In this document: positions 1 through 64,000 of the stretch, piece by piece | How positions within the stretch are numbered: the first letter of the stretch is position 1 | How the letters are laid out: every line of letters begins with the position of its first letter | From: an uncultured bacterium | Lineage (GTDB): Bacteria; Actinomycetota; Thermoleophilia; Solirubrobacterales; 70-9 | NCBI GenBank assembly: GCA_963806865.1 | Contig: CAWDYV010000002.1 | Coordinates: 89,194 to 153,193, forward strand | Direction: 5' to 3' | DNA length: 64,000 bases | Notes under the pieces: model-generated | The model's input: the letters and a program-made list of their open reading frames with translations, nothing else | The model's database searches: none | Told to the model about the DNA's origin: nothing | Position numbers and translations under genes: made by a program

Positions 1-423
1 TGGCGGCCAACGTCTCGGACGTAGTCGAACGATCTCAGGCAGGACCTGGCCCCAGGGTCGACCTGGCCGTTGGGCTTGCTTCGTTCCCACTGCACGCCGA
101 CTCGCCGGAAGCGCTCCGCGAAGCGGCCGAAGAGGCGGCTTGGGCTGCCCGGGCCGACGGTCGCGGGATCGCATTTGCCCGTGCCCACTCGATGCAAGAT
201 CGCTAGGAGATGCCACGGCTCGCCCTGACGCGCTCGGCCTGTCTTGATCGCACCCTGAGGGCTACGCGCAGTTTTGGCGCGCAGAGCCTGCCCATAGCTA
301 GTGAATTCGTCCAGGGGGGTTCAAGCAATGAGCGGAAACTGCCGAAGGTTCTTCACGACAAGGTCAAGTTTGCACGGGTTCTTTCAGGGAGCCCCAAACC
401 GGCCCTAAGGGGAGGACATTCAA

Positions 424-666
424 GTGGAGATCACGGCAAAGCTTTACAACGTCGGTCAGGCGGCGGACTATCTGGGCGTCAGCGCCGCGTCCCTTCGCAA
501 GTGGTCGAACGAGGGGCTCGTCGCGGTCTACCGCACGCCGGGAGGCCAGCGGCGCTACTCGCGCGACGACCTCGACCGGTTCATGAGCTCGATGCGAGAG
601 CCGTCGTCCGAAGGCATCACGGTGCACAGGCTCGAGCGGCGTCCCGCTGCCGTAGTCCACGGCTGA
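424..666 (+). CDS. Small MerR-superfamily / excisionase-type HTH DNA-binding protein (BldC-like)
   Basis: Uninterrupted 80-aa ORF with a GTG start preceded by aaggggagga. LYNVGQAADYLGVSAASLRKWSNEGLV...RTPGGQRRYSRDDLDRF fits the HTH followed by GGxRRY pattern of BldC-like/excisionase-family proteins. No integrase nearby. Confidence 0.6.
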   Translation: MEITAKLYNVGQAADYLGVSAASLRKWSNEGLVAVYRTPGGQRRYSRDDLDRFMSSMREPSSEGITVHRLERRPAAVVHG

Positions 667-702
667 CCCCAATCCACCGGAGCCTCCGAGCCCCGATAGC
701 TC

Positions 703-2082
703 ATGACTGATCGTCCCTCCCGATCGCTGATCGCCGGCGAATGGCTGCTGCTTCTCGCGGCCGTTGCAGGTGCGGTGCTACTCGCCCCCGAGGCCGAATG
801 GGACCTTGCCGCCTTCGGCATCCTCCTGTTCGCGTCGGTCGCAAGCGACATGCGAGCGATCCGGATCACGGCGCAAAAGGTCCTGGTGTCCGGGAGCTTC
901 CTGGCGATCATCGCGGCGATCGTGATCCTCGGGGCGACCCCGGCCGCCCTGATCGCGGTCATCACGACGCTCACATCGTGGGCAACCAGTCGCTACGCCA
1001 AGAGCGACCTGCTGCTGAACGTCACGGTCTACGCGGCCTTTCCCCTGATCGCTGGCGCCGGCTTCCACCGCCTTGAGGACCAGCTTGGAATCGACGCGAT
1101 GGATCCGGCGTTCTATCTGATGGTCGTCGGACTCTTCGTAGTCGCACTCGGAATCAATATCGCCGCGATCGCCGCCTACACGTGCTACGTGGAGCGATCC
1201 GACCTTTCGTCTCACCTCCGTCTGTCGGTCGTTCCGGTCATTCCCTCCGAACTCGCCGCGGCCTTGCTGGCTGTCGGAATCACGTTCGCATACGAAAAGC
1301 TCGGGATCCCGGCCGTCGCGCTATTCGCGATCGTTCTGCTGGTCTTCCAGTACCTGGTGCGCGAGCTACTCCGCTCTCAGGAACGTGCAGTCGAGCTCGC
1401 GCAGCGCGCCAAGACAACTCGCCGGCTTCCAGGTCGCGCTCTTGGGCGCGCTCCTTCGAACGCTCGACCTTCGCGACCGGATGACTGCCCGTCATTCGGC
1501 CGCCGTGGCGCGCTACTCCCGCGAGCTCTCCGCGCGCGCAGGGCTCGACGACGAGGAGCAGGAGCTCGCCCACACGGCAGGCCTCCTCCACGACATCGGC
1601 AAGTTCGTCCTCCCCGACCAGATCCTCAAGTCCCGCGGCCGGCTCTCTCCCGAGGACTGGGACCAGATCCGGCGCCATCCCTACGAGGGAGCGCGAATCG
1701 TCTCGCAGATCGACGGCTACCGGCCTGTCGGCGAGATCATCATGGCTCACCACGAGCGGCTCGACGGCCTCGGCTATCCCCGGGGCCTGATGGCGGAGCA
1801 GATTCCGCAGATCGCACAGGATCGTCGCCGTCGCCGACACCTACGACGCGATGACTGCCCGCGACTCCTACGGCGCCCCCAAGAGCTCCTTCGAGGCGAT
1901 CGCGGAGCTCAGGCGGGTCTCAGGCACCCAGCTCGACGGCAGAACTGGTCGAGCTGTTCGTCGCGATGCTCGCCGACAAGGACCTCGCTTACCGCCACGG
2001 CGAGGACGCGGACTTCGAGGCAGAGCTCGCGCTCGACAAGCGCATTCACGACTACGTCGACCGGCCCGCCGTCCCCGCCTGA
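703..2082 (+). CDS. Membrane-anchored HD-GYP domain phosphodiesterase (frame-disrupted as assembled)
   Basis: Polytopic N-terminus in ORF 703.. . HD-GYP core LLHDIGKFVLPD...IIMAHHERLDGLGYPRG in ORF 1385.. . DTYDAMTARDSY in ORF 1851.. . C-terminus ELVELFVAMLADKDLAYRHGEDADFE...PAVPA ends at TGA 2080-2082 in another frame. At least 3 frame changes are needed. Confidence 0.75.
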
Positions 2083-2105
2083 CGCGAACAGCCGCCGCGT
2101 TTGAT

Positions 2106-2132
2106 AAGAAGCCGCAATCTTGCGGCTCTTCT
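2106..2132 (+). terminator. Hairpin downstream of the HD-GYP gene (possible intrinsic terminator, no clear U-tract)
   Basis: agaagccgcaa-tct-tgcggctcttct forms an imperfect 10-11 bp stem about 25 nt after the stop codon. A second small hairpin, gcccc-ttgatc-ggggc, follows. Confidence 0.35.
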
Positions 2133-2316
2133 ACGACTACGAGCCCCTTGATCGGGGCCTCTAGTTCGGCCGTCGAAGAACGTGGGCCGCAACTCGCCCC
2201 AGAGCTACGCCCTAGACCTTTGAACTACCCGCGACGGATGACCCATGTGATGCCTTTCCGAATCGCTGGACCGGGAGACTGATCCCGCTCTAGCTTTGGG
2301 CTTGTAATGAAACCAC

Positions 2317-2373
2317 AACTTGCCGAAACTTGCAACTACTTGGTCCAGGTTATGAAAACTATGGCCCACTTGT
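2317..2373 (+). promoter_or_regulatory. Helically phased ACTTG direct repeats upstream of the MFS gene
   Basis: ACTTG starts at 2318, 2328, 2338 and 2368, with ACTAT at 2358. The register is exactly 10 bp, inside an unusually AT-rich 290-nt intergenic region, and it ends at the putative GTG start (2372). Confidence 0.3.
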
Positions 2374-3669
2374 GAGCGATCATCGGCGGTGGGCGGCGCC
2401 GCTTCGCCTGCCTGGCTTCAAGCGTCTCGCCTTCGCCTACTTCGACGAACGAGCTCGGAAACTGGCTCGGCGAGATCGCGCTCGCGGTCGTCGTCTTCGA
2501 ACTCACCGACAGCCCGATCGCGACCGCCGGCCTGTTCGTCGCGATGCAGTTCGTACCGGCGCTCACGACTCCGCTCCTGGTCGCGCGCATCGACGCGTGG
2601 AGCTCGCCGGCGCGCGCTCGCGACCCTCTACGCGGGCGAGGCGGCCGCGTTCTGCGCGCTGGCCGCGCTCGCAACCGAGGAGAGCTTCGTGCTAGCCGCT
2701 GTGCTCGCCATCGCGGCCATCGACGGAACGCTCGCGACGGCCGCGCGAGCGCGCTCTCGCGCCGCGGCGGGCGCGATCCTCGAGCCGGCCGGCCTCCTGC
2801 GCGAAGGCAACGGCATCCTCAACGTGGGATTCACGGCCGGCGCCGCGGCGGGCCCGGCCCTGGCCGGCCTCCTCGTCGCAACCGCCGGAGCACAGGTGGC
2901 GCTGCTCGCCGACGCCGCCTCGTTCGTCGCCGTAGCGCTCCTGCTGGCTACTTCCGAGCGCGCTTGGCGCAGCCACCGGGACGACGACGACGAGAAGGTC
3001 CCGTGGACCGACACGCCTGCGGCTCGGCTTCACCTACGTGCGCGAGCGGCCGGTCCTTCGAGCGCCTCCTCGGCGCCGAAGCCGTCGCGTTCGTCTTCTT
3101 CGCCCTCGTCCTCCCGATCGAGGTCGCCTTCGCCAAGGAGACGCTCGACGCCGGCGACCTCGGCTACGGGCTCCTGCTCGCCTCCTGGGGCGTCGGGCAT
3201 GGTGCTCGGCAGCCTGATCTTCTCGGGGCTTCGAGGAGCGTCGCTTGCCTCGCCTCCTGGTCGGCGGCACCGTCGCGATCGGCCTCGCCTACCTGGGCAC
3301 CGCCATCGCCCCCACCCTCGTCGTCGCTTGCGTCGCCTCGGCGGTCGGCGGCGCCGGGAACGGCGTCCAGTGGGTCGCCGTCGTCACCGCGATCCAGGAG
3401 CTCACCGCAGAGGCCTACCAGGCACGGGTGATCGGCCTCCTCGAGTCGCTCGCGAGCGGGCTCTCCGGCGTCGGCTTTCTCCTGGGCGGCGCGATCGCCG
3501 CGATCGCTCTCGCCGCGCGCGAGCTTCGCGGTCGCCGGCTTCGGCGTCATGGTCGTGCTCGCGGGGGCGCGTCGCGATGCTTCGCGGCGTCAAGCTGGGA
3601 AAGCAACCGAACGCCGGATGCGGAACCCGAGCCGGCGCGGGTCCCGGCAAAGGTCTCGTGAGTTGCTAG
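2372..3669 (+). CDS. MFS transporter (EntS/MFS_3-like), frame-disrupted as assembled
   Basis: Pieces lie in three frames: LRLPGFKRLAFAYF; LGEIALAVVVFELTDSPIATAGLFVAMQFVPALTTPLLVARID; GPALAGLLVATAGAQVALLADAASFVAVALLL; AVAFVFFALVLPIEVAFAKETLDAGDLGYGLLLASWGVG; LLVGGTVAIGLAYLGTA...GNGVQWVAVVTAIQE. Typical polytopic MFS layout. The 3' end is uncertain (3661 or 3669). Confidence 0.7.
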
Positions 3670-4724
3670 CCCGCGCAGACCCAGGCCGCGGGGCCGGAGT
3701 CGGCCCAGATCATCGCCGCGATGCGGTGCTGCTCGGCCGGAGAGGCCTCGTGCGGCAGGCCCTTGCCGCCGTAGAGCCGCCAGGTCGAGGGCAGGATCTG
3801 ATACGCGCCGCCCGCCCCGGACGATGGATTGAGCGCCTGGAAGTTGCCGCCCGACTCACACATGACGATCGCCTCGGGGATCGCCCACGCGCCGAAGTCG
3901 TTCCAGCTCGCGACCTCTTCCTCGGCCTCGGCTCGGGAACTCGCTCGAGCTTCTCGAACTTCTTCGGCCCAGTCGCCCATCTGCTCCTCGAGCTCGTCGA
4001 CCGAGGCGGCCTGGTCCGCGCGAGCGCCGGCGACCGCGGCGGCGCGCGCCTCGGCTTCGGCCCGCGCGGCGGCGATCTCGTCGCGCGCCGCGGAGACCTC
4101 GGCGTTCAGCTCGTCCGAGCGCTCCTTGGCCTGCTCCGACTCGCTCGACCTGATCCGCGAGCTCGGCGCGAAGCGAGCGCACCCGCTCGGCCAGCGCGCG
4201 ATCTGCGTCCTGGATCCGCCCGAGGAGCTCGGCCCGCGTCGCGAGGTCTTCGAATCCGTCGGCGTCGAGGAGCATCTCGACCTCGCTTGCGGTACTCGAC
4301 TTGTAGATCTCGACCAGGCGCTCCGCCAGCACCGCCTGGGCACGCCGAAGGCGGGATTCGGCCGCGACAAGCTCGGCGCGGGCAGTCTCGAGCTCTCGGG
4401 CTAGCTCGGCCGATCGCTCCTGCCCTCGACAAGGACCGTGCTCAGCTCGGCCTCGCGGCCAGCCGCCCGCTCGGCCTCGCTGCGCGCCTCGGCTAGCGCG
4501 ACCACGTTCGACTCGATCTCGTCGTTCAGGGCTTCCGCTTCTGAGCGGGCATCAGCGATCTTGCCTTCGAGTCCGTCGATCGTCTCTCCGTCGGCGCGCG
4601 CGACGGGGACGGCCAAAGCCACGCCGCACGCAAGCACGAATCCGGCTCGCGCGGCGAGCCCAGGACGACGCCCACGCAGGGTCGCCGCCCGTTCGCGCAT
4701 GTCGAAACGACCCCAGGGCACCAA
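3666..4724 (-). CDS. Secreted coiled-coil protein with C-terminal transglycosylase-like (Rpf-type) domain, frame-disrupted
   Basis: Signal peptide FVLACGVALAVPVARADGE (ORF 4401..4724), then Ala/Glu/Arg-rich coiled-coil segments. C-terminus WAIPEAIVMCESGGNFQALNPSSGAGGAYQILPSTWRLYGG...AEQHRIAAMIW (ORF 3666..4370). Pieces lie in 3 frames. Confidence 0.65.
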
Positions 4725-4890
4725 GCAGACGATGCTAGCGAATTGTTAGCGTTTGCCAAGGAAGCGCTCAGGTGGTTACATAACCTGGGCGCGATCCTGC
4801 ACGGGGCTCTCACCACCACCATCCGAGCCAGGGTGCCGTCTCACGCAAGCCTCATCCTGATCTCATGATCCGGGTTCAGGATGCTCGCTG

Positions 4891-6181
4891 GTGAGAGGGG
4901 AACGGATGGGATGGTCGCGAGCGGTTGCGGTGATTGGAGGCCCCGTCCTGGTCGCCGCTCTCTTGGTCGCTCCCGCTCGAGCCGCGCTGCCAGGCGAGAA
5001 CGGCCGGATCGTCTACCAAGCCGCGTTCGAGAGCGAGCCCACCGAGATCTGGAGCGCCAACCCCGACGGCACCCACAAGCAGAGGGTCACGCGCACACCG
5101 AACCGGGGCGAACTCGAGCCGTCCGCCGGACCAGGAGGGCGGCTGGTGGCGTTCACCCGCATGGACGAAGGGGACCTGGACGTTTTCTTGGCTCGGGTGG
5201 ACCGCTCCAAAGCGGAGCTGAACCTCACGGCCCAAAGCCCCGCCGACGACAAGGCGCCGTCGTTTGGGCCCGACGGGAGGATTGTCTTCGTCAGCGACCG
5301 CGCGGAGAGCGACGACGTGTTCGTGATGGCAAAGGACGGCTCCGAGCAGGTAAACCTGACGCCGAACAGCCCAGGGGAAGACACGGAGCCCTCGTTCTCG
5401 GGCGCGGGCGATCAGATTGCATTTCAGAGCGACCGCGACGGGGATCCGGATATCTACACCGTCGCGTCTGATGGGTCGAGCCAAGCGGTCAACCTCAGCC
5501 TGGACCTCGCGGAGGGGGATTCTGATCCCGCGTTCTCGCCCGACGGCACCACGGTCGCGTTCTCCGGGCTGCGCGGTGACCCCCGCCAGGATCCCGGCCG
5601 AGACGTGTGGTTGATCCAGGCCGACGGGTCGAACCTGCGCAAGGCGATCGATTTCAGCGGCAACGGCCTGGACGAGTTCGGGGGCGAGGCCGCGTTCTCG
5701 CCCGACGGCCGCAAGATCGTTGTCTACGAGGACTCGCAAGGGCAGATCCCCCACCTCTCCGTCACCGACCTCTTCCCCAGCTACGACCTGGGCTTCGAGT
5801 CGTCGAGCGTCGCCGACGCTCTCTATACGCCGAAGTCCGCGCCCGACTGGGCCGTTCGCGCCGACGGCGTGCCGCAAACGTTCATCCGCTCGCTACCCGC
5901 ATCTGATGACTCTCGCTCCAGCGCGACGAGCTTCAGGTTCAGATCGACGGCGCCCGGAGGCGTCCTTCGAATGCACTCTGCGCGGCGTCGACCTCGATCA
6001 GAAGACGCGGCGCTGCGGTAAGCAGAAATCATTTCGGAGCCTGGACGACGGTGCGTACAGGCTGTACGTGCGGTCCGTCGCGCGCGACGGGACTTCGGAT
6101 CCGGTGGCAGCCAATCGCGGCTTTACGATCGGCTCCGGGAGCGACTGTCGCGTCAGCCCTCGGGCGGGTCCCTGCGGCTGA
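4891..6181 (+). CDS. Secreted TolB-like beta-propeller (PD40 repeat) protein with C-terminal Ig-like FECxLDG domain
   Basis: Signal peptide VLVAALLVAPARA. Repeated units APSFGPDGRIVFVSDRAESDDVFVM, EPSFSGAGDQIAFQSDRDGDPDIYTV, DPAFSPDGTTVAFSG, EAAFSPDGRKIVV. The tail FECTLRGVDLD...LDDGAYRLYVRSVARDGTSDP continues in the ORF 5720..6181 frame, with one frame change near 5.93 kb. Confidence 0.65.
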
Positions 6182-6304
6182 GGAGGTAGCCCGCCGCGCC
6201 CGCTGAGGAACAGCGCGACCGCTGCCGGCGATCTGAATCTGGCGGCCGAAGCGCCACCAGACGGCGCGCACGACGGTGCGGCCGATGAACTCGTAGATGG
6301 ACAT
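6153..6304 (-). CDS. Small hypothetical membrane protein downstream of argG (frame-disrupted)
   Basis: MSIYEFIGRTVVRAVWWRFGRQI... (ORF 6029..6304) continues as AAVALFLSG... and ...GYLLSRRDPPEG-stop (TGA 6153-6155) in other frames. About 50 aa with one hydrophobic helix. Confidence 0.3.
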
Positions 6305-6347
6305 GTGTTCAACGCGTCGCCGACGGCGGCGCAGAAGCAGGTGTTGT

Positions 6348-7642
6348 TCATGGTCCTCTCCTTCCCTTCTTGGCGCTCGCGAATCCGATGCGCCATGCGG
6401 CTTTGCAAAGTGTGGAGCTCGATGAAGCCCGGGACTCGCGGCCTGGGAGAACTCGCCGCCCGACTCGCCGAAGCTCGCGAGCGACTCGTCGTAGAGCGCG
6501 TACGGGCGACGATCGCGCGACGACGCGCACCGAGCCCTTGTAGAGCTCGAGCGTGATCTCGCCCGTCACCCGCTCGTTCGCCGAGAGCATGTACGCGTCG
6601 AGGTCGTGGCGAAGCGGGTCGAGCCAGAGGCCCGCGTAGACGAGGTAGGCCCACTTGCGGTCGAGCACGTGCTTGTGCTCGTTCTGGTGGATCGTCGAGA
6701 CGAGCTTTTCGAGGTCCTGGTGCGCGGTCAGGAGGATCGCCGCGGCCGGAACCTCGTAGAGGTCGCGGACCTTGAGGCCGACGATGCGGTCCTCGATGTG
6801 GTCGACGATGCCGACGCCGTGGCGGCAGCCGATCTCGGCGGCGCGCTCGATCAGCTCGACCGGCTCGAGGCGCTCGCCGTCGAGCGAGACGGGCACGCCG
6901 GCCTCGAAGCCGACCACGAGCCGCTGCGGCTCGTCCGGCGCGCTCGCGCGGATGGGTGACGAGCTGGAAGACCTCGTCCGTCGGGCGGCGTGTCGAGCGT
7001 CTCGATCTCGCGGCCCTCGGACGAGCGGCCCCAGAGGTTGTCGTCGATCGAATACGGCGGGCCCTCGTTCGAGCCCTTGACCGGGATCGCGTGCTCGTTC
7101 GCGTAGGCGATCTCCTCCTCGCGGCCCATCGCCCACTCGCGGACCGGCGCCAGCACCTTGATCTCGGGCGCAAGCGCGGCGATCGTGCCGTCGATCCGGA
7201 CCTGGTCGTTGCCCTTGCCGGTGCAGCCGTGGGCGATCGTGTCGCAGCCCGTCGCGCGCGCGTGCTCGACCGCGAGCTTTGCGATCAGCGGGCGCGCGAG
7301 CGCGGTGAAGAGCGGGATAGCCGCCGCCGTAGAGGCGCGTTCGCCTTGATCGCGGGCAGCACGTAGTCGCGGGCGAACTCCTCGCGGGCGTCGGCGCGGA
7401 TCGCGTCGATCGCGCCCAGCTGCTTGGCCTTGCCGACGACGACGTCCCAGTCCTCGCCGGGCTGGCCGAGGTCGACGGTGAGCGTGACGATCTCGGCGCC
7501 GTAGCGAGCCTGGATCCAGTGCAGCATGACCGACGTGTCGAGGCCGCCCGAATAGAGCAGGAGGACGCGCCCGACCTCGGCGGGGTCGGCCTGATAGGAG
7601 GCGATTCGTGGCGCTGCGGTTGGCTGCTTGTTCGTCGGCCAT
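6348..7642 (-). CDS. argG: Argininosuccinate synthase (frame-disrupted as assembled)
   Basis: [48 protein letters not shown]; [34 protein letters not shown]; [16 protein letters not shown]; [17 protein letters not shown]...[35 protein letters not shown]; [12 protein letters not shown]. At least 4 frame changes. The 3' end is uncertain. Confidence 0.9.
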
Positions 7643-7713
7643 CGGACGCGAGAGTGTGGCAGGAGGCCTGCGCGGACGTGGCGTTACGCAAAAACAGCTC
7701 GATCGCGGGCCTC

Positions 7714-8478
7714 ATGCGCGATCATTGGAGAGCCGTGCACCGATTTCTTCGCATCATCGCCACCGCGCTCATCACCGCGGGCCTCGTCGTCGCCCTCGAC
7801 GTCGGGCTCACGCTCGCCTGGGAGGAGCCGCTCTCGAACCTCTACGCGCGGTACCAGCAGGGACAAGGCCGAGGACGAGCTGGAGGAGCTCGAGCGGGAC
7901 TTCCCGGACGCCGCGGTCGTCCGACGCCGCTCAACGCGACAGGGAACCTCGAGGAAGAGCGGGTCGCGACCTCGCCGACCGCTTTTCCGAAGCGCCGCAG
8001 GTCGACGAGGGAGCCGGGATCGGCCGGATCGAGATCCCTGCGATCGGACGTCGAGCGCGACGGTCGTCGAGGGCACGGACACCGGCATCGCTTCGGAAGG
8101 GGCCCGGCCACTACGCTCCGGCCGGACGACCCGGAGGTGCGCAGAGCAGGGTGACGGCTCAGCGTTCCCCGGCCAGGGAAGACGGTCGGAATCGCGGGCC
8201 ACCGCACGACCTACGGCGCGCCGTTCAACCGCATCGACGAGCTCGAGCCCGGCGACGAGATCACGCTCGAGATGCCCTACGCGACCTTCACGTACGAGGT
8301 CGAGAGAGGTCGAGATCGTCGATCCGGACGAGATCGGCGTCGTCAGGAACGTCGGCTACGAGCGGCTCGTGCTGAGCGCCTGCCATCCCCTCTATAGCGC
8401 GCTCAGCGCATCATCACCTTCGCCCGGCTCGAGGATTCGAGCCTTTCAGGCTCCGGCGCAGCCTCAGGATCGGAGTGA
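7714..8478 (+). CDS. Sortase family transpeptidase (class E-like), frame-disrupted as assembled
   Basis: N-terminal TM FLRIIATALITAGLVVALDVGLTLAW. Then GRIEIPAIG, LRKGPGHY, GIAGHRTTYGAPFNRIDELEPGDEITLEMPYATFTYEVE, VEIVDPDEIGVVRNVGYERLVLSACHP, QRIITFARL. At least 5 frame changes. The stop TGA 8476-8478 overlaps the next start (GTGA). Confidence 0.7.
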
Positions 8479-9368
8479 GGAACGCACGGCTCATCGGTGC
8501 GGGAGGCGTTGCGGTCCTCGCGATTCTCCTGCTCGTCTCGATCAGCGGAGAGAGCTCCTCCGATTTGGGCCCAAGGCTTGCCTTCGAGGACTCCGACTAC
8601 GAGGCCGAGAGCGCCGTCATATGGGCCGTGGGAGACGGCGCGGACGGGGGAGCGAAGGCACTGGACCTCGCCGACGAGATTCCGACTGACATCGACCGGT
8701 TCCTGTACTTGGGCGACGTGTACCCGAACGGCGCGGCCGAGGACTATGAGACGAACTACGAGCCGGTCTATGGGCAGCTGAAAGACGTCACCTCACCCGT
8801 GATCGGAAACCACGAGTGGAAAAGCCGCAAAGAGGGTTTTCTCTCGTACTGGGCGGACGAAGCTCCGAGCCCCACGCCCCTCTACTACGCCTTCAAGCTC
8901 GCCGGCTGGGAGCTCATCGCACTCAACTCCGAGACCGGCGGAAAGCCCAGCGCAAGCGATTTGCCCTGGCTTCGCTCAGAGCTGAGCGAGACCGGCACGT
9001 GCCGACTCGCCTTCTGGCACACCCCGCGCTTCAGCGCCGGCTTTCACCCCAATGAAAAGCGACTCGATCCTTACTGGAAGCTCCTTCGAGGGCACGCCAC
9101 GCTCGTGCTCAACGGCCACGACCACAATGCCCAGATCTTCAGGCCGATCGACGGAATCACGCAGATGATCGCGGGCGCGGGTGGTCACGAGCTCTATCCG
9201 GCCAATGGCGACGATCCTCGGCTCGCCCTCCTATACGACACAGGTCCCGCCGCGCTCAGGATCGAGCTGGAGCCAGGCCGGGCGCGCTGGGGGCTGATCG
9301 ACGCCGGTGGCGAGACGCTAGAAACCGGCGAGGTCCCGTGTAAGCCCCTGCCGCCCGGGCCCTCTTAG
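8475..9368 (+). CDS. Membrane-anchored/secreted metallophosphoesterase (calcineurin-like)
   Basis: Intact 297-aa ORF. N-terminal TM/signal GAGGVAVLAILLLVSISG. Motifs WAVGDGAD, LYLGDVY, GNHEW, FWHTPRFS, LNGHDHNAQIF. Confidence 0.8.
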   Translation: MRNARLIGAGGVAVLAILLLVSISGESSSDLGPRLAFEDSDYEAESAVIWAVGDGADGGAKALDLADEIPTDIDRFLYLGDVYPNGAAEDYETNYEPVYGQLKDVTSPVIGNHEWKSRKEGFLSYWADEAPSPTPLYYAFKLAGWELIALNSETGGKPSASDLPWLRSELSETGTCRLAFWHTPRFSAGFHPNEKRLDPYWKLLRGHATLVLNGHDHNAQIFRPIDGITQMIAGAGGHELYPANGDDPRLALLYDTGPAALRIELEPGRARWGLIDAGGETLETGEVPCKPLPPGPS

Positions 9369-9391
9369 GAGCCCGCTTCGCGGAGGGAGGC

Positions 9392-10000
9392 TCAGGAACC
9401 TACGTCGAGGCGGTCGAGGATCGCCCCCGGGTCCTCGATTCCGAAGTCGTTGCGAAGCCGCGCCTCGATCTGCTCGCGACTGCCTCCCGCAACCGCCAGC
9501 TGGGCCGCCAGCAGCATCGCTCCTTCGGAGACCTGGCCGCCTGGCTCTTCGGCCGCGCCGGGCGGAGGCGATGGCTCCCCCAAAGGCTCGGCGGCGACCG
9601 GCCTTGACACCGTGCGCGGAGGCCGCTCCATCTGACTCAGTTTCTCGCGCAGGCTCCTCAGAGGCTCGCTTTCCGCGGCCGGGAGCGTTGTGGGGGGCGC
9701 CGTTTGCGCAAGCTCGCTCATCGCGTCGTCGAGCGCTCGCAAAAGATCGTCCGCCCGGGCGTTTACCGCCTGTGCGTGAGAAAGCATCCCATCGGTCAAG
9801 CTCGTGAGCTCCTGGGCGCGCTCGGCCGCGATCTGCTCGGCGCGAGCATCTGCCTCGGCGATGCGGCGCTTCGCCTCGACCTCCGCCTCGTCGAGAAGAG
9901 CGGAAGCCGCCTCTTCGACAGCGTCGAGAACGGACTCGAATCGCCCGATCGCAGGCCCCTCACGCGACGTGAGAGAGTCGTGCTCACCGGCCCGCATCAT
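9392..10000 (-). CDS. Hypothetical coiled-coil protein with Pro-rich linker and small helical C-terminal domain
   Basis: Intact 202-aa ORF. Heptad-like EAEVEAKRRIAEADARAEQIAAERAQE, a Pro/Ala linker, then C-terminal GAMLLAAQLAVAGGSREQIEARLRNDFGIEDPGAILDRL. The start overlaps the upstream stop (ATGA at 9997-10000). I recognised no family. Confidence 0.45.
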   Translation of the reverse strand: MMRAGEHDSLTSREGPAIGRFESVLDAVEEAASALLDEAEVEAKRRIAEADARAEQIAAERAQELTSLTDGMLSHAQAVNARADDLLRALDDAMSELAQTAPPTTLPAAESEPLRSLREKLSQMERPPRTVSRPVAAEPLGEPSPPPGAAEEPGGQVSEGAMLLAAQLAVAGGSREQIEARLRNDFGIEDPGAILDRLDVGS

Positions 10001-10341
10001 GGCCGCCGCACGGATCGCGCTTCTTTGAGCATCGCCGTCGAGCAGTCGCGCAGCCCGCTCTCGATTGCTGCCTTGGCGCTTTCAAGTCGCTCGCGCTCGC
10101 CGCGAAGCGCGGCCATCCGCTCGGCGCGGACGTCGGTCACCGCACCCTGGGCCACAACCTCAGAGGCGCGGGAGTCCGCCGTCGCCACCGCGGATCGAGC
10201 TTCGTCATGGGTACGCCTGATCAAGTCGCGGACGCGCCTGAATACCAACTCGGACTCTTCCCAGGAACTCGACATGCCTTGAAAACTATCTGGGAGCTCC
10301 TCGTGCGATCGTGAATCCCTCCGGCGCAAGGATTCTTCCAT
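9997..10341 (-). CDS. Hypothetical coiled-coil protein
   Basis: Intact 114-aa ORF, charged and helical (ERMAALRGERERLESAKAAIESGL). Translationally coupled to the 9392..10000 ORF. Confidence 0.4.
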   Translation of the reverse strand: MEESLRRRDSRSHEELPDSFQGMSSSWEESELVFRRVRDLIRRTHDEARSAVATADSRASEVVAQGAVTDVRAERMAALRGERERLESAKAAIESGLRDCSTAMLKEARSVRRP

Positions 10342-10382
10342 GTCGAGGATGATTTCGGCAAGGCGGACGATACTCCTCGGGG

Positions 10383-11213
10383 ATGCAGCCTCTGGCGCGA
10401 AAACATCTGCCTGCCGTCCTGGCTTTGCGAGCGGTGAGGCGTCGTTCCTCCCGGATCCTCCTCTACCACGGAGTGGGCGAGGCCGGCCGGCCGGAGGACG
10501 AGCACAATCTTGTCGTCGGAGCCGAGCGCTTTCAGCTTCAGCTGTCGCTGCTTGCCGCAGCGGGGTTTCGGTTCGTAACGGTCGCGGAGCTCGCCGCGGC
10601 GACGCCTGACGGCGGCTCTCCCCCAGCCGGGCTGATCTCGATCTCGTTCGACGACGGCATGGAAGACAACTACACCGTCGCGGCCCCGGTCATGGCTCAG
10701 ATGGGAATCACGGGCACGATCTACGTCTTGACTGGATCGATCGGCCAGGACAACCCATGGCTCTCCGGCGAGCGGATGATGACCAGCGCCGAACTCTCCT
10801 CTCTGGCCGGCGCCGGTCACGAGCTGGGCGCGCACACGGTCACACACCCGGACCTGAGCGCGCTCGACTACGAGAGCTGCCTGGCCGAGATGACCGCAAG
10901 CCGCGACGCGATCGCCGAGATCTCGGGGTCTACGCCCCAGACCTTCGCTTACCCGTTCGGCCACTACGGCGCCGCCGCAATCCGGGCGGCGAAGGCAGCG
11001 GGCTTCAAGGCTGCCGTGACCTGCATCAACAGGGGGAGCTGGGCTCCGCTCGAGATGAAGCGAACGCTGATCACCGGCCGTGACGAGATCGCCTCCTTCG
11101 TCGCCCGAGTGAGCGGGGTTTACGAGCCCCTCGTGCTGGGACGAGCCGGATCGGTTGCGCGGGGCGCCACCGCCCGGCTGAGGCGACGCACGCCCGCAGG
11201 GCCGGCCACGTGA
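10383..11213 (+). CDS. Polysaccharide deacetylase (NodB homology domain)
   Basis: Intact 276-aa ORF. ILLYHGV, ISISFDDGMEDNYTVAAPVM, HELGAHTVTHPDLSAL, FAYPFGHY are the NodB-type motifs. Confidence 0.8.
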   Translation: MQPLARKHLPAVLALRAVRRRSSRILLYHGVGEAGRPEDEHNLVVGAERFQLQLSLLAAAGFRFVTVAELAAATPDGGSPPAGLISISFDDGMEDNYTVAAPVMAQMGITGTIYVLTGSIGQDNPWLSGERMMTSAELSSLAGAGHELGAHTVTHPDLSALDYESCLAEMTASRDAIAEISGSTPQTFAYPFGHYGAAAIRAAKAAGFKAAVTCINRGSWAPLEMKRTLITGRDEIASFVARVSGVYEPLVLGRAGSVARGATARLRRRTPAGPAT

Positions 11214-12682
11214 GCGCGCCGGAAAGCGCATCGCAGCGAGCAGGGCGGAGGGCTGCCGGCAACACGGCGATGGTGATGGCCGCCGAGATCGTCGGGCGCC
11301 TCGCGTGGTTCGCGGTTTTCGCCGGACTCGGCCGCACGCAGGGGGAAGCGGCGGTCGGGATCTTTGTATTCGCCGCTGCGTTCGTCCAGATCGCGAGCCT
11401 CGCACTCGACCTCGGCCTCGACCGCTACCTGATCCGGATCGTCGCCAAGGACTGGGAGCGCCGGCACGAGTTGGCATCGGACGTCGCCGCGCTGAAGCTC
11501 GCCTTGTCGGCGCCGCTGGTGCTCGTTGTGCTCGCGCTTTCGGCCGTCCTCGGCTATGAGGGGACGACACAAATCGCGATGCTGATCCTCTCGATCGCGT
11601 TCATCCTGGAATCGCTCGGGCGGACCGTCTCCTCACTCCTGATAGCCAGGGAAAGCGGCCGGCCGATCGCAATCGCGGCGATGGCACAGCGATTGAGCGC
11701 GGCTGGGCTCGGCATCGTTCTCCTCGTCCTGGGGTACAGCGTCATCGCGGTCGCGCTTGCCTACGCGTTCGGCGCAATCGTTGGCCTGGCATTCAGCTGG
11801 GTGCTGATGGCGCGGACGATCGGCGTGCCTCGGTGGACCCCCGCGCGCTCGCGATTCAGCAGTGTCGCCGCCGCGAGCTTGCCGTTCGCGGCGGAGGACG
11901 TCTTCACGGTGCTCTTGTTCAAAGTGGACGCGGTCATCCTCGCGCTGCTCACCACGGAGGCCGCGGTCGGCATCTATGGAGCTGCCTACCGAGTGTTCGA
12001 GGCAACCCTGGTGATCCCGTACGCGCTGTTGCGAGCGTTCTCGGCGATGTACGTTTACCTGGAGCGGACGACCGAGCCGACCATCCAGGGCACGTTTTCG
12101 CGCTCGATCAAGCTTGCTCTGGCTGGGCTCCTACCGCTTTCGGTCAGCTTTGCCCTGCTTGCGGAGCCCTTGCTGGTTGCCGCGTTTGGCGAAGAATTCC
12201 GCGACGCGGCCGACCCCCTACGGCTCCTCGCCCCCGCCGTGGCGATGCTCGGGATTGTCTCGCTTTCGAATGCCGTGATCACGTCTCGGCGCGATCCGCG
12301 CATCGTCTTGTACATGACCGCCGCGATCACGGTATTGAACGTCGCGCTCAACCTCGTCCTGATCCCGCCGTATGAGGCGACCGGAGCCGCTGCGGCGATG
12401 CTGATCTCCGAGACTTTCTTCAGCATCGGCGCGCTTTCGATCGCGACCCGGACGGTGGGCGGCGTCAAGTGGGTGCGGATGCTCGCCGGTCCGCTGATAG
12501 CCGCCGCGGCGATGGCGGCGCTCATCGTCCCCCTCGCGGGTGTCCCGCTGATTGCCCTTGCGGCGGGGGCGCTCGCCTATTCGGGCGTGCTGTACGCGGT
12601 CGAGCGAGTGACGAGCCCGGCCGACGTCGAGTTCGCGCTCGGCCTTGTCCGGCGCGTCCTGCCAAAGAAGGCTCCGGCATGA
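11210..12682 (+). CDS. Oligosaccharide flippase (Wzx-like, MOP superfamily), copy 1
   Basis: Intact 490-aa polytopic ORF. N-terminal AAGNTAMVMAAEIVGRLAWFAVFAGLGR...LGLDRYLIRIVAKD is typical of polysaccharide-biosynthesis (Polysacc_synt) proteins. Paralogous to 25713..27204. Overlaps its neighbours by 4 nt on both sides. Confidence 0.8.
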   Translation: MSAPESASQRAGRRAAGNTAMVMAAEIVGRLAWFAVFAGLGRTQGEAAVGIFVFAAAFVQIASLALDLGLDRYLIRIVAKDWERRHELASDVAALKLALSAPLVLVVLALSAVLGYEGTTQIAMLILSIAFILESLGRTVSSLLIARESGRPIAIAAMAQRLSAAGLGIVLLVLGYSVIAVALAYAFGAIVGLAFSWVLMARTIGVPRWTPARSRFSSVAAASLPFAAEDVFTVLLFKVDAVILALLTTEAAVGIYGAAYRVFEATLVIPYALLRAFSAMYVYLERTTEPTIQGTFSRSIKLALAGLLPLSVSFALLAEPLLVAAFGEEFRDAADPLRLLAPAVAMLGIVSLSNAVITSRRDPRIVLYMTAAITVLNVALNLVLIPPYEATGAAAAMLISETFFSIGALSIATRTVGGVKWVRMLAGPLIAAAAMAALIVPLAGVPLIALAAGALAYSGVLYAVERVTSPADVEFALGLVRRVLPKKAPA

Positions 12683-13770
12683 GAGTCCTGGCCGTCTCGT
12701 CCTACGGGGGCCTCGGCGGCGGTGAGCTCGCCTTCTCCGTATTCCTCGCCGAGCGCCCGACCGACGTCGCTGCCGAGGTCCTGCTCGTAAGCGATGGGCC
12801 CCTGCGGGAGCGGCTCGAAGCCCAGGGGCTCAGCGTTCGCGCGACGAGCGGCTGTGAGGGCAGGCCGACCCCCCGCATGCTCATCTCGTTTCACCGCCAG
12901 CTCCAGCCGATCCTTAACTCAGGGGCGTTCGACGTGGTCTGGGCGGTCGGCCAGAAGGCGGCGCTCTTGGCGGCTCCTGCGTGCCGGCTTCAGCGGGTGC
13001 CGCTCGTCTGGCACAAGATCGACTTCTCATGGGACCGTCTCCTGGCGGTGCCGCTCGGCCTGGCCAGTTCGGGCGTCATCGCGGTGAGCGGCGCCGTCGC
13101 GGACACGCTCGGCCCGATGCGCTTTCGGCGCCCGGTGACGATCGCGGGGCCGCCGGTCGAGCTCGCGCGCAAGGTCTCGCCAAACCCGTCGGCACCTACC
13201 ATCGGCACGCTCGCTCGGCTCGTCCCCTACAAGGGGCATCACTTGATCATCGAGGCAGCGGCGCTCCTTCGAGACGATTTCCCCGATCTGCGCGTTCTCC
13301 TCGCGGGCGAGAGGTCCCCGGCCTATCCGGGCTATCCGGAGCGGCTCCGAGACCTTGCGGCGAGGCTGCGCTTGGCTGACGCACTCGATCTCCCCGGCTT
13401 TATGGCTGCGACCGAAGCGCTCGAGCAGCTCAGCGTGTACGTGAACGCGACCTATCGAGATGACGAAGGCTACGGCCTGGAAGGCCTCTCGGGCGCGATG
13501 CTGGAGGCAAGCGCCGCGGGGCTGCCCGTGGTCGCGACCTCGGGCGGCGGCACGGCCGAAGGAATACTTCCGGGGCGAAGCGGCAGCCTGGTGGACACGG
13601 CGAACGCTACGGCGCTCGCCGCTGCGATCGCCCCCTACCTAGCGGATCCTGAGCTCGCCCGGCTGGCCGGCTTGGAGGGCAAGCGCTTCGTCGCCGCCCG
13701 CTTCAGCCCGGAGGCGGTCGCCAGCCAGCTCTGGCTTGGTCTCAAGTCAGCGTCGCGGACCTCGTCGTAG
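12679..13770 (+). CDS. Glycosyltransferase family 4 (GT-B)
   Basis: Intact. The ATG at 12679 overlaps the upstream stop (ATGA). MRVLAVSSYGGLGGGE..., C-terminal EGYGLEGLSGAMLEASAAGLPVVATSGGGTAEGILPGRSGSLV (the E-x7-E region of GT4 enzymes). Confidence 0.8.
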   Translation: MRVLAVSSYGGLGGGELAFSVFLAERPTDVAAEVLLVSDGPLRERLEAQGLSVRATSGCEGRPTPRMLISFHRQLQPILNSGAFDVVWAVGQKAALLAAPACRLQRVPLVWHKIDFSWDRLLAVPLGLASSGVIAVSGAVADTLGPMRFRRPVTIAGPPVELARKVSPNPSAPTIGTLARLVPYKGHHLIIEAAALLRDDFPDLRVLLAGERSPAYPGYPERLRDLAARLRLADALDLPGFMAATEALEQLSVYVNATYRDDEGYGLEGLSGAMLEASAAGLPVVATSGGGTAEGILPGRSGSLVDTANATALAAAIAPYLADPELARLAGLEGKRFVAARFSPEAVASQLWLGLKSASRTSS

Positions 13771-14874
13771 AGCCCGGCTGTCTTTTCGACCATTCCCTCG
13801 ACCCGGAACATGCTTGCATGACGCTCCTTCGCAGCCGCTCCCATTTCCTCGCGCAGGCCTGGATCCAGAAGCAGCTTGGAGACTGCCGCGGATAGAGCTT
13901 GAGAGTTCTCGGGGGGAAAGAGCAGACCCGTCTTGCCGTCGAGCAGAGCCTCGCCGGTTCCACCGACGTTCGACGCGACTTGCGGAACCCCACAGGCCAT
14001 TGCCTCCAGGATCGCGATGGGCAATGCCTCCCACAAGGAGCTGAGGACGAGCACGTCGATAGAGCCGAGCTGGCGCGAAGATGGTTGGCGAAACGGGAAG
14101 AATCCGAACCGATCGCCCAAGCCCTTCTCGAGGGCGCGCTGGCGAAGCTCACCTTCCAGCTCACCGTTTCCGATCACCGCAAGGACGGCTTCGGGACACT
14201 GCTCGAGAATCGCCTTAGCCGCGTCGACGAACACGTGAACGGCCTTCTGCTCGCGAAGCGCGCAGAGCGTGGCCGCCATCGGGCGACCCGCCCGGAATTC
14301 CTCGAGATCTCAAGTCCAGGTCCACGGCGGTTTCGGGCTGCGGGCAGGCGTTGTGGATCACGCGGAGGCGCTCCGGAGGCACGATGTCGTAGTCGATCGC
14401 GATCTCCCGCTCGTCTTCGGCCGCGCACAAGAGGACGTCCGTGACGTCACCGGAAAACCTTTCGATCGTTGCCGATGTCCACGTGTGCAAGCGCGAGTAC
14501 GGCGCCACGAACGGGAAGCATTGAGGGCTGTAGATCTCACGCGCGGGGACGCTCCGGGCGGCTAGGCGGGCGAGGAAGCCGGCCTTCGCATTGTGGGAGT
14601 GCACCAGGTCCAAGTGCTCACGGCGCATGATCAAGATCAGCTGGCGCAGGGCGGTGAGGTCAGCGTTCGGGTGGGAAAACCCCGTTCTGAACGGCAGCCG
14701 CGCCAATGGCACCCCGGCGGCTCGCAGGTCGTCGTAGATCACTGACTCGCGCGGCCCGACCACGAACGGCTGCCAGCCGTGCTCAGGGAGGCCCAAGGCG
14801 AGGAGCCTGACGTTCTCGGCGACGCCGCCGTCAGGTGGATCGAAGACAAGCAGCACGCGTCCCACGAGCGGCAC
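13635..14874 (-). CDS. Glycosyltransferase family 4 (one frame break near 14.29 kb)
   Basis: N-terminal half in ORF 14215..14874 (VLLVFDPPDGGVAENV...DLVHSHNAKAGFLARL). C-terminal half in ORF 13635..14279 (VLSSLWEALPIAILEAMACGVPQVASNVGGTGEALLDGKTGLLF). The 3' end overlaps the convergent GT4 gene and may be shorter. Confidence 0.75.
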
Positions 14875-14942
14875 AGCCTAATCAGTTGCAGGGCCGGCGC
14901 TACCTATGCGTCCGGACGCGAGGCGGCTGTACTCTCACGCTC

Positions 14943-16367
14943 ATGACGGCCTTTCGGGACAGGGCGTGGGGGCTGCCGCCAGAACTCGCCGTAGCGACCC
15001 TGCTGGCCGGAATGGCCGCGTTCGCCGTCGTCCTCACCTACTCGGCGTACGCCCTCGGACCGGCGCTGATACCGGCCGCGCTAGTCGGGCTCGCGGTCGT
15101 AGCAATCGCGCTGAGCCAACCTGTCGCGGGTATCTGCCTGGCGTTCTTGGCGGCGCCGCTCGAGATCTTCGCGCTCCCACTCCCTACTGGCTCCCTCTCT
15201 GCCTCCGAGGGGATCTTTGCCGTCGTCGGCCTCGGCTACCTGGCCCGCCTCCTCTTTCGCCCCGAGACGGTTTCAAAGCCGTCCGTCTCCGACATCCCTT
15301 ATGCGATCCTTCTGGCCGCGATCGCCGTTGGGATCGGCATCGCGTCGGACCCTGTCCCCGTGATCAGAATCCTCGTGTTGTGGTCTCTCTTCTACCTCGT
15401 CTACCTACAGGTCCAGTCCTTCAGCGACACCCAGATCCGCCGCGTGTTGTGGAGCCTCGCAATCGGAGGCGCGGTGCTCGGCGCGATCGGCGCCTACCAG
15501 TTCGTCACGTCGGGCGGAGGCGGGCTTTATGCGGGTGGAGCGGGGACTAACGTCCGTGCGACTGGCACCTTCGGCGAGGCCCTCGGGGACAGCAACTACT
15601 TTGCCTCGTTTCTCCAGCTCGCGGCGCTACCTGCGATCGCCCTCCTAATCGCGCGCCCTCGGGAGAACGTGGTCTTGGTCCCGCTGGTTGCGATCGCAGT
15701 GACCGGGCTGGCCTTTTCGCTCTCTCGGGGCGGAATGCTCGGATTCGGAGCAGGAGTACTGCTGCTCCTGCTCTGGGGGCGGGCGCGTTGGATGGCGGGA
15801 GGCGTCGCCGCCCTGGTCGCCATCCTCACGATCGCCGGCGCCAATCCGCTGGTCGCATCGAGCTCGTTCGAGACCGTCGAGCAGCGTCTCACCACGATCG
15901 GAGACGTCTCTCAAAGCTCGTTGAATACCCGGCCCGAGCTGTTCGAAGGCGCACTCGAGATGACCATCGATCACCCGGTCACCGGGGTGGGCCTCAACCA
16001 GTTTCAGGAATACGCGGCGCGGCAAGGACTCACCGAGCGCGGGTTGCCCCACGAAACCGCGCACAACGTCTATCTGAGCCTTTCGGCGGAGACCGGCCTG
16101 ATCGGCCTCGGAGCCTTTCTTTTCTTTCTCGTGTTTCTGGGGCAACGCGGAGTCGCAGCCCTACGCCACCGCGCTCCGATGGCGCGAGCGGCCGCGTTCG
16201 GTTGCGCCGCGTCCCTCTTCGGATTCGCAATCCAGGGCATGACGGTGAGTCTCAACCGCAACAACCTCCTCTGGGCGACATTCCTGGTCCTCGCTGGAAT
16301 CCTGGTCGCCCTGAGCAACCGCCCGATCGAGACGGACGAGGCGGTCGAGACATCGCCCCTGACCTGA
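14943..16367 (+). CDS. O-antigen ligase/polymerase-like membrane protein (Wzy_C domain)
   Basis: Intact polytopic ORF. ...AFSLSRGGMLGFGAGVLLLLLW... and the periplasmic loop ...GVGLNQFQEYAA...HETAHNVYLSLSAETG are typical of the O-antigen ligase family. ATG 14943 chosen as start; the ORF is open from 14835. Confidence 0.7.
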   Translation: MTAFRDRAWGLPPELAVATLLAGMAAFAVVLTYSAYALGPALIPAALVGLAVVAIALSQPVAGICLAFLAAPLEIFALPLPTGSLSASEGIFAVVGLGYLARLLFRPETVSKPSVSDIPYAILLAAIAVGIGIASDPVPVIRILVLWSLFYLVYLQVQSFSDTQIRRVLWSLAIGGAVLGAIGAYQFVTSGGGGLYAGGAGTNVRATGTFGEALGDSNYFASFLQLAALPAIALLIARPRENVVLVPLVAIAVTGLAFSLSRGGMLGFGAGVLLLLLWGRARWMAGGVAALVAILTIAGANPLVASSSFETVEQRLTTIGDVSQSSLNTRPELFEGALEMTIDHPVTGVGLNQFQEYAARQGLTERGLPHETAHNVYLSLSAETGLIGLGAFLFFLVFLGQRGVAALRHRAPMARAAAFGCAASLFGFAIQGMTVSLNRNNLLWATFLVLAGILVALSNRPIETDEAVETSPLT

Positions 16368-16377
16368 TAGATCTGGT

Positions 16378-17175
16378 TCAGCGAAACAGGTTGCGGACTC
16401 GCTCCCCGATCCGTGGGGGCTTCGCCTCAAAGGGCGGGGCGGCCGGAACCGCGGCGCTCCCCAGCAACGCGCTCGGGACCGACTCGGTCATCCAGGCCGC
16501 AAGGACCTGCGAGCCGGGAAGCGAGCGCTCGCACGCCGACAAGCCCGAGCTCAGGCCGGGCGGTCGTCGCTTCAGATCGTGGCTGTCCGACGAAACGTTG
16601 TGCACCAGCCCCTGCCGTAGCAACTCCAGGGCCGAGCGCATCGGGCTGCCTCCGAACACGCCCGCGATCGAGCCCGCGGTCACCGAGCACATCACGCCCC
16701 CCGCGACCAGATCGCGGATGACATCGGGCTTGCGTGCGAACATCGGTGACCGCTCGGGATGGGCCAAGAGGATCCGGAATCCTCGGGACGTGACTCCGAA
16801 CAGGACCTCGTCGAAGAACGGGACGCTCTCGAGGTAGGGGCTCTCGACCAGGAGCGTGCTGCTCCCGCCAAGCCCGTAGCCGGTCAGCGCGTCCTCGTCG
16901 AGAGTGCCGAGCTCTGCGATTCCGACCTCCGCGCCCGGTGAGACGACCACCGCTATCCCCTCGGCGGCCAGCGCGTCGTTCAGTGCCTTGACTCGTTCGA
17001 GGATTTCGGCCGGCGACGGCATGTAGCGACCGTTCACGTGAGGGGTCGCGACCATCACCGAGACGCCATCTTCTACGGCCCGGCGGGCCATCTCGATGCT
17101 CGTCTCGAGGTCCGGCGAACCGTCGTCGAGCCCGGGAAGAATGTGGCTGTGGAGATCGATCATCGCCCCGCGCAA
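16378..17175 (-). CDS. CpsB/YwqE-type PHP-domain protein-tyrosine phosphatase
   Basis: Intact. MIDLHSHILPGLDDGSPDLETSIEMAR...VMVATPHV...LLAHPER...VSSDSHD are hallmark metal-binding motifs. Alternative start at 17163. Confidence 0.8.
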   Translation of the reverse strand: MRGAMIDLHSHILPGLDDGSPDLETSIEMARRAVEDGVSVMVATPHVNGRYMPSPAEILERVKALNDALAAEGIAVVVSPGAEVGIAELGTLDEDALTGYGLGGSSTLLVESPYLESVPFFDEVLFGVTSRGFRILLAHPERSPMFARKPDVIRDLVAGGVMCSVTAGSIAGVFGGSPMRSALELLRQGLVHNVSSDSHDLKRRPPGLSSGLSACERSLPGSQVLAAWMTESVPSALLGSAAVPAAPPFEAKPPRIGERVRNLFR

Positions 17176-17218
17176 GGCTAGTCTCAGCCGCCCCGAAGGC
17201 GCAGGGGGCTCCCTGTAA

Positions 17219-18628
17219 TTGGCGTATTATCGCCGCGTGCGCGACGCTACGGCCGTTCAAGTAATCAACCGCCACCGCTGGCTCATCCTCGCAACTTTCG
17301 CGATCTTCGTGGTCGTGACAGCGGTCTACTCGAAGAGCCTCGAGAAGATCTACGCGACCGAAGCGGCGCTGCTCGTCTCCGTACCAGCGGAGGAGGCGTC
17401 CTTCGACACCGTCCAGGCCTCACAATCGCTGGCGCGCTCCTACGGGGAGATCGCACAGAGCCGCAACCTCGCCGAACGGGTCGCGGTGGAGCTGGACGAC
17501 GGGACGGACGCGAGCGACCTCTTGGACGCGACCAGCGTCGAGCCCGTCTCAGAAACTCAGCTCTTGGAGATCAGCGCCGAGGATCCCAATCCCGAGCGAG
17601 CGCAGCTCATCGCCAACACGTACGCGCGCGTCTTCGTCGAGTACACGGAGGGACCGATCTCGGCCTCCACCCGTGCCAACGTGACGCTGGCCGACCCGGC
17701 TCCGCTGCCAACATCGCCCGCCCGCCCCAAGCCGACTGTTTACACGCTCATCGCCGGTCTTTTGGGCCTGGCCCTGGGTCTCGGGCTTGCGTTCGTTCGC
17801 GAGCAACTCGATACCCGGATCCGGAGCATGGACGAAATCGAGGAGCGATTCAGCCGGACGGTGCTGGCCCGCGTCCCCACGCGAGGCCGCTCCGAAAACT
17901 CGATGCAGGCCTTTACCGAGGCGTTCCGGATCTTGCGAACCAACCTTCAGTTCGTTCGCGTCGACGCGGGCAGCTTGAGGTCGATCGCGATCACCAGTGG
18001 GCGCGAGGGAGAGGGCAAGACCACGACGACCGCGCAGCTCGCGCTCGCCGCGGCCGAGGTCCGAATGAAGGTGATCGTCGTCGAGGGTGATCTCCGTAAG
18101 CCAACCCTGCAGACCTCACTGATGGACGGCTCGGATCAGGCACTTTGGCCCGGCCTCAGCAACTACCTGGTCGAGACGGCGGACCTCGACGACGTGATCC
18201 ACCAGTCTGGGCATCCCAACCTCTCGGTGGTGCCCGCGGGCCCGCCGCCGCCAAACCCGTCGAACCTCCTCGAGGTGCCACGCGGGGCCAAGCTCGTCAG
18301 AGGGCTCTTGGAACGCGCTGATCTGGTGATCGTGGATACGCCGCCGATCAGCGCCGGAGCTGATGCAGCGATCATGGCGACCTGGGTAGACGGGGTAGTC
18401 GTGGTCGCGGACCTCGCTCAGTCGACTCATAAGGGCGTTGCCGATGCGCTCAAGCAGCTCGATGCCGTGAACGCCGTCACACTGGGCCTGGTGCTCAACC
18501 GCGACAAGGGCGTGGCCGGCACAAGCTATGGCTACTACGGACAGGCGGAGCCTGATCCGCAGCTCAACGGCAGCCCTTCCTCGCCGGTTGAGTCGCTCGT
18601 CGCGCCGGGTTCGAAGACCGACGACTGA
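17219..18628 (+). CDS. Polysaccharide co-polymerase / BY-kinase fusion (Wzz domain plus CpsD/CapB-type tyrosine kinase)
   Basis: Intact 469-aa ORF. Two TM segments flank a Wzz-like loop. Walker A ITSGREGEGKTTTTAQLA, A' VIVVEGDLRKP, Walker B LVIVDTPP. The C-terminal SYGYYGQ Tyr cluster is short. Confidence 0.85.
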   Translation: MAYYRRVRDATAVQVINRHRWLILATFAIFVVVTAVYSKSLEKIYATEAALLVSVPAEEASFDTVQASQSLARSYGEIAQSRNLAERVAVELDDGTDASDLLDATSVEPVSETQLLEISAEDPNPERAQLIANTYARVFVEYTEGPISASTRANVTLADPAPLPTSPARPKPTVYTLIAGLLGLALGLGLAFVREQLDTRIRSMDEIEERFSRTVLARVPTRGRSENSMQAFTEAFRILRTNLQFVRVDAGSLRSIAITSGREGEGKTTTTAQLALAAAEVRMKVIVVEGDLRKPTLQTSLMDGSDQALWPGLSNYLVETADLDDVIHQSGHPNLSVVPAGPPPPNPSNLLEVPRGAKLVRGLLERADLVIVDTPPISAGADAAIMATWVDGVVVVADLAQSTHKGVADALKQLDAVNAVTLGLVLNRDKGVAGTSYGYYGQAEPDPQLNGSPSSPVESLVAPGSKTDD

Positions 18629-18638
18629 CCAGGTTCGC

Positions 18639-19761
18639 TTGGCCCGGGTAGTCCTAGCCCTTCGCGCCGACAAGGGCGGCGCCTTCAATCACGTCGTTCA
18701 GATCTCAGACGCGCTCGTGGCGCGGGGACACGAGGTCTTCCTGGCGGGGCCGCACGCAGCCAAGCAAGAGGAGATCGCGGCCACCGTCGTCCCGCTGGAG
18801 ATCGCGCGTAGCATCTCGCCCGTCGGTGACCTGAAAGCCATTGGGTCCTTCGGCAAGCTCGTCCGCAAGCTTCGGCCCGACATCGTCCATGCCCACGGCT
18901 CGAAGGCAGGCGTGGTGGCGCGTGTCGCTCGCCTCGCGACTCCGCGCACACCGGTTGTCTTCACGCCCAACCTGTACGCGTTCGACAATCACTTCGCTCG
19001 CCCGGGAGAGCGCCGCGCCTACCGCGCGATCGAGCGTGTGCTCGCCCCTGCCGCTTCACGCGTGATCGGTGCGTGTGAGAACGAGCGCCGCCTGGCGGCC
19101 CAGGTCGGCCCTGCCAGCCGAACCCGGACCGTGCACAACGGCGTCGATGCGATTTCCCTCGCCAACGTCCACCCAAAGGTGGCGGAGCTATCCGAGCAGG
19201 GGCCCGTGATAGTCACCGTCGCCGAGCTTCGGGAGTCGAAGGGAGTCGTGACCTTGATCGAGGCCATGAATCAGGTCCAGGCGAAGATGCCCGAAGCACG
19301 CCTTGCGATCGCAGGAGACGGCGCCGACCGGGCGCGGGTCGAACGACGTGTGCGCGATCTGGGCCTGTCGGACAAAGTGTTCTTGTTGGGGGCGACCCAG
19401 GGAGCGGACGCCGTGCTCGCGGGGGCTGACGTGTTCGTCAACGCGGCCTACGCAGAGGGGTTTCCTTACACCGTCATCGAGGCGATGTCGGCCTCGCTGC
19501 CCATTGTGGCCACGGATGTCGGGGGTACCCGTGAGGCCATCAAAGATGGCGAGACTGGTTTCCTGGCAAAGGCCGGCGACCCCGAGTCGTTGGCCCGCCC
19601 GATCCTGAGGGTCTCTAGGGGATCGGGAGCTGGCAAAGCGCATCGGGAACGCAGCAGCCAAAGCCCATGCGGAGCGCTTTACGAGGGAGTTGATGATCAG
19701 TGGCGTCCTCGCCGTCTACGCGGAGCTGGCTCCCGGCTTTGCCGAGCCCTCGTCCGCCTGA
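18639..19761 (+). CDS. Glycosyltransferase family 4 (one frame break near 19.61 kb)
   Basis: VVLALRADKGGAFNHVVQISDAL..., DIVHAHGSKAG, VNAAYAEGFPYTVIEAMSASLPIVATDVGGTREAIKDGETGFL. The tail GDRELAKRIGNAAAKAHAERF...-stop (TGA 19759-19761) is in another frame, with the break at a G-run. The start codon is uncertain (TTG 18639). Confidence 0.75.
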
Positions 19762-19872
19762 AGCGGGCAAACGCTGAGAAACCCTGCGCATCTTCAAAGC
19801 GCGGGATCCAACATCCGTCCAGAACGCTAATGGACGTCTGTCCGAACCAGGGCGGCTTTCTTCGCAGATCGC

Positions 19873-22221
19873 TTGCCAAAGCCCGATCGGGATGCTATGG
19901 AGGCATCCGGAGTACGAACTCGTCGCGGATCGAGCTCGCTGCTTCTGGCGCTCACGCTGGCGTTGGCAGGTGGTGCCGGCATCGCTCATGCGGGCACGAG
20001 CGAGTTGCGCCCGGTCTCCGACCACACCCGCGGCTGGACGCCCGTGCGCGCAAGCGCGACGTGGGAGGCCATTGACGATCCAATCACGGCCGGCCAGCCG
20101 GTCCGGGGGCTCGATCGCGTCTCGGCGCGCAAGGGCCGCAGGACCACGGCTGTGAACCTCGCCGAGCCGGCGATGGCGGGCGAGGACGAGACGCCAGCCA
20201 AGCTTATCGCCCACTTTCATGCGAAGACCGGCATGAAGACTCGCATGCGGGTCTCGTTCCGGGCAGGCAACCGCGTCCTTGCGCGCGACAGGATCGGGCC
20301 GCATTCACCCTCCCGCTGGCGCCACCTGTCAGAAACCCGGCTCGCGGGAGTCGACTTGAGCCAACTCCGCTTGATCTTTCGGTCCTCGCGCCACCGTAAC
20401 GCGACCGTGCGGGCCGCATACGCCGCCCTCAAGACCGAGCCCGTGGATATCGATCCGCCGGACGTCTCGCCTAGCGGGAGCTCCGTCTCGGTGTTCGGCT
20501 CTACGACCACAATCAGGCCCGGCCTCGAGACCCCGACCAACGGGGCGAACCAGGCGAGCCTGGTGGCGGCTCGCAACGAGTTCGAATCGTTCCAGGTAGT
20601 CGTCGACGCCACGGACGGCGCTCTCAACGACGTCGAGATGAAGCTAGACGGGGCGCTCTCGGGCCCTGGCGGAGCGACGATCGCGCCGACCAACGTGACC
20701 GTTTACCGCGAGGAGCATTACGAGGTCTCCGCCGCCAAGGGCAAGCCGCGGTCCTCTCGCAAGGGCGACGAGGGCCGCTGGCCCGACGCGCTCATTCCTG
20801 AGCGCGACCCCTATTACGGTGAGGACCGCTCGGCCTTTCCCGTCGACATCCCGAACGGCAAGAAGGAGGTCGCCTGGATCGACGTCTTCGTGCCGCCGAC
20901 GGCCTCTCCGGGGCTGTATTCCGGTGAGCTTCGGCTGACCGATGCGACCGGTGAGTTGGACACGGTGCCCGTGTGGGTTCGCGTGAGCACCTTCGCGATG
21001 CCATCAACCGCGACCCTCCGGAGCGCTTTCTTGGCGACGCCACCCGGCTACTTCCCGTGCCGGGCCCACCGGTCGACCGACTGGTGCCATCCCGAGGAAG
21101 AGCGCAACTGGAAGCTCGATTACCTCTATGCCCGCGCCGCCTTGGAGAACCGGATGACGATCCCGAACGCGATGCCCGGCGCCTACGGCCAGGCGCCCAC
21201 CTCGCCCTACTTCGAGCAGTACATCCTGCCGTTGATCAAGGGCACCGACGGCGGTGGGATCGACGGCACGCTGGCACCCCGCCTCGAGGGAGCGAAGATG
21301 ACGTCGGTGACGGCGATGTGGATGTGCATCGTTGACCAAACCTGCCTTTCCGAGTGGCGCCAGCTTGCTCAGGAGCACGACTTCGGCTCCAAGTTCTTCG
21401 CCTACGTTTGCGACGAGCCACGCGACGGGAACACCCCGGAGTACTGGAGTGACTGGGGAGATTGTTCTCGGAACTCACGCCGTGCGAAGCAGATCTGGCC
21501 GCAGGTAAAGACGCTGGTCACCTCCCACATCCAGGGCGCCCAAGAGGCGCAGCAGGACGGCTCGATCGACATCAGCCGGGACATCGACATCCTCACCACG
21601 CCGGTCAACTACATGGTGAACCGGCCCTACAACCCGCAGGCGGGCGACCAGAGCTCTGCCTACGACGGGTTCCGCTCGAAGGCAGGCAACGAGAGCTGGC
21701 TTTACACGGCCTGCCCTCAGTTCAGTTGCGACGAGCAGGAGTCGCCCTACTTCGACGGCTGGCCCGCCTACGCCATCGATCAGCCTGCTTCTCAGGCTCG
21801 TGCGATGGGCTGGGTCTCATACCTCTACGGCTCTGACGGCGAACTCTCCCACAACACCGTGCTGGAGCTCGATCAAGCCTGGCAGAACCAATACGCGTTC
21901 GGCGGTAATGGCGACGGCACTCTGTTTTACCCCGGTAGCCCGAGTGGCTTCGGCGGCGCGCCGGCGATCGGGGGTCAGCACGACATCCCGATTGAATCGA
22001 TCAGGATGAAGCGCTTTCGCGAGGGGCGCGAAGACTACGAGCTGCTCAACGCGATGAAGGCGGCGGGCCAGGGTCAGGCGGCGACCGCCGCTGTCACCAC
22101 GCTCCTTGGCCCACGTGACACGGCGATGTTCTCGACCGATGTCTCGCAGGGCAAGATCAGTTCGCTCCGGTGCACCGCGATGACTGCGCTCGATCCGTCG
22201 GTCGCCGCCGACTGCCCGTAG
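19873..22221 (+). CDS. Secreted DUF4091 / GH123-like putative glycoside hydrolase
   Basis: Intact 782-aa ORF with signal peptide SLLLALTLALAGGAGIAHA. NEFESFQVVVDA..., ...GRWPDALIP..., ...VAWIDVFVPPTASPGLYSGELRL match my recollection of DUF4091-containing hydrolases. Family assignment is from memory, not a search. Confidence 0.5.
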   Translation: MPKPDRDAMEASGVRTRRGSSSLLLALTLALAGGAGIAHAGTSELRPVSDHTRGWTPVRASATWEAIDDPITAGQPVRGLDRVSARKGRRTTAVNLAEPAMAGEDETPAKLIAHFHAKTGMKTRMRVSFRAGNRVLARDRIGPHSPSRWRHLSETRLAGVDLSQLRLIFRSSRHRNATVRAAYAALKTEPVDIDPPDVSPSGSSVSVFGSTTTIRPGLETPTNGANQASLVAARNEFESFQVVVDATDGALNDVEMKLDGALSGPGGATIAPTNVTVYREEHYEVSAAKGKPRSSRKGDEGRWPDALIPERDPYYGEDRSAFPVDIPNGKKEVAWIDVFVPPTASPGLYSGELRLTDATGELDTVPVWVRVSTFAMPSTATLRSAFLATPPGYFPCRAHRSTDWCHPEEERNWKLDYLYARAALENRMTIPNAMPGAYGQAPTSPYFEQYILPLIKGTDGGGIDGTLAPRLEGAKMTSVTAMWMCIVDQTCLSEWRQLAQEHDFGSKFFAYVCDEPRDGNTPEYWSDWGDCSRNSRRAKQIWPQVKTLVTSHIQGAQEAQQDGSIDISRDIDILTTPVNYMVNRPYNPQAGDQSSAYDGFRSKAGNESWLYTACPQFSCDEQESPYFDGWPAYAIDQPASQARAMGWVSYLYGSDGELSHNTVLELDQAWQNQYAFGGNGDGTLFYPGSPSGFGGAPAIGGQHDIPIESIRMKRFREGREDYELLNAMKAAGQGQAATAAVTTLLGPRDTAMFSTDVSQGKISSLRCTAMTALDPSVAADCP

Positions 22222-22283
22222 AAAGTCGCCCACTCCTCCCGTTGTCGTGACGCTCTCAGGGAACCGGCTGGCAAACTGCCGAC

Positions 22284-23429
22284 ATGGGGCCAGGGTTGTC
22301 GATCATCGAGGCGCGCCCGCAAGTCGCAGCTATCGCCGCGGGCTGGCGTGATCTCGCTGAGTCCGAGGCCAACGCGTTCATTACGCCCGAGTGGTTCGAG
22401 GCCGGCCTAGACGCTTACGGTGAGTCTTCGACGCCGTTCGTCGTCAGCCTCAATGACTCGGACGGGGCCGTCGCGGCGTTGGCCCCTCTTGTACGCGAGG
22501 GCAAGGGCACTCGCTCGGTCCTTCGGTTCGGGGGCTCGAGTGTGGGCGATCTTTTCTCGTTGCCCGCCATCGACGAGCCCAGCCGCCATGAGCTCTCACG
22601 ACTCATTGGCGAGTTGCTCGCTCGACGGAGAGACTGGGGCTCACTTGTGCTCGAGAACGTCCTGGAGGGGTCGACTTGGGTCGATGAGCTCGGCGCTGCC
22701 GGGCTCTCCATCACGCGTCTTCCCCACCGCGACGAGGTGCTGCCGTTCACGTCGATCGAGGGACAAGACTGGGAGGAGTTCTTCGCGCGCAAGAGCCGCA
22801 ACTTCCGCAGGCAGTTCCGGCGCAAGACGCGAGCGCTCGAGCGGGATCACGAGGTCGAGTTCAGGCTCGTGGAAGACCCGGACCGGCTGCCGGCGGCGAT
22901 GGATACGTTCGAGCGACTTCACCACGCACGCTGGGACGGGCGCGGCGGTTCACAGGCACTGACCGCAAAGGCTCGCCACTTTCACGGCCGGTTCGCGGCC
23001 TCGGCGCTCGAACAGGGGTGGCTCCGTCTCTGGCTCATGATCGCGGACTCACAAGAGGTCGCCGCTTGGTACGGCTGGCGCATCGGAGACCGGTACGCGT
23101 ACTACCTCGCGGGCTTCGACCCCGCCTGGAGCCGGGAGAGCGTGGGCCTCCTGCTCCAGACGCACACCGTGCGCGCGGCGATCGAGGAGGACGCCGCCAT
23201 CTACGACATGCTCTTGGGCGGCGAGGAGTTCAAGTCGCGATTCGCGGACTCGCAGCAACGAGTGTGCACATACGTAATCGCGCGCAAGCTCAGCAGCGCG
23301 CGTTTGATGGCACGAGCCGAGGTCTTCGCTCGCAAAGGCATGGACAGGCTCTCGCCGGAGCTGCGAGCGCGAGTCAAGAAGCGGGTCGGATGGCTGGCCC
23401 GCAGGGCGCCGGCGGACGTCCGCCGATGA
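22284..23429 (+). CDS. CelD/BioF2-like (FemAB-fold, Acetyltransf_6) GNAT-superfamily protein
   Basis: Intact 381-aa ORF. WRDLAE...NAFITPEWFEA, FRRQFRRKTRALE, FERLHHARWDGRGGS, WLRLWLMIADSQEVAAWYGWRIGDRYAYYLAGFDPAWSRESVGLLLQ...AIYDMLLGGEEFKSRF is the typical CelD-like pattern. Confidence 0.7.
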   Translation: MGPGLSIIEARPQVAAIAAGWRDLAESEANAFITPEWFEAGLDAYGESSTPFVVSLNDSDGAVAALAPLVREGKGTRSVLRFGGSSVGDLFSLPAIDEPSRHELSRLIGELLARRRDWGSLVLENVLEGSTWVDELGAAGLSITRLPHRDEVLPFTSIEGQDWEEFFARKSRNFRRQFRRKTRALERDHEVEFRLVEDPDRLPAAMDTFERLHHARWDGRGGSQALTAKARHFHGRFAASALEQGWLRLWLMIADSQEVAAWYGWRIGDRYAYYLAGFDPAWSRESVGLLLQTHTVRAAIEEDAAIYDMLLGGEEFKSRFADSQQRVCTYVIARKLSSARLMARAEVFARKGMDRLSPELRARVKKRVGWLARRAPADVRR

Positions 23430-24568
23430 CGTCCGGATCGCCGGAAGCCTTGGTCACCGACACCCACGATCGAGCCGCGCTCGCCGGGCTGCGCGGCCTC
23501 GGGCGCGCTGGGATTCGAACGATGGCCCTGGCTCCCGACCGGATGGGTGCCGGCATGTGGAGCCGTTATGCGAATGCACGCCTTCGTGGGCCCGATCCGA
23601 CTCGTGATCCGGGGCGATTCGCTCAGCGAGTCCAAGAGATTCTCGAGCGCCACGGGCCCTGTGTGGTCTACCCCGGGCGGGAGGAGGCGATCGACTCTCT
23701 CCTGGGACCGGCGGCGCCCACATCCTTGGCGGCTTTAATGCCGTATCCGTCCCTGGACGGGCTTGCGGCGATCCGCGACAAGCGCCGGCTTCCGGAGCTG
23801 GCGGCAAGCGTGGGGCTCGCGGCGCCCGAGACGGTCTTCGAGGGCGCCCTTGAAAACCTCCGCGACGCGGAGTCCGAGCTTCCCATGGTGGTCAAGTCGG
23901 TGGTGCCCAAAGGCATCCCGGCCGGCCCAAGGTTGATCCGGACCCGCGAGGAGCTCGACGAGCTGACAGGCGAGGGTTCAGGCCAGGAGCAGGTCCTGGC
24001 CCAGCGGCCCGACCCAGGCTCTTTGGCCGCCATCGCGCTCGTCCTCGACCGGAACGGCCAGGTGGCGGCAGTCTTTCAGCAGCGCACTTCACGGACCTGG
24101 CCTCCCACGATGGGAGTCTCAGCGGTCGCATCAAGCGTCGCGCCCGATCTGGACCTGTGTGAGCGGTTAGCAGCGATGCTGCGCGCGGTGGGCTTCGGCG
24201 GCCTCGCCCAAGTGCAGTTTCTCGAGAGCCCGGGAGGACCGGTGGTGATCGACGTCAACCCCCGCTTCTATGGCTCTCTATCGCTTGCGATCGCCGCCGG
24301 CGTGAACCTGCCTGCCATCTGGCATCGAACGGCGACCGGCGAGCCCACGGAGCCGGTGCCGACTTATCCCCCAGGTGTCGTTTACCGGTGGTTCGAGGCA
24401 CGGCTCTTCGCTTTTGCACGCGGCTCGGGGTCGGGGAACGTCCCGGTCGGGCGTGCGAGCGCCGGCGCGGTCTGGGCGCGCGACGATCCCATCGCCAGCG
24501 CCGCCTTGGTCGCTACCACGGTTCGAGGTGCGCTCTCGAAGCGCTTTGGGCGATCCGCGTCGAGTTGA
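23426..24568 (+). CDS. ATP-grasp domain protein (carboxylate-amine ligase-like), paralog 1
   Basis: Intact. ATGA overlap with the upstream gene. ALVTDTHDRAALAGLRGLGRAGI (pre-ATP-grasp), MVVKS, GLAQVQFLESPGGPVVIDVNPRFYGSLSLAIAAGVNLPAIW. Confidence 0.7.
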   Translation: MTSGSPEALVTDTHDRAALAGLRGLGRAGIRTMALAPDRMGAGMWSRYANARLRGPDPTRDPGRFAQRVQEILERHGPCVVYPGREEAIDSLLGPAAPTSLAALMPYPSLDGLAAIRDKRRLPELAASVGLAAPETVFEGALENLRDAESELPMVVKSVVPKGIPAGPRLIRTREELDELTGEGSGQEQVLAQRPDPGSLAAIALVLDRNGQVAAVFQQRTSRTWPPTMGVSAVASSVAPDLDLCERLAAMLRAVGFGGLAQVQFLESPGGPVVIDVNPRFYGSLSLAIAAGVNLPAIWHRTATGEPTEPVPTYPPGVVYRWFEARLFAFARGSGSGNVPVGRASAGAVWARDDPIASAALVATTVRGALSKRFGRSASS

Positions 24569-24588
24569 GGACGGCACGAGGACCCGGG

Positions 24589-25716
24589 ATGCTGGAAGCG
24601 ATCGTCACCGATGGGGGCCTTCGCAACGTCCTTGCCGGAATCCGCGGCTTGGGGCGGGCGGGCGTCCAGATCTTGGTGACGGCGGAGCGAAGTACGGCGG
24701 CCGGGATGCGTTCGCGCTACGCGACGGAGCGAGTAGTGCTGCCCTCGGTCAACGACGACCAGCGGCGCTTCGCTGCCGCAGTAAGTGCGCTGGCTACCGC
24801 GCGAGCAGACGGCCTCGAGCAGCCGATCGTCGTCCATCCTGGTCGTGAGGAGGCGATCGACGCGCTGATCGAGCACGCGCCGGCATCGGAGGCATGGCGG
24901 CTCCCATGGCCGGCGGCATCCGCGCGGCTGCTTCGCCAGAAGGAGTCGCTGGGCCGGCTTGCGAGTGAGGCGGGCGTGCGAACCCCGCGAACGCTCGCGA
25001 TGGGGACCGCGGCCGAGCTTGAGGCCGAGCCGCCGAAGACGCCGTCGATGCTCAAGCCTCTCGGCCCAGGCGGTGGCCGAGTCGTGCCCGCACCTGAGCC
25101 GGCGACGCTCGCGCGCGTGCTTTCTGAGTGGCCTGATGCAAGCGAGTCGATCGTGGTGCAAGAGCGCGTGGACGGCACCCTGGTGTCACTCAGCGTCGTC
25201 GTCGACTCCGACGGCCAAGTCGTGGCCGCGTTTCAGCATCGGGCGTTGAGGACGTGGCCTGAAGCGGCCGGGACGACCTCAGCCGCGATCGGAGAAGCCG
25301 TGGACGACGATCTCCTCGATGCGGCAACTCGGCTCTTGCGCGCGGCTTCTCACCAGGGATTCGCGCAGGTCCAGTTCTTGGCGGATGCAGGCGGCGCTGC
25401 GGTGATCGACGTCAACTGCGGGTTCCCTGGATCGCTGCCCCTGGCTCTCGCCAGCGGCGTCAATCTGCCGCTGACCGCGCACCGCGTTGCGCGTTCTGAG
25501 CCGGTCGTGGCGACCCGGCCCTATCGCACCGGCCTCCGCTACCGCTGGCTCGAAGCGGACCTGATGGCTTTCGTACACGGTCGTCCCGGTGCGCTGTGCC
25601 GAGCACCGGGCTCCATCGGGGCGGTTTGGGCGCGCGACGATCCGGTTCCTAGCGTGCTCTTGACCCTCGATGGGATTATCGCCAGGGCACGCCGTCTCGC
25701 GAGGGTGGCGCGGTGA
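24589..25716 (+). CDS. ATP-grasp domain protein, paralog 2 (tandem with 23426..24568)
   Basis: Intact and colinear with paralog 1. AIVTDGGLRNVLAGIRGLGRAGV..., GFAQVQFLADAGGAAVIDVNCGFPGSLPLALASGVNLPLTAH, AVWARDDP shared near the C-terminus. GTGA overlap with the next gene. Confidence 0.7.
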   Translation: MLEAIVTDGGLRNVLAGIRGLGRAGVQILVTAERSTAAGMRSRYATERVVLPSVNDDQRRFAAAVSALATARADGLEQPIVVHPGREEAIDALIEHAPASEAWRLPWPAASARLLRQKESLGRLASEAGVRTPRTLAMGTAAELEAEPPKTPSMLKPLGPGGGRVVPAPEPATLARVLSEWPDASESIVVQERVDGTLVSLSVVVDSDGQVVAAFQHRALRTWPEAAGTTSAAIGEAVDDDLLDAATRLLRAASHQGFAQVQFLADAGGAAVIDVNCGFPGSLPLALASGVNLPLTAHRVARSEPVVATRPYRTGLRYRWLEADLMAFVHGRPGALCRAPGSIGAVWARDDPVPSVLLTLDGIIARARRLARVAR

Positions 25717-27204
25717 GCGCTGGTCAGGAGTCCGCAGAGCGCTCGTCGAGCTCGACCGCCCGAAACGTCGGCGCTCGAGCCGCCGCCGAGGTGATCGGAA
25801 AGCTCGCGTCCCTTGTCCTGTTCGCGGCAATCGCCCGCAGGCTCGGCGTCGAGCAGCTCGGCGTCTTCGTCCTCGCCTTCTCGGTCGTTCAGATTGCCTT
25901 CGTCGCGATCGATCTCGGTCTCGATCGCTACCTCTTGCGTGAGGTAGCGCGGGACCGCTCGTCCCTGCAAGGGTGGGTGGGCTCGATCCTCGCGGCCAAA
26001 GCGATCCTGGCGGCGCCGGTGCTGGCGGCGACGGTCGCGCTTACTTTCGTCGTGGGGTATACGGGCCAGCAGCAAAAGGCGATCGCGCTCGTCGCCGTCG
26101 CTCTCTTCTTCGACTCTCTGGCTCGAACCGCCTTCGCGGCTTTGAACGCGTTCGAGCGCGGCGATGTGCTGTCGCTCTCGCTATTGGCACAGCGCATCGG
26201 GGCGGCTGGGGCCGGGCTGGCGGTCCTCGCGGCCGGATATGGGGTCGTCGCTGTCTGCGCCGCGTTCGGCGCGGGAACCGCCATCGGCACCGTCGTCGCG
26301 TTCGTAGCCCTGTGTCGAGTCACAGGCCTACGGCTCGGAGCGACTTCGGCCCACCGGCTGGCGGCGAGCTGTCGGCGTCAGCCGCGCCTTTGCCCTGCAA
26401 GACGTCTTCACGCAGCTGCTCTTTCGATTGGACGCGGTCATCCTCTCGGTGATCTCGACGGCGACCGCCGTAGGCATCTATGGCGGCGCCTATCGCCTGC
26501 TCGAGGCGACGTTCTTCATGACCCAGGCCGTCTCGGGCGCGTTCTCCGCGCGCTTTGCCTACCTGAGCCCGACGACCGAGCCCTCGGTCGCAGAGGTGTT
26601 CGAGCGCTCGCTCAAGCTCGCGATCGCGCTCCTGGCGCCGGTGACTGTGCTCTTCGGGGTTCTTCCCTCTCCCCTTCTCGACCTCCTGTTCGGCCCAGAG
26701 CTCGTCGATGCCTCACAGCCGCTCAGGCTCCTCGCGCCCGCCGTGGTCTTGATGGGCATCGTCAAGCTGGGCGGCTCCGTGATCGCCTCGCAGGAGAGTC
26801 CCCGCATCCTGGTTTGGACCACCGCTTCGGCGGTCGTCCTGAACGTGGCCCTCAACCTGGTCTTGATCCCTCGCTACGAGGCAAGCGGCGCTGCGCTTGC
26901 GATGCTGGTGACCGAGGCGCTCCTGGCCGGCGCCATCCTCGTAATCGCGTCACGAGTCGTGGGCGGTCTCGACCTAAAGCGGCTCTTCGCGGCTCCTGCC
27001 CTGGCGACCATCGCGGCGACGGTGGTCGCGCTGGTTCTTCGCGACGAACCTGTGCTTGCGGTCGCCGCCGGACTTGCGGCCTACGCCGCCTCGTTCGTCC
27101 TGGTCGAGCGGGTCGTCAGCCCGGGTGACCTGGCGGCGCTCAGAGGCGTCTTTAAAGGCAAGGAGGCGTCTTGGCGCGATCCGACCGATCATCGTTTCGA
27201 GTGA
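25713..27204 (+). CDS. Oligosaccharide flippase (Wzx-like), copy 2 (one frame break near 26.35 kb)
   Basis: N-terminal half in ORF 25713.. (ARAAAEVIGKLASLVLFAAIARRLG...LGLDRYLLREVARD). C-terminal half in ORF 26428..27204 (AVGIYGGAYRLLEATFF...LNLVLIPRYEASGAALAMLVTEA). Clear paralog of 11210..12682. Confidence 0.75.
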
Positions 27205-27227
27205 TACGGCCGATAAGTAAAGGGTTC

Positions 27228-29054
27228 ATGCTGTTTTACGTGAGATTCAGCTGCACCGGGTGGGCGATCGCCGTGCTTGCTGCGTTGAGCATGGCTGCGT
27301 CTGCTCCGGCCCATACCCCTGGCGCGCATTCGCACGCCCCTCTTTCGGCTGGACATCAGGGCGAGCACGATTTCATCTTGGACGTCCAGCGCCGCTTTGA
27401 CGCCTTGGGTGAGCGTCGTCAGCAAGCCTTGAGCGCGAAGCAAGAGCGCTCCGCTCAGGCGTACGCCGAGCGGACGGCGGCCCGGGGCACGCCTGAGCAA
27501 GTCGGCGCCTGGACTCAGGCGCCGTTCGAGCTGCCCAACTACGCGATCCACGCCATTCTCATGCCCACCGGCAAGGTGCTTTTCTGGGGCTACCCGCCCC
27601 TTTCGCGCTTCAAGAACATCGGGGAGGTGGCCGTCTGGGACCCGGCGAAGGGATACGGAGAAGACGCGTTCGAATCTGTCACGCCGCCTACGATCGACCC
27701 CGACGGTCCTGAGGGCCCCCAAGAGCCGGGTCCCGCCCCGGTCTACTGCTCGGGGCTGTCCCTCCTTCCCAGCGGCGACGTCCTCTTGGCCGGGGGCAAC
27801 TATGTGTGGCCCTCCATTGATCCTGACGACGAGTACGAGGAGTTCAGCGGGATCGACACCGTTTTCACCTTCAACCCCTGGAACGAGTCGTGGGTACAGC
27901 AGCCCTCGATGTCGGAAGGTCATTGGTACCCCTCGCAGGTCCTCCTCGGCGACGGGCGGACACTCATCGCAGGCGGTTACACCGAGGAGGCTCCCGGCGC
28001 CGTCTTGACCGACGACGTCGAGATCTTCACTCCCGGCGCGAATGCGGGCTCGCTGGGCCAGGTCGAGCTTTCAGCTTCAAGCCGCGAGACCGGGCTCTAC
28101 CCGCACATGTTCGGCCTTCCCGACGGCAACGTGCTCCTGGCCGGGCCCAACTACATCGACTCGGCCCTGATCGAACCGCACCCCGAGGACGCGAGCGACT
28201 TCGTCTTCGAGGACCTCGAGCACGCGTCGCGCGACCGCATCGGCGGAACCGCGGTGCTCAGGCCTGCGGGAGCGAACGGGTCGTGGCGGGTGACGCAACT
28301 CGGCGGCTTTGCGTACGGCACGGCGCCCGAAGGCGACGACATACGGCCTGCGACCAACACCACCGAGACGATCGACGCCCGAGCCGGCAAGCGCGATTGG
28401 GCGGAGGACAAACCTTTGAACGTGAGGCGCTGGTACCACAACACGGTGCTCCTGCCCGACCGCTCGATGGTGACGATCGGAGGCGGCGCGGGCCGGTCTA
28501 GCTTGGAAGGGAACAACTACGGGCTCGATCCGGACAATCCCCAGCGCCAGGTCGAGGTCTACGACCCCGCCAGTGACACGTGGCGCCTGGGTCCGGCACA
28601 ACTCGAGGATCGCACCTACCACTCGAGCGCGGTGCTCCTGCCCGATGGGCGCGTCTGGTCTGCAGGCGACGATCTTTACCCGCTGCGTCCCGGTGGAGAG
28701 AAGAGCGAGGTCGACACCGCGGAGCTCTACTCGCCGCCCTATCTCTTCAAGGGCCCTCGCCCCAAGCTTCGCTCGGCGCCCGACCGCATCTCATACGACG
28801 CCCGCTTCACCATTCGCACGCGCAAAGGCTCTCCGCGAGTCACGACCGCGGTCCTGTCGGCGCCCTCTGCCGCAACGCACGGCGCCGACATGCATCAGAG
28901 ACTCGCGCCGTTGCGCGCCAAGAAGTCGAAGGGCACGAAGATCGAGCTCGTGGCGCCGCCGAACGAGAACGTCGCTCCTCCAGGGTTCTACATGCTGTTC
29001 GGCCTGAGCGCGAAGGGCGTGCCGTCGGTCGCGCGCTGGGTCGAGGTCGGCTAG
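27228..29054 (+). CDS. Secreted galactose oxidase / glyoxal oxidase-like protein (kelch propeller plus DUF1929)
   Basis: Intact. Signal peptide WAIAVLAALSMAASAPAHT. GHWYPSQVLLGDGRTLIAGG, RWYHNTVLLPDRSMVTIGGG, YHSSAVLLPDGRVWSAGD. C-terminal ELYSPPYLFKGPRP...SAATHGADMHQR...APPGFYMLFGLSAKGVPSVARWVEV. Confidence 0.75.
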   Translation: MLFYVRFSCTGWAIAVLAALSMAASAPAHTPGAHSHAPLSAGHQGEHDFILDVQRRFDALGERRQQALSAKQERSAQAYAERTAARGTPEQVGAWTQAPFELPNYAIHAILMPTGKVLFWGYPPLSRFKNIGEVAVWDPAKGYGEDAFESVTPPTIDPDGPEGPQEPGPAPVYCSGLSLLPSGDVLLAGGNYVWPSIDPDDEYEEFSGIDTVFTFNPWNESWVQQPSMSEGHWYPSQVLLGDGRTLIAGGYTEEAPGAVLTDDVEIFTPGANAGSLGQVELSASSRETGLYPHMFGLPDGNVLLAGPNYIDSALIEPHPEDASDFVFEDLEHASRDRIGGTAVLRPAGANGSWRVTQLGGFAYGTAPEGDDIRPATNTTETIDARAGKRDWAEDKPLNVRRWYHNTVLLPDRSMVTIGGGAGRSSLEGNNYGLDPDNPQRQVEVYDPASDTWRLGPAQLEDRTYHSSAVLLPDGRVWSAGDDLYPLRPGGEKSEVDTAELYSPPYLFKGPRPKLRSAPDRISYDARFTIRTRKGSPRVTTAVLSAPSAATHGADMHQRLAPLRAKKSKGTKIELVAPPNENVAPPGFYMLFGLSAKGVPSVARWVEVG

Positions 29055-29485
29055 GGGCTGACCCCGCCGCCGCCGCCGCCGCTTCCTCCCCCACCGCCGC
29101 CGCCGGGGTCGACGGGCTCTTCTGGCTCTTCTGGTGGCTCCTCTGTGGGCGGCTCCTCGGCAGGTGGCTCCTCAGGCGGCGGCTCTTCGGCTGGAGGCGC
29201 CGCGGGCGGAGGCGTGGGCGCGGGCTCCTCAGGTTCGTCGGGCTCCTCGGTCTCTGTGGTGGTTGAAGATGTGCTGGAGGTAGTAGAGGTCGAGGGCTCT
29301 TCGTCGTCGTCACCCCCCGCGATGACGGCCAGCGCGATGCCGACTCCAAGCGCCACCGATGCGAGCAGGATGAGGGCGATCCGCCCGCCCCTGCCCATCC
29401 CGTCCTGGTCGTCGTGCTCAGGCGGTGGATCGGCCGGATAGTCAGGCTCGCGGGAAGGCATGTGGCGAGTGGGGTCTTCGCTCAT
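29051..29485 (-). CDS. Single-pass membrane protein with Ser/Thr-, Pro/Glu- and Gly-rich low-complexity ectodomain
   Basis: 144-aa ORF. Its ATG overlaps the argD stop (ATGA). It has a TM helix RIALILLASVALGVGIALAVIAG, then STSTTSSTSSTTTETEEPDEPEEP...(EEPP)n...GGGGGGGSGGGGGG. Other frames are also open here, so the coding call rests mainly on the TM helix and the coupling. Confidence 0.45.
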   Translation of the reverse strand: MSEDPTRHMPSREPDYPADPPPEHDDQDGMGRGGRIALILLASVALGVGIALAVIAGGDDDEEPSTSTTSSTSSTTTETEEPDEPEEPAPTPPPAAPPAEEPPPEEPPAEEPPTEEPPEEPEEPVDPGGGGGGGSGGGGGGVSP

Positions 29486-30668
29486 CCGGAGGCCAAAGCT
29501 AGCGAGAGGATGCCCACGGCTCGATCGACATCGCCGGACCCCACGATCAGGGGCGGCAGGAAGCGCAGCATCGCAGGCCCGGGGCAGTTCAGGACCAGGC
29601 CGGCATCGAGGCAGCGGTCCCGCACAGCCGGCGCGTCGAGCTCTCGATCGAGCGTCAGGCCGACCATCAGGCCACGCCCTCGCACCTCGGCTATCCCGTC
29701 GATGGCACTGAGCGCGTCCATCAGGCGCTGACCTTGCTCGCGAACGTTCGCGAGCAGGGCGTCGTCGCCGATCACGTCGAGTGCGGCGAGTGCGGCCGAG
29801 GCCGCGACGGGGCCGCCGCCGAACGTCGTGCCGTGGTCGCCGGGCTCGAAGGCGTCGCCGAGCTCGCGCGCGGTCACGACCGCACCCACCGGCAAGCCGC
29901 CGCCAAGAGCCTTTGCGGCCGTCATCAGGTCGGGGCGCACCGGTAGCTGCTCGAAGGCCCAGAGGCTGCCGGTCCTCCCCATCCCGGCCTGCACCTCGTC
30001 GAAGACGAGCAGCGCGCCTGACTCATCGCACGCTTCGCGCGCCGCCATGAGCACCTCGTCGGCAATCGGGAAGATTCCTGCCTCGCCCTGGATCGGCTCG
30101 ATCATGACGGCGGCGGTGTCCGCGCTCACCGCTGCTCGAAAGCGCGTCGGCGTCGTCGCGCGGCACCGCGTCAAAGCCATCTGGCAGCGGGCCAAACCTG
30201 CCCTCGTCGGCAAGCCTGGGCGTCGCTGCGAGCGCGCCGAGCGTGCGGCCGTGGAAGCCGCCGTCGAGGCTCACGATGCGCGGGGTCTCGACGCCGCGCG
30301 CGTGTGCATGCTTGCGGGCCAGCTTGATCGCGCACTTCGGACGCCTCGGCGCCGGAGTTCGAGAGGAAGACCTTGCCGCCGAGCGAGGAGTCCGAGATGC
30401 GCTCGGCCAAGCGAAGGGCAGGCTCGGAGAGGAAGAGGTTCGAAGAGCCGTTGAAGCGGGCCGCTTGCTCGGTGATCGCGGCGACGATCCGCGGGTGGCA
30501 GTGGCCCGCGTTGTGGACCGAGAGCCCGGCGAAGAAGTCGAGGTACTCCTTGCCGTCCGAATCCCAGAGGCGCGCGCCCTCTCCGCGCACGAACTCGACG
30601 CCCGCGCGCAGGTAGGTGGGCATCGTGTAGCGCGACTCGAGGTCGCGAAGCTCGTCGACGTCGCGTCA
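29482..30668 (-). CDS. argD: Acetylornithine aminotransferase (class-III PLP enzyme), frame-disrupted
   Basis: YTMPTYLRAGVEFVRGEGARLWDSDGKEYLDFFAGLSVHNAGHCHP; SNSGAEA..AIKLARKHA; GGFHGRTLGALAATP; AAVMIEPIQGEAGI...LVFDEVQAGMGRTGSLWAFE...PDLMTAAKALGGGLPVGA. At least 3 frame changes. Located in the arg operon. Confidence 0.85.
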
Positions 30669-31790
30669 TGGCTTGAACCGCAGGACCTCGATCCCGCCCC
30701 GGTCGAGGATCCGCGCGCCTGGTCGTCGGGTCGAAGCCCGTGTCGTGCTTCGCCTCGCTGGCCATGATCAGGTTGACGAAGAGCGGGACGGGGCGACCCC
30801 TGGCCGTCCCGGGCGTCCTCGGCCAGGCGCGCGACGCCGACCTTCGAGCGTGCGGCAGGGCGACCGCGGCTTTCCGCAGTTGAAGCCGTTCGTCTCGGAC
30901 ATCTCCGCGCCCGCCCTGCACCACGCGCCGCGCGATCGGCCCGGGCCGGATCGCGTTCGGGCTGTCGGTCAGGATCAGCTGAGCGGTCGCGCGAGCGTCG
31001 TGCGGCAGGTGGCGCACCTCCATGAACGACTCCGCCTCGGCCGCGAGCTGGTCCTTCGCGTCGAGCCCGTTGAGACGCTTCGAGAACACGACCCGGAAGC
31101 TGCTCGTCGAACGGGAGCCCGCTCGTCCTGACGTTCTTCGGTCGTCTCGGGCCGAGGGCGCGGCTGGTCCGCGGGCCGGTAGACGATCGCGTTGACCCGG
31201 CCGCGGTCCTGCGAGATCTCGCCGCTCGGCGGCGTGCCGCCGATGGCGAGGAGGTGCCCGGCCTGCGCTTTCGGGTTGTGGGCGCGAGAGGACCACGTTG
31301 ATGCGGCACTCGGCGGGCGGACAGGGCGGCCCCTGCGGGCCGATCTCGATGCCGCCGTTCGTGAAGGTGATCACGCAGTGGTGCTCGCGGTGCGGGTAGC
31401 GGCCGAGGCAGACGTGGCGCTTCTCGCGGGTCAGGCGCACGGCGTTGCCGCCGCCCGTGGCGTTGGCGCCGCGCGCGAGCACGAGGTGGGCCTCGAGGTC
31501 GACGTCGTACTCGTAGGGCTGCCGGAGCACCGCGGCTCGGGCCGTGACGCAGTCGAGCGTCACCTGGAGCTCTGAGGTGACGTCGAGGCGATCGCCCGGC
31601 CTCGAGGTCGGGCAGCTGGCCGGGATCCATCGACATCACCACCCGTCCTCCTGTCCGAGTCGCGCGTGATCTGGACGGTCTTCCGCGTCTCGGACTTGTT
31701 GCCGCTCGTCGCGACGATGACCTTCGTCCTGGCCGCCCGCGGCGCTTCGCTCAGCGCCCGAGGCGACGCCGAGCGAAGCGGCCACGACCA
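30665..31790 (-). CDS. Hypothetical, probably secreted protein between argB and argD (heavily frame-disrupted, family not recognised)
   Basis: Signal-like VALVVAASLGVASGAE. Then blocks in different frames: TKVIVATSGNKSETRKTVQI; VVMSMDPGQLPDLEAG; LDCVTARAAVLRQPYEYDVDLEAHLVLARGANATGGGNAVRL...HHCVITFTNGGIEIGPQGPPCPPAECRINVVLSR; RVNAIVYRPADQ; LNGLDAKDQLAAEAESFMEVRHLPHDARATAQLILTDSPNAIRPGPIARRVVQGG; ARILDRGGIEVLRFKP-stop. The stop overlaps the argD ATG. Confidence 0.3.
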
Positions 31791-31842
31791 GCGCCACTCC
31801 CGCGCAGCGCCAACAGGCGCGGACTTGGTGGCGAAACGAGCC

Positions 31843-32709
31843 TCACGGCGTGATCTTCGTCCCGACGCCCTCGTCGGTGAAGAGCTCGAGCAGGATCGAA
31901 TGCGGCTGGCGGCCGTCGACGATCTGCGCCGAGCCGACGCCGCCGCGGATCGCCTCGACGCAGGCCGAGAGCTTCGGGCGCATGCCGCCTTCGATCTCGC
32001 CCAGGACGCGCTCGACCTCGTCGACTCGCGCCGACGAGATCAGCGTCGCCTCGTCCGCCGGGTCCTCGAGCCAGCCCGCGACGTCGGTCAGGAACATGAC
32101 CTTGTGGGCGCGAAGCGCGGCCGCGACCTTGCCGGCGGCCGCGTCGGCGTTCACGTTGTAGGAGTTGCCGCGCGCGTCGGCGGCGGCCGAGGCGACGACC
32201 GGGATGTAGTCGGCGGCGATGTGGTTGATGACGTCGACGTCCACGCGCTCGACCTCGCCCACGTTGCCGACGTGCTCGGCGTTGGCGACAGGCCGGACCG
32301 CGAACATCGAGCCGTCCTCGCCCGAGAGGCCCACCGCGGGCTGGCCGTGGCGGTTGATGCGCTTGACGATGTCCGAGTTCACCTTGCCGAGGAGCACCAT
32401 CTTCGCCACCTCGACCGTGTCGGGGTCGGAGACGCGGAGGCCCTCGTGGAACTTGACCTCCATGCCGAGGCGCTCCATGTAGCGGGTGATGTCCGGGCCG
32501 CCGCCGTGGACGACGACCGGGTTCATCCCGACGTACTTGAGGAGGACGATGTCGGTCGCGAAGGCGTCCATCAGCGCCTCGTCGGCCATCGCGGCGCCGC
32601 CGTACTTGATCACGACGGTGCGCCCGTGGAACTCGCGGATGTAGGGCAGGGCCTCCAGCAGCGTCTCGACGCTCGCGTGGCCCTCTTCGGTGCGGCGCTC
32701 GGGACTCAC
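31843..32709 (-). CDS. argB: Acetylglutamate kinase
   Basis: LLEALPYIREFHGRTVVIKYGGAAM...VVVHGGGPDITRYMERLGM...GLRVSDPDTVEVAKMVLLGKVN...NVNADAAAGKVAAAL...KVMFLTDVAGW...GMRPKLSACVEAIRGGV. The body is uninterrupted. The GTG start overlaps the argJ stop (GTGA). Confidence 0.9.
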   Translation of the reverse strand: MSPERRTEEGHASVETLLEALPYIREFHGRTVVIKYGGAAMADEALMDAFATDIVLLKYVGMNPVVVHGGGPDITRYMERLGMEVKFHEGLRVSDPDTVEVAKMVLLGKVNSDIVKRINRHGQPAVGLSGEDGSMFAVRPVANAEHVGNVGEVERVDVDVINHIAADYIPVVASAAADARGNSYNVNADAAAGKVAAALRAHKVMFLTDVAGWLEDPADEATLISSARVDEVERVLGEIEGGMRPKLSACVEAIRGGVGSAQIVDGRQPHSILLELFTDEGVGTKITP

Positions 32710-33869
32710 GTCGTGTACTCCGCGTTGATGTGGATGTACTCGTGGGTGAGGTCCGAGAAGTAGACGTGCGCGCTCGCGTCGCCGCGGCCCGAGCGCGATG
32801 CCGATCTCGGCCTCGTCGGTCTCGGCGCCGAGCTCTTCGTAGGAGATCGAGTGCGGGCCGGGCTCCGGCATCTCCTCGCCGGCGAGCGCCATGCCGGCGG
32901 CCTGAGCGATCCGGCCCCAGTTGGCGTCGCGGCCCGTGAGCGCGGTCTTCACCAGCGGCGAGTTCGCGATCGCGCGCGCCACCCGCTCGGCCTCGTCCGC
33001 GTCACGGCGCCTCGGTGACCTCGACCCGGCCGATCCGCTCGGCGCCCTCGCCGTCGGCGACGACCTCGAGCGCCAGGGCCAGCAGGACGCAGTCGAGGAG
33101 GCCCGCGGGCATGGGCGTCTCGGTCTCGCCCGTCGCCTGGAGGACGACCGTGTCGTTCGTCGACATCTGCCCGTCGACGGTGATCCGCTCGAACGAGCGC
33201 GTCGACGGCGCGGCGAAGCGCGGCGTCGGGATCGTCGATCTGCGCGTCGGTCTGCACGAAGCAGAGCATGGTGGCGAAGCCGGGCTGGATCATGCCGGCG
33301 CCCTTGGCCTGGGCGGAGATGGTCACGCCGCCCGCCTTGACGCTCACGTTCTTCGGCGCGCGGTCGGTGGTCATGATCGCCTGCGTGAAACCCGGTCGCG
33401 CGGTCCCGCGCAAGGCTCGCCGGCGGCCTTGCGGAGCCCGTCGGTGACGAGGTCGATCTCGAGCGGCACGCCGATCACGCCGGTCTCGGCGACCACGACC
33501 TTCGCGTTCGTCGAGGCCCAGCGCCTCCGCGGTCGCCGCCTGCATCTCGAGCGCGTCTCGATAGCCCTGCTCGCCCGTCGCCGCGTTCGCGTTGCCGGAG
33601 TTGACGGCGATCGCGCGGACGGCGTCCGGCGTCGAGGTTGCTCGCGGCAGACCCGGATCGGCGCGGCGGCGGCGGCGTTCCGGGTGAGGAGCACGGACGA
33701 GGCGACCTCAGGTGCGTCGCAGACGAGGACCGCGACGTCGGTCTCGCCGCCGTCCTTGAGGCCGCAGTGCGTCGCGCCCGGCCCGGAAGCCGGGCGCGAG
33801 GACCGATGGGTCGAGCTCCTCGGCGCCCCGCGGCAGGTCCACCCAGCGCTTGTCGAAGAGGCTCGTCAT
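32706..33869 (-). CDS. argJ: Bifunctional ornithine acetyltransferase / N-acetylglutamate synthase, frame-disrupted
   Basis: APGFRA..GLKDGGETDVAVLV; AVNSGNANAATG; GFTQAIMTTDRAPKNVSVKAGGVTISAQAKGAGMIQPGFATMLCFVQTDA; ITVDGQMSTNDTVVL; ARAIANSPLVKTALTGRDANWGRIAQAAG; YFSDLTHEYIHINAEYTT-stop. Several frame changes. Confidence 0.85.
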
Positions 33870-34870
33870 GCTCGAGACCCGCCGCCTCGTCGAGGCCCAG
33901 CATCAGGTTCAGGTTCTGGACGGCCTGCCCGGCGGCGCCCTTCCAGAGGTTGTCGATCGCCGCGAAGACGATCGCGCGCTCGCCGCCCCACTCCAGGCGC
34001 GGGTGGATGCGGCAGAAGTTGGACTCGCGCACGTCGGCGACGCCCGGGCGGCTCGGCGACGATCTCGACGAACGGCTCGGATGCCGTAGAGGTCGTCGTA
34101 GAGGCCGCGGAGCTCCTCGGCGTCGAGCGGCCGGGAGAGCTCGACGTAGCAGCTCGCCAGCAGCCCCTGGTCGAGCGGCAGGAGGTGCGGGATGAAGGTG
34201 AGCGGGCCCGTCGCGCCCATCGCGTGGAGCTCCTGCTCGATCTCGGGCAGGTGGCGGTGGCCGTCGACGCCGTAGGGCTTGACGTTCTCGGAGACCTCGG
34301 TGAAGTCGCCGCCGCCCTTGCCGGCGCCCGAGACGCCCGACTTGGCGTCGATCGACGGCGCTCTTGACGACGCCTGCCCGCGCGAGCGGCGCGAGCGCCA
34401 GGAGGCGTCGCGGTCGGATAGCAGCCGGGGTTGGCGACGACGCCCGCGTCGGCGATCGGCCGCGCGGTTCAGCTCGGTCAGCCCGTAGGCGGCGTCGTCG
34501 ACCAGACTCGGGCGCGCCGTGGTCGCCGTACCACTCGCCGTAGGTCGCGAGGTCGCGGATCCGGAAGTCGGCCGAGAGGTCGACGACGGGTACGTCCTCG
34601 GCGCGCAGCGCCGCGACGACCGGCGCCGCGGCGCCGTGCGGATAGGCGACGATCGCTCCGTCGAAGCCGCCGAGGTCGTCGAGGTCGAGCTCTTCCAGCG
34701 CCAGCGGCACCCGGTGGCGCGGGTAGATCGAGTCGAGGCGCGCGCCGATGTCGCAGCGCGAGGTGATGCGCGCCGAGCTCCAGCTCGGGATGGCGATGGA
34801 CGATGCGCGCCGCGAGCGCGCCCGCGAAGCCGGTCGCGCCGGCGACGAGGATCCTTGGCGGCTCAGCCAC
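33866..34870 (-). CDS. argC: N-acetyl-gamma-glutamyl-phosphate reductase, frame-disrupted
   Basis: RILVAGATGFAGALAARIVHRHPELEL; AIVAYPHGAAAPVVAAL...PVVDLSADFRIRDLATYGEWYG; fragments SNFCRIHPRLEWGGERAIVFAAIDNLWKGAAGQAVQNLNLMLGLDE. The GTG start overlaps the pheT stop. Several frame changes. Confidence 0.85.
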
Positions 34871-37354
34871 GAAGCGACCCCCCGATGCCCTCCAGGGAGT
34901 CGCGGATCGCGCCGCGGACGGGAGCGACCTCCTCGTCGGTCAGGGTGCGGTCGGCGGCGCGGAACTCGAGGCGGATCGCGAGGCTCTTGCTGTCCCTCGC
35001 CGACCTGCTCGCCGCGGTAGAGGTCGAAGATCTCGGCGCTTCGGAGGAGCTCGCCGCCGGCGCTCGGCGACCGCCTCGCGGACGCGCTCGGCCGGGACCT
35101 CCTCGGGCACGACGACCGCGAGGTCCTGAAGGAGCGCGGGATGGGTCAGGAGGTCCTCGTAGACCTCGTCGCCGGTGCTGGCCGCGGCCAGGAGCGGCGC
35201 GACGTCGAACTCGAACGCGATCGCCGACGGCAGATCCCACTCGGCCGCGACCGCGGGATGAAGCTCGCCGAGCCAGCCCGCCTCGACGCCGCCGAAGGAC
35301 GACCGAGGCCGCCCGCGCGGGATGAAGAAACGGCTGCGATACGTCCGGCGCGAACTCCGGCTCGGCGCCGAGGCTCGCGGGCGAGCGACCTCGATCACGC
35401 CCTTGAGGGTGAAGAAGTCCGTCGGCCGGGGCGTCGCCGCGCCAGGCGGCCGGGCCCAGCGGCCCGACCGCTGATCGCGCCAAGGCGGTGCGGCTCGCGG
35501 TCGGGCGCGGCGATGTCGCCGGGGAAGGCGCCGGCCTCGGTGCGCGCCCTCGGCGGGCGGCGGCTCGGCGAGATACGCGCGGCCCGACTCGAACAGGCTC
35601 GCGCGCTCCGATGCCGTGCGCGAGGTTCCGCCGCGCGGCGTCGAGGAGGCCGCCGAGGAGCGTCGTCCGCATCACCGAGAGCTCCTCGGAGAGCGGGTTG
35701 GCGACCCGCACGGCGCTGCGGCGCGGATCGTCCGCGTCGAGGCGCAGGAGGTCGAACACCTCGGGCGAGATGAGGCCCCAGGAGATCGCCTGGTCGAAGC
35801 CCATGTCGCGCATCGCGTCCTCGAGCCGGCGGCGGAGCGCCTGGCCGCGGCTGAGCCCGCCGCGCTCGCCGTGAGCGGGCAGGGTCCGCGGCAGCTGGTC
35901 GAGGCCGTGGAGGCGCCCGACCTCCTCGATCAGGTCGATCTCGCGCGTGACGTCGAAGTGGCGCTCGGGCGTGATCTCGGCGCGGAGGTCGTCGCCTTCG
36001 CGCACGACTCCGAAGCCGAGCCGCGTCAGGTTCTCCTGCGCCTCGGCGGTGTCGATCGGGATGCCGAGGATCGCCTCGGTCCGCTCGGAGCGGAGCGCGA
36101 TCACGTGCGGCGCGGGCGGCTCGGTCGCCTCGTCGATCGTGCCCGGGCACGAGCGTGGCGCCCGAGTTCTCGCAGATGAGCCTGCGACGCGACACGCTGC
36201 GCGCGCATCGCAAGCTCGGGATGAAGCTGCTTCTCGAAGCGCGCCGACGCCTCCGAGCGCAGTCCGAGCTCGTTCGAGGTCCGCAGGATGTTCGGGCCGT
36301 TCCAGGTCGCCGCCTCGAGCAGGACGCGCGTCGTCTCGTCGGAGACCTCGGAGTCGCGGCCGCCCATGACGCCGGCGATGCCGCCGGACGGGCCGGTCGC
36401 GGTCGCAGATCAGGACCATCTCCGAGTCGAGGACGCGCTCGTTTCCGTCGAGCGTCGTGATCTTCTCGCCGTCCGCGGCCGCGCGCACGACCAGGATGCC
36501 GCCCGCGACCTGGTCGAGGTCGTAGGAGTGAAGCGGCTGACCGGTGAGGAGCATCACGTAGTTCGTGACGTCGACGATGTTCGAGATCGGCCGCTGCCCG
36601 GCGGCGATGAGGCGGGCGCGGAGCCAGAGCGGCGACGGGCCCATCTCGACGCCCTCGAAGGCGCGCGCGGTGAAGCGCGGGCAGAGCTCGGGCACCTCGA
36701 CGCGTGACGGTCGCGAGGTCGTCGACCGAGCCCGAGCCGGTCGCGCTCGTAGTCCTCTTCCCACGGCGGCGGCGCCAGCGTCGCGCCCGTGATCGCGTGC
36801 ACCTCGCGCGCGACGCCGTAGAGGCCGAGGCAGTCGGAGCGGTTCGGGTTGAGGTCGAGCTCGAGCACCTCCTCGGCGATCGGCAGGACCTCGGACAGCG
36901 GGGTGCCAGGCGCGGGCGCGCCGTCGCCCGTCGCCAGGACCATGATCCCGTCGTGGTCGTCGCCCAGCTCGAGCTCGTCCTCGGCCAGGATCATCCCCGC
37001 CGACTCGATCCCGCGGAGCTTCGCCTTGCCGAGCTTCTGACCGCCGGGCATGACGGCGCCGGGCAGCGCGACCGCGACGGTCTGGCCCGCGGCGACGTTG
37101 GGCGCGCCGCAGACGATCGTGCGCTCGCCCTCGCCGTCGTCGACGACGCAGACGCTGCAGGCGGTCGGCGTTCGGGTGCTGCTCGGCCGAGACGACGTGG
37201 CCGACGACGAAGCCATCAGCCGACGGCGGGCCGACGGTCGAGACGCGCTCGACCTCGACGGCGCGCATCGAGAGGAGGTCGGCGACGCTCCGCGGCCGAG
37301 AGGCCGGGGTCGCAGTACTCGCGGAGCCACGAGTAACGGGACCTTTAGGCTCAC
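34863..37354 (-). CDS. pheT: Phenylalanine--tRNA ligase beta subunit, frame-disrupted
   Basis: KVPL(S)[13 protein letters not shown] (one extra C near 37334 breaks the frame); [19 protein letters not shown]; [48 protein letters not shown]; [19 protein letters not shown]; [23 protein letters not shown]; C-terminal [26 protein letters not shown]. Many frame changes. Confidence 0.9.
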
Positions 37355-37358
37355 TGCG

Positions 37359-38474
37359 TCAGAACTGCCCCAGGAAGCGCGCGTCGTTCTCGTAGAACAT
37401 GCGCAGGTCGGGGATGCCGTGCTTGAGGAAGGCGATCCGCTCGATCCCCATGCCGAAGGCGAAGCCCTGGACGCGCTCGGGGTCGTAGCCGTGCTCGGAG
37501 ACGAAGCCGAAGACGTTCGGGTCGACCATGCCCGCGCCGAGGATCTCGATCCAGCCGGTGCCCTTGCAGACGCCGTCGCGCTCGCCGCTGGGCAGCGTGC
37601 CCGAGCCGCCGCAGCGAAAGCAGGAGACGTCCACCTGCACGCTCGGCTCGGTGAACGGGAAGAAGTCGGGCTTGAGGCGGGTCTCGCGCTCCTCGCCGAA
37701 GAGCGCCCGCGCGACCTCCTGAAGCGTGCCCGCGAGGTCGGCGAGCGTGATGTCCTCGGCCACGGCGAGGCCCTCGACCTGCGAGAACATCGGCAGGTGC
37801 GTCGCGTCCATCGTGTCGCGGCGATAGACGGTGCCCGGCACGATCACGAAGAGCGGCGGCTCGATACGTCTCCATCGCGCGGACCTGGTTGGGCGAGGTG
37901 TGGGTGCGAAGCAGGACGTCGCGCGGGCCGGGCGGCAGGCCGTCCTGGCCGACGACGCCGTCGGCGAGCGAGGACGGGATCGACGTAGAAGGTGTCCTGC
38001 ACCATCCGCGCCGGGTGGCCCGGCGGATGGTTGAGCGCGGTGAAGTTGTAGAAGTCGTGCTCGATCTCGGGGCCGTCCATGACGCGATAGCCGAGGCCGA
38101 CGAAGATGTCCTCGATCTCGCGGCGGGTGCGGGTGATCGGATGGATGTGGCCGACGCGCACGGGCGGCGTGCCGGGCAGCGTGACGTCGATCGCGTCCGG
38201 CGCGAGACGCGCGTCGAGCTCGCCGGACTCGAGCTCGCTGCTTGCGGGCGTCGAGCGCCGCCTCGAGCTCCTTGCGCGCCCTGTTCGCGCCCGAGCCGAC
38301 CGGGCCGCGCTCCTCCGCGGGCAGGTCGGCGATGCCGCGCAGGATCGAGGTCAGCTCGGACTTGCGGCCCAGGTAGCGGACGCGGAGCTCCTCGAGCGCG
38401 GCGGAATCGGGCGCCGCGGCGATCGCGCCAGCGCCCTCGGTCCTCAGCTCTTCGATTCGATCGACTGCGCTCAT
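37359..38474 (-). CDS. pheS: Phenylalanine--tRNA ligase alpha subunit, frame-disrupted in the middle
   Basis: [35 protein letters not shown]; [41 protein letters not shown]; [27 protein letters not shown]...[15 protein letters not shown]...[16 protein letters not shown]...[35 protein letters not shown]. Confidence 0.9.
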
Positions 38475-39251
38475 GGTGATTCCTCGCCGAGTTCGACCCT
38501 ATCCGGCTCAAAGCGATGGCCGCCGCGGCCGCGACGCCCAGGGACTCGACGGCGTCGGGGCGCATCGGAATGGTCCACGTTGCGTCGGTCGCGTCGATGA
38601 CCTCCTGCGGGCAGGCCGTCGCGCTCGGAGCCGAGGCAGATGGTCTCGCGCGTCCGCGTGCGGGCTCCGGAGCGCCTCCGTGGGCAACCAAGGAGACGCG
38701 AGGGCGCAGGCGTCTCCTCGAGGTCGCAGCGCGCTGATGGGCACGGTGAAGATCGCGCCCATCGAGGCGCGGACCGCCTTGGGGCCGTACGGGTCGGCGC
38801 ACTCGGGCCCCAGCGCGACCCAGGCGTCGGCGAGCGCCCCGGCGCTGCGGACGATGCTCCCCACGTTCCCGGGATCCCCGACGCCGTGGAGATACACGCA
38901 AAGCGCCCCCTCCCCAGGCAAACGTCCCACGCTAGTGCCCCTATAGGGGCACGTTGTTGGACGTTTTGCCTCGGGGAGGGGCCATATGGCGATCGCGCGG
39001 GTGCCTGAGCCCAGGGTCGAGACCGCGTCGAGGAGCTCGGCGGCGACTTCGTCGCCGCCCACGCCCTCGCCCTCGCGCGTGAGGAGTAGCGACCGGCTCG
39101 TAGCCCGGCGGAGCGACCTGCTTCCAGCAGGTCTTCGCCCTCGGTGACGAACAGGCCCTCGCGCTCGCGGTGCTTGCGCTCGGCGAGCTTTCGCACCAGC
39201 TTCAGCTTCTCGTTGTCTTTGCTTGTGATCGTCGATCGAAAGTGCGTGCAT
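38471..39251 (-). CDS. TrmH/SpoU-family RNA 2'-O-methyltransferase, frame-disrupted, carrying an in-frame palindromic insert
   Basis: [37 protein letters not shown]; [18 protein letters not shown]; [56 protein letters not shown]; LGSERDGLP...[23 protein letters not shown]. The stop overlaps the pheS ATG (ATGA). Confidence 0.75.
38912..38976. repeat. Palindromic element, copy A (CCCCTATAGGGG-core subfamily), inside the TrmH-like coding sequence
   Basis: ccccaggcaaacgtcccacgctagtgcccctataggggcacgttgttggacgttttgcctcgggg. Imperfect ~65-bp palindrome centred at 38943/38944, with arms AAACGTCC..AC / GT..GGACGTTT. Confidence 0.8.
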
Positions 39252-39264
39252 TCTCGTTATCGCC

Positions 39265-39291
39265 AACAAAAAGGGCGCCTCTGGGGCGCCC
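39265..39291 (-). terminator. Rho-independent terminator after rplT
   Basis: The minus strand reads GGGCGCC-CCAGA-GGCGCCC followed by TTTTTGTT, about 30 nt after the rplT stop and just before the TrmH-like start. Confidence 0.75.
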
Positions 39292-39322
39292 GTGGAATCC
39301 TGGTCGGCGGTCGAGGATTCGC

Positions 39323-39684
39323 TCAGGCCGCCGCGGCCTCCCGGGCTAGGTCGGTAAAACGTCGAAACGCCTCGGGGTCGCGCACGGCGAGGTCGGCGAG
39401 CATCTTGCGGTTGACCTCGACCTCGGCCAGCTTCAGGCCGTGCATCAGCTCGCGAGTAGCTCATGCCCTCCTGCCTCGCGGCGGCGTTGATGCGGACGAT
39501 CCAGAGGCGGCGGAAGTCGCGCTTGCGCCGGCGGCGGTCGCGGAACGCGTAGTTCCCCGAGCGCATGACCTGCTCGTTCGCGAAGCGGTAGCTCGAGTGC
39601 TTGCGGCCGTAGTAGCCCTTGGCCTGGTCGAGGATCTTCTTCTTGCGCTTCTTGCGAGCGACGGCGTTCGTTGCGCGAGGCCAT
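39323..39684 (-). CDS. rplT: 50S ribosomal protein L20 (frame-disrupted)
   Basis: [117 protein letters not shown]-stop. An extra G right after the ATG and one more indel near 39.45 kb break the frame. Confidence 0.9.
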
Positions 39685-39687
39685 GCG

Positions 39688-39888
39688 CTACTTCCTCTTC
39701 GCGAGCAGGCGGTTGACGCGCTCGGTATCGGCCGGAGCGACGTCGGTGGGCTTGGCCATGCGGCGCTTCCGCTTCGGCGACTTCTTCTCCAGGATGTGGC
39801 TGGAGTACGCGCGCCGGCCGCGGAGCTTGCCGCTGGCGGTCTTGCGAAAGCGCTTCTTGGCGCCCGAATGGGACTTCATCTTCGGCAT
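39688..39888 (-). CDS. rpmI: 50S ribosomal protein L35
   Basis: Intact: [62 protein letters not shown]. Three nt separate its stop from the rplT ATG. Confidence 0.9.
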
Positions 39889-39898
39889 GGCGAACGGA

Positions 39899-40701
39899 CT
39901 ATTGAAGCAGAGCCGCCGGCGCTCGTCGGCCGCCGGGCGGCCACTCCGGTGCTCGATCGAGCTCGGCTTCGGCGGGCGCCTCGGCTCGGCTCGAGGGCCT
40001 TCGGCGTCTGGGGTCGACTCCTCGCGGCTCAGGCCGGCCTCGGGCGACCTCGGCCTGCGTCCGGAGGTTCGGCCGCCTCCGGCTACGGCCTCAGCGCTCG
40101 GCTCACCGCGGGCTGCTCGCCCGTCTTGGCCTTGTCGCGCTCGCTTGAGCGCCTCCTTCGAGGGCGCGAGCAGCATGTGCATGTTGCGGCCCTCCTGGAG
40201 GGGGTTCTGCTCGATCACGCCGAGCCCGTCGAGGTCTTCGAAGAGGCGCTGCGAGGAGGTTGCGCCCTCGCTCGGGGTGCGCCTGCTCGCGGCCGCGGAA
40301 CATGATCGTGACCTTCACCTTGTCGCCCCGCTGCAGGAAGCGCTCGACGTGGCCCTTCTTGGTCGAGTAGTCGTGGTCGGCGATCTTCGGGACGCAGCTT
40401 GATCTCGCGCACGTTGATCTGCTGCTGGTGCTTGCGGGCCGCTTTGGCCTTCTGCTCCTGCTCGTACTTGTACTTCGAGTAGTCGAGGAGCCGGGCGACG
40501 GGCGGGCGCGAGTCGGGAGCGACCTCGACCAGGTCGAGATCGCGCTCCTGTGCCATCTCAAGCGCTTTCTTGGGTGTCGATGACGCCGATCTGCTTGCCG
40601 TCCTCGTCGACCAGGCGGACCTCGCGAACGCCGATGCGCTCGTTGATCCGAGTCTGGTCCCGCTCGGGCATCCGGCGGTCGAAACGTCGAGGGACCGGCA
40701 C
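39899..40701 (-). CDS. infC: Translation initiation factor IF-3 (frame-disrupted; 3' end uncertain)
   Basis: [28 protein letters not shown](A)[99 protein letters not shown]...[19 protein letters not shown]. An extra A in GAAAGCG breaks the frame near 40.56 kb. The core ends about 40.17 kb. The tail could stop near 40.09 kb or run on to 39.90 kb. Confidence 0.85.
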
Positions 40702-40786
40702 TAGATGAAGCTGTTGCGGCGCGTCAAGTCGTTAATGGCGCTGCGAGGTGTTGGGGAACTCCATCTGCGCGGAAGTATAGAGCCGT

Positions 40787-42712
40787 TCTCGAGATGTCAA
40801 GCCCGAAGCCGCTCGGCGAGCGCTTCGGCCGACATCGCGCCCAGATCGCCGTCCTCAGTGCGAGCGCACCGAGATCTCGCCCGACTCGGCCTCGCGGTCG
40901 CCCAGGATCACCATGTAGGGGAGCTTCGCGAGCTCGGCGTCGCGGATCTTCCGGCCGACCGACTCGGTGCGGTCGTCGACGCGGGCGCGGACGCCCTGAG
41001 GCGCTGAGCTCTGCGACGACCTGCGCCGCGCGCTCGTTGTGGCGGTCGGCGACGGGCAGGACGCCGACCTGCACCGGCGCGAGCCAGTCGGGGAAGCGCC
41101 CCGCGTAGTGCTCGATCAGGATCCCCGCGAAGCGCTCCATCGAGCCCAGGAGCGCACGGTGGATCATCACCGGCCGGTGCTCGGCGTTGTCCTCGCCCCA
41201 GTAGGTGAGCTCGAAGCGCTCGGGCATCTGGAAGTCGAGCTGGCAGGTGCCGAGCTGCCAGGAGCGGCCGAGCGCGTCGGTCACGTGGAAGTCGATCTTG
41301 GGCCCGTAGAAGGAGCCGTCGCCGGGGTTGAGGACGTACTCGCGGCCCTGGCCCTCGAGCGCCTCGGTGAGCGCCTTCTCGGCCGCCTCCCAGTCCTCGT
41401 CGGAGCCGATCGCCTTCTCGGGCTTGGTCGAGAGCTCGACCCGCACGTCTTCGAAGCCGAAGCGCGCGTAGAGCTCGTCGATGGACTCGCAGATCGAGTC
41501 GACCTCGGCGCGGACCTGGTCGAGCGTGCAGTAGACGTGCGCGTCGTCCTGGGTGAACGCGCGCACGCGCAGGAGGCCGTGGAGGACGCCCTCGCGCTCG
41601 TGGCGCGAGACGTGGCCGTACTCGGCGAGGCGCAGCGGCAGCTCGCGGTACGAGCGCCGCTCGGCGCCGAAGACGAGGCAGGCGCCGGGGCAGTTCATCG
41701 GCTTGAGCGCGAACTGGCGCTCGTCCACGTCCGAGAAGTACATGTTCTCGCGGTAGTTGTCGTAGTGGCCCGAGCGGTGCCAGAGCTCGACGTCCATGAT
41801 GTGCGGCGTCTTGATCTCGGCGTAGCCGCGCTTTTCGAGCTGCGCGTCCACCTCGTCCTGGATCAGGCGCAGGAGCACGGTGCCCTGGGGCAGCCAGAAC
41901 GGCATGCCCGGGCGACTCGGGGCGCAGCATGAAGAGGCCGAGCTCGCGGCCGAGGCGGCGGTGGTCGCGCTCGCGCGCCTCGTCGAGGAGGCGCTCGTGC
42001 TCTTCCAGGTCGGCCTGCTTGAAGAACGCGGTGCCGTAGATCCGGCTCAGCATGTTCGCGGCTCTCGTCGCCGCGCCAGTAGGCGCCGGCGACCGAGGTG
42101 AGCTTGAAGGCCTTGATGCGCTTGGTCGTCGGGCCGTGCGGGCCGAGGCAGAGGTCGGTGAAGGGGCCGTTGCGGTAGAGCGAGACGGTCTCGACGCCCT
42201 GGTCGCGCACCAGGTCCTCGATCAGCTCGACCTTGTAGGGCTGATCCTCGGCGGCGAAGCGCTCCATGCGCCTCGCCCGGCGTCACGTCCGTGCGCTCGA
42301 ACTCCTCGTCGGCGGCGATGTGGCGGGCCATCGCCTCCTCGATCTTCGGCAGGTCGTCGACCGACGGGCGGAAGTCGTCCGGGAACTCGAAGTCGTAGTA
42401 GAAGCCGTTCTCGATCGCCGGGCCGATCGAGACCTTCGTGCCCGGCCACAGCTCGACCACCGCGGTCGCGAGGACGTGCGCGGCGTCGTGGCGGATGAGC
42501 GCGAGCGCCTCGGGGTCGCGGTCGGTGAGGATCGCGATCTCGGCGCCGTCGGGAAGCGGCGCCGAGAGGTCGCGGAGCTCGCCGTCGACCTTGATCGCAA
42601 GCGCCGCCTTCGCGAGGCCCGGGCCGATCGCCGCAGCGGCGTCGGCGCCCGTCGCTCCGTCCGAGAGCTCGAGCGGGGTCCCGTCGGGAAGCTTTACGGT
42701 GATCGCGGCCAT
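40787..42712 (-). CDS. thrS: Threonine--tRNA ligase, frame-disrupted
   Basis: [16 protein letters not shown] (TGS); [38 protein letters not shown]; [11 protein letters not shown]; [13 protein letters not shown]; [11 protein letters not shown]...CPGACLVF...[39 protein letters not shown]; [12 protein letters not shown]...[14 protein letters not shown]; [11 protein letters not shown]; C-terminal anticodon-binding domain. Many frame changes. Confidence 0.9.
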
Positions 42713-42722
42713 GGCGCTGATG

Positions 42723-44581
42723 CTATTCGCGGCTAGTCGGCGCGGCTCGGCGCGGTCGCCGTCGGCGACGAACGGGCAGCCCGGGTCGGAGCCCGCGAGC
42801 TTGCGCGCGGTAGAGGACGTACTCGAGCCCGTCCGACTCGTGCGCGGTCGATCTCGCTCGAGCCGGCCGACGACCGGCAGCGGCTCGTCCAGCTCGCCGA
42901 TCACGACCACCGCTCCGAACGCCTTGTCCGACACCGTCTCCGGCGAGACCTCCTCCTCGGAGATGACGCACACCTCGCGCCCGCGAAGCTCCCACGTGAC
43001 CAGGTCTCGGCCGTTCTGCGACGGCGAGCTCGTCGTCGATCACGGCCAGGACCGGCTCGTCCTCGGCGAGCTGAGCCGAGAACTCGAGCAGCGCCGGCGT
43101 CCAGGTCGACGGGCCGACCGGACCGTTCACCAGGGCAAGCGCGCTCGAGCCCGCGGCGCCGACCACGAAGGCGAGCGTGAGGGCGGGCACGGCGAGCGCG
43201 CGGCCGGGGCGCTCGCGGAGCGTGTGGACGGGCGGCGTCGCCTCGAGGCAGCCGCGCACCGCGATCAGCATCGCGACCGGCGCGACGATCGCGAGCGCCT
43301 TCGCCTCCTGGTAGGGCGTGCCGCCGACGAGCGCGTAGACGTAGAGGAGCGCCGCCGGCCGCGACCGCCGACGACGAGCGCCGTCTCGCCCGCCCGAAGC
43401 GCGCGCACCAGCCCGAGCCCGAGCGCGAGCGCGCCGATCAGCGCCGCCGAGGTAGAAGGCGAACGCCGGCGCGAAGCCGGCGCCCGGGATCGAGCCGGAA
43501 GTCGCCGGACGGCCAGATGCCGAGCGCCTCGATCGGCGAGATCGGGTTGAAGAGGTTGCCGAGGCCCGCGCCGCTCGGGTCGAAGGTCTCGAAGCTCGCG
43601 AAGTCGATCATGCGCGGGATCTCGGGCGCGGCCGCGACGAGCGACGGCCGCGACGGCGATCGAGCGCCGGGACCAGCGCGTCGCGGATCGGCGTAGAGCC
43701 GCCGGGCGCGAACGATCTCGGCGACCGCGAAGACCCCGAGCGTGCCGACGAGCCACGTCAGGCCCGGGAAAGCTGTAGGCGTAGAGCGAGCCGATCGGCG
43801 AGCAGCCGCGAGCGGGACGGCCTTGAGGCGGCCCCAGCGCTTGAGGCGCGGTGCCTCGGGCGCGCCGTTCGCCTGCGCCAGCTCGGCGAGCCCGATCGCG
43901 AACGCCAGCACGAACAGCGCCTGCATCGTCTCCTTGAAGGCGCCCTGGATGAAGTACGACGCCGCCAGGTAGGCCACGCCGACGAGGAGCGCCGCGCCGA
44001 TTCGCCGCGGCGTCTCGAGGCCACTCGAGCAGCGCCGAGCGGCGCGAGCGTTGCGGCGACGACGGTCGCCAGCGTGAGCCCGCCGAACGCCGTGGACGAG
44101 TGACGGCCCCAGCTTCGCGACCGAGGCAACGAGAGCGTGCGGGCCGAGCGGATACCCCTCGGCGATCAGCCGCTCCTCTCCGCCGCTCGACGAGGCGGTC
44201 CGTCGCGAAGAGGTGCTGCGACATGTCGGGGTTGAGCGAGGTGCCGAGGATCCCGAACCGCATCTCGACCACGAACGGCAGCGACCCGAGGACGACCGCG
44301 CCGACCAGCGGCGGGCACGCGCCCTCGAGTCTCCCCGGTCGGCGGGCTCGAAGCGAAGCGCCGTCGCGCCGACGAGCGTCAGCACGGCGACGGCGCCCAG
44401 GCCCGGCCCAGGCCGAGCCGGCGAGGTCGGTCGCGAGCCAGGCGACGGCGCAGAGCAGGCCGAGGCCGACGGCCGGGGCGAGGGGCGAGCGCTCGCGGTG
44501 GCCGCACAGGCAGAAGATCGCCTGCCCGACGACGAACGAGGCCCCCAGGATGAGCGCCAGCGAGACGTAGGTGCCGAGCAT
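42723..44581 (-). CDS. Large polytopic membrane protein with C-terminal extracytoplasmic domain (family not recognised), frame-disrupted
   Basis: MLGTYVSLALILGASFVVGQAIFCLC...; LGSLPFVVEMRFGILGTSLNPDMSQHLF; AEGYPLGPHALVASVAKL; LLVGVAYLAASYFIQGAFKETMQALFVLAFAIGLAEL; FPGLTWLVGTLGVFAVAEI; FNPISPIEALGIWPSGDFRL; tail ...VISEEEVSPETVSDKAFGAVVVIGELDEPLPVVGRLE. Many frame changes. Confidence 0.45.
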
Positions 44582-44641
44582 CGGGCGGCGAGCCTAAAGC
44601 CGACGCGCCAGGCCCGGCGCCGGGGGCGACGCGCCTCCGGG

Positions 44642-44701
44642 TCACGTGACGAGAATGATGATGATGATGATCAGGAGCAGGGTGCCGAGTCCGATGTACA
44701 T
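44642..44701 (-). CDS. 19-codon hydrophobic mini-ORF, copy 1 (downstream copy): MYIGLGTLLLIIIIIILVT
   Basis: ATG 44701-44699 is preceded by aacacAGGAGatcgc (SD, 5-nt spacer). The stop is TGA at 44644-44642. Six consecutive Ile codons (ATC x5, ATT). Confidence 0.55.
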   Translation of the reverse strand: MYIGLGTLLLIIIIIILVT

Positions 44702-44716
44702 GCGATCTCCTGTGTT

Positions 44717-44776
44717 CTAGGTGACGAGAATGATGATGATGATGATCAGGAGCAGGGCTCCGAGTCCGATGTACAT
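44717..44776 (-). CDS. 19-codon hydrophobic mini-ORF, copy 2 (upstream copy): MYIGLGALLLIIIIIILVT
   Basis: ATG 44776-44774 is preceded by aaGGAAGGAGagcac. The stop is TAG at 44719-44717. It differs from copy 1 by one conservative replacement (Thr/Ala), two synonymous changes and the stop codon. Confidence 0.55.
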   Translation of the reverse strand: MYIGLGALLLIIIIIILVT

Positions 44777-44871
44777 GTGCTCTCCTTCCTTGGACTGAGC
44801 GGGATGCGCTCATCCTTACCCCTTCGGCGGACGCTCAAGCGCATCCGATTGGCAGCCGCGCCTCGAAGCGT

Positions 44872-45331
44872 CTAGAGCTCGCGCTCGTAGAAGAGCATCA
44901 GCGGGCCCGAGCCGCGGCCCTCGTGGTTCGTGAAGCCCTCGCTCTCGTAAAGCGCGACGCGCCGCCTCGTCGTCCTCGCTCGTGCCGAGCTCCATATGCG
45001 TGCGCACCCTCGGCGCGCGCAACGTCCATCGCCTCGCGCAGGAGCTTGCGGCCGATCCCCTGCCCACGCAGGTCCGGGACCACGTAGAGCTCCTCGAGAT
45101 AGGCAGTCGAGCTTCGCCGTCCAGACGGACTTGCGAAAGCGAAGCTCGGCGAGGCCGTCCGGCCCGTCGCCGGCGAGGAGCACGACCATGTCGCCCGCGT
45201 CGAGCATCTCGCGCGCGTTCCGGTCAGCACCTCGACGCCGGGCGTGAAGTCGTCGTACTCGGTGTTGAAGTCGTGAAGCAGCCGCGCCACGTCGGGCGCG
45301 TCGTCGGGGTGGCGCGTCGAACGCGGCTCAC
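44872..45331 (-). CDS. GNAT family N-acetyltransferase, frame-disrupted
   Basis: RRATPDDAPDVARLLHDFNTEYDDFTPGVEVL; MLDAGDMVVLLAGDGPDGLAELRFRKSVWT; YLEELYVVPDLRGQGIGRKLLREAMDVARAEGA; ALYESEGFTNHEGRGSGPLMLFYEREL-stop. Pieces lie in 3 frames. Confidence 0.65.
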
Positions 45332-45335
45332 GAGA

Positions 45336-45408
45336 TGGGCACTACTGGGCTCGAACCAGTGACCTCCGCCTTGTCGAGGCGGCGCTCTCCCAACTGAGCT
45401 AAGCGCCC
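45336..45408 (-). tRNA. tRNA-Val (anticodon GAC)
   Basis: Minus strand: GGGCGCT-TA-GCTC-AGTTGGGA-GAGC-G-CCGCC-TCGACAA-GGCGG-AGGTC-ACTGG-TTCGAGC-CCAGT-AGTGCCC-A. Full cloverleaf of 73 nt with no encoded CCA. The anticodon loop has C instead of the usual U at position 33. Confidence 0.85.
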
Positions 45409-45454
45409 GAGCGTCGGAATTTACCAGCGGCGCGTTCGGCTAGCTTCCGCGCGC

Positions 45455-46241
45455 GTGATCGCACTCGTGACAGGCGCTTCCAGCGGTATCGGCGAAGCGA
45501 CCGCCAAGCGGATCGCCCGCGAGCCGGGCGCGAAGCTCATCCTGGTCGCGCGCCGCCAGGACCGCCTCGATGCCCTGGCCGCCGAGATCGGCGGCGCGAC
45601 GGTGATCGCGGTCGACCTCACCGACGACGACGCGCCGGCGAAGGTCGCCGAGCGGGTCGAGGCCGAGCACGGGCGGCTCGACCTCCTGGTGAACAACGCG
45701 GGCGCGGCGTGGCGCGGGCAGGTTCGGCGAGACGGGCTGGGAGAACCTCGAGCGCCACATGAAGCTCAACTTCGACTCGGTCGCACGCCTGACCGAGGCC
45801 CTCCTCCCCATCCTCCGGCGCTCGGCGCCGAGCTCGATCGTGAACGTCGCCTCGACCGCCGGCCGGGTCTCGCGCGCGCAACTCCGGCGCCTACTCGGCG
45901 TCGAAGTTCGCTCTCGCCGGCTGGACGGACGCGCTCCATCTCGAGGAGCGCGAGCACGGCGTGCACGTCGGCATGGTCCTTCCCGGCTTCGTCACCACCG
46001 AGGGCTTTCCGCAGAAGGAGCTCGTCGACAAGCCGCACACGCGCTGGATCGTCTCGACGCCCGACAAGGTCGCCGAGGCGATCATGGACGCCGGCCCCGG
46101 CGGCAAGGCCGAGCGCTACGTGCCGCGCGCCGTACGCGCTGGCGGCTGCGTCGCGAGTCGTGATGCCGTCGCGTCGTCCGCCGCGCCCTCTCGGGCGGCA
46201 GCAAGGCGATCACGCCCGCCACGGGCTCAGACGAACGCTAA
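45455..46241 (+). CDS. Short-chain dehydrogenase/reductase (SDR), frame-disrupted
   Basis: IALVTGASSGIGEATAKRIA (TGxxxGxG); LDLLVNNAGAA; MKLNFDSVARLTEALLPILRRSAPSSIVNVASTAG; YSASKFALAGWTDALHLEE...GVHVGMVLPGFVTTEGF (YxxxK). The stop TAA is at 46239-46241 in a further frame. Confidence 0.8.
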
Positions 46242-46243
46242 AG

Positions 46244-46303
46244 GGGCGAAACGTCCCAATTGGCCTCGTATAGAGGGTCGCGTGGGACGTTGGTGCCTGG
46301 GGC
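46244..46303. repeat. Palindromic element, copy B (CTCTATA-core subfamily), between convergent SDR and phosphoesterase genes
   Basis: ggggcgaaacgtcccaattggcctcgtatagagggtcgcgtgggacgttggtgcctgggg. Arms AACGTCCCA / TGGGACGTT. Starts 2 nt after the SDR stop. Confidence 0.8.
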
Positions 46304-46304
46304 C

Positions 46305-47877
46305 TCAGCGGCCGAGGGCGGCGGCCTTGCGGTTGCCCTCTTCGAGCGCCTTCTTCACCTTGTCCGGGTAGCGGAAGATCTGGTCGAGCGTCGCGTCCGG
46401 CACCTCGTAGCCGAGCGAGTCCAGGTAGCCCGAGCGTCTCGAGCGCCGACCATGTCGTGCGGCTTCGGGCGCTCCGCGCCCTGCGCCGAGCACGCGGCAC
46501 GTCTGCGCCTCGAGGAACTCGTACATCGGCAGCTCCGGGCGGCTCGATGTCGGTCTTCTTGAAGTTGAAGCTGCGCCCGATGTTCGACGCGAAGCGATGG
46601 CGCATGTTCAGGTGGCCGAAGCCGAACTTGTAGGAGATGAGCTTCAGGATCGACTCGTGGGTCACGGGCATGTGGCTGACCCCGCCGCCGCGGGTGAACG
46701 GGCGAGATCGCGACGCCCGGGATGCGGAAGCCGGTGAAGCCCCAGTCGTTGAACGAGGTCCGCGCGGTTCTCGCGGTCGTCGGGCACGAACGGCGGCGTC
46801 ACGTGGTCGAAGAAGCCGCCCCACTCGTCGTAGTTGATGAACATCGCCCCGCGCTCGTAGTGCGGCGACTCGATGAAGGCGTTGCGCGACGTCCGACATG
46901 AACGCCTGGCCGAGGCGGATGTCGCCGTGCGGGTGCTCGTCGGCCGACAGGCCGTCGCCGCCGCCGCCGTTCTTGAACGGCGGGTCGACGAAGCGATTTG
47001 CGGCAGGGTGCCGGCGAGCCGCGTCGGCGTAGAACTGCTCGATCGGGCGTGTCCATCGCGACGCCGCGCTGGCCGTAGAGCGCCGAGAACGGCAGGTCCG
47101 AGTTGTAGTAGCCGAACGAGACCCCGTTCGCCTCGGCGCGGTCGACGATCGTCTCCCAGGTAAAGCCCGTCTCCTGCCCCGGGACCTCGAACGGGAAGAG
47201 GTTCGACTTCTGGCCGCCGTTCTGAGCGCCCCACTGGTAGTGGCGGTTCGGATAGGTCGAGGCCATGATCGAGCAGAACCAGCGGTCATAGAGCGTGTAG
47301 CTCGTCCGCCGCGTGCGGGATGAACGGCACGTCCTCCTTCGAGGTAGTAGCCGATCGCGAACTCGTCGCTGACGATGCCAGGTCCTCGTTGCCGGTGACG
47401 AAGCGGTCGTTCTTGCCGCCGTTCCACTGCCAGCGCCCGCCGGTCCAGCCGTGGTCGGGATCGGGATGCTCGCAGCCCTGGAAGTCCGGGCGTGAGGCGG
47501 TAGGTCTCGATCTGGTTGCCCTCGGCGTCGGGATACGTGAGGCCCTCGGCCTTCGCGTCGGCATCCGGGTGCCAGCCGAAGTAGTGGTCGAACGAGCGGT
47601 TCTCCATCATCAGGACGACGAAGGTGTCGATCGGCAGTTCTGCGGGCTCGGCAGCTTGCGCTGGGCGGTGCGGCGCGCCGCCTCGGCGATCAGCTCGTCC
47701 GCAGGCAGGTAGCTCGCGAGCGCCAGCGCCGCCGGCCGCGGCAGCGGTCTTGGCGAGGAAGTCCCGGCGCCGAAGCGTGCCCTCCGGGTCTCGCGCCATC
47801 TCGCGCTCGAGAGTCTCGGGGTCGGAGAGCTCGCCCCGCTCGAAGAAGTCCGAATGGTCCGCCGGTCGTCGCATCAT
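46305..47877 (-). CDS. Tat-exported phosphoesterase-family protein (phospholipase C / acid phosphatase AcpA-like), frame-disrupted
   Basis: Tat-like RRRDFLAKTAAAAGGAGA; IDTFVVLMMENRSFDHYFGW; GNQIETYRL; FINYDEWGGFFDHVTPP; C-terminus LDSLGYEVPDATLDQIFRYPDKVKKALEEGNRKAAALGR-stop (ORF 46305..46526). Several frame changes. Confidence 0.75.
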
Positions 47878-48273
47878 CTGGTCCAGCACCTCCACGTTCT
47901 CGCAGTCGAAGACGCCGTCCTCGATCTGGTCGGCGAGCACCGTGTCCTCGCCGCGGCCCGCAGTCGATCTGGTCCGGCGTTGCCATCGCGGGCGTGGATC
48001 TCGTCGTCGCCCTTGCCGGCGCGGATCTCGTCGAACGCCTGTGCCGCTCTTGATGAAGTCGTCGCCCGCGCCGCCGATCGACGAGGTCACCGCCCTCGCC
48101 CGAGCGCAGGATGTCGTCGCCGCCCTTGCCGATCAGCTTGTCGCCGTTCTTCGAGCCGATCAGCTTGTCGTCGCCGCTGCGTGCCCTTGAGGACCTTGGC
48201 GAGCGCGGGAGCGGCGAGAACGAGCGCGCAGACGCACAGGAGCCCAACACCCCGCTCTGAGATCCGTCTTCAT
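47874..48273 (-). CDS. Secreted calcium-binding-repeat (GGxGxD-type) protein, frame-disrupted
   Basis: MKTDLRAG-VLGLLCVCALVLAAPALA (signal, after a frame shift); GDDKLIGSKNGDKLIGKGGDDILRSGEGGD; GGAGDDFIKSGTG; GRGEDTVLADQIEDGVFDCENVEV (typical C-terminus). As assembled, no stop precedes the phosphoesterase start in the same frame. Confidence 0.5.
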
Positions 48274-48335
48274 CACCACAGCTTGTACACCCTTGCGGCG
48301 GCCGCGATGTGGCAATTCGGTCAACGCTGCTCACG

Positions 48336-48680
48336 TCACGACCCTGACCGGTCGAGGCCCTCAACGTCGACCGAGACGACCGTGGCTCGCTCGCCCTCGG
48401 CGAGCGGCTCCGCGCCGTCGGCCGTCGCCTTCCACACCTCGCCGCGGACCCGCACGAGGCCGTCCGGGTCGCACGCCTCGATCACGGTCGCTCGCTCGCC
48501 GATCATCCCCTCGGCACCGCCGCGCACGCGGTAGCGCTCGAGGAAGCGGATCCACAGGAAGATCTCGCCGATCTCGAAGAACACGGCGAGGCCGAACAGG
48601 ATCACGTTCCAGGGGCTCGGCAGGATGAAGAGGCCGACGATCGAGGCCGTGAGGACCATGCGCGCCGAGTCTAGGCGCAC
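48336..48680 (-). CDS. NfeD-family membrane protein
   Basis: Intact 114-aa ORF. Two TM helices (IVGLFILPSPWNVILFGLAVFFEIGEIFLW) followed by an OB-fold tail GERATVIEACDPDGLVRVRGEVWKA...GERATVVSVDGL. Confidence 0.65.
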   Translation of the reverse strand: MRLDSARMVLTASIVGLFILPSPWNVILFGLAVFFEIGEIFLWIRFLERYRVRGGAEGMIGERATVIEACDPDGLVRVRGEVWKATADGAEPLAEGERATVVSVDVEGLDRSGS

Positions 48681-48706
48681 GCAGCGGGCGCTCTAGCCTC
48701 GGCGCG

Positions 48707-49595
48707 ATGCGGATCGCGCTCGCGACCTGCTCGGTCATGCCGGACCAGTTCACCGACGACCAGCTGGTCGATCGACGAGCTCCGCGCCCTGGGCGCCGAG
48801 GTCACCTACGAGCCGTGGGACACCGAGCATCGACTGGGCCGGCTTCGACGCCGTCGGCGTCCGCTCGCCGTGGGACTACAGCTACCGCCGCGACGAGTTC
48901 GTCGCCTGGGCCGAGGCGGCGGGCCCGAACCTCCACAACTCGGCGACACTCCTGCGCTGGAACTCCGACAAGTCCTACATGGGCGACCTCGAAGCGGCGG
49001 GCCTGCCGGTCGTCGAGACGACGTTTGTCGCCCCGGGCGAGGAATGGCAAGGCGACGAGCGCGAGGTGTCGTCAAGCCCTCGGTCTCGGCCGGGGCTCGC
49101 GACACGGGGCGCTTCACGCCGGCCGTTCACGACGAGGCGCGCGCGCTCGATCGAGACGATTCACGACAGCGGCCGGACCGCGATGGTCCAGCCCTTTCAG
49201 CCGTCGGTCGACGAGCATGGGCGAGACCGCGCTCGTCTTCATCGACGGCGAGTTCAGCCACTCGCTGCGCAAGCGCGCGGTGCTTCAGCCCGACGAGGTC
49301 GCGCCCGTCGCGCGACGACCGACCTGATGGTCGCCGAGGCGATGTACGACCCCGAGCTGGTCCTCGCAGGCACCTACGAGCCGGACGAGCTGCGAGCTCG
49401 CCGAGCGGATCGTCTCGCCACGTCACCGAGCGCTTCGGCTACCTGCCGCTCTACGCGCGGGTCGACATGCTGCGCGACGCCGATGGCGCGCCGGTCCTGC
49501 TCGAGCTCGAAGCGGTCGAGCCCAACCTCTACTTCGACCAGTTCCCGGACGGCGCGGGCCGGCTCGCGCGCGCGATCGCCGCCCGCGCGGGCTGA
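48707..49595 (+). CDS. ATP-grasp domain protein (RimK/glutathione-synthase-like), frame-disrupted
   Basis: MRIALATCSVMPDQFTDDQL; WAGFDAVGVRSPWDYSYRRDEFVAWAE; LLRWNSDKSYMGDLEAAGLPVVET; VVKPSVSAGARDTGRF; TAMVQPFQPSVDEHGETALVFIDGEFSH; FGYLPLYARVDMLRDADGAPVLLELEAVEPNLYF. Pieces lie in 3 frames. Confidence 0.6.
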
Positions 49596-50075
49596 TGGAG
49601 CTGCGCACATACACCGATGCCGGACGCGTCGTTCACCGAGCGGCTCGAGACGGATCCGATCGTCATGGCCGAGCTTGGCGGGGCGGTCACGCCCGACGCC
49701 ATCCCGGAGATCCACGCCCGGCGCCTTCGCACCGTCGAGGGCGGCGACTGGTGGTTCGTGATCGAGTCAGCGGGCGAGCCGGTCGGCGTAATCGGGGTCT
49801 GGCCGCACGAGATCGACGACCGCGCAGAGCACGAGGTCGGATGGATGGTCGTTCCCGAGCGCCAGGGCGAAGGAATCGCGACGGAGGCGCTGGCAACGAT
49901 GCTCAACCGCGCCCGGGCAGACGCGCGCTTCCCCGTGATCCACGCTTATCCCGGCGCTTCGAACAGCCGCGTCGAACGCGCTTTGCGCCCGGGCCGGGTT
50001 CGAGCTGCAAGGCTCTGAGGAGGTCACCTACAAGAACGAGCCGTTCCTCTGCAACCACTGGACGCTCAGGCTCTG
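49595..50075 (+). CDS. GNAT family N-acetyltransferase, frame-disrupted
   Basis: MELRTYTD..ASFTERLETDPIVMAELGG; WWFVIESAGEPVGVIGVWPHEIDDRAEHEVGWMVVPERQGEGIATEALATMLNRA; NALCARAGFELQGSEEVTYKNEPFLCNHWTLRL-stop. The start overlaps the upstream stop (TGATG). Confidence 0.65.
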
Positions 50076-50136
50076 ACGAGGTCAAACGTCCGACGTGGCC
50101 CTCTATGCGAGGCCAATTGGGACGTTTGCATCGCCG
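50076..50136. repeat. Palindromic element, copy C (same subfamily as B, opposite orientation), between convergent GNAT and ABC ATPase genes
   Basis: gacgaggtcaaacgtccgacgtggccctctatgcgaggccaattgggacgtttgcatcgcc. The stretch CCCTCTAT(G/A)CGAGGCCAATTGGGACGTTT is nearly identical to the reverse complement of copy B. Confidence 0.8.
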
Positions 50137-50137
50137 G

Positions 50138-51214
50138 TTAGCGCAGGACGATCGAGTTCTCCGGGTGCCAGCCCACCCGGATCGTCATCCCCGGCTCCCA
50201 GCGGTCGTCGGCCGAGGCGCGGTAGGTCGCCTGCTCGAGCGCGACGAGCCGAGCGCCGTTGCCGAGGCCGACGGTGATCTGCGTCGAGACGCCGAGGTAG
50301 ACGCGGCCCTCGATCGTCCCCTCGACGCTCACCATGCCGTCCTCGACCTCATCGTCGATCGCGATCTTCTCGGGCCGGACCGAGATCTGCACCGTGTCGC
50401 CCGGCGCCGCAATCCGGCGGGAACCGGCGCCGCGAACGCTCTGCCCGGTTGCGATCTTGACCGCGCCGTCGCCCGTCGACCCGCCCTCGATCAGGTTCGA
50501 GATGCCGATGAAGCCCGCGACGAACTCTCCGGTGGGGTGCTCGTAGATGTCCTCCGGCGGGCCGCACTGGGCGATCCGCCCGCCCGACATGACCGCGATC
50601 CGGTCGGACATCGAAAGCGCCTCCTCCTGGTCGTGGGTCACGTAGACGAACGTGATCCCGACCTCGCGCTGGATCTGCTTCAGCTCGACCTGCATCTGGC
50701 GGCGGAGCTTCAGGTCGAGCGCGCCGAGCGGCTCGTCCAGGAGCAAGCACCGCCGGGCGGTTGACGAGCGCGCGCGCGAGGGCAACGCGCTGGCGCTGGC
50801 CGCCCGAGAGCTTGTTCGGCCGGTCGTGCGCCCGGTCGGCCAGGCCCGACCAGCTCGAGCGCGTCGGCGACGCGCTGCGTCGATCTCGTCCTTCGGGCGC
50901 TTCTTTCGCTTGAGGCCGAAGGCGACGTTGCCGGCGACGTCGAGGTGGCCGAAGAGCGCGTAGCTCTGGAAGACCATGTTCACGTTTCGCTCGTACGGCG
51001 GCACGTCCTCGACCGGCTCGCCCTCGAGCAGGATGCGGCCCTCGGTCGGGCACCTCGAAGCCGGCGAGCATCCGCAGCGTCGTCGTCTTGCCGCAGCCCG
51101 AGGGCCCGAGCAGGCTGAAGAACTCGCCCTTCGGGATCGAGAGGTCGATGTTGTCGACGGCGGTGAAGTCGCCGAAGCGCTTCGAGACCCCTCGATCGTG
51201 ATCGCGTCGACCAC
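50138..51214 (-). CDS. ABC transporter ATP-binding protein (PotA-like, polyamine/opine type), frame-disrupted at the N-terminus
   Basis: [22 protein letters not shown] (Walker A, other frame); [15 protein letters not shown]; [15 protein letters not shown] (other frame); [11 protein letters not shown]; [20 protein letters not shown]; C-terminal TOBE-like domain. Confidence 0.85.
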
Positions 51215-51215
51215 T

Positions 51216-52039
51216 CTATCCTCCCTCCTGTCCGGTCAGCACCTTGAGGCCGCTCTCCTTGCGCCCGAAGAACCGCGGGATCAGGACCGCGGCGATGACG
51301 GCCGTGATCGAGACGACCATCATCAGCGTCCCGATCGCGTTGATCGTCGGCGAGACGCCGAAGCGGATCGCCGACCAGATGCGCACGGGCAGCGGCTGGA
51401 CGTCCTCGCCCGTGGTGAAGAACGAGATCACGAAGTCGTCGAACGAGAGCGCGAAGACGAGGAGGCCCGGCCGCGACGACGGCCGGCCACAGCTCGGGCA
51501 ACGAGCACCAGGCGGACGGCGCCGAAGCGGGTCGCGCCCAGGTCCATCGCTGCCTGCTCGACCTCGTCGCCCATCGAGGCAAGGCGCCCGCGCACCACGA
51601 TCGTCACGTAGGAGATCGAGAACGTGATGTGCGCGATCACGATCGTCCAGAACGAGAGCTGGATGCCCAGCTGGCTGAAGATGATGAGCGCCGAGATGCC
51701 CGCGACGATCTCGGGCGTGACGAGCGGGATCAGCATCAGGACGTTCGCCGCCGGGCTCCAGCGCGTGCGGGCGCGAACGAGGCCGATCGCGAGCGCCGTG
51801 CCCAGGAGCGTCGCGACGATCATCGTGATCAGCGCGATCTCGAGCGAGACGAAGAGCGACTCGCGAAGCGGTCGAGTCGTTCAAGAACTCCTCGTACCAC
51901 TGGAGCGAGAAGCCCTGGAACGACTGGAGCGACTTGACCGAGTTGAACGAGAAGAGGACGACGACCGCGATCGGCAGGAAGAGGAACGCGTAGACGAAGA
52001 ACGAGTAGACGCGCAGGAACCGGGGCGGTCGAAGGCCAT
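51216..52039 (-). CDS. ABC transporter permease (PotC-like), frame-disrupted
   Basis: FLRVYSFFVYAFLFLPIAVVVLFSFNS; TLLGTALAIGLVRARTRWSPAANVLMLIPLVTPEIVAGISALIIFSQLG; EQAAMDLGA (EAA loop); FVISFFTTGEDVQPLPVRIWSAIRFGVSPTINAIGTLMMVVS. Confidence 0.8.
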
Positions 52040-52044
52040 CGGCC

Positions 52045-52910
52045 TCAGGCGCCCACCGGGTCGCGGGCCTCGCGGGCGGCCGAGCGCAGGTAGCCCACCA
52101 TCCAGAACGACGAGGAAGATCATCATCACCACGGTCAGCGCCGAGCCGAACGGCCAGTTGTTCGCGGTGAAGAACTGGTCCTGGATCAGGTTGCCGACCA
52201 TGTAGGTGTCGGGCCCGCCCAGGAGCTGGGCCGAGACGAAGTCGCCGACCGCGGGCAGGAAGACCAGGACGCAGCCGGCCAGGATCCCCTGCTTCGTCTG
52301 CGGCAGGGTGACGTGGATGAAGGTCTGGAACGGCCGGCCGAAGAGGTCCTTGCCCGCCTCGATCAGCGACGGGTCCATGCGCTCGAGCGAGGCGTAGATC
52401 GGCAGGATCATGAAGACGAGGTAGCCGTAGACGAGGCCGCCGATCACCGCGTAGGGCGTGTTGATGAGCTGGAGGCCCGTCTCCGAGATGCTGAGCGAGC
52501 CGAGCGCCGAGTTGACGAGTCCCTCGTCGGCGAGGAGCGCCACCCACGCGTAGGTGCGGACGAGGTAGTTGACGAAGAACGGGATCACCAGAAGCGCGAT
52601 CAGGATGTGCTTCTTCGAGCCTCCGTAGCGGGCGATGTAGTAGGCGATCGGATAGCCCAGGAGCGAGGCAGAGCGCGACGGTCGCGAGCGCGAAGCCGAC
52701 CGAGCGCAGGAGCACCGGGATGTAGAGCGGGTCGAAGGCGTCCGCGTAGTTGTCGAGCTCGAACGCGTACACGGCGCGGCCGAGGTCGTCGGTGAAGCCG
52801 AACGAGAGCGCCAGGACGAGCGTGAGCGGGATCGCGAAGAGGAGGAGGAGCCAGAGGCCGCCGGGCAGCGAGGAAGCGCGACCAGAAACCCGCGCGTCGC
52901 GCGCGGTCAC
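52045..52910 (-). CDS. ABC transporter permease (PotB-like), frame-disrupted
   Basis: LPGGLWLLLLFAIPLTLVLALSFG; IPFFVNYLVRTYAWVALLADEGLVN; ILPIYASLERMDPSLIEAGKDLFG (EAA loop); LAGCVLVFLPAVGDFVSAQLLGGPDTYMVGNLI. The GTG start overlaps the upstream stop (GTGA). Confidence 0.8.
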
Positions 52911-54036
52911 GTCGCCTTCACCTCGGTCCAGATCTGGCTCCAGAGCGCGCGGTCGTCGGCATCGTCCAGCCGGTACTCGAGGCCGCTGTCGCCGAGCTGA
53001 TTCAGGTCGACGTCGATCGACGGCTCCTCCTTGACGAGCTCGGCGAACGCCTCGCGCGCCGCCCTCGTGCGGCTGGGGATAGCCGTTCCACATGCACGTT
53101 CTGCGCAGCGTTCTCCGGCTCGAGGATCCAGTCGATGAAGAGCATCGCCGTGCCCGGGCTCCGCGCACGTGACGGGGATGCACATCAGGTCGGTGCCGAC
53201 CGGGACACCCTCCTCGCAGGTCTCGTAGCTGAAGACCTCGGGGTTGTCCACCTGGTTTCTGACGTTCACGATGTCGCCGTTCCACGCCTGGTGGATCGCC
53301 GCGGTGCCGTTCACCAGGTTCTGCGTCGAGTTGGTCGAGATGCCCGCGCGCGAACTCCTTTTGCTCCAGCAGCGTCTCCTTCGAGATCTCGAGCTCGTTC
53401 GGGTCGGCCGTGTTGAGGTCCCAGCCGTTGATCAGGTTCGCCTCGCCGATCGCCTCCTGGTAGTCGTCGAGGATGAACATGCGCCCCTCGCCGTCGGGGT
53501 TCGTGAGGTCGTTCCACGAGCCGGTCATGCCCGAGACCTCGTCGTCGCGCCAGCAGATGCCGGTCGTGTAGTACGCGTAGGGCACCGAGAACTCGGAGTT
53601 CGGGTCCCACCAGCCCGAGTCGTAGAACGGACGAGATGCCGTCGGCGTTCTTGAGATCGGAGCGGTCGAAGTGCGCGAGGAGGCCCTCCGCGTTCAGGCG
53701 GTACGCGTACTCGGGCGTCGGCCAGATCATGTCGTACTGGCCGCCCGCCCGGAGCTTGGTGACCATCGCCTCGAGGTTGTCGAAGTTCACCTCGTTGACC
53801 TCGACGCCGTACTCCTCCGCGAAGCCCTTCTTGAGCTCGGGGTCCATGTACTGCGCCCAGTTGTAGATCAGGAGGTCGCCGTCCACCTCGGGCTTGACCG
53901 AGACGCCGCCCTCGGGCGTGTCGAGCTCGACGCGAGACCGTGCAGCCCGAGAGGCCGTAGGCGCCGAGCGCGCCGACCGCTGCCGCCCGCAGCGCCTGCC
54001 GCCGGGTGAATGGTGCGCCGAGATCGATGATGGTCA
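52907..54036 (-). CDS. Extracellular solute-binding lipoprotein (PotD/PotF-like), frame-disrupted
   Basis: Tat/lipobox-like FTRRQALRAAAVGALGAYGLSGC; DLLIYNWAQYMDPELKKGFAEEYGVEVNEVNFDNLEAMVTKLRAGGQYDMIWPTPEYAYRLNAEGLL; PYAYYTTGICWRDD; ILDDYQEAIGEANLINGWD; ...LWSQIWTEVKAT-stop. Confidence 0.75.
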
Positions 54037-54083
54037 CTCGGCGATTCACGCTACTCCGACGCCCTCTGAGCCCGCAATTGAGC

Positions 54084-54705
54084 GTCACGCCAAGGCCTCC
54101 GGCTTGACTCCCGAGAGCGGCGCGAGCGTGCCGGGCGACGAGCGACCGCGGCGCCGCCTCGACGTCCATCGCCGGGTCGGCGACCATCGCGCGGATGCCC
54201 GCGCCGTCGAGCAGCGCCATCGCGACGTCGGCGATCTCCTCGGCGTCGCCGCTCAGCGTGAACTCGCCGCTCTCGACGCCGGCGCGGATCATCGCCGCGA
54301 GCCACCTGCGGTAGCGCTCATAGAGCGCGGCCGCGACCGCGCCGCAGGCCCGGCTCGCGCACGGCGCGGAGCCAGAGCTCGACCCACAGGACCCACTCGC
54401 GCTCGGACTCGCCGGGGAACGGCAGGCACTCGCGGATCGCGAGGCCGAAGGTCTCGGTCGCCGACGCCGGGCCGCGAGTCGGACTCGTCGCCGAAGCGGT
54501 CGTCGCCCGCGCGCTCGAACGAGTGGACGAGCGCCTGCTCGAGGAGCTCTTCGCGGGTCGAGAAGTAGTGGTGGACGAGGCCGCTCGACGCCCGGGCTCG
54601 CGTCGCGACGCGCGCGATCCGGACCTCGTCGATCCCCTCCTCGGCGATGATCTCGCAGGCTGCGTCGAGGATCCGGTCGGCGGTTTCTGTGGCCACGGCG
54701 GACAC
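54084..54705 (-). CDS. TetR/AcrR-family transcriptional regulator, frame-disrupted; 3' end uncertain
   Basis: ADRILDAACEIIAEEGIDEVRIARVATRARASSGLVHHYFSTREELLEQALVHSF (HTH). Later blocks LAIRECLPFPGESEREWVLWVELWLRAVREPGLR and AMIRAGVESGEFTLSGDAEEIADVAMALLDGAGI lie in other frames. Confidence 0.7.
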
Positions 54706-54714
54706 GCTCTCACC

Positions 54715-55919
54715 TCAGCTCGCGCTCGAAGCGCCTCCATGTAGCGCTCGGCAACCATCGCGTCGAAGGCGTGGACGTCGCCCTCGTCGGCCGAGTAGCG
54801 CCCGGCGACGTAGCCGCGCGCCCGAACGCCCTTCTGCGTCAGCTCGCAGACGCGCCAGTCCTCGCGGTTCACCTGGTCCCAGAAGTCGATCGCGTCGGAG
54901 GGGTCGAAGCCGTCGACCTCGATCGTCTCGGGCTCGAAGTACCACTCGCAGATCACGTCGGTGCGGTCGACCGCGCGCGGCCACAGGGTGTGGAGCATCA
55001 CGTAGTCGGGGTGGAGCGAGATGAGCGCGTTCGGGAAAGAGCGCGAAGTAGTAGACGGACGCGTGCTCGGCCGGGTCGAGCCCGGTGATCGGCGGGCGCT
55101 GCGCGTGGCCGTTCCGGCCCATCGTCTCGGCGCCCTCGTTCAGCGCCATCGAGCCGCCGCACCAGGCGCCCGGCCCGGACTGCGAGTTGCCGCTCCGGTA
55201 GTCGGAGAGCGCGTTCAGCTCCGGGTGGACGCCGGGGCAGTGGAGGCACTCGTTGTAGTTCTCGGCGATCGCCTTCCAGTTCGCCTCGACCTCGTACGTC
55301 GCGCGAGCCGGCGCGCCGCAGGTCCGAGAGCCGCCAGCCGGCGAGGCGCGTCGCCGAGGTCGCCGACGTGCTCGACCGGGATCGGGCGCCTCGCCGCTCA
55401 GATCGCCGAAGAGGAGGCCCGAGACGACGGCGCTTCTGACCTCGATCAGGCCAAAGCACGAGCGGTCGAAGTCCTCGACCGCGTCCATGTGCGGCGCGGC
55501 GGCGAGGCTGCCGTCGAGCCCGTACGACCAGGCGTGGTACGGGCACTGGATGCGGCGGCGGACCTGGCCCTCGGCCTCCTCGACCAGGCGCGAGCCGCGG
55601 TGGCGGCAGGTGTTGAGGAAGACGCGCGGCGACGCCGTCCTCGCCGGCGAGCGCGAAGACGCTGGTCTCGCCGATCTCGCGCATCAGGTAGCGCCCGGCT
55701 CGGCGACCAGCGGAGGCGTGGCCCAGGCAGACCCAGCCGCCGTAGAGATGCTCCGATCTCCCAGGCGAGGACGGCGGGATCGCAGAACGCGGCGGGCGGG
55801 AGCATCGTCGCCCGCGCGACGGGCTTCAGCGTCAGCGCGACCTCGCGCGGATCAAGCGGCAGCGGGCCGTCAGGACGAAACGTCCGACACCCCCTATAGG
55901 GGTGCTGGACGTTGGCCAC
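54715..55919 (-). CDS. Rieske [2Fe-2S] aromatic-ring-hydroxylating-type oxygenase alpha subunit (GbcA/Stc2-like), frame-disrupted
   Basis: LPPAAFCDPAVLAWE; Rieske motif NTCRHRGSRL...CPYHAWSYGLDG; catalytic domain NWKAIAENYNECLHCPGVHPEL...; ALISLHPDYVMLHTLWP...WDQVNREDWRVCE. Both ends are uncertain. Element D covers the first 15 codons if ATG 55919 is used. Confidence 0.8.
55874..55917. repeat. Palindromic element, copy D (CCCCTATAGGGG-core subfamily), in the Rieske / acyl-CoA dehydrogenase divergent region
   Basis: gacgaaacgtccgacaccccctataggggtgctggacgttggcc. Arms AACGTCCGAC / GCTGGACGTT around CACCCCCTATAGGGGTG. Confidence 0.8.
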
Positions 55920-55924
55920 GGTGG

Positions 55925-55944
55925 TGTTGATCTTGTAGTCAATT
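55925..55944. promoter_or_regulatory. Putative operator, site 1: GTTGATCTTGTAGTCAATTG
   Basis: AT-rich 20-mer in the divergent Rieske / ACAD intergenic region. It matches 18 of 20 positions of the site at 60702..60721. Confidence 0.5.
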
Positions 55945-55952
55945 GCGCAATC

Positions 55953-57187
55953 TCATGTTAGAGTGTCTCGGCCGATGGAGGCAAGCACGGTCATGGAGCG
56001 CGGTCGAGGAGACGCCCTTCGAGCTCACCGATCGCGCCCGCGACATCCAGGCGCGCTCGCGGCGGTTCGTCGAGGACGTGCTCTTCCCCCTCGAGGAGGA
56101 GGCCGAGCGCCTGCCACGGCCGCCTGCCCCAGGACGCGATCGACCACGTGAAGTCCGAGGCGGTCGACGCCGGCCTCGTCGGCGGGCTCCACAAGCCCGA
56201 GCACGGCGGCCAGGGCTGGTCGACACTTCGAGTGGGCGCTCGTCGAAGAGCAGTTCGGCCGCTCGACGAACGCGATCCACTGGCACATCCCCAACGCCTA
56301 CAACGTCTGGCATCACGCCTCGCGACGCGCAGATCGAGCGCTACCTCCTCCCCGCCCTTCGCGGCGAGATCCGCGACGCCTACGCGGTGACCGAGCGCGA
56401 CGCCGGCTCGGACCCCAGCCGGATCGCCGCCACCGCCGAGCGCGACGGCGGACGGCTTTCGCCTGAACGGCGAGAAGTGGTTCGTCACGACCGGCGACGT
56501 CGCCGCGGTCCTGGTCGTGATGGCGAACGTGATCGACGGCGACCACAAGCTGCCGACGCTCTTCGCCGTCGACGCCGACGCCGCCGGCGTCGAGATGATC
56601 GACGACCCGGCGTTCACCCACTCCTACCCCGACGGCCACCCCACCTTCCTCTTCACCGACGTCGAGCTCGGCCGAGGACGCGGTGATCGGCGGCGTCGGC
56701 GAGGGCAAGGACCTCCAGCGCGCCTGGTTCATGGAGGAGCGCCTGGGCATCGCCGCCCGCTGCGTCGGGGCGATGTGGCGTCTCCTCGACGAGACGGTCG
56801 CGTGGGCAGCCGGCCGCGAGCAGGGCGGCAGCCGCATCCTCGACTACCAGGGCGTCTCGTTCCCGCTCGCCGACTCGGCGGCCGACGCCGCCGCGGCGCG
56901 CCTTCTGACCTTCCAGGTCGCCGAAGCTCTCCGATCGCGGCGCCGACCTCAAGCTCGTCCACAACAAGGCCTCGATGGCGAAGCTCTTCGCGTCAGAGCG
57001 CGCGTGGGTCTGCGCCGATCGTTGCGTCCAGGCGTTCGGCGGGCGCGGCTACCTGCGCTCGAACGTCGCCGAGCGCTTCCTGCGCGAGCTCCGCGTCGAC
57101 CGGATCTGGGAGGGCACCTCCGAGATCCAGCGCCTGATCGTCACCCGCGGCCTCGAGCGCCGCGGCGTCGAGCGGATGCTCCACTGA
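55953..57187 (+). CDS. Acyl-CoA dehydrogenase family protein, frame-disrupted
   Basis: FELTDRARDIQARSRRFVEDVLFPLEEE; GLVGGLHKPEHGGQGWS; AYAVTERDAGSDPSRIAATAERDG; FRLNGEKWFVT; LGIAARCVGAMWRLLDETVAWA..REQGGSRILDYQGVSFPLAD; AKLFASERAWVCADRCVQAFGGRGY...ERFLRELRVDRIWEGTSEIQRLIV. The start is uncertain (55953-55992). Confidence 0.8.
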
Positions 57188-57202
57188 TGCGTAGGTATCT
57201 CG

Positions 57203-59287
57203 ATGGAGCTCGACCGACTGCTCGAGCCCCGTTCCATCGCGGTCGTCGGGGCGACTGACCGGCCCAGCGCCTACGGCGACATCATCCTCCGCAACCTCGA
57301 GCGCCTCGGCTTCGACGGTCCCGTCTGGGGCGTCAACCCGCGGCGCGAGCGGATCCGGGACGTCCAGTGCTTCCCGCTCGCTCGCCGAGCTGCCCGAGCC
57401 CGCCGACGCGGTCGCGATCGCGGTGCCCGCCGCAGCACGTGTCCGTCGACGGTCGCGTCGGCGGCCGACGCCGGCTGCGGTGGCGCGGTCGTGATCTCGG
57501 CCGGCTTCGGCGAGATCGAGGCGGGCCGCGAGCTCGAGCGCGAGCTTCGCGAGACCGCACTCGCGCGCGCGTTTCCCGTCTGCGGGCCGAACGGGAACGG
57601 GATCGTCTCCTTCGCGCGAAACACCGCGATCTGGGGCGACGCGGTCCAGCCACATGCCCGCCGGGCCCGTGGCGATGATCTCCCAGAGCGGAAACGTCGC
57701 CGTGAACGCGCTCGAGCTCGCGTCGCGGGATCAACTTCCACACGGTGATCTCGACCGGCAACGGCGCCGTTTGCGACCCGGCCGACTGGCTGCTTGCGCT
57801 CTTTGCGAGCGCGACGGCGTCGGCTCGGTCGCGATGTTCCTCGAGTCCGACGGCGACGGCGCGAAGCTCGCCGAGGCGCTCGCGTGCTGCGCCGAGCGCG
57901 GGATCGGCGTCGCGGTGCTCAAGGTGGCTCGTCCGAGGCCGGCGCGGCCGCCGCCGCCGCCCACACCGGCGCGCTCGCCGGCGACGAGCGAGTCTTCCGC
58001 GCGCTGATCGAGGAGGCGGGCGGCATCGTGGGCGCAGCAACCCGCACGAGCTGCTCGAGCTGGCGCGCGTTCTCGCCGAGCCGCGCGCCCGGCCGCGCGG
58101 CGACGGGGGCCTCGCGATCCTCACCTGCTCGGGCGGCGACTCCGGCATCGCCGCCGACGAGGCCGAGCGCCTCGGCGTCGAGCTGCCGCCGCTCGCCGAG
58201 GCGACCACGGCGAAGCTCCGCGAGCTCCTTCCCGACGCGGCGACGGTCGCCAACCCGCTCGACTACACGCCGCTCATCTGGGCGCGAGACGCGCGCTCCT
58301 GGCCGAGATCGTCGAGACGGCGGGGTCCGACCCCGGCATCGACCAGGTGCTGGTCATCCACGACACGCCGCAAGAGCTGCCCGCCGACTCCGAGCCGTCC
58401 TGGATCGCCCATCGCGCCGGGATCGCCGCAGGGCCTCGACCGCGCCGACGCCGCGCCCCTCCTGGCCTCGACGCTGCCCGAGCTGATCGACGAGACGATC
58501 GCGCGCGAGCTCGCGGCGCACGGCATCGCCTCGGTCGCGGGCGTCTCGACCGCGATCCTCTGCGCGCGCGAGCTGCGGCGCGCGCCGGCGAGCCCCGAGC
58601 GGCTGCGCGAGATCGCCGGCGCGGCCGCGTGTGCCGAGCGACAAGCCGAGGCGCGTGGCTCGGCGAGGCCGCAGTCGAAGGCGCTCCTTCGCGACGCCGG
58701 CGTGCCGCGTCCCGAGGGCCGCAGCGGCGCGAAGCGCCGAGGAGTGCGTCCGCGCCGCGACGGCGAGCTCGGGTGGCCAGTCGCGCTCAAGCTCTCCGGC
58801 CCGACGATCCAGCACAAGTCCGACATCGGCGCGATCGCGCTCGGCATCGCCGACGAGGCAGACGCTCGACGCGCGAGGCCGAGCGCATGCTCGCGCTGCC
58901 GGAAGCCGAGGGAGCCGAGCTTCTGGTCGAGGCAATGGCGCCGCCGGGCGGCGTCGAGCTGATCGTCGCCGCCGGGCCGACGCGGTCGTCCCCGCGCTCG
59001 TGATCGGCCTCGGCGGCATCTGGACGGAGGCGCTCGGCGACGTCGCCGTCGATCCCCCTCCCCGCGTCACCCGAGCGCAGTCGAGCGCGCGCTCGGCGAA
59101 CTGCGCGGCGCGCCGCTCCTCCACGGCGGCCGCGGCACAGCCGCGGTCGACATCGCCGCGGTCGCGACGCGGCATCGCGGATCGGCGAGCTGCTGCTCGA
59201 GGAAGAGCTTCAGCCTGATCGAGGTGAACCCGCTGATCGCGAGCCCGGCGGGCAGCGATCGCGGCAGACGCACTGATCCGCCGCTAG
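57203..59287 (+). CDS. NDP-forming acyl-CoA synthetase (CoA-binding plus ATP-grasp domains), frame-disrupted
   Basis: LLEPRSIAVVGATDRPSAYGDIILRNLERLGFDGPVWGVNPR; GGAVVISAGFGE; FPVCGPNGNGIV; GPVAMISQSGNVAV; VAMFLESDGDGAKLAEAL..AERGIGVAVLK; C-terminal ATP-grasp WPVALKLSGPTIQHKSDIGAIALGI...LIEVNPLIASPAG. Many frame changes. Confidence 0.75.
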
Positions 59288-60690
59288 GCGCGCGAGCTCG
59301 CGCCGGCGATGCCCGCGCTCGAGCCGCTCGGCCGCGTGGCGTCGAGGCCGTCGCGCAGGATCTCCGTGATCTCCTCGAAGAGCGCCATGTCGGCGACGAG
59401 CGGCGGGGCGATCTGGACGATCGGCTCGGCGCGGTCGTCGAGGCGGCAGATCATCCCGCGCTCGAAGAGGCGGTCCGATCAGGACGCGCTTGAGGAGCCA
59501 GTCCGCCTCGGCCTCGGACAGCGGCTCCCTGCGTCGCCTGGTCCTTCACGACCTCGATCGCGAAGAAGTGGCCCATGCCGCGGACGTCGCCGACGATCGG
59601 GATGTCCTTGAGGCCCTCGAGCAGCTCGCGCGCCTTCGGCTCGTTGTCGAGGACGTTCTGGAGGATGCCCTCGCGCTCGTAGATCTCGATCGCGCCGAGC
59701 GCGATCGCCGAGCCGACCGGGATGGCCGCCGAAGGTGATGCCGTGGAGGTAGTCGGCCTTGCCGTCGAGGAAGACGTCGGCGACCTTGTCGGAGATCATC
59801 ACGCCGCCCATCGCGGCGTGGGCGCCGGTCAGGCCCTTGGCGAAGGTGATGAGGTCGGGCGAGTAGCCGAGGCGCTGAGCGCCGAACCAGGTGCCGAGCC
59901 GGCCGAAGGCGCAGATGACCTCGTCGGAGACGAGGAGGATGCCGTGGCGGTCGCAGATCTCGCGGAGGCCCTCCCAGTAGCCGGCGGGCGGGACGATCGA
60001 GCCGCCCGCGTTCTGGACCGGCTCGATGATGATCATCGCGATCGTCTCGGGCTGCTCGAACTCGATCGTCTCCTCGATCTCGTCGAGGAGCGCCGCGTGA
60101 ACGTCGGCCTCGTCGCCGCCCGCGGGATGGCGGTAGGCGTTGGTCGACGAGACGTGGGCGGTCGGCACCGGCAAGCGGCTCGAAGGCGCGTGCGGCAGAC
60201 CGGGATGCCGGTGAACGAGAGCGCGCCGAGCGAGACGCCGTGGTACGCGTCGCGGCGGGCGATCGCCTTGCGGCGCTGCGGCTCGCCGTTCGCCTGGTGG
60301 TACTGGACGGCCATCTTGTAGGCCGACTCGACCGCTTCGGCGCCGCCCGAGGTGAAGAACGCGCGCTCGAACCCGGCGGGCGCCAGCTCGGCGAGCTTCG
60401 CCGCCAGCTCGATCGCCGGCGGGTGGGCGACGGTCCAGTTCGAGGTGTAGGCGAGCGTCGACATCTGCGCCGCGGCCTTCGCGCCGAGCTCCTCGCCGTG
60501 CGAGTGGCCGAGGTTGAGGCAGTAGAGGCCCGAGAGGCCGTCGATGTAGCGGTTGCCGTCGTCGTCGTAGACGTGGGAGCCCTCGCCGCGCACGATCACC
60601 GGGATGTCCTCAGGCTGCGACCGTCATGTCCGAGAAATGGAGCATCAGGTGCTGCTTGGCGAGTTCCTGAAGGCGCGTCACGCACGGCAT
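59284..60690 (-). CDS. Class-III (omega-type) PLP-dependent aminotransferase, frame-disrupted
   Basis: LMLHFSDM; VIVRGEGSHVYDDDGNRYIDGLSGLYCLNLGHSHGE; FFTSGGAEAVESAYKMA; DAYHGVSLGALSFTG; IAMIIIEPVQNAGGSIVPPAGYWEGLREICDRHGILLVSDEVICAFGRLG; DLITFAKGLTGAHAAMGGV; VGDVRGMGHFFAIE. Its stop shares CTAG with the convergent gene. Confidence 0.8.
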
Positions 60691-60701
60691 CTTACTGCGT
60701 C

Positions 60702-60721
60702 GTTGACTTTGTAGTCAATTG
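60702..60721. promoter_or_regulatory. Putative operator, site 2: GTTGACTTTGTAGTCAATTG
   Basis: Contains the inverted repeat TTGACT-N4-AGTCAA. Lies 11 nt upstream of the aminotransferase ATG (60690) and upstream of the divergent oxidoreductase gene. Confidence 0.5.
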
Positions 60722-60728
60722 AACGAAT

Positions 60729-62457
60729 GTGCTACGCTTGCTTGTCCAGATGGGCACCTGGGACGCGATCGTGGTCGGAGGCGGGCACAACGGCCTGACC
60801 ACCGGCGCCTATCTCGCCCGCGCGGGCCTCAGGACGCTCATCCTCGAGCGCCGCCACATCCTCGGCGGCGCCTGCGTGACCGAGGAGGTCTGGCCCGGCG
60901 CCCGCGTCTCGCGCGCCTCCTACGTCGTCTCGATGCTCCAGCCGAAGGTCGTCGACGACCTCGACCTGAAGCGCCACGGCTACGAGGCGTATCCGCTCGA
61001 CCCCGCCTACGCCGCGATGACGCCCGACGGGCCGATCGTCTTCCACGACGACGTCGCACAAGACCTGCGAGTCGATCGCCAAGTTCTCGAAGACGGACGC
61101 CGCGCGCTACGAGGAGTTCGAGGAGCTCCTCTTCATGGCCGCCGGCTTCGTCCGCCCGATGATGATCCGCCAGCCCCCCGCCCTCGGCTCGAAGGCGCCC
61201 GTCGACATCGCCGGGATCCTCAAGGAGGCCGGGCGCATCGCCGGCATGTCCCAGCGCGACGTCCAGAAGCTGGTCCGCATCTTCACGATGTCCGTCGGCG
61301 ACATGCTCGACACGTTCTTCGAGAACGACTACCTCAAGGGCTCGATCGCCTCGACCGGCGTCGTCGGCGTCTGGGCCGGCCCCTACACCCCGGGCACCGC
61401 CTACAACCTCCTCCACCACGCGCTCGGCGAGCTCGACGGCAACGTCGGCTCCTGGGGCCAGGTGATCGGCGGCATGGGCGCCATCTCCGAGGCGATCGCC
61501 TCGAGCGCCCGCGCCGCCGGCGCGACGATCCAGACCGACGCCGAGGTCGCCTCGATCGACTCGTCGCGGCGGCCGCGTCACCGGCGTGACGCTCGCCGAC
61601 GGCACCGTCCACACCGCGCCGATCGTCGCCTCGGGCGCCCACCCGAAGACCACGATCCTCGACCTCGCGGGCGCCGACGAACTTCCCCGACGAGGTCGCC
61701 GAGGACATGGAGGCCTACCGCACGCGCGGCGCCTCGGTGAAGGTGAACATGGTCCTCTCGGAGCCGCCCGTCTACGAGGGCCTCTCCGAGGAGGACTCGA
61801 AGCACCTGCTGACCGCCGGCGTCAACTACTGCCCGTCGCTCGACTACCTCGAGCGCGCGTGGCAGGACGCCGTCCGGGGCGAGCCGTCGGCCGAACCCCT
61901 ACACCGAGCTCGAGGTGCCGAGCTCGATCGACCCGTCGCTCACCGACGACGACCGCTGGATCGCGACGATGTTCACGCAGTACGGCCCGACCACCCACGA
62001 GGAGTGGCCCGACGGCGCGCGCGAGCGCTACGCCGACACGTGCGTCGAGAACATGGCGCAGTTCGCGCCCAACCTCCCGGGCGCGATCGAGGAGCGCGAG
62101 GTCCTGGCGCCGCCGGACCTCGAGGACATCTTCGGCCTCCAGGGCGGCTCGATCTTCCAGGGCGAGCAGGACCTGGCGCAGATGGCGTTCATGCGCCCCT
62201 CCCCCATGCTCGCCCAGTACGCGACGCCGCTCGAGGGCCTCTACCTCTGCGGCGCGGGCACGCACCCCGGCGGCGGCGTCATGGCCGCCTCGGGACACAA
62301 CGCGGCGCAGCGGATCCTCAAGGACCGCAAGCGCGCGAACGGCCTTCGCGGCCGCTTCCGCGCGTGCAAGCGCGCCAGCGCTCGCGCCCGCTTATCGGCC
62401 GTAGTCTTCGCGACATGGATCTGGGGCGGCTGCGCCGACTTGGCATTGGCGGCCTGA
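60729..62457 (+). CDS. NAD(P)/FAD-dependent oxidoreductase (phytoene-desaturase/CrtI-like family), frame-disrupted
   Basis: WDAIVVGGGHNGLTTGAYLARAGLRTLILERRHILGGA (dinucleotide fold); PGTAYNLLHHALGELDGNVGSWGQVIGGMGAISEAIA; LEGLYLCGAGTHPGGGVMAASGHNAAQRILKD. The likely true start is ATG 60750. The 3' end is probably before 62457, because the next gene seems to start at 62415. Confidence 0.75.
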
Positions 62458-64000
62458 TCGCGCATCGGCGCTGCGCTGGCGCTCGCTCAGCCCGCCCTGG
62501 CCGATCACCCGGGCGAGGAGAAGCTCGACCTCACCGAGGCGTTCGGCACGCCGGCGAAGCCCGATCGACGTGCCCTCCGCCGCCAAGGCCCAGCGCGCGG
62601 CCGAGCCACCGCTCGTCCCCACGCCGGCAATCCCATGCGGGCCCGGCTCCCGCCCCGAGACCGACATCCAGGGCCGCGTCCCGCAGGAGGACCACGACTC
62701 GGGCCGCGCCGCCGAGGGCTACACCTGCAACACGAAGCAGATCGGCTCGTACGAGATCGCCGAACACGATCGGCTCGATCGGCGGCTTCAAGGTCGAGCG
62801 CTACGTCGACGAGGCCGGGCACGAGTGCGCCTACTACGACACCACGCTCCTCTGCCCCACGAACATCTTCGACGTCGAGGCCGGCGTGAACGTGATGGAC
62901 ATGTCGGACCCGACAGAACCCGGATTCGGACGACGCGGCTCGTCACGCCCGGCGATGCTCTCGCCGCACGAGTCGCTCGTCGTGAGCCAGGAGCGCGGCG
63001 TCCTCGCCGCCGTCCTCGGCAACCCGGCCTTCAACATCGGCGTCGTCGACCTCTACGACATCTCGAAGGACTGCCGCGACACCCGTGCTCAAGTCGACGA
63101 CGCCGGTCGGCGTCTTCGGCCACGAGTCGGGCATGGCGCCCGACGGCAAGACGTTCTACTCGGCCTCTCCCGGCGACGTCGACGATCGTCGCCGTCGACA
63201 TCACGAACCTCACGCTGCCCGTGCCGATCTGGTACGGCGACTACGACTCGCACGGCCTCTCGATCTCGGACTCGGGCAACCGCGCCTACGTCGCCGGCAT
63301 CGGCTCGGGCCTCGATCATCCTCGACACCTCCGAGGTCCAGGATCGCGTCAGCCGAACCCGACAGGTGACCGAGCTCTCTCGCCTCACCTGGGAGTCGAT
63401 GTCGATCCCGCAGAACGCGATCCCGGTCACGATCGACGGCAAGAAGTACGTGGTCGAGATCGACGAGTTCGGCGGGCAGTCCGAGGTCGGCGCGGGTCGC
63501 ATCATCTCGATCGAGGACGAGACGGAGCCAAAGGTCGTCTCGAACCTGCGCCTCGAGGTCCACCAGCCCGAGAACTTCGCCGAGCAGGCGGGCGACCCCG
63601 GCGCCAACATCCCGCTCCAGAGCTACGCGGGCCACTACTGCAACGTCCCGCAGCGCGAGGACCCGGGCATCGTCGCCTGCTCATGCATCCTCTCCGGCCT
63701 CCGGGTCTTCGACATCCGCGATCCGAAGCACCCCAAGGAGATCGCCTACTTCAACGCGCCGGTCAAGGATCGCGACCGGCCCGCTCGAGGCGTCGAACTG
63801 GGCGATGTCGAGCCCCGCCTTCGACGCCGAGAACGGCGAGATCTGGTACTCGGACGGCTTCCAGGGCTTCTACACCGTGAAGGTCACCAACGACGTCTGG
63901 CCTTTCCCGAAGTGCAAAGGCCGCGAGGCGACGATCGTCTCGACCAAGAAGGTCCTCACCGGCACCGCAGAAGCGCGACGTCATCGTCGGCCGCAGGGGC
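62415..64000 (+). CDS. Secreted beta-propeller-like protein (LVIVD-repeat-like?), partial at window end, frame-disrupted
   Basis: Signal MDLGRLRRLGIGGLIA..AALALAQPALA (after a frame shift); GYTCNTKQIGSY; GGFKVERYVDEAGHECAYYDTTLL; HESLVVSQERGVLAAVLGNP; GMAPDGKTFYSASPG; HGLSISDSGNRAYVAGIGSGL; RLTWESMSIPQNAIPVTIDGKKYVVEIDEFGG; YCNVPQREDPGIVACSCILSGLRVFDIRDPKHPKEIAYFN. Family assignment is tentative. Confidence 0.45.
   Translation, partial: MDLGRLRRLGIGGLIAHRRCAGARSARPGRSPGRGEARPHRGVRHAGEARSTCPPPPRPSARPSHRSSPRRQSHAGPAPAPRPTSRAASRRRTTTRAAPPRATPATRSRSARTRSPNTIGSIGGFKVERYVDEAGHECAYYDTTLLCPTNIFDVEAGVNVMDMSDPTEPGFGRRGSSRPAMLSPHESLVVSQERGVLAAVLGNPAFNIGVVDLYDISKDCRDTRAQVDDAGRRLRPRVGHGARRQDVLLGLSRRRRRSSPSTSRTSRCPCRSGTATTTRTASRSRTRATAPTSPASARASIILDTSEVQDRVSRTRQVTELSRLTWESMSIPQNAIPVTIDGKKYVVEIDEFGGQSEVGAGRIISIEDETEPKVVSNLRLEVHQPENFAEQAGDPGANIPLQSYAGHYCNVPQREDPGIVACSCILSGLRVFDIRDPKHPKEIAYFNAPVKDRDRPARGVELGDVEPRLRRRERRDLVLGRLPGLLHREGHQRRLAFPEVQRPRGDDRLDQEGPHRHRRSATSSSAAG

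Follow-up and report, generated by a model that had tools for sequence, protein, structure and literature searches.

The broken reading frames on either side of a surface-polysaccharide gene cluster in this actinobacterial DNA are not biology; they are an assembly artefact. The window (the whole stretch of 64,000 nucleotides analysed here) belongs to the metagenome-assembled genome (MAG) of a soil Solirubrobacterales-like actinobacterium, a highly contiguous but error-laden assembly in which stretches of accurate ("clean") sequence stand beside stretches riddled with extra bases ("dirty"). We propose that the dirty sequence probably arose when long reads of related, co-occurring populations were collapsed into a consensus, and that the clean stretches are those to which a single haplotype contributed.

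An intact glycan locus between error-laden flanks

A GC3-phase HMM counted 0.90 frame-state switches per kb at 8.8-28.8 kb of the window (C2:98001-118000), against 3.02 in the left flank (C2:5001-98000) and 3.49 in the right. The sharp switch from broken to intact frames described in the first-pass annotation is thus present in the sequence, and the value for the block is like that of clean relatives over the syntenic 80 kb (0.5-1.3 switches per kb with the same model). Taking the HMM together with Pfam matches, GC3 and the limits of homology, the clean block, a surface-polysaccharide gene cluster, spans 8437..30130 (no strand assigned). The left dirty flank, at 1..8400 (likewise without strand), carries spurious single-base indels and contains an HD-GYP-like gene, an MFS transporter, argG and a sortase; the right one, at 30139..64000, contains argD, argB, pheT, pheS, rplT, infC, thrS, pot-type transporter genes and an amine-catabolism cluster. 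Abrupt transitions had been placed at a gene junction on each side. On the left this stands, with the final flank indel at 8400 and homology to relatives stopping at 8458, but on the right the earliest error lies at 30139, about 650 bases past the junction proposed there (the range first given for the block was 8475-29485). Long uninterrupted ORFs were found in the block as claimed (19873-22221, 27171-29054, 14835-16367, 11210-12682 and 17219-18628), and its greater use of A/T-ending codons, previously judged by eye, corresponds to a GC3 of 0.828, whereas the right flank has 0.939 and the left 0.882.

Pfam families in the block comprise a phosphoesterase, a polysaccharide deacetylase, Wzx, three GT4 glycosyltransferases, Wzy, a CpsB phosphatase and a Wzz/tyrosine kinase, along with a GH123-like protein, a FemAB-like acyltransferase, two ATP-grasp ligases, a second Wzx and a galactose-oxidase-like protein. 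No DNA homologue of the block was present in any of the relatives compared; homology ends at 8458 and restarts at 29507-29543. At the same site the relatives have another insert, about 8-36 kb long, and the gene at the right end of the block is a diverged orthologue of their gene at that position. Homology and domain content mark the block as a locus that varies while its site is conserved, a predicted species-specific surface-polysaccharide cluster. An identical Wzz protein is encoded by a Logan short-read contig from run ERR12035939.

Three genes in the block had been said to need one frame change each, and exactly three were found. The most leftward break, at 14218..14279 on the minus strand, divides a GT4 glycosyltransferase into two ORFs, one for the N-domain (14218-14874) and one for the C-domain (13638-14279), with Glyco_trans_4_4 in one and Glycos_transf_1 in the other, overlapping ORF in a different frame; the HMM placed the frame change at 14309/14310. 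On the plus strand, the GT4 gene at 18639-19761 has one extra base near two G-runs at its C-terminus (19606..19625), beyond which a typical GT4 C-terminus resumes in the +1 frame, its stop codon being the TGA at 19759-19761; the ORF that follows downstream is likewise shifted by +1. This gene is whole in the Logan contig, where it encodes 373 aa (1122 nt), whereas the window requires 1123 nt. The third break, at 26308..26430 on the plus strand, splits the second Wzx, a MATE-type flippase, over an ORF at 25713-27125 with the N-terminal half of Polysacc_synt and an ORF at 26428-27201 with a MatE-like C-terminal half, the HMM frame change falling at 26313/26314.

Two genomes of the same genus as the window's own MAG (G000), G003 and G010, are clean throughout the syntenic 80 kb, and every flank gene is intact in them. 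Matched to G003 proteins, thrS and argG in the window fall into 6 pieces each, the HD-GYP-like gene into 4, argD into 3 and the pot-type transporter genes into 3-4 each. A three-way MAFFT alignment of 26.5 kb of the right flank contained 139 one-base insertions and 12 deletions found in the window alone, and one-base insertions private to G003 or G010 numbered 1 and 4, respectively. This density amounts to about 5 spurious extra bases per kb, or roughly one per 200 bases, and infC has 5 insertions in 0.87 kb. In the left flank, a three-way alignment of 6153-8458 gave 16 window-only one-base insertions and 3 deletions. Because the flank genes are intact in clean relatives and their breaks are private one-base insertions, the broken genes are an artefact. 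The earlier attribution of these breaks to sequencing or consensus errors, as opposed to pseudogenes, is upheld by the intact relatives, by the predominance of single extra bases and by the absence of one in-block break from the short-read contig.

A genome in two states

The whole MAG (2.37 Mb in 4 contigs, 57% complete, CheckM contamination 0.13%) is a mosaic of 1.03 Mb of clean and 1.34 Mb of dirty sequence, so that about 57% of the genome is dirty. Frame switches run at 0.2-1.3 per kb in about 22 clean blocks and at 2.6-3.5 per kb in 21 dirty blocks, and the net gain in length amounts to +4.8 bases per kb for dirty sequence and -0.1 for clean. The signals vary together from block to block: one-base insertions number 5.2-8.2 per kb when dirty and 0.8-4.1 when clean, and GC asymmetry relative to G010 is 25-52 and 2-18 per kb, respectively, with one small outlier among the clean blocks. 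One-base deletions do not differ between dirty and clean sequence (2.5 vs 2.4 per kb). The nearest relatives are identical for both kinds of block, at similar identity. Many clean blocks are ordinary core genome, 75-85% covered by G010, and across the genome the clean/dirty edges showed no significant enrichment at homology breaks (40% vs 30%, P = 0.12). Thus, a private locus accounts for the glycan block and not for every clean block. Several other MAGs of the genus with six contigs or fewer are likewise 51-79% complete.

The sequence context of the 139 right-flank insertions was compared with simulated random insertions. A variable alignment column adjoins 63% of them (simulation 35-45%), and codon position 3 adjoins 80% (expected 67%, p = 3e-4). 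At 32% of insertions a relative's alternative allele stands beside the neighbouring base, compared with 9-15% in simulation (p = 3e-9); in this comparison alleles from two other species serve as proxies for those of the actual co-occurring strains. These contexts suggest that insertions sit at inter-strain variable sites where both alleles were written. The inserted base is unlike both of its neighbours in 75% of cases. Homopolymer-driven sequencing error was considered and rejected: 35 of the 139 insertions (25%) extend a homopolymer, fewer than the roughly 48% expected at random (p = 3e-8), and the first-pass impression that the indels often lie at short homopolymers does not hold.

Dirty sequence also carries fewer substitutions of its own. 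Those private to the window's MAG number 65-97 per kb across three clean regions, matching a relative's own branch, and 31-45 per kb across two dirty ones, where the terminal branch is thus shortened by about 40%; in the right flank the count is 37 per kb vs 66 for G003. Most of the loss is in S>W changes, which fall from 27-41 to 8-11 per kb. Private A/T alleles are fewer by about 22 per kb in dirty sequence, and the shortfall is seen in all 21 dirty blocks. Another dirty MAG of the genus, G012, has the same shortening of its terminal branch. The left flank is an exception: window positions 1-8470 carry 7 indels per kb, yet have a near-normal branch (73 per kb), and this flank only half fits the consensus reading. 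With that exception, the affected sequence acts as a consensus, with fewer private alleles than a single genome would have.

The two states differ in composition as well. GC is 0.674 in clean and 0.705 in dirty sequence, and the difference is confined to third codon positions (GC3 0.856 and 0.920). The matching G010 segments have a GC of 0.666 in both cases, and those of G003 (0.676 vs 0.669) and G022 (0.672 vs 0.668) have no native difference either. Since the relatives' matching regions are equal in GC, the excess is a property of the dirty consensus rather than of the locus, and a result of the process rather than its cause.

A proposed mixed-population consensus and its alternatives

The small number of contigs (4) at 57% completeness, together with the type of error, indicates that the MAG is very probably a long-read-only assembly. 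We infer that in dirty blocks the assembly merged reads from several related populations that occur together into a single consensus, while in clean blocks a single contributing haplotype would have yielded an accurate one. At sites where the populations differ, mostly wobble positions, the consensus would often have written both alleles in succession, which would add one base and break the frame. A plausible cause of such double writing is a polisher error model that makes a missing base cheaper than a mismatch. Elsewhere the majority allele would have been taken, so that the young G/C-to-A/T changes of the lineage were lost and the dirty sequence came to look "ancestral" and GC-rich at third positions. 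The 21-kb block may be clean because it is the hypervariable surface-glycan locus of one strain, to which reads of other populations had nothing to align; as those reads cannot align to a private locus, the error regime would change at the edges of inter-strain homology.

Plain residual long-read errors could act without any mixing of strains, if the flanks were poorly covered or unpolished and the clean blocks were better covered or polished, for example with short reads. The patchy, block-wise pattern, the low completeness in few contigs and the presence of the block sequence in a short-read run all agree with this, but random errors would lengthen the private branch, which is instead about 40% shorter. 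Nor would they remove A/T alleles or lift GC3 by 6 points, cluster beside variable wobble sites or reproduce the alleles of relatives, and one-base deletions show no excess at all; we therefore consider this account unlikely. Error rates that depend on composition, the high-GC stretches being miscalled or lost from short-read polishing and the lower-GC block being correct, would fit the lower GC and GC3 of the block and the correlation of frame-switch density with GC at the 10-kb scale (r = 0.66-0.80). This cause, one of those put forward in the first-pass annotation, must be rejected as very improbable: G010 has the same GC beneath clean and dirty blocks, with G003 and G022 in agreement, positions 1-3000 of the window are dirty at 66-68% GC, and the insertions avoid homopolymers.

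Among the three causes originally offered for the switch, a hybrid or chimeric assembly came closest, in that the dirty blocks seem to act as a consensus of several populations. The form of it that fails is a chimera of two organisms, a well-covered species of about 67% GC (clean) and a poorly covered one of about 70% GC (dirty), joined along synteny. Such a chimera would explain why the two classes differ in GC, GC3 and distance to relatives, and in dirty regions the G003 branch is slightly shorter and that of G010 at the upper end of its clean-region range. However, the closest relatives are the same for both classes at similar identity, and a real second species would show a clock-like branch, not 31-45 substitutions per kb against its sister's 66-92. 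The block moreover lies at a syntenic variable-locus site, with a diverged orthologue of the relatives' gene at its right end, and CheckM contamination is 0.13%, all of which makes two organisms a distinctly poor prospect. Still less credible, to the point of being negligible, is real gene decay or recoding, whether by true pseudogenes or by programmed frameshifting. The frame breaks are physically in the deposited sequence, but decay would have to hit about 57% of the genome, including thrS, pheT, infC, rplT and argG, although all the genes are intact in relatives and one-base insertions exceed deletions 12:1. Pseudogenisation, through relaxed constraint, would be expected to lengthen the private branch, bring stop codons and multi-base deletions and spare essential genes, and here the branch is shorter, single-base insertions predominate and essential genes are hit. 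One in-block break, furthermore, is missing from the independent contig that encodes the identical neighbouring Wzz protein.

Known assembly errors and consequences for the genus

A collapsed mixed-population consensus has counterparts among known assembly errors. Pipelines of metaFlye plus Medaka are used for long-read metagenome assembly of soil (PMC12313526). The errors of collapsed-strain ("strain-oblivious") long-read MAGs resemble those described here in contiguity with low marker completeness, in patchy, +1-biased frameshifts at strain-variable sites and in genes that are intact in independent assemblies; the difference is that more than half of this MAG is affected. In the literature we consulted, we did not find it stated that the same blocks combine, genome-wide, a terminal branch shortened by about 40%, a shortfall of about 22 A/T alleles per kb and a rise in GC3 of 6 points. 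In a long-read assembly of Trypanosoma brucei, collapsed alleles and nearby variants led to wrong read alignments, INDEL errors and frameshifts, and ORFs were restored after haplotype separation (Cosentino, Brink and Siegel 2021, PMC8445201). Its low-heterozygosity regions are comparable to our clean blocks, but in that diploid eukaryote there are two alleles, differing by about 4 variants per kb, whereas here a bacterial mixture with a probable divergence of several percent has about 5 errors per kb. Nanopore R9-type assemblies, too, have single-base indel errors in homopolymers, which fragment genes and lower IDEEL and CheckM scores as here, and which better reads or polishing cure (PMC9262707). 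Unlike those errors, 75% of the insertions in our case lie outside homopolymers, and insertions outnumber deletions 12:1. Homopolymer errors of the R9 type are mostly deletions.

The significance of these results lies in data quality and not in biology. The MAG is a species representative in a one-genome-per-species collection (GTDB release 232), and over half of this representative would be a blurred consensus, in which inserted bases make up about 0.5%, GC3 is inflated and private substitutions are too scarce. Dirty blocks bias gene calls, pseudogene counts, completeness, codon-usage and GC statistics, ANI and branch lengths. Within the genus at least one more MAG, G012, shares this defect, and the low completeness of several others in few contigs is suggestive of it. 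Where +1 insertions beside variable wobble sites coincide with a shortened private branch and an elevated GC3, the three together may flag collapsed-strain blocks without any need for reads.

For the organism itself, thrS, pheT, infC, rplT and the arg and pot genes, though broken in the deposited sequence, are to be regarded as intact, and the difference between them and the unbroken glycan cluster gives no ground for inferring selection or gene decay. More tentatively, and with some doubt, the mosaic could be a footprint of population structure, in which dirty segments are shared among co-occurring Solirubrobacterales lineages so closely that they collapse, for example through gene flow, and clean segments, which may include core stretches of about 100 kb as well as the glycan locus, are those with a lone haplotype that is private to a strain, recently swept or too diverged. 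If so, the missing A/T alleles, about 22 per kb, would measure the number of young G/C-to-A/T variants that purging later removes in this high-GC lineage.

Reading frames in the block and its flanks

Because of the high GC content of this genome (the uncultured Solirubrobacterales MAG, G000; 2.37 Mb in 4 contigs, 69% GC), long ORFs are found in all six frames, and ORF length alone was therefore not relied on. Frames were assigned with a position-specific codon model, trained on the genome's own long ORFs with high GC3 (GC at the third codon position), followed by a 7-state frame HMM. With a length threshold of 1.5 kb, the 2.37 Mb yielded only 66 training ORFs, a low count that is itself a warning sign. 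The HMM returned frame segments of 530-2240 bases within approximately 8.4-29.1 kb of the window, which spans G000:C2:89194-153193, whereas segments in both flanks are mostly 50-600 bases long. Two-state segmentation gave 0.90 switches per kb for 8.8-28.8 kb, versus 3.02 and 3.49 per kb in the neighbouring stretches. Two good-quality references of the same genus, G003 (86% complete, 80 contigs) and G010 (94% complete, 3 contigs), have 0.5-1.3 switches per kb along the entire syntenic 80 kb; therefore, roughly one switch per kb reflects mere gene boundaries. These densities confirm the sharp contrast between intact and broken frames described in the first-pass annotation, which placed the intact block at 8475-29485. 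The long intact ORFs reported there are present, and Pfam, ORF and frame evidence bears out that exactly three block genes need one frame change each: a GT4 gene with its N and C domains in overlapping ORFs (14218-14279), another GT4 gene whose C-terminus goes on in the +1 frame (near 19606-19625), and the second Wzx flippase (split near 26314).

Genome-wide, G000 is a two-state mosaic with sharp edges, made up of about 22 clean blocks of low switch density (5-241 kb, 1.03 Mb in total) and 21 dirty blocks full of one-base insertions (10-275 kb, 1.34 Mb in total). CheckM scores the genome at 57% completeness, although it comprises only four contigs. Contig C4 (293 kb), whose GC is the lowest (66.8%), is clean almost throughout, and 71% of its length has no DNA match on the main contig of G010. 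This contig may be an accessory replicon, sequence private to one strain, or a piece of another population placed in the wrong bin. The first 5 kb of contig C2 (G000:C2:1-5000) has only 58% GC, a full G010 match and just 37 substitutions per kb; this end of the contig probably holds a ribosomal RNA operon.

Extra bases and where they fall

When intact G003 proteins were matched to the window, thrS and argG were each recovered in six pieces, every piece in a different frame, the HD-GYP-like gene in four, argD in three, and the pot-type transporter genes in three or four. In a three-way MAFFT alignment with G003 and G010 over 26.5 kb of the right flank, 139 insertions and 12 deletions of one base are private to the window (seen in this genome only), as against 1 and 4 private one-base insertions in G003 and G010, respectively. 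Over 6153-8458 in the left flank, 16 insertions and 3 deletions were counted, the final indel lying at 8400, and infC alone carries 5 insertions within 0.87 kb. Across the genome, dirty blocks exceed their G010 counterparts by 4.8 bases per kb, while clean blocks differ by -0.1. Since the breaks are caused by single extra bases that the relatives lack, the broken thrS, pheT, infC, rplT and argG genes, and their like across 57% of G000, are artefacts of assembly rather than decaying genes. The core interpretation of the first-pass annotation, consensus errors, was thus right.

We also searched for intact flank proteins from the same sample. Matches to a read-through ThrS were confined to relatives with no more than 94% identity and one truncated 96% match, and the frame-intact ArgB (31843-32709, minus strand) had no exact match in a public protein-position index, which is weak evidence given its uncertain start codon. 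Exact look-ups of two other block proteins gave no match either, their chosen starts probably being wrong. In contrast, the block Wzz (17219-18628, plus strand) is matched exactly by the protein encoded on a 7.2-kb short-read Logan contig of run ERR12035939. The absence of ArgB beside the presence of Wzz, a single comparison with an uncertain start, fits dirty sequence that does not exist as such in nature. On the same contig the GT4 gene after Wzz is intact (373 aa); its copy in the window is exactly one base longer, with a +1 offset in the ORF that follows.

Contrary to the first-pass annotation, which placed them often at short homopolymers, the extra bases fall not in homopolymers but at variable sites. 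Among the 139 right-flank insertions, 104 (75%) differ from both neighbouring bases, versus 46-58% in simulations in which the real insertions were removed, random ones placed and the sequences realigned. Sixty-three percent adjoin an alignment column at which the three genomes are not all alike (35-45% in simulation), and 80% adjoin a third codon position (67% expected, p = 3e-4). In 32% of cases the inserted base is the alternative allele of G003 or G010 at an adjacent mismatching column (9-15% in simulation, p = 3e-9). For example, at the bracketed site in GTCG[C]GTCA of the window, G003 and G010 have G and C, respectively, and the window carries both.

Composition and private substitutions

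Frame-switch density correlates with GC (r = 0.66-0.80), as might be expected if error rates depended on composition, a possibility raised in the first-pass annotation. G000 itself has a GC of 0.674 in clean and 0.705 in dirty blocks, but the G010 segments under both classes have 0.666, and G003 and G022, a further comparison genome, likewise show no native GC difference. Native GC is therefore ruled out as the cause. The excess is confined to third codon positions (GC3 0.856 clean versus 0.920 dirty), with GC1 and GC2 equal. Of the options in the first-pass annotation, a chimeric assembly came closest to the cause. Its two-species version is unlikely: in one 20-kb sample each of clean and dirty sequence, the nearest relatives are the same, in identical rank order and at similar identity. 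An equation of clean with accessory sequence holds only as a tendency. G010 covers 56% of clean and 82% of dirty blocks, yet many clean blocks are core genome with 75-85% coverage, and core stretches of about 100 kb occur among clean sequence.

The decisive difference between the two classes is a deficit of private substitutions. A molecular clock predicts a private branch about as long as the relative's own. This is what three-way comparisons gave in three clean regions, with alignments of about 7-18 kb per region and 65-97 G000-private changes per kb. Three dirty regions (14.5, 31 and 6.6 kb) were compared in the same way; in two of them, L138 and the right flank, G000 has only 31-45 private changes per kb, versus 66-92 on the relatives' branches. 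The loss is mainly of G/C-to-A/T changes, which fall from 27-41 to 8-11 per kb. Pairwise per-block statistics against G010 supplemented this result with whole-genome coverage. In every dirty block, one-base insertions number 5.2-8.2 per kb and the GC asymmetry is 25-52 per kb; the corresponding ranges for clean blocks are 0.8-4.1 and 2-18, with the exception of one 5.6-kb outlier. One-base deletions do not differ between the classes (2.5 versus 2.4 per kb). Given the short private branch and this per-block rule, dirty sequence behaves as a consensus, without the young, private, mostly A/T-ward alleles of any single genome. With about 7 one-base insertions per kb, the left flank (1-8470) resembles the remaining dirty sequence, but its private branch (73 per kb) and G/C-to-A/T changes (27 per kb) are clean-like and its GC3 is intermediate (0.882), a combination that the simple model does not explain.

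Probable collapse of haplotypes, and the glycan locus

We infer that the dirty blocks contain mixed haplotypes and that a polishing step printed both alleles at some sites. Dirty blocks would have arisen when reads of several co-occurring, related populations were collapsed into one consensus, and clean blocks would be stretches with only one contributing haplotype. At a variable site, the consensus step may keep the majority allele, which would give a short private branch, missing A/T alleles and high GC3, or may print both alleles in succession, which would give +1 frameshifts at about 5 per kb; a polisher could do the latter if its error model prices a missing base below a mismatch. There is a precedent in a diploid, where nearby allelic variants caused reads to be misaligned and INDEL errors to enter a collapsed long-read assembly, and where phasing restored the ORFs (PMC8445201). 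Soil Nanopore-only MAG pipelines have used Flye with one round of Medaka, with microdiversity a limiting factor (PMC12313526).

The block itself is a surface-polysaccharide cluster encoding Wzx, Wzy, a Wzz/kinase, CpsB, three GT4 proteins and a deacetylase, as well as a FemAB-like enzyme, two ATP-grasp ligases, a second Wzx and a galactose-oxidase-like protein. The combination of a FemAB-like acyltransferase, two ATP-grasp ligases and a second flippase suggests, from gene content, a glycan decorated with amino acids. No DNA homologue of the block was found in the five relatives checked across it; between the same two flanking genes, sortase and argD, each has an insert of its own, about 8-36 kb long (for example, G003:C3:109719-136202 and G010:C2:841619-867833). 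The site is a hypervariable surface-glycan locus. Weak (64%) DNA similarity to relatives is kept only by the galactose-oxidase-like gene (27363-29119), which lies at the right end.

Homology to the relatives stops at 8458 and restarts at 29507-29543, exactly where foreign reads would cease aligning; the block would be clean because foreign reads have no alignment at a locus without a homologue. At the left edge, the last indel lies within 60 bases of the homology end. At the right edge, the first (30139) lies about 600 bases inside homology, a gap with a chance of about 4% at 5 errors per kb. Genome-wide, clean/dirty edges were not significantly associated with G010 homology breaks at a resolution of about 1-3 kb (40% versus 30%, P = 0.12).

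The frame switch is a known kind of artefact and not a biological feature. Several other MAGs of the genus, among them G002, G004, G005, G009 and G012, have at most six contigs yet reach only 51-79% completeness. G012 is dirty in both regions examined (2.1-2.3 switches per kb), with a shortened private branch and raised GC, as in dirty G000 sequence. Together, these genomes indicate that the artefact is likely common among public genomes of the genus. In practice, the finding provides a reads-free diagnostic for collapsed-strain blocks and a warning about G000 as a species-representative genome.

Follow-up and report, generated by a model that had tools for sequence, protein, structure and literature searches.

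REP elements carry a GTAG-like head that is recognized by a RAYT (Y1) transposase, and the MITEs of cyanobacteria fuse sporadically in frame with host ORFs. Rickettsia palindromic elements (RPEs; Ogata et al. 2000) are, according to PMC10969869, palindromic repeats of ∼100 to 150 bp that lie in frame in housekeeping genes while leaving the ORF open, nearly half of their copies being genic. In-frame fusion with host ORFs occurs occasionally among the ERIC/RU elements of enterobacteria (PMC2759123), and QMITE1 of Coxiella is likewise sporadically intragenic (PMC5896051). In-frame palindromic repeats in housekeeping genes are textbook knowledge for Rickettsia; for high-GC, free-living Actinomycetota none were found described. 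The searchable full-text literature, a scope that does not by itself prove novelty, yielded no description of such in-frame repeats in Thermoleophilia or of the repeat family reported below (family 1), in agreement with the original prediction, which knew of no such case in GC-rich actinobacteria.

The window (the whole 64,000-nt stretch of DNA that was analyzed, from an uncultured Solirubrobacterales bacterium) contains a palindromic repeat, copy A, inside a methyltransferase gene. We consider it probable that copy A derives from a REP/MITE-like repeat that entered a permissive interdomain linker without breaking the frame and has since persisted there as a disordered loop, at times duplicated and at times decayed. 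The locus comprises the following features:

38471..39251, minus strand: host gene for a SpoU/TrmH-family RNA 2'-O-methyltransferase, probably of the RlmR/YsgA type, between rplT (upstream) and pheS/pheT (Pfam, Foldseek, alignment to L204)
38905..38982, minus strand: full hairpin within the methyltransferase gene, made up of the family core and an outer stem, CCCCTCCCC/GGGGAGGGG (codons PLP and GEG)
38915..38971, no strand assigned: copy A, core of the dispersed palindromic family (covariance model R1, 45.6 bits, E 5e-12), read as a 16-residue peptide on the minus strand
38898..38981, minus strand: 28 linker codons between ...IAIW and VYLHGVGDP, where the ancestral linker has 12 codons
39273..39291, minus strand: canonical intrinsic terminator from the terminator scan, a hairpin with a T-run (GGGCGCCCCAGAGGCGCCC then TTTTTGTTGG), between rplT and the methyltransferase gene

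The host is probably best named an RlmR/YsgA-type rRNA methyltransferase, judging from its domains and the structures closest to its model. Pfam analysis of the stitched protein recovers PF00588 (E 3.5e-22) and PF22435 (E 5.6e-8), with MRM3-like_sub_bind at residues 12 to 59 and SpoU_methylase at residues 117 to 245. The insert, at residues ∼91 to 116, falls between the two, exactly where the original prediction had put it, between the N-terminal substrate-binding domain and the SpoU domain. The top Foldseek matches are RlmR (9muj, also 9h1k), 2i6d, a putative TrmH-family methyltransferase of Porphyromonas gingivalis, AviRb (1x7p) and YsgA (7qiu); those to RlmR, AviRb and YsgA have probability 1.0. 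Like RlmR of T. thermophilus (9muj) and YsgA of B. subtilis (7qiu), the host combines an L30e-like N-terminal domain with a SPOUT domain (TM 0.75 to 0.8), and the solved structures (249 to 267 residues) match the model end to end, but identity is only ∼25% and the substrate of the host is putative. Thermus RlmR modifies Um2552 of 23S rRNA (structures 9muj and 9h1k). The host protein scores under the NCBIfam equivalog cut-offs for RlmB and TsnR. The earlier label 'TrmH-like' is thus right at the family level and not beyond it, the closest structures being those of the 23S rRNA 2'-O-methyltransferases RlmR and YsgA and not of the tRNA enzyme TrmH. The order rplT-methyltransferase-pheS recurs in every clade relative's locus with gene calls, and ysgA presumably adjoins pheS as the host gene does. 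Since the terminator lies directly past rplT, trmH-pheST may form a separate transcription unit.

Sequence quality bears on any claim about reading frame at this locus. The host gene shifts frame at least five times in the window, as do thrS, rplT, pheS, pheT, argC, argJ and argD, and between positions 29500 and 42700 (thrS to argD) a single-base indel occurs every ∼80 to 300 nt relative to close relatives. Because essential genes cannot all be pseudogenes, these frame breaks are read as assembly errors, and the window has the appearance of a long-read assembly before polishing. Among the matches listed for the L35 protein, the nearest relative, L207, has 92% DNA identity and is fragmented likewise. 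Against L204, an intact close relative from a JGI assembly whose flanks are ∼90% identical to the window, the 780 nt of the host gene show ∼10 isolated one-base indels, all outside copy A. In the base-by-base alignment, the 360 nt from 39092 to 38733, which contain copy A, agree in frame with the intact L204 gene, and the length differences within copy A sum to −9 nt, a multiple of three. The single continuous frame that had been proposed therefore holds across copy A and fails for the gene as a whole, with its five or more frame switches; the worry that the local frame might prove wrong once indels were corrected is not borne out by the intact relative. At an indel rate of ∼1%, the window's own copy A could hide compensating sequencing errors, and the center of its insert reads in the register PYRG where the orthologs have P-I/M-G.

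Within this frame the palindrome is strong. An inverted-repeat search over the 64-kb window returns overlapping arms at 38905-38945 and 38942-38982, and folding of positions 38900-38990 as mRNA gives −59.1 kcal/mol, versus −35.3 ± 4.0 kcal/mol for dinucleotide shuffles, none of 200 of which folds as well (z −5.9). The exact center, GTGCCCCTATAGGGGCAC, occurs once in the window and in none of 100 shuffles. Frame 1 of the minus-strand translation reproduces to the letter the peptide quoted by the earlier reader, who had placed the palindrome at ∼38912-38976; it spans 38905-38982, and its in-frame position is confirmed. The outer stem PLP/GEG of the genic copy is kept in orthologs.

Copy A is a member of a dispersed family whose plan, AAACGTCC-N11-CTATAG-N11-GGACGTTT, emerges from an alignment of 26 copies taken from the window, its relatives and soil metagenome contigs, which is also the source of covariance model R1. 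The core measures 42 to 45 nt, with terminal inverted repeats AAACGTCC/GGACGTTT of 8 nt, a conserved CTATAG loop and, on each side, ∼11 variable nucleotides, those on one side pairing with those on the other. Of the eight arm base pairs, five are the same in every one of the 26 copies and two more in 25 of 26; every copy has a different interior. Pairing is found in 79% of the cells versus 71% in shuffles, and the covariation score of 0.275 compares with 0.145 in shuffles (0 of 500 reach 0.275) and with 0.06 to 0.12 in slid controls. The arms and loop that copy A has in common with intergenic copies thus bear out its description as a palindromic element. In the window, R1 detects four copies (E about 5e-12 to 1e-13) and nothing else above noise, the three besides copy A being:

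46244..46297, no strand assigned: copy B (R1, 50.5 bits), between the convergent 3' ends of a short-chain dehydrogenase gene (plus strand) and a phosphoesterase-like gene (minus strand)
50079..50132, no strand assigned: copy C, inverse of B (R1, 49.9 bits), between the stops of an acetyltransferase-like gene (plus strand) and an ABC ATPase gene (minus strand)
55873..55919, no strand assigned: copy D, shorter, with a 35-nt core (R1, 48.8 bits), in a divergent-gene spacer or at the extreme 5' end of a minus-strand gene

Copies B and C are 91% complementary, and B, C and D all lie outside recognizable coding sequence; convergent-gene 3' ends also flank copies in the relatives L002 and L205. R1 finds matches in every close clade relative tested and none in the 1.5 Mb covered from 80 other genomes of Solirubrobacterales, Thermoleophilaceae and Gaiellales. 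Rfam contains no relevant family, either at gathering thresholds across the whole window or at E≤10 around copy A; its sole match at the gathering threshold in the window is a tRNA gene (45336-45408, minus strand). The element leaves two of the three frames on each strand free of stops. Among ∼21 non-linker copies examined, one is a clear in-frame genic case (pheT of L002), and none of 14 other metagenome copies lies within an ORF with coding-like GC3. The metagenome pattern scan itself is mostly noise, ∼16 of its 120 matches being true members and the others repeats that share the 16 specified bases. Taken together, family 1 is a small REP/MITE-like repeat family of a soil Solirubrobacterales subgroup, apparently undescribed.

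Two further repeats were met along the way. The pattern scan returned an unrelated repeat, AAACGTCCAGCATTACATTTGCTGGAAGTTTGCTGGACGTTT, present at most three times per contig on low-GC (∼43%) contigs that include L094, L119, L125, L126, L131 and L161. The window also carries a tandem 66-nt direct repeat (44646-44711 and 44721-44786, 94% identical), each unit of which could encode, on the minus strand, a tiny and very hydrophobic MYIGLGTLLLIIIIIILVT-like peptide.

Comparison with more distant relatives establishes the ancestral state of the linker, delimited as the segment from ...[AG]x[WYF] to VYLHGVGDP. Orthologous loci of 80 GTDB species, among the matches listed, include 62 with an uninterrupted gene, and in 58 of these 62 other Thermoleophilia species the linker has 12 to 13 residues with the motif xQRWxxxxGPxC. 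As the short linker is conserved elsewhere, the 28 residues of the window represent an insertion of ∼16 codons. Excision of the element had been expected to leave a normal short linker, and the orthologs without an insert have precisely that, with no hairpin signal: basal linkers fold like shuffles (mean z −0.16, n=25). The idea that a hairpin already present in the ancestral linker drew insertions is rejected on this measure. Among the 115 closest homologs, linker length falls into several classes, including:

12 residues, 21 of 115: basal linker
27 residues, 16 of 115: typical family-1 insert, xKRPxxxxx[IM][GA]xxxGR[LFS]x
24 to 25 residues, 25 of 115: a different insert
48 to 52 residues, 4 of 115: two tandem family-1 units

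Structurally, the insert is predicted to be a disordered loop between two confidently folded domains. An AlphaFold2 model of the ortholog P0001, which is 85% identical to the stitched protein of the window, was built from a 114-sequence alignment and has a mean pLDDT of 87.4 and a pTM of 0.85, with 187 of 252 residues at 90 or above. In ten-residue blocks both domains mostly exceed 90, while the insert, residues 91 to 109, stays below 50 and lies between strands 80 to 85 (...IAIW) and 114 to 118 (CVYLH). The insert, which the original prediction had proposed to examine as a possible surface loop, thus appears in the model as a low-confidence loop between well-folded domains.

Nearly all of the window's clade carries the insert in frame, and the family-1 carriers of this clade form one group in a neighbor-joining tree calculated with the linker columns removed. 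Within the clade, secondary losses or remnants are seen in P0030, P0047 and P0051/52; the linker of P0030 reads PIPDGRIDADQAIC, and its DNA retains GGACGAAT. Two other carriers, P0056 and P0049 (DNA L217 and L218), are nested in clades that otherwise have the basal linker. Their family-1 arms are clear, the junctions differ and the PLP/GEG outer stem is missing, L218 being without the inner stem as well. Tree position and junctions together make these independent gains, so that family 1 has been gained at least three times independently in a linker of 36 bp. Tandem in-frame copies, giving linkers of 48 to 52 residues, occur in P0021, P0024, P0035 and P0036 (DNA example L002:10260-10376); that these four proteins belong to different subclades suggests that doubling arose more than once. 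The insertion is accordingly clade-wide and old, not particular to the genome of the window, and has undergone tandem duplication and decay.

Family 1 is not the sole palindrome at this site. In a large sister clade of Solirubrobacterales, the same linker carries a second palindrome, GCAGTTGT(C/T)CCCGCATACCGGG(G/A)ACAACTGC (GCAGTTGTCCCCGCATACCGGGGACAACTGC), which encodes the peptide TQLSPHTGNN and variants and is inserted at two junctions, after P[LIV]P or after PLRWA. Its linker copies are:

L008:5576-5598
L013:10271-10293
L014:6630-6652
L030:10271-10293
L031:4077-4099

One inverse copy lies outside the linker (L016:4720-4742). A further locus, L219 (P0070), holds at ∼630-690 a perfect palindrome with a 12-bp stem, CGTGGCGGCTAT-CA-ATAGCCGCCACG, in a linker of 13 residues; this palindrome is possibly a remnant, possibly an element of a third kind. 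Outside the methyltransferase gene, L002 carries a 57-nt family-1 copy in frame in pheT (13914-13967), read as NVPRTTEEGVASDVR (NVP...DVR). This copy is absent from L001, L204, L205, L206 and the window, and the filled/empty pair gives a 57-nt insertion with no evident direct repeat between flanks that have diverged.

The hairpin has been maintained through this history. Sixteen trmH-linker copies, fourteen from the clade of the window plus L217 and L218, were drawn from Illumina, JGI, NCBI, Logan and long-read assemblies. All sixteen are in frame and form hairpins of ∼−22 to −39 kcal/mol when the core is folded with short flanks; the fifteen folded with the outer stem reach −36 to −64 kcal/mol. 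Across eight orthologous copies, 12 of 20 pairs have changed on both sides, and 76% of cells pair versus 30 to 42% with a slid partner. In L205, L208 and L214 both arms have been altered together, from AACGTCC/GGACGTT to AGCGTGC/GCACGCT. Interior identity between relatives is 50 to 73% versus a third-codon identity of 60 to 80% in the flanks; being near or below the latter, it implies that the interior drifts approximately neutrally yet remains self-complementary. Cassette-like replacement of the interior is not claimed, as neutral-rate change in place with compensation suffices. Sense and antisense strands differ in stability by a mean of 0.0 ± 3.9 kcal/mol, with 16 versus 23 G-U pairs, and a structure specific to the mRNA is rejected for want of strand asymmetry. 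This lack of strand bias argues that the symmetry is kept at the DNA level or on both strands. The terminator scan flags none of the four copies in the window, whose stems are flanked by TTT/AAA alone, with no T-run.

Such maintenance raises the question of whether the hairpin is functional and selected, modulating trmH-pheST expression as a partial terminator, through processing or stability, or as an interdomain translational pause, and recruited repeatedly for that purpose. We judge this explanation unlikely. Compensatory change preserves pairing even where the family arm sequence is lost, yet neither stability nor G-U pairs favor the sense strand. Intergenic copies sit between convergent genes in a terminator-like placement, but a T-run is missing, no copy is flagged by the terminator scan, and rplT and the methyltransferase gene are already separated by a canonical terminator. 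The extra outer stem PLP/GEG is specific to genic copies, and genic copies are rare elsewhere, both of which would fit recruitment at this site, as would the three or more independent family-1 gains and the arrival of a different palindrome family in the same 36 bp, together with the other palindrome in the 13-residue linker of L219. Most Thermoleophilia, however, lack the element altogether; P0030, P0047 and P0051/52 have lost or degraded it, and L218 does without the inner stem.

Selection on the peptide itself, with a basic KRP...GR loop aiding the binding of rRNA by the methyltransferase and the palindromy of the DNA being incidental, is highly improbable. The insert does conserve basic residues (K/R-R-P ... 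G-R), in a host protein that binds RNA, but these residues are the translated arms, which are equally invariant in intergenic copies, and the peptide between them is unconstrained. Moreover, the compensatory changes occur at the DNA level, the copy in pheT uses a different reading frame (NVP...DVR), and the model shows no ordered structure. An artefact, in which indel errors create the in-frame reading or the palindrome is an assembly chimera, would draw on the one single-base indel per ∼80 to 300 nt in the essential genes of the window and on the departure of the PYRG register from the P-I/M-G of the orthologs, but is the least credible of all, with the in-frame element at the same codon position in fourteen independent assemblies (MEGAHIT/SPAdes-style short-read, JGI, NCBI, Logan) and both flanks of copy A sharing their frame with the intact L204 gene.

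In-frame insertion into a permissive linker thus remains the preferred reading; it builds on the membership of copy A in family 1, on the state of the linker before insertion, on retention of the frame, on the loop position in the model and on the upkeep of the hairpin, and it largely bears out the interpretation given in the original prediction. In an ancestor of the clade, a family-1 copy landed in the 12 codons linking the RNA-binding N-terminal domain of an RlmR/YsgA-type enzyme to its catalytic SPOUT domain. The length it added is a multiple of three, and the gene would have stayed open. The gene would now encode an extra peptide of ∼15 to 16 residues (KRP...GR[LFS]), probably a disordered surface loop that the enzyme tolerates. 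The element presumably is, or was, mobile. What keeps it symmetrical may act on the DNA, either as selection for a hairpin or cruciform or as template-switch correction from arm to arm, and the repeated landings may reflect a linker that is permissive and perhaps also favored as a target. Among the Pfam-labelled genes in ∼250 kb of clade sequence no transposase was found, nor was a RAYT seen. A model with the arms as target site and a mobile interior was also considered and set aside, no AACGTCC-N(0-17)-GGACGTT being present in 266 kb of clade sequence.

Three features sit uneasily with the simplest form of in-frame insertion. The different interior in each copy is unusual and counts against recent transposition. 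A perfect hairpin that persists across relatives differing at 20 to 40% of third codon positions is more than simple neutrality predicts. Likewise, simple tolerance would not predict as many as three or more family-1 gains and the arrival of a second family within the same 36 bp; at other places, insertion in frame is rare. Hairpin DNA may land in this linker specifically and repeatedly, or be selected for there, a tentative proposal suggested by these gains, the second family, a third small palindrome within 36 bp and the long maintenance, and one that we rate as rather doubtful. If true, it would point to a structure- or sequence-targeted insertion mechanism so far undescribed in Actinomycetota, or to a role of the hairpin in the expression or folding of trmH-pheST.

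A single protein site here offers a natural series: empty, filled, doubled, decayed and filled by a second family. With this series one can test how selfish hairpin DNA gets into ORFs and how long it stays, whether selection or template switching during replication preserves the symmetry of the palindrome, and how such inserts give rise to new protein loops. At a practical level, the element accounts for differences in length among these methyltransferases, and such inserts are to be expected in gene calling and alignment.

Set against known systems, family 1 resembles the RPEs, as described in PMC10969869, in being a palindromic dispersed repeat that lies in frame in a housekeeping gene and whose peptide occupies a fold-compatible loop. 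RPE hosts are AT-rich obligate intracellular alphaproteobacteria, whereas family 1 resides in high-GC, free-living Thermoleophilia (Solirubrobacterales MAGs); RPEs encode a conserved peptide, whereas the interior of family 1 is hypervariable; and nearly half of RPEs are genic, versus ∼1 in 20 family-1 copies outside the linker. With 42 to 57 nt family 1 is also smaller and probably unrelated to the RPEs in sequence, and its size, host and much lower genic fraction set it apart from them. The Rickettsia analogy drawn in the original prediction consequently applies to the phenomenon, an in-frame insert that forms a loop, and not to its frequency, given one in-frame case among ∼21 non-linker copies. 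With MITEs, ERIC/RU and QMITE1, family 1 shares terminal inverted repeats and occasional in-frame fusion, but it is much shorter and belongs to none of these families. It is like the REP/BIME elements of proteobacteria in consisting of short, GC-rich, imperfect palindromes that are mostly extragenic and often at convergent 3' ends; REP/BIME have many copies per genome, and family 1 has four in 64 kb, three of them outside recognizable coding sequence. Unlike REP/BIME, it has no GTAG head and ends in AAACGTCC/GGACGTTT, its copies are single and not in BIME-like clusters (the in-frame tandem pairs in the linker excepted), and their interiors all differ. Family 1 therefore behaves partly like RPEs and partly like REPs, its size and placement being closer to those of REPs.

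Follow-up and report, generated by a model that had tools for sequence, protein, structure and literature searches.

A lineage-specific family of dispersed palindromes in Solirubrobacterales that brackets a gene for a predicted AbiEi-like/Vsr-like nuclease

Four palindromes in the 64-kb stretch of DNA that we analysed (the window, part of genome G000) belong to a lineage-specific family that is dispersed in the Solirubrobacterales, an order of soil actinobacteria, with gains and losses of copies at particular sites. An earlier note on this DNA had taken them for members of a dispersed repeat family and not for four local operators, and had looked to a RAYT/IS200 transposase as a partner; its interpretation as a whole is partly supported. 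The partner indicated by our data is not a RAYT/IS200 gene but a gene for an AbiEi-like/Vsr-like nuclease. We think it probable that the window elements are solo copies of the family, and that the family is the cognate repeat of this gene, which two of its copies bracket.

The window contains exactly four matches to AACGTCC-N20..50-GGACGTT, where shuffled sequence would give 0.01, and a covariance model of the palindrome, built from 82 copies, recovers the same four elements, where they had been claimed to lie, with no other window match below E = 0.005. All four are of the AACGTCC-N28-GGACGTT type with a CTATAG centre. Copy A (38917..38969; 35 bits, E = 1e-9), with the core palindrome AAACGTCC...CCCCTATAGGGG...GGACGTTT, lies in the linker of a minus-strand gene for a TrmH/SpoU-like methyltransferase. 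The element is where the earlier note had placed it, but the extent given there (38912..38976) is too short: A is the core of a 79-nt palindrome (38905-38983, CCCCTCCCC...GGGGAGGGG) with an RNA fold of -57.9 kcal/mol (z = -7.6). Copy D (55875..55917; 30 bits) shares the perfect core CCCCTATAGGGG with A, as had been noticed, and is shortened, with 35 nt and not 42 between its arm ends. Its assignment to a promoter region is too simple: the element overlaps the 5′ end of a leftward ORF (55446..55919), and a conserved AT-rich promoter/operator region adjoins it. Copies B (46246..46295) and C (50081..50130), at 41 bits each, are near-identical over 30 nt in opposite orientation, the sequence CCCTCTAT(A/G)CGAGGCCAATTGGGACGTTT being common to C and the reverse complement of B; this too had been seen correctly, as had their position just past stop codons in the same orientation to the upstream gene. 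B, whose halves are unlike (CAATTGG vs CGCGTGG), occupies the 63-nt gap between the TAA (46239-46241) of a plus-strand SDR gene (Pfam adh_short) and the stop (TCA, 46305-46307) of a convergent minus-strand gene. C starts 10 nt past the stop (50138-50140) of a minus-strand gene for a potA-like ABC ATPase (50138..51214; Pfam TOBE_2, ABC_tran). The G000 assembly has a completeness of 57%, many broken reading frames and Pfam domains that are matched only partly, and because it is error-prone, single-base details, especially in runs of C or G, may be assembly errors.

The genome-wide pattern search that had been suggested as a check yields ~32 copies in G000, and 18 of the 19 genomes of the genus carry the family. 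Its members are 44-52 bp long, with arms (C)GAACGTCC / GGACGTTC(G), here AAACGTCC; tandem pairs with ~60-72 nt periodicity occur. In the 82-copy alignment the outer 12-14 bp pair and covary and the inner region is only ~55% paired, yet the CTATAG centre is conserved and the span is fixed (42 nt in 16 of 25 exact G000 copies). This shape of conservation fits two distal half-sites and a central site better than a hairpin selected to be perfect. Copies resemble others in their own genome: of 77 copies, 43 had their nearest neighbour among copies of that genome, against 9.5 expected, and orthologous A and B copies have genome-specific cores or arms.

Comparison of orthologous sites, also proposed in the earlier note, found each of the four window sites filled in some genomes and empty in others. 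Site A is filled in at least nine relatives and empty in four; the description of A as intragenic is borne out, and the copy is read in frame in the intact TrmH-like ORFs of G003, G014, G005, G010 and G006. Site B is filled in five genomes (G000, G016, G010, G005 and G012) and empty in G018; there the two stop codons share bases, reading CTAG. Copy C was found only in G000 among the 14 genomes compared at its site, and copy D only in G000 among the nine aligned there; G017 and G010 carry at site D an unrelated hairpin repeat, GGGGTCAGACCCC. Between filled and empty sites A, B, C and D no target-site duplication was recognisable in the flanks, which have diverged.

That unrelated repeat bears on the proposal that the palindromes are classical REP or REPIN elements mobilised by a RAYT, a Y1 HUH transposase, which we now regard as very improbable. 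The palindromes are short, imperfect, mostly extragenic and sometimes paired, as such elements are; a gene for a Y1_Tnp protein is indeed present in G000 (50 bits, above the Pfam threshold), and the arm letters CGTC recall the CGTC-tagged REPs (PMC3733652). However, no palindrome lies beside the Y1 gene (best covariance model match E = 0.11), which is flanked instead by the GGGGTCAGACCCC repeat, with one copy on one side and two on the other. Nor does the 82-copy alignment contain an unpaired GTAG or CGTC tag, since CGTC forms part of the paired arm of a symmetric element, and its stem and span are far longer than those of the CGTC families (stems of 8-9 bp, loops of 4-5 nt; PMC3733652). The repeat that flanks this sole Y1_Tnp gene (C3:204972-205304) has ~25 copies of its own in G000, and a RAYT as the mobiliser of the palindromes is largely refuted.

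The gene that does go with the palindromes encodes a protein of ~295 aa and is bracketed by two copies, its start codon lying inside the 5′ copy and its stop overlapped by the 3′ copy. In G000 (C3:172290-173229 and C3:806266-807366) and in G006, elements stand on both sides of a wHTH-DUF559 gene, both G000 gene copies containing stop codons in this error-prone assembly, and all inspected close-subfamily loci in the genus are likewise bracketed, often with variant arms. Among 80 Solirubrobacterales/Thermoleophilia loci, nhmmer detected the palindrome over the gene start in 56 of 79 and at the gene stop in 55 of 80; with the covariance model both counts rose to ~70 of 80, and the matches listed lie near the ends of the gene. 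The overlap extends to the coding sequence: the right arm encodes the gene start (ATG-nGG-GAC-GTT, M-x-D-V), and PNVPE, encoded by the left arm of the 3′ copy, forms the C-terminal end of many of the proteins. Within a locus the arms of the 5′ copy agree with those of the 3′ copy. Immediately after the gene come the 3′ palindrome and a convergent neighbour, and at the inspected loci no gene for an AbiEii nucleotidyltransferase toxin lies downstream. A classical homing endonuclease does not leave intact targets to either side of its gene, and this arrangement counts against the explanation we prefer.

The protein is predicted to combine an N-terminal AbiEi-like wHTH DNA-binding module with a C-terminal nuclease domain of the Vsr/EDxHD type (DUF559). 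In an AlphaFold2 model (pLDDT 93), Foldseek matched the N-terminal ~200 aa to AbiEi (6y8q, E = 1e-6) and the C-terminal ~100 aa to the catalytic domain of the homing endonuclease I-Bth0305I (3r3p, E = 4e-4, TM 0.77, 26% identity), as well as to Vsr (1vsr) and NGO0050 (3hrl). Pfam matches DUF559 (E = 5e-5) and, on relatives, AbiEi_4, and residues E227, D229, E240, D242 and H247 are invariant in 65 sequences.

Two further observations tie the gene to the solo copies. First, arm variants are shared within a genome between brackets and solo elements. The variant CGTCGTT..AACGACG is found in seven copies in G002 (both gene flanks, site A and four solo copies), and AGTCCA..TGGAC in both gene flanks and four solo copies in G089 and in none of four control genomes; no clear pattern of protein residues tracking the arm variants was seen. 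Second, gene and repeat co-occur. Taking as close-subfamily members those at or above 281 bits (next best 206), a threshold set after the score gap was seen, 10 of the 121 genomes of the order have gene and repeat, one the gene only, nine the repeat only and 101 neither, counts in which related genomes are not independent observations. The sole gene-only genome is G089, whose arm variant the covariance model misses. Gene and repeat are found together in six genera of four families, the gene is present in every genome with at least 43 palindrome matches (the highest counts being listed as at least 49), and both are absent from G008, whose genome, of the same genus, is a single contig. Copies occur without a close-subfamily gene in nine sampled genomes, three of them with 11-20 matches (G097, G135 and G137), and within the genus the same holds for G003, G005, G014, G015 and G009, most of which are incomplete assemblies; copies therefore persist without the gene.

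This persistence would also be expected if the palindromes were host regulatory hairpins, either terminators without a U-tract and 3′-end mRNA stabilisers or the operators of a regulon, with the gene merely using copies as operator and terminator and its protein taking no part in the dispersed ones. We consider this unlikely, although all four window copies fold into stable hairpins, B and C lie a few nucleotides past stops between convergent genes, and at least seven solo copies in G000 are flanked on either side by convergent coding sequence. An intrinsic (Rho-independent) terminator is a GC-rich hairpin followed by a T/U-tract. None of the four window copies has a T-tract, their tails holding 2-4 T at most, and a terminator scan of 38000-56500 flagged six terminator-like sites, none of them one of the palindromes. 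The palindrome hairpins may terminate transcription without a U-tract, and the host could put them to use as RNA hairpins in this and other ways. Nevertheless, a role as hairpins sits poorly with an inner stem that is weakly paired while span and centre are fixed, and with A lying within a coding region, D overlapping the 5′ end of a gene and one further copy standing between divergent genes. It also offers no mechanism for insertion at new sites, and leaves unexplained both the sharing of arm variants between brackets and solo copies and the association of high copy number with the gene. That AbiEi-type autorepressors bind inverted repeats (PMC7319586) would suit an operator role at the gene itself.

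It is also conceivable, but in our judgement quite improbable, that only the bracketed gene unit is mobile and that solo palindromes, like solo LTRs, are scars of recombination between brackets, with no spread of their own. The two copies in a bracket repeat each other in direct and in inverted orientation alike, so that deletion between them would leave one hybrid copy, and the unlike halves of copy B could be read in this way. At a site between FAD-oxidase and DUF445 genes the unit is present or absent whole, both palindromes with it, and proteins annotated 'DUF559 domain-containing protein' are enriched among predicted inversion targets (PMC9881135). At this same site no solo palindrome is found in genomes without the unit, and its insertion therefore needed no pre-existing copy, a point against the explanation that we prefer. 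Against scars as the source of the solo copies, G000 has ~26 of them and two gene units, and at the sites of C and D, two copies that only G000 has, the relatives compared show no gene unit. The ~50-bp in-frame insert in the TrmH-like gene would have required prior disruption by a 1-kb unit, and the tandem pairs are unlike the remnant of a single deletion.

We return to the palindromes as the cognate repeat of the bracketed gene. Its predicted fold and the bracket architecture suggest that the protein may bind the palindrome as a symmetric dimer, with its wHTH domains on the outer arms and its nuclease domains over the centre, and that it may cut there. At the 5′ copy it could repress its own gene. 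Nicking or cutting of copies, followed by repair from other copies, would keep the family alike within a genome, and the same cut-and-repair process might occasionally seed new copies. A wider reading, which we put forward tentatively, is that palindromes and bracketed gene represent a new class of self-propagating bacterial DNA, in which a dimeric double-strand nuclease that recognises a long palindrome homogenises, multiplies and relocates solo copies and its own gene through cut-and-repair, and which is widespread in Actinomycetota, each paralogue having its own cognate palindrome. In G000, further paralogues of the gene have different ~47-nt repeats of their own at their flanks, and for some of these repeats a few solo copies occur at other places. 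If this reading is correct, a partnership like that of REP and RAYT has arisen independently, with an unrelated enzyme and a mechanism acting on double-stranded DNA. We found no published description in the literature of a system of this palindrome and an AbiEi-like/Vsr-like nuclease gene.

Among known systems, MITEs consist of terminal inverted repeats with a target-site duplication and derive from autonomous, transposase-encoding IS elements. The palindromes resemble bacterial MITEs such as the Correia elements of Neisseria in that they are short, non-coding and repeated, have inverted ends and vary in presence between orthologous sites. In contrast to MITEs, the whole element is one palindrome and not two inverted ends around a core, and it does not appear to be an internal-deletion derivative of a transposase-encoding IS, no IS-type parent having been seen. 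CGTC-tagged REPs and the Rickettsia palindromic elements (RPE) are, like our family, palindromes without a RAYT partner, with some copies in frame inside protein-coding genes, as copy A is, and with CGTC near the end (PMC3733652). In the CGTC-REPs a short stem-loop carries the tag at one end, outside the pairing, whereas CGTC is here part of a paired arm of ~21 bp per side; CGTC-REPs were reported in five phyla, Actinobacteria not among them, and no enzyme dedicated to them was found (Di Nocera et al. 2013, PMC3733652).

The two halves of the predicted protein have separate counterparts. Its C-terminal fold, with invariant E, D and H residues, is that of I-Bth0305I, the Vsr-like EDxHD prototype, a multidomain homodimer with a footprint of ~60 bp on a pseudopalindromic site (PMC3239194), a size comparable with that of the 44-52-bp palindrome. 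I-Bth0305I belongs to a phage group I intron whose insertion interrupts the target, whereas the gene described here is free-standing, chromosomal and placed between two intact copies, and its product, a nuclease predicted from fold, has an AbiEi-like DNA-binding module. The N-terminal ~200 residues share the fold of AbiEi antitoxins of type IV AbiE systems (6y8q; PMC7319586, PMC3985639). AbiEi binds inverted repeats over its own promoter and represses its own operon (PMC7319586), as we propose for the 5′ copy; unlike in AbiE systems, the gene is not followed by one for an AbiEii (DUF1814) toxin, the C-terminal part is a predicted nuclease domain, and the repeat that resembles a binding site is dispersed genome-wide.

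The closest parallel in organisation is with the REP/REPIN-RAYT 'REPtrons' of Proteobacteria (PMC2817692, PMC3116915, PMC8266576). Both comprise dispersed short, imperfect palindromes that mostly lie outside genes and sometimes form pairs, together with an enzyme gene of low copy number that has its own repeat on its flanks; in both, lineage-specific repeat variants follow the gene, with mostly vertical inheritance and a patchy distribution. The element described here differs in being longer and symmetric throughout, with a span that is fixed, a centre that is conserved and no GTAG tag left unpaired; the repeat also contains the start codon of the gene, and copies number ~30 and not hundreds. 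Palindrome and nuclease gene thus resemble the repeat-plus-enzyme systems of REP and RAYT, but with an unrelated enzyme, a predicted AbiEi-like wHTH protein with a Vsr/PD-(D/E)XK-type nuclease domain in place of a Y1 HUH single-strand transposase.

All four palindromes proposed for the window in an earlier note proved genuine: each is an imperfect palindrome with AACGTCC and GGACGTT arms and a centre at or near CTATAG. In the window there are four matches to the pattern AACGTCC-N20..50-GGACGTT, against 0.01 expected, and R1, a covariance model built from 82 copies of the family, recovered the same four copies (A, B, C and D) with no other match below E = 0.005. The finer resemblances described for them also held, in that A and D both contain CCCCTATAGGGG, the reverse complement of B equals C over 30 nt, and B and C both follow CGC-TAA stops in an identical orientation relative to the gene. 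A longer palindrome of 79 nt has copy A as its core, and stable folds are predicted for all four. An Rfam scan of the window returned one tRNA and assigned the elements to no known family. The window corresponds to C2:89194-153193 of a genome (G000) of 2.37 Mb, 69% GC and four contigs, in which the exact pattern occurs 26 times; 25 of these were counted as copies, one chance-like 77-nt match without the centre being left out, and nhmmer matches bring the total to about 32 sites. Of the 25 exact copies, 16 measure 42 nt from arm end to arm end, and the family consensus is cAAACGTCC-N28-GGACGTTTg. With four copies in 17 kb (38912-55917), versus about one per 74 kb genome-wide, the window holds a local cluster.

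Beyond G000, the exact AAACGTCC form is present in 9 of 40 relatives, with reversed-pattern controls at zero in all. Of 19 genomes in the genus, R1 detects the family in 18, the exception being the single-contig genome G008, and in the order as a whole 19 of the 121 genomes sampled carry it (11 of 47 genera). Completeness of G000 is 57% despite its four contigs, and reading frames are broken throughout; long window ORFs (for example 38471-39566, 45455-46273, 46210-48090 and 50138-51214) match Pfam domains only in part, as with L20 fused to SpoU, adh_short 2-93 of 195 and Phosphoesterase 1-26 of 356. These breaks are most likely insertion/deletion errors of long-read assembly rather than real pseudogenes, and single-base details are uncertain because so many frames are affected. 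GC3 and codon-usage gene finders covered 42-80% of each contig, depending on the method; since coverage was partial and frames are broken, genome-wide gene contexts are approximate, and those of sites A-D were taken from better-assembled relatives.

Site A, in the linker of a TrmH/SpoU-like gene, holds a copy in G000, G018, G003, G014, G017, G002 and G006, is empty in G011, G007, G013 and G008, is degenerate in G010 and carries two tandem copies in G016; intact ORFs of G003, G014, G005, G010 and G006 read through the element in frame. At site B a copy is present in G000, G016, G010, G005 and G012; G018 lacks it, and its convergent stops overlap there as CTAG. Sites C and D are filled in G000 only, among 14 and 9 genomes respectively. 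Because these sites are variously filled and empty among relatives, whose flanking DNA is 82-88% identical to G000, the family has been active since G000 split from them. Together with the roughly 32 sites in G000, this supports the reading of the repeat as a dispersed, REP/MITE-like family. No target-site duplications were recognisable in the diverged flanks when filled and empty states of sites A, B, C and D were compared. Between the potA-like gene and its left neighbour (window 50018-50140), G018 and G017 carry about 740 bp that are absent from G000, and since copy C sits at the junction, it marks a point of deletion or rearrangement. At site D, relatives have the ATG of a leftward gene just left of the position of the copy. 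That ATG is lost in G000, where a GTG at 55917-55919, just past the copy, opens an ORF (55446..55919) that crosses the entire palindrome and continues into the gene; the gene may have gained a new 15-residue N-terminus through the insertion.

Several familiar classes of repeat were considered and set aside. A terminator scan flagged none of the four copies as an intrinsic terminator, and none has a T-tract; they might still serve as terminators of another kind or as mRNA stabilisers. The copies are neither identical nor regularly spaced, as CRISPR-like repeats would be; no integrase context was seen for attC-like elements of integrons; and the size of the element does not fit dif-like sites. 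"Terminator" or "operator" should not be the default annotation for these copies. A RAYT/IS200-like partner, as the earlier note had suggested, also fell away, the one Y1 transposase gene of G000 having none of these elements beside it. That gene (IS200/RAYT-type, C3:204972-205304) has GGGGTCAGACCCC hairpins as its neighbours, a single copy at one end and two inverted ones at the opposite end (region C3:204800-205451). GGGGTCAGACCCC is a separate small hairpin repeat, often paired, with about 25 copies in G000 and none in the window, and together with the Y1 gene it has the appearance of an ordinary REP/RAYT-type pair. The sites orthologous to window copies C and D are occupied by GGGGTCAGACCCC copies in G017, G010 and G009.

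The probable partner of the palindrome is a gene that the repeat itself brackets, predicted to encode a protein of about 295 aa with an AbiEi-like wHTH region and a Vsr-like (DUF559) nuclease domain. In G000 it stands between elements at C3:806266-807366, with two copies on each side, and at C3:172290-173229, with one on each side. Bracketing elements about 860 bp apart surround a single gene at these two places and at one in G006, where the gene is intact (301 aa) and matches DUF559 in Pfam at E = 5e-5, with a weak MTES_1575 match. The right arm of the 5′ copy contains the ATG or GTG of the gene (ATG-TTG-GAC-GTT), the ORF terminates within or beside the 3′ copy, and PNVPE, the C-terminal end of many proteins of the family, is encoded by CCGAACGTCCCGGAG. 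Within the genus the same flanking was seen at every locus inspected of the close subfamily, often with variant arms (GAACGTCC, GAACGTCA, GAACGTCGCTCG and CGTCGTTTT). A scan of genome contigs gave 80 loci, labelled Solirubrobacterales, Thermoleophilia or as less precisely labelled MAGs. By nhmmer the start is covered by a copy in 56 of 79 loci, and 55 of 80 have one at the stop; R1 raised each figure to about 70, and some of the remaining loci (L052, L098) have variant arms visible by eye. The R1 matches listed at these loci adjoin the gene ends, some as tandem pairs with a periodicity of about 60 nt. We regard the association of the repeat with the nuclease gene as very probable.

The gene unit, like the solo palindromes, varies in its occupancy. 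At the junction of a FAD-oxidase gene and a DUF445 gene it is present whole in G006, G016, G000, G012, G010 and G001; in G003, G005, G009 and G011 the convergent genes abut, without a palindrome. At locus L018 of G004 (G004:C1:860146-864036, bases about 1400-1500) the unit lies directly downstream of the 3′ end of a tRNA gene, a classic integration spot for mobile elements. More distant paralogues in G000 (27-33% identity; C3:588973-589958, C3:450865-451900 and C2:579404-579607) are each flanked by their own, different repeat of about 47 nt, and for two of these repeat types small numbers of solo copies occur at other places (for example C2:473548, C3:642117, C2:463323 and C3:69422). The protein family numbers at least 1359 relatives at E <= 1e-5, under names that include "DUF559", "very-short-patch-repair endonuclease" and "predicted transcriptional regulator of viral defense system", and many of them are carried on contigs of 1-2.5 kb.

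Arm variants are shared among the copies of a genome. The 5′ and 3′ arms agree with each other within a locus, and solo copies can follow suit: a CGTCGTT..AACGACG variant occurs seven times in G002 (on either flank of the gene, at site A and as four solo copies) and in other genomes only as chance matches without the centre, and an AGTCCA..TGGAC variant in G089 forms both gene flanks and four solo copies and was absent from four control genomes. Across eight genomes, 43 of 77 copies have their nearest neighbour by inner sequence in their own genome, where 9.5 would be expected and none of 2000 shuffles exceeded 22, and orthologous B copies have cores typical of their respective genomes. A search for protein residues that track the arm variants gave no clear pattern. 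Co-occurrence was scored in 121 genomes of the order (completeness >= 90% for all but G000), taking R1 matches at E <= 1e-6 as presence of the repeat and >= 281 bits as membership of the close subfamily, a threshold chosen after a gap was seen in the bimodal profile scores, the rest of which are <= 206. Among these related, non-independent genomes, 10 have both gene and repeat, 1 the gene only, 9 the repeat only and 101 neither, a positive association that has its exceptions. The sole gene-only genome is G089, the one with AGTCCA..TGGAC arms. Repeat copies clearly persist without the gene, with 11-20 matches in three of the nine repeat-only genomes and 1-4 in the others; the gene is present in every genome with at least 43 R1 matches listed, the highest counts being at least 49. 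Gene and repeat are found together in six genera of four families, and in two of these genera the remaining sampled genomes lack both.

An AlphaFold2 model of the protein, from 65 sequences, has a pLDDT of 93. Foldseek against the PDB matched the N-terminal ~200 aa to AbiEi (6y8q, E = 1e-6) and the C-terminal ~100 aa to the catalytic domain of I-Bth0305I (3r3p, E = 4e-4, TM 0.77), with further matches to Vsr and NGO0050; the protein sequence itself gave only a weak DUF559 match to solved structures (3hrl) and nothing useful in NCBIfam. Residues invariant in the 65 sequences include E227, D229, E240, D242 and H247. In the 82 copies, the outer 12-14 bp of the palindrome are paired, with compensatory changes (covariation score 0.30, versus 0.15 for shuffles and about 0.1 for slid partners), pairing falls to only about 55% in the inner seven pairs, and the centre is conserved. 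Selection for a hairpin would produce this covariation, and a symmetric protein site gives the same signal; the pairing pattern and fixed span agree no less well with a symmetric dimer that contacts two distal half-sites and a central one than with a hairpin under selection. The footprint of I-Bth0305I, a homodimer of several domains, covers about 60 bp of a pseudopalindromic site (PMC3239194), and AbiEi autoregulates through binding of inverted repeats (PMC7319586). We consider it somewhat probable that the protein recognises the palindrome, which it would then bind and cut; that the nuclease also drives the homogenisation and spread of copies is a more tentative suggestion.

If the nuclease recognises the palindrome, a function would follow for the very large "DUF559 / endonuclease domain-containing" family of Actinomycetota, and assembly breaks and predicted inversions around these genes, as well as short in-frame insertions in housekeeping genes, would be explained. 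The family would also offer a set of natural nucleases with specificities of roughly 50 bp that differ between paralogues. In the literature on DUF559, EDxHD and AbiEi/Vsr with a palindrome, we found the gene-palindrome unit nowhere described. "DUF559 domain-containing protein" is enriched among predicted inversion targets, in a table row that is the sole printed mention found (PMC9881135).

REP-like repeats are widespread in bacterial genomes and, to our knowledge, the GTAG-type REP/REPIN families are the only ones among them with an established enzyme partner, RAYT. Other families, CGTC-REPs included, are not known to have an enzyme of their own, and the palindromes described here have no unpaired tag of the sort by which GTAG and CGTC REPs are defined (PMC3733652). 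Architecture, shared arm variants, co-occurrence and predicted fold support a second pairing of repeat and enzyme, unrelated to REP/RAYT, with which the ordinary-looking Y1-transposase/hairpin pair of the same genome stands in contrast.

Follow-up and report, generated by a model that had tools for sequence, protein, structure and literature searches.

Tandem 19-codon ORFs in an uncultured Thermoleophilia bacterium as probable members of a widespread, unannotated family of single-helix membrane proteins

Two 19-codon open reading frames stand in tandem on the minus strand of the 64-kb stretch of DNA analyzed here (hereafter the window), and their predicted products are wholly hydrophobic. The locus raises the question of whether ORFs of this size are genes at all and, if they are, whether they encode membrane proteins, toxins, or leader peptides serving a neighboring operon.

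The tandem pair, its neighbors and its orthologs

The first-pass annotation had described a 75-bp tandem unit holding two intact 19-codon ORFs, each with its own Shine-Dalgarno sequence (SD), between a GNAT gene and a large membrane-protein gene; every one of these elements is present (Table 1), with the GNAT gene upstream and the membrane gene, which encodes a polytopic protein and starts at 44581, downstream. Tandem Repeats Finder detects 1.9 copies of a 75-bp period at 44646-44786, with 93% identity. The differences reported between copies A and B are likewise found as described: synonymous changes at codon 6 (GGA/GGC) and codon 19 (ACC/ACG), an Ala/Thr replacement at codon 7 (GCC/ACC), and different stop codons. 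A run of six Ile codons occurs at just two sites in the 64 kb—the two mini-ORFs themselves—and at none in 100 shuffles, and local GC at the mini-ORFs is 0.48, versus approximately 70% in the surrounding DNA. The ordinary genes of the window are full of frameshifts, and single-base differences there therefore need care. The spacer between the copies is too short for a second promoter, which suggests that both ORFs are probably carried on a single transcript.

Table 1. Features of the mini-ORF locus, in window coordinates
Feature	Position	Strand	Remarks
Mini-ORF copy A, MYIGLGALLLIIIIIILVT	44717..44776	-	19 codons + TAG; read directly
Copy A landmarks	ATG 44776; stop TAG 44719-44717	-	
Copy A SD, GGAAGGAG	44782..44789	-	Ends 5 nt before ATG
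Mini-ORF copy B, MYIGLGTLLLIIIIIILVT	44642..44701	-	19 codons + TGA; read directly
Copy B landmarks	ATG 44701; stop TGA 44644-44642	-	
Copy B SD, AGGAG	44707..44711	-	Ends 5 nt before ATG; within 15-nt spacer 44716-44702
-35-like GCTTGA, putative SigF/SigB-type promoter	44835..44840	-	Conserved block in L001-L004, L008 and L031
-10-like GGGTAA	44816..44821	-	13 nt past the -35-like hexamer; GGGTA core ends 40 nt before copy A ATG
Spacer, copy B to membrane gene	44582..44641	-	60 nt, G+C-rich; without convincing terminator
TAGGCT, -10-like hexamer	44591..44596	-	9 nt before SD-less ATG (44581) of membrane gene
GT-C-fold membrane protein gene	42745..44581	-	~605 aa; ~ten frameshifts in window; 3' end approximate
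GNAT acetyltransferase gene	44872..45290	-	Split over two frames; Pfam Acetyltransf_1, E 1.2e-9
tRNA-Val(GAC)	45336..45408	-	ARAGORN, Rfam

Homologs of the downstream membrane protein reach 74-78% identity. Its AlphaFold model (P0002; pLDDT 84.5, pTM 0.88) has a GT-C fold, and the top 12 Foldseek matches in the PDB are AftA, AftD, STT3, DPY19, PglB, ArnT and AglB; in relatives, thrS-infC follows the gene. A TAnnCT element lies 8-9 nt before the start of the membrane gene in the window and at related loci L001-L006 and L008, of which L005 and L006 lack the mini-ORF. Its retention with or without the mini-ORF suggests that the GT-C-fold gene is transcribed from a promoter of its own, the mRNA from which would have little or no leader. 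The spacer between copy B and this gene folds no better than shuffled sequence (z -0.16 to +1.3 across the window, L001, L002 and L003), and a scan of the window for sigma-70 promoter and terminator consensus sequences found nothing; given a spacer without a terminator, read-through into the membrane gene is possible in this lineage. On the upstream side, the GNAT gene is intact in L001-L003, and in L004 and L005, too, the tRNA-Val(GAC) stands immediately before the locus.

Orthologs are found at the same position. L001 holds a peptide identical to copy A and a second identical to copy B; in L002 the second copy reads MYIGIGTLLLIIIIIILVT, and L003 has this peptide alone. The pair is found in four genomes (window, L001, L002, L031), always with the Ala7 copy first and the Thr7 copy second, and the spacers between copies—15 nt in the window and 33-39 nt in the others—cannot be aligned. 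Because L001, L002 and L031 are independent assemblies holding the same pair with differing spacers, an assembly artifact, which had been raised at first pass as a possible source of the duplication, is ruled out. The same-locus orthologs LLLVIILIVLLT (L004) and LILIIILVILLT (L008) break the six-Ile run with Val or Leu; frame, length and SD are all kept at the same locus in the relatives compared, as are the copy A SD in L001-L004 and the mini-ORF itself beside GT-C proteins only 54-78% identical to that of the window. Across the intergenic alignment, the conserved blocks are the ORFs with their SDs and the start region of the membrane gene. Synonymous sites are unusually conserved among close relatives, where 6-24% of same-amino-acid codons differ versus 45-50% in the neighboring gene, and the rare codons GGA and ATT are retained. 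Some constraint at the RNA level may therefore exist. Tandem pairs are confined to the clade of the window, with one copy at nearly all other loci listed, and elsewhere in the Solirubrobacterales the mini-ORF sits among other neighbors, in a context that is itself conserved. At one metagenome locus, two copies lie 2.2 kb apart.

A family of very short hydrophobic proteins

We define the MYIGxG family as ORFs of 19-27 codons that encode M-Y-I-G-[ILV]-G-[TAG] followed by at least 11 Ile, Leu or Val residues, with their own SD 5-10 nt before the ATG; both window ORFs fit this pattern and carry an SD at that distance. A degenerate DNA scan recovered more than 200 short ORFs of 19-27 codons that match. 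The general layout is MYIG[LIV]G[TAG] followed by 11-12 Ile/Leu/Val residues, often but not always with an Arg-rich tail. The genome scan yielded at least 120 loci, 107 among the matches listed being ORFs of 19-26 codons, and the metagenome scan at least 118 family loci (118 of the 120 matches listed) encoding 97 distinct peptides. Hosts include Actinomycetota, Pseudomonadota, Acidobacteriota, Chloroflexota and other phyla, the loci span a GC content of 0.46-0.75, and 17 viral or proviral contigs (IMG/VR) hold a member.

The pattern of variation within this family is that of a protein. Among the genome loci listed, and at residues that the search pattern did not constrain, Tyr2 and Ile3 are each found in 104 of 107, and position 7 is Thr, Ala or Gly in 106 of 107. 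The codons for Gly4 and Gly6 have a third-base entropy of 1.5-1.7 bits, and an SD core is present in 98/107 genome and 100/118 metagenome members listed (85-92%). Conservation resides in the N-terminal MYIGxG, whereas positions 11-16 are freely Ile, Leu or Val and the terminal Thr recurs in just 24 of the 107 genome members listed. The earlier proposal that selection acts on the peptide and not on DNA alone is thus sustained by near-invariant Tyr2 and Ile3, free glycine third bases, bounded ORF length and the SD; the pattern search it had called for, extended to relatives and beyond, returned homologous ORFs in which codons vary and frame, length and SD stay fixed. By these comparative criteria, the two mini-ORFs are genuine genes whose conservation is that of their protein products, and the prediction of a small single-helix membrane peptide is supported.

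It could be objected that there is no gene here at all: that the ORFs arose by chance within repeated DNA, that the locus specifies a structured RNA, or that the assembly duplicated it. The window does contain many indel errors, and family ORFs are too short for gene callers; an exact look-up of ten family peptides of 20-25 aa among approximately 15 billion proteins found none. Yet the same pair recurs in three independent assemblies, the more than 200 homologous ORFs keep frame, length and SD while their codons vary, Rfam reports nothing above noise at the locus other than the neighboring tRNA, and there is no excess RNA structure, the 251-nt mRNA region of the window folding at the shuffled level (z -0.01). 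The comparative data effectively refute this objection, and its residual probability is negligible. As a separate observation, the sole matches to a 43-aa concatenated query were 'hypothetical' gene calls extended upstream, so that MYIG... forms their C-terminal end.

Upstream motifs and genomic autonomy

The most enriched 5-mer upstream of the family is GGGTA, present at 41 of 105 genome loci listed versus 3.3 expected, and the enrichment is replicated at the metagenome loci listed (28/112 versus 4.2 expected). The fuller motif G[TC]TT-N14-17-GGG[TC]A precedes 29 of 86 actinobacterial-type loci listed, against a control rate of 0.37%, and a broad form precedes 39 of 86 (control rate 0.9%); among the metagenome loci listed, the corresponding counts are 29/112 and 40/112. 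The p-values attached to these motifs treat loci as independent and so overstate significance, but the effect size is large. In the window, GCTT-N15-GGGTA at 44840-44817 is the sole match to G[TC]TT-N14-17-GGGTA on both strands of the 64 kb. The motif as written precedes 26-45% of the Thr7/Ala7 loci listed, and no more.

This layout agrees with published SigB/SigF-type promoters. The Mycobacterium smegmatis SigF consensus is GTTT-N14-19-GGGTA, and promoters of its regulon include GCTT-N15-GGGTA (PMC4694148); SCO1566p of Streptomyces coelicolor reads GCTTGG-N13-GGGTAG (PMC8346170), and the Bacillus subtilis SigB consensus, as quoted in the same source, is GTTTAA-N12-14-GGG(A/T)A(A/T). The label is transferred from Mycobacterium, Streptomyces and Bacillus to a host in the Thermoleophilia, where the factor may differ; from these similarities, we infer that the acting sigma factor in Thermoleophilia is of SigF/SigB type.

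A different motif precedes the Gly7 (Sphingomonad-type) members. The EcfG-type GGAAC-N16/17-CGTT is found at 4/4 genome and 6/10 metagenome loci listed of this group and at 1/102 Thr7/Ala7 members listed; it is perfect (N17) in L061 and L070, has one mismatch (N16) in L099 and L113, and always ends 34-37 nt before the ATG. Agreement with the alphaproteobacterial EcfG promoter, for which the form GGAAC-N17-20-GTT is described in Sphingomonas melonis (PMC6599016), is thus a property of the Gly7 members and not of the window. Neither motif matches at any of eight beta/gamma-proteobacterial loci or at any of the 17 IMG/VR loci, and the promoter claim therefore stops short of viral or proviral copies. 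Taken as sequence patterns, stress-sigma promoter motifs are nevertheless carried by the family. It may be added that S. melonis Fr1 Sphme2DRAFT_2026, a strongly EcfG-dependent 'hypothetical protein' with log2 changes of -6.1 and -7.3 in the ecfG mutant, has a motif and spacing resembling those of the Gly7 members and is a candidate for membership.

The surroundings of the ORFs are, by comparison, unconserved. The downstream gene lies on the same strand at 39 and on the opposite strand (convergent) at 36 of 75 loci; the 148 flanking proteins match 167 Pfam families, the commonest only six times, and neither all-against-all clustering of neighbors nor Pfam counts revealed a conserved partner gene. 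Across family loci, the 60 nt after the stop codon have a mean fold z of -1.18, versus -0.20 for control sequence upstream. These 60 nt are also enriched in terminator k-mers, and in many members a canonical terminator immediately follows the stop codon. Variable neighbors and orientation, together with terminators, point to a free-standing gene rather than a leader peptide: judged by their genomic context, family members behave as autonomous genes.

These observations bear directly on the suggestion, made at first pass, that the ORFs are Ile/Leu-sensing leaders. Under such a reading, a ribosome pausing on the Ile/Leu codons, or on the final Thr codon, would govern transcription or translation of the downstream GT-C-thrS operon. 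Six consecutive Ile codons in G+C-rich DNA, a position upstream of an operon containing thrS and a peptide terminating in Thr all lend themselves to this idea, but L004 and L008 interrupt the Ile run, which varies freely across the family, the terminal Thr is a minority feature, and the best-conserved part, MYIGxG, is one that a stalling leader does not need. Nearly half of the downstream genes are convergent, the vicinity shows no enrichment for genes of aminoacyl-tRNA synthetases or of branched-chain amino acids, and no alternative-hairpin architecture is apparent, z being about 0 for both the 251-nt region and the spacer. Ile attenuation is therefore rejected, since both the conserved codon run and the terminator/antiterminator pair are wanting, and a leader function of any such kind is highly improbable. 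The neighboring GT-C-fold glycosyltransferase gene raises another, unlikely, prospect: that the peptides serve its product as a dedicated small subunit or help in its assembly, much like KdpF, CydX or AcrZ beside their larger membrane partners, and are co-transcribed with that gene in this lineage. The glycosyltransferase is itself a polytopic membrane protein, relatives retain the adjacency despite the divergence of the GT-C protein, and no convincing terminator separates copy B from its gene in the window or L001-L003. However, most family members lie far from any GT-C homolog, no neighbor family is enriched, the GT-C-thrS locus L005 lacks the mini-ORF, as do the paralogous GT-C loci L006 and L007, the TAnnCT element before the GT-C gene is retained either way, and other Solirubrobacterales have the mini-ORF in their own distinct setting.

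The likeness to Ibs/Ldr-type type I toxins, also proposed at first pass, found no positive evidence. The proposal would make the peptides membrane-depolarizing toxins held in check by a plus-strand antisense RNA. The 19-aa size, full hydrophobicity and tandem arrangement of the mini-ORFs match what is reported for Ibs toxins (tandem ibsA/B and ibsD/E); a stress-responsive promoter would be compatible with toxins such as TisB, the synonymous-site conservation could reflect an overlapping antisense RNA, and the 17 viral or proviral contigs with a member also fit. On the other hand, no Pfam (Ibs, Ldr), NCBIfam or PADLOC toxin model matches at E up to 10. The antisense strand across and downstream of the ORF has no enriched promoter-like k-mers, terminator k-mers alone being enriched, and the consensus scan of the window gave no antisense promoter, although actinobacterial housekeeping promoters are so weakly defined that one may exist. 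In type I toxin mRNAs the SD is usually sequestered, whereas that of the mini-ORFs is strong and lies in a region that folds no better than shuffled sequence. Family loci nearly all have a single copy, tandem pairs being restricted to one clade, and the family spans several phyla, whereas the known type I toxins are, to our knowledge, phylogenetically narrow. A toxin function is accordingly unlikely, though less so than a leader.

A putative general-stress membrane protein and its relation to known systems

The explanation we favor, with a probability of roughly 70%, is that copies A and B are tandem paralogs, duplicated in this lineage, of a widespread and unannotated family of single-helix membrane proteins of 19-27 residues that is induced by general stress. 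Under this explanation, a SigB/SigF-type general-stress sigma factor would recognize GCTT-N15-GGGTA approximately 40 nt upstream of copy A; a short mRNA bearing both mini-ORFs would be transcribed from this promoter, and each copy would be translated from its own strong SD. The wholly hydrophobic products are predicted to insert in the cytoplasmic membrane, and the basic tail, where present, together with the positive-inside rule, suggests an N-out, C-in topology. What they might do there is a guess: as a stress-induced 'micro-proteolipid', they could alter the properties of the bilayer, or modulate larger membrane proteins by binding to them. The duplication may increase dosage or supply Ala7 and Thr7 isoforms.

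A broader proposition, to which we give slightly less than even odds, is that this protein of 19-27 residues is a conserved general-stress effector in several phyla, under non-homologous master regulators, SigB/SigF-type sigma factors in Actinomycetota and relatives and the ECF sigma factor EcfG in Sphingomonadales. If true, it would be among the smallest conserved stress proteins known, and a rare case of the same tiny effector placed under different general-stress switches. Confirmation would give general stress regulons a further, membrane-embedded component, and a simple model of how one short hydrophobic helix serves a stressed cell. The regulatory prediction is testable in the cultured strains Sphingomonas sediminicola DSM 18106, Sphingomonas sp. 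URHD0057 and Trebonia kvetii 15TR583, as well as in Oxalicibacterium flavum CCM 7086 and Sulfuriferula multivorans TTN. Proteins of fewer than 30 residues mostly escape annotation, and the MYIGxG family occurs in hundreds of species; its motif is specific enough for a small-protein annotation model, and the comparative signal is unusually clean for a gene so small.

The peptide was not recognized as a described family at first pass, and the searches made here agree. Scans of family peptides against Pfam, NCBIfam, PHROGs and PADLOC gave nothing above cut-off, a profile search of the PDB gave no match, and motif strings and GGIII retrieved nothing relevant from the papers available. Two partial likenesses deserve mention. 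In TatA/TatE proteins, too, a motif containing Gly at the N-terminus leads into a short helix of Ile, Leu and Val, and residues 2-19 align weakly with TatA models; membership (PF02416 / TIGR01411) is rejected, as the helix alone aligns, with E of 0.05-9 and scores far below cut-offs, and the family, unlike TatA, has no hinge, amphipathic helix, or linkage to tatB/tatC. The NCBIfam model NF041738 (GG_III-CTERM) similarly combines glycines, an Ile-rich helix and a basic tail. Against it, MYIGIGTVVLIVIIVLVVLMLRRR scores highest, with 21.0 bits over positions 2-26 of the 28 in the model, and the two peptides of the window reach 14.2 and 13.2 bits; all members tested fall below the curated cut-off of 22 bits, and membership is rejected here as well. 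NF041738 is typed as a domain and is, from its name, presumably a C-terminal region of larger proteins, whereas the MYIGxG peptide is a whole free-standing protein.

Among functional systems, the Ibs peptides of E. coli (IbsA-E, 18-19 aa, with Sib antisense RNAs) resemble the mini-ORF products in size, in forming a hydrophobic single helix, and in being sometimes tandem. The MYIGxG family differs in having no sequence similarity to them, no detectable antisense gene signal and a strong, unsequestered SD, and in being cross-phylum, nearly always one copy per locus, and preceded by stress-sigma promoter motifs. The attenuator leaders IlvL, IvbL and LeuL are also short ORFs rich in Ile/Leu/Val codons; in the mini-ORFs, however, the regulatory codons are unconserved, and there is neither a terminator/antiterminator pair nor a biosynthetic operon downstream. 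KdpF, CydX, AcrZ, MgtS and MgrB, single-helix proteins of less than 50 aa that bind larger membrane proteins and tune them, offer a plausible mode of action, although their genes lie within or close to the partner's operon and the MYIGxG family has no conserved partner gene. Pmp3/YqaE/RCI2 proteolipids, the GlsB/YeaQ/YmgE family and the sigma-B-dependent small membrane proteins of Bacillus are very hydrophobic and general-stress-induced; they are 50-85 aa long, have at least two helices, and have Pfam families. The MYIGxG proteins, at 19-27 aa and with one short helix, have no homology to these proteins, but it is in them that the family finds its closest functional analogy.

The mini-ORF pair and its locus

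Each 75-bp unit of the head-to-tail duplication (1.9 copies, 93% identity) consists of a Shine–Dalgarno (SD) site, an ATG 5 bases further on, 19 sense codons, and a stop, and the mini-ORF region has a GC content of 0.48 against ~70% in the surrounding DNA. The first-pass annotation had described copies that differ at two synonymous sites, by a single Ala/Thr replacement, and in their stop codons, along with a conspicuous run of Ile codons; these descriptions hold, and within the window the run is confined to the mini-ORF pair, with 0 occurrences in shuffled sequence.

Coordinates of features in the window and at compared loci
Feature	Position	Strand	Detail
Tandem duplication	44791-44642	-	75-bp period
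Copy A, SD	44789-44782	-	GGAAGGAG
Copy A, ORF	44776-44717	-	MYIGLGALLLIIIIIILVT
Copy B, SD	44711-44707	-	AGGAG
Copy B, ORF	44701-44642	-	MYIGLGTLLLIIIIIILVT
SigF/B-like motif	44840-44816		GCTTGA-N13-GGGTAA
TAnnCT hexamer	44591-44596		8-9 nt before membrane-gene start
Membrane gene	42745-44581	-	605 aa; start codon 44579-44581
GT-C/thrS junction	42720-42800		in frame
thrS	40724-42973		frame-split
pheS	37359-38474		frame-split
GNAT gene	44872-45290		frame-split
Broken housekeeping genes	37359-45290		2-4 reading frames
tRNA-Val(GAC), window	45336-45408
tRNA-Val(GAC), locus L004	3721-3793
tRNA-Val(GAC), locus L005	3907-3979
Second mini-ORF copy, locus L031	6401-6461		one extra base
Two family members, metagenome contig L237	3179-3250 and 5395-5469	-	23-24 aa

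The product of the downstream membrane gene, stitched from three frames and used as a query, has >3000 homologues, the best of them (74–78% identity) in Solirubrobacterales metagenome bins. Contigs were fetched for nine of these homologues (L001–L009); the typical gene order is tRNA-Val, an optional GNAT gene, mini-ORF(s), membrane protein, thrS, and infC. Two mini-ORF copies occur in L001, where both peptides are identical to the window's, and in L002 (MYIGLGALILIIIIIILVA and MYIGIGTLLLIIIIIILVT); one copy occurs in L003, L004 (MYIGLGTLLLVIILIVLLT), and L008/L009 (MYIGIGALILIIILVILLT), and none in L005 or in the paralogous, thrS-lacking loci L006 and L007. In L031, a GTDB representative and the fourth genome with the pair, the second copy reads GGAC ATC versus GGC ATC in L002 and is otherwise intact to TAG, reflecting either a long-read indel error or very recent inactivation. 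Wherever the pair occurs (four genomes), position 7 is Ala in the first copy and Thr in the second (Ala7, Thr7); the duplication is therefore older than the split between these genomes, and neither copy has since been lost. When the entire intergenic region is aligned, the conserved blocks are the mini-ORFs with their SD sites and the membrane-gene start region, while the spacer between copies (15, 33, or 39 nt) is unalignable. Taken with the orthologous pairs, this pattern excludes an artefact of assembly and bears out the earlier proposal that the ORFs are under selection.

In the window, L004, and L005, tRNA-Val(GAC) forms the upstream boundary of the locus. The window has the GNAT gene between this tRNA and the mini-ORFs, but L004 and L005 have no GNAT gene; it may therefore be an insertion beside the tRNA gene. 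In L001–L003, too, a GNAT gene precedes the mini-ORFs.

The window is error-rich, with thrS, pheS, the GNAT gene, and the membrane gene each lying in several frames; reading the last requires ~10 frame changes. Because the window's closest relatives are long-read soil MAGs, these frameshifts are probably indel errors rather than signs of decay or pseudogenes. The C-terminus of the membrane protein (…CPFVADGDRAEPRR) also runs into the thrS start with no stop codon between, where L001 has a stop and ~20 nt; this fusion is probably another indel error.

No Pfam domain was found in the ~605-aa "hypothetical" membrane protein. Its structural model (P0002; pLDDT 84.5), with AftA, AftD, STT3, DPY19, PglB, and ArnT as top PDB matches, predicts with high confidence a GT-C-fold glycosyltransferase; in Solirubrobacterales the gene lies directly upstream of thrS-infC-rpmI-rplT. 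It has no SD site. The TAnnCT hexamer preceding it is kept in L001–L006 and L008 (just before position 4001), with or without an upstream mini-ORF, and this conservation, combined with the SD-less start, suggests that the gene is transcribed from a promoter of its own and that the mRNA is leaderless or nearly so. No convincing terminator was found in the spacer between mini-ORF and membrane gene in the window's lineage, and read-through is therefore possible there.

Extent and conservation of the family

A scan of one genome per GTDB species with the pattern ATG-TWY-NTN-GGN-NTN-GGN-NNN plus nine NTN codons returned at least 120 matches, of which about 100–107 among the matches listed are ORFs of 19–26 codons; the others are N-termini of longer proteins from A+T-rich genomes, mostly with MF starts. 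Family members among the matches listed come from Thermoleophilia, Acidimicrobiia, Nitriliruptoria, Actinomycetes (Streptomyces, Trebonia, Catenulispora, Actinoallomurus), Acidobacteriota, Thermomicrobiales, Chitinophagaceae, Saccharimonadales, Betaproteobacteria (Oxalicibacterium, Sulfuriferula), and Sphingomonadales. Positions left open by the pattern are still conserved across the 107 loci among the matches listed: Tyr2 and Ile3 each occur in 104, and position 7 is Thr in 82, Ala in 17, and Gly in 7, with third-base entropies of 1.5–1.7 bits at the Gly4 and Gly6 codons. An SD core precedes 98 of these ORFs, 47 encode an Arg/Lys-rich C-terminal tail, and lengths are 19 (52 loci), 20–22 (21), or 23–26 codons (34).

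In a metagenome scan, 118 of 120 matches were 19–27-codon ORFs (97 distinct peptides; SD in 100/118). The two members on contig L237 are separated by 2.2 kb, and their SD contexts are nearly identical; this duplication is dispersed rather than tandem. Seventeen IMG/VR contigs carry a member. In five viral or proviral ones (L133, L135, L137, L142, L143; GC 0.64–0.70), members of 24–26 aa with an RRR tail lack a stress promoter and a clear SD and seem to be embedded in another operon, because they directly abut the upstream ORF.

Free-standing genes with stress-type promoter motifs

Among the matches listed, the first gene downstream shares the mini-ORF's strand at 39 loci and lies on the opposite strand at 36 (upstream, 43 and 30), and clustering of all neighbours recovered no family at more than 9 of 108 loci. 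A Pfam scan of 148 flanking proteins found 167 families, rhodanese being commonest (6) and cupin also among the most frequent. The 60 nt past the stop codon fold more stably than an upstream control window (mean z −1.18 vs −0.20, relative to shuffled sequence); many members have a textbook terminator beginning 1–5 nt past the stop, and the k-mers over-represented in this region correspond to that terminator type. Family members are free-standing genes. The suggestion of an Ile/Leu-sensing leader fails on three features that define attenuation: the regulatory codons are not conserved, and there are neither alternative hairpins nor an operon under such control.

A second conserved context occurs in Solirubrobacterales/Thermoleophilia (L017, L023, L039, L041, L042, L063), where the mini-ORF mostly lies between genes for 117–120-aa and 132–145-aa products, with SD context CCAAAGGAGC and, in most cases, a strong GAAAGGCCCGC...GCGGGCCTTTC terminator after it.

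An unbiased 5-mer test covered positions −100 to −15, with ~18,000 windows drawn from the same loci as controls. GGGTA came first (41/105 loci among the matches listed vs 3.3 expected, the loci being phylogenetically non-independent), followed by GTTT-containing words. Of 86 actinobacterial-type loci among the matches listed, 29 are preceded by G[TC]TT-N14-17-GGG[TC]A (0.37% in controls) and 39 by a broader SigF/B-like form that usually ends 25–70 nt before the ATG (0.9% in controls). The window's motif is the sole match on both strands of the 64 kb. Judged by sequence, the composite is of the promoter type used by general-stress sigma factors of the SigB/SigF group. The M. smegmatis SigF consensus is GTTT-N14-19-GGGTA, and GCTT-N15-GGGTA is listed for members of its regulon (PMC4694148); B. 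subtilis SigB has GTTTAA-N12-14-GGG(A/T)A(A/T), and S. coelicolor SCO1566p has GCTTGG-N13-GGGTAG (PMC8346170). We infer that a SigB/SigF-type factor acts in the window's lineage (Thermoleophilia).

Sphingomonadales-type members, all Gly7, have a different motif from Thr7/Ala7 members: GGAAC-N17-CGTT (L061, L070; one-mismatch versions in L099, L113), the type of the alphaproteobacterial EcfG general-stress promoter (PMC6599016). An independent metagenome set, its loci likewise phylogenetically non-independent, replicates the split: the broad SigF/B-like form precedes 40/102 Thr7/Ala7 and 0/10 Gly7 members, and the EcfG type 1/102 and 6/10, always ending 34–37 nt before the ATG in Gly7 members (all 112 loci: SigF-like form 29, broad form 40). 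More than half of Thr7/Ala7 loci do not fit the SigF/B-like motif as written, and neither eight beta/gamma-proteobacterial nor 17 viral-contig loci have a stress motif. In S. melonis Fr1, the "hypothetical protein" Sphme2DRAFT_2026 is among the most EcfG-dependent genes (log2 −6.1 and −7.3), with GGAACTTCGGTCC...GCGTT 35 nt from the CDS (PMC6599016, Table 1, S1, S3). Motif and spacing resemble those of Sphingomonas family members (GGAACTTCGCTC..., 33–37 nt); this gene may be a family orthologue, or an ORF called over one.

Interpretation and relation to known systems

The best-supported reading of these sequence patterns is that the mini-ORFs would encode a stress-induced micro membrane protein; in the window's lineage the gene is duplicated and adjoins the GT-C gene. 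The product may alter bilayer properties, bind larger membrane proteins, or form oligomers. The Ibs/Ldr-like type I toxin proposed at first pass is improbable, although it could account for the synonymous-site conservation in close relatives. Any partnership with the GT-C enzyme would be an addition specific to this lineage. The family carries a specific, testable regulatory prediction, namely general-stress promoters.

The pair is a real feature, and its peptides represent a new family among bacterial small membrane proteins. As first suspected, they match no described family: searches of Pfam, NCBIfam, PHROGs, PADLOC, and PDB gave no significant match, and motif strings sought across 8 million papers gave none. 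Ten family peptides of 20–25 aa, RefSeq isolates included, are absent from a ~15 billion-protein collection, which contains gene calls of 24–76 aa with MYIG... at the C-terminus, nearly all extended upstream from unconserved in-frame starts and all "hypothetical" or spuriously named by automatic annotation. The TatA helix gives weak, non-significant alignments, and the nearest model, NCBIfam NF041738 (GG_III-CTERM), describes a transmembrane region; one basic-tailed member scores 21.0 bits (cut-off 22) and the window peptides 13–14 bits.
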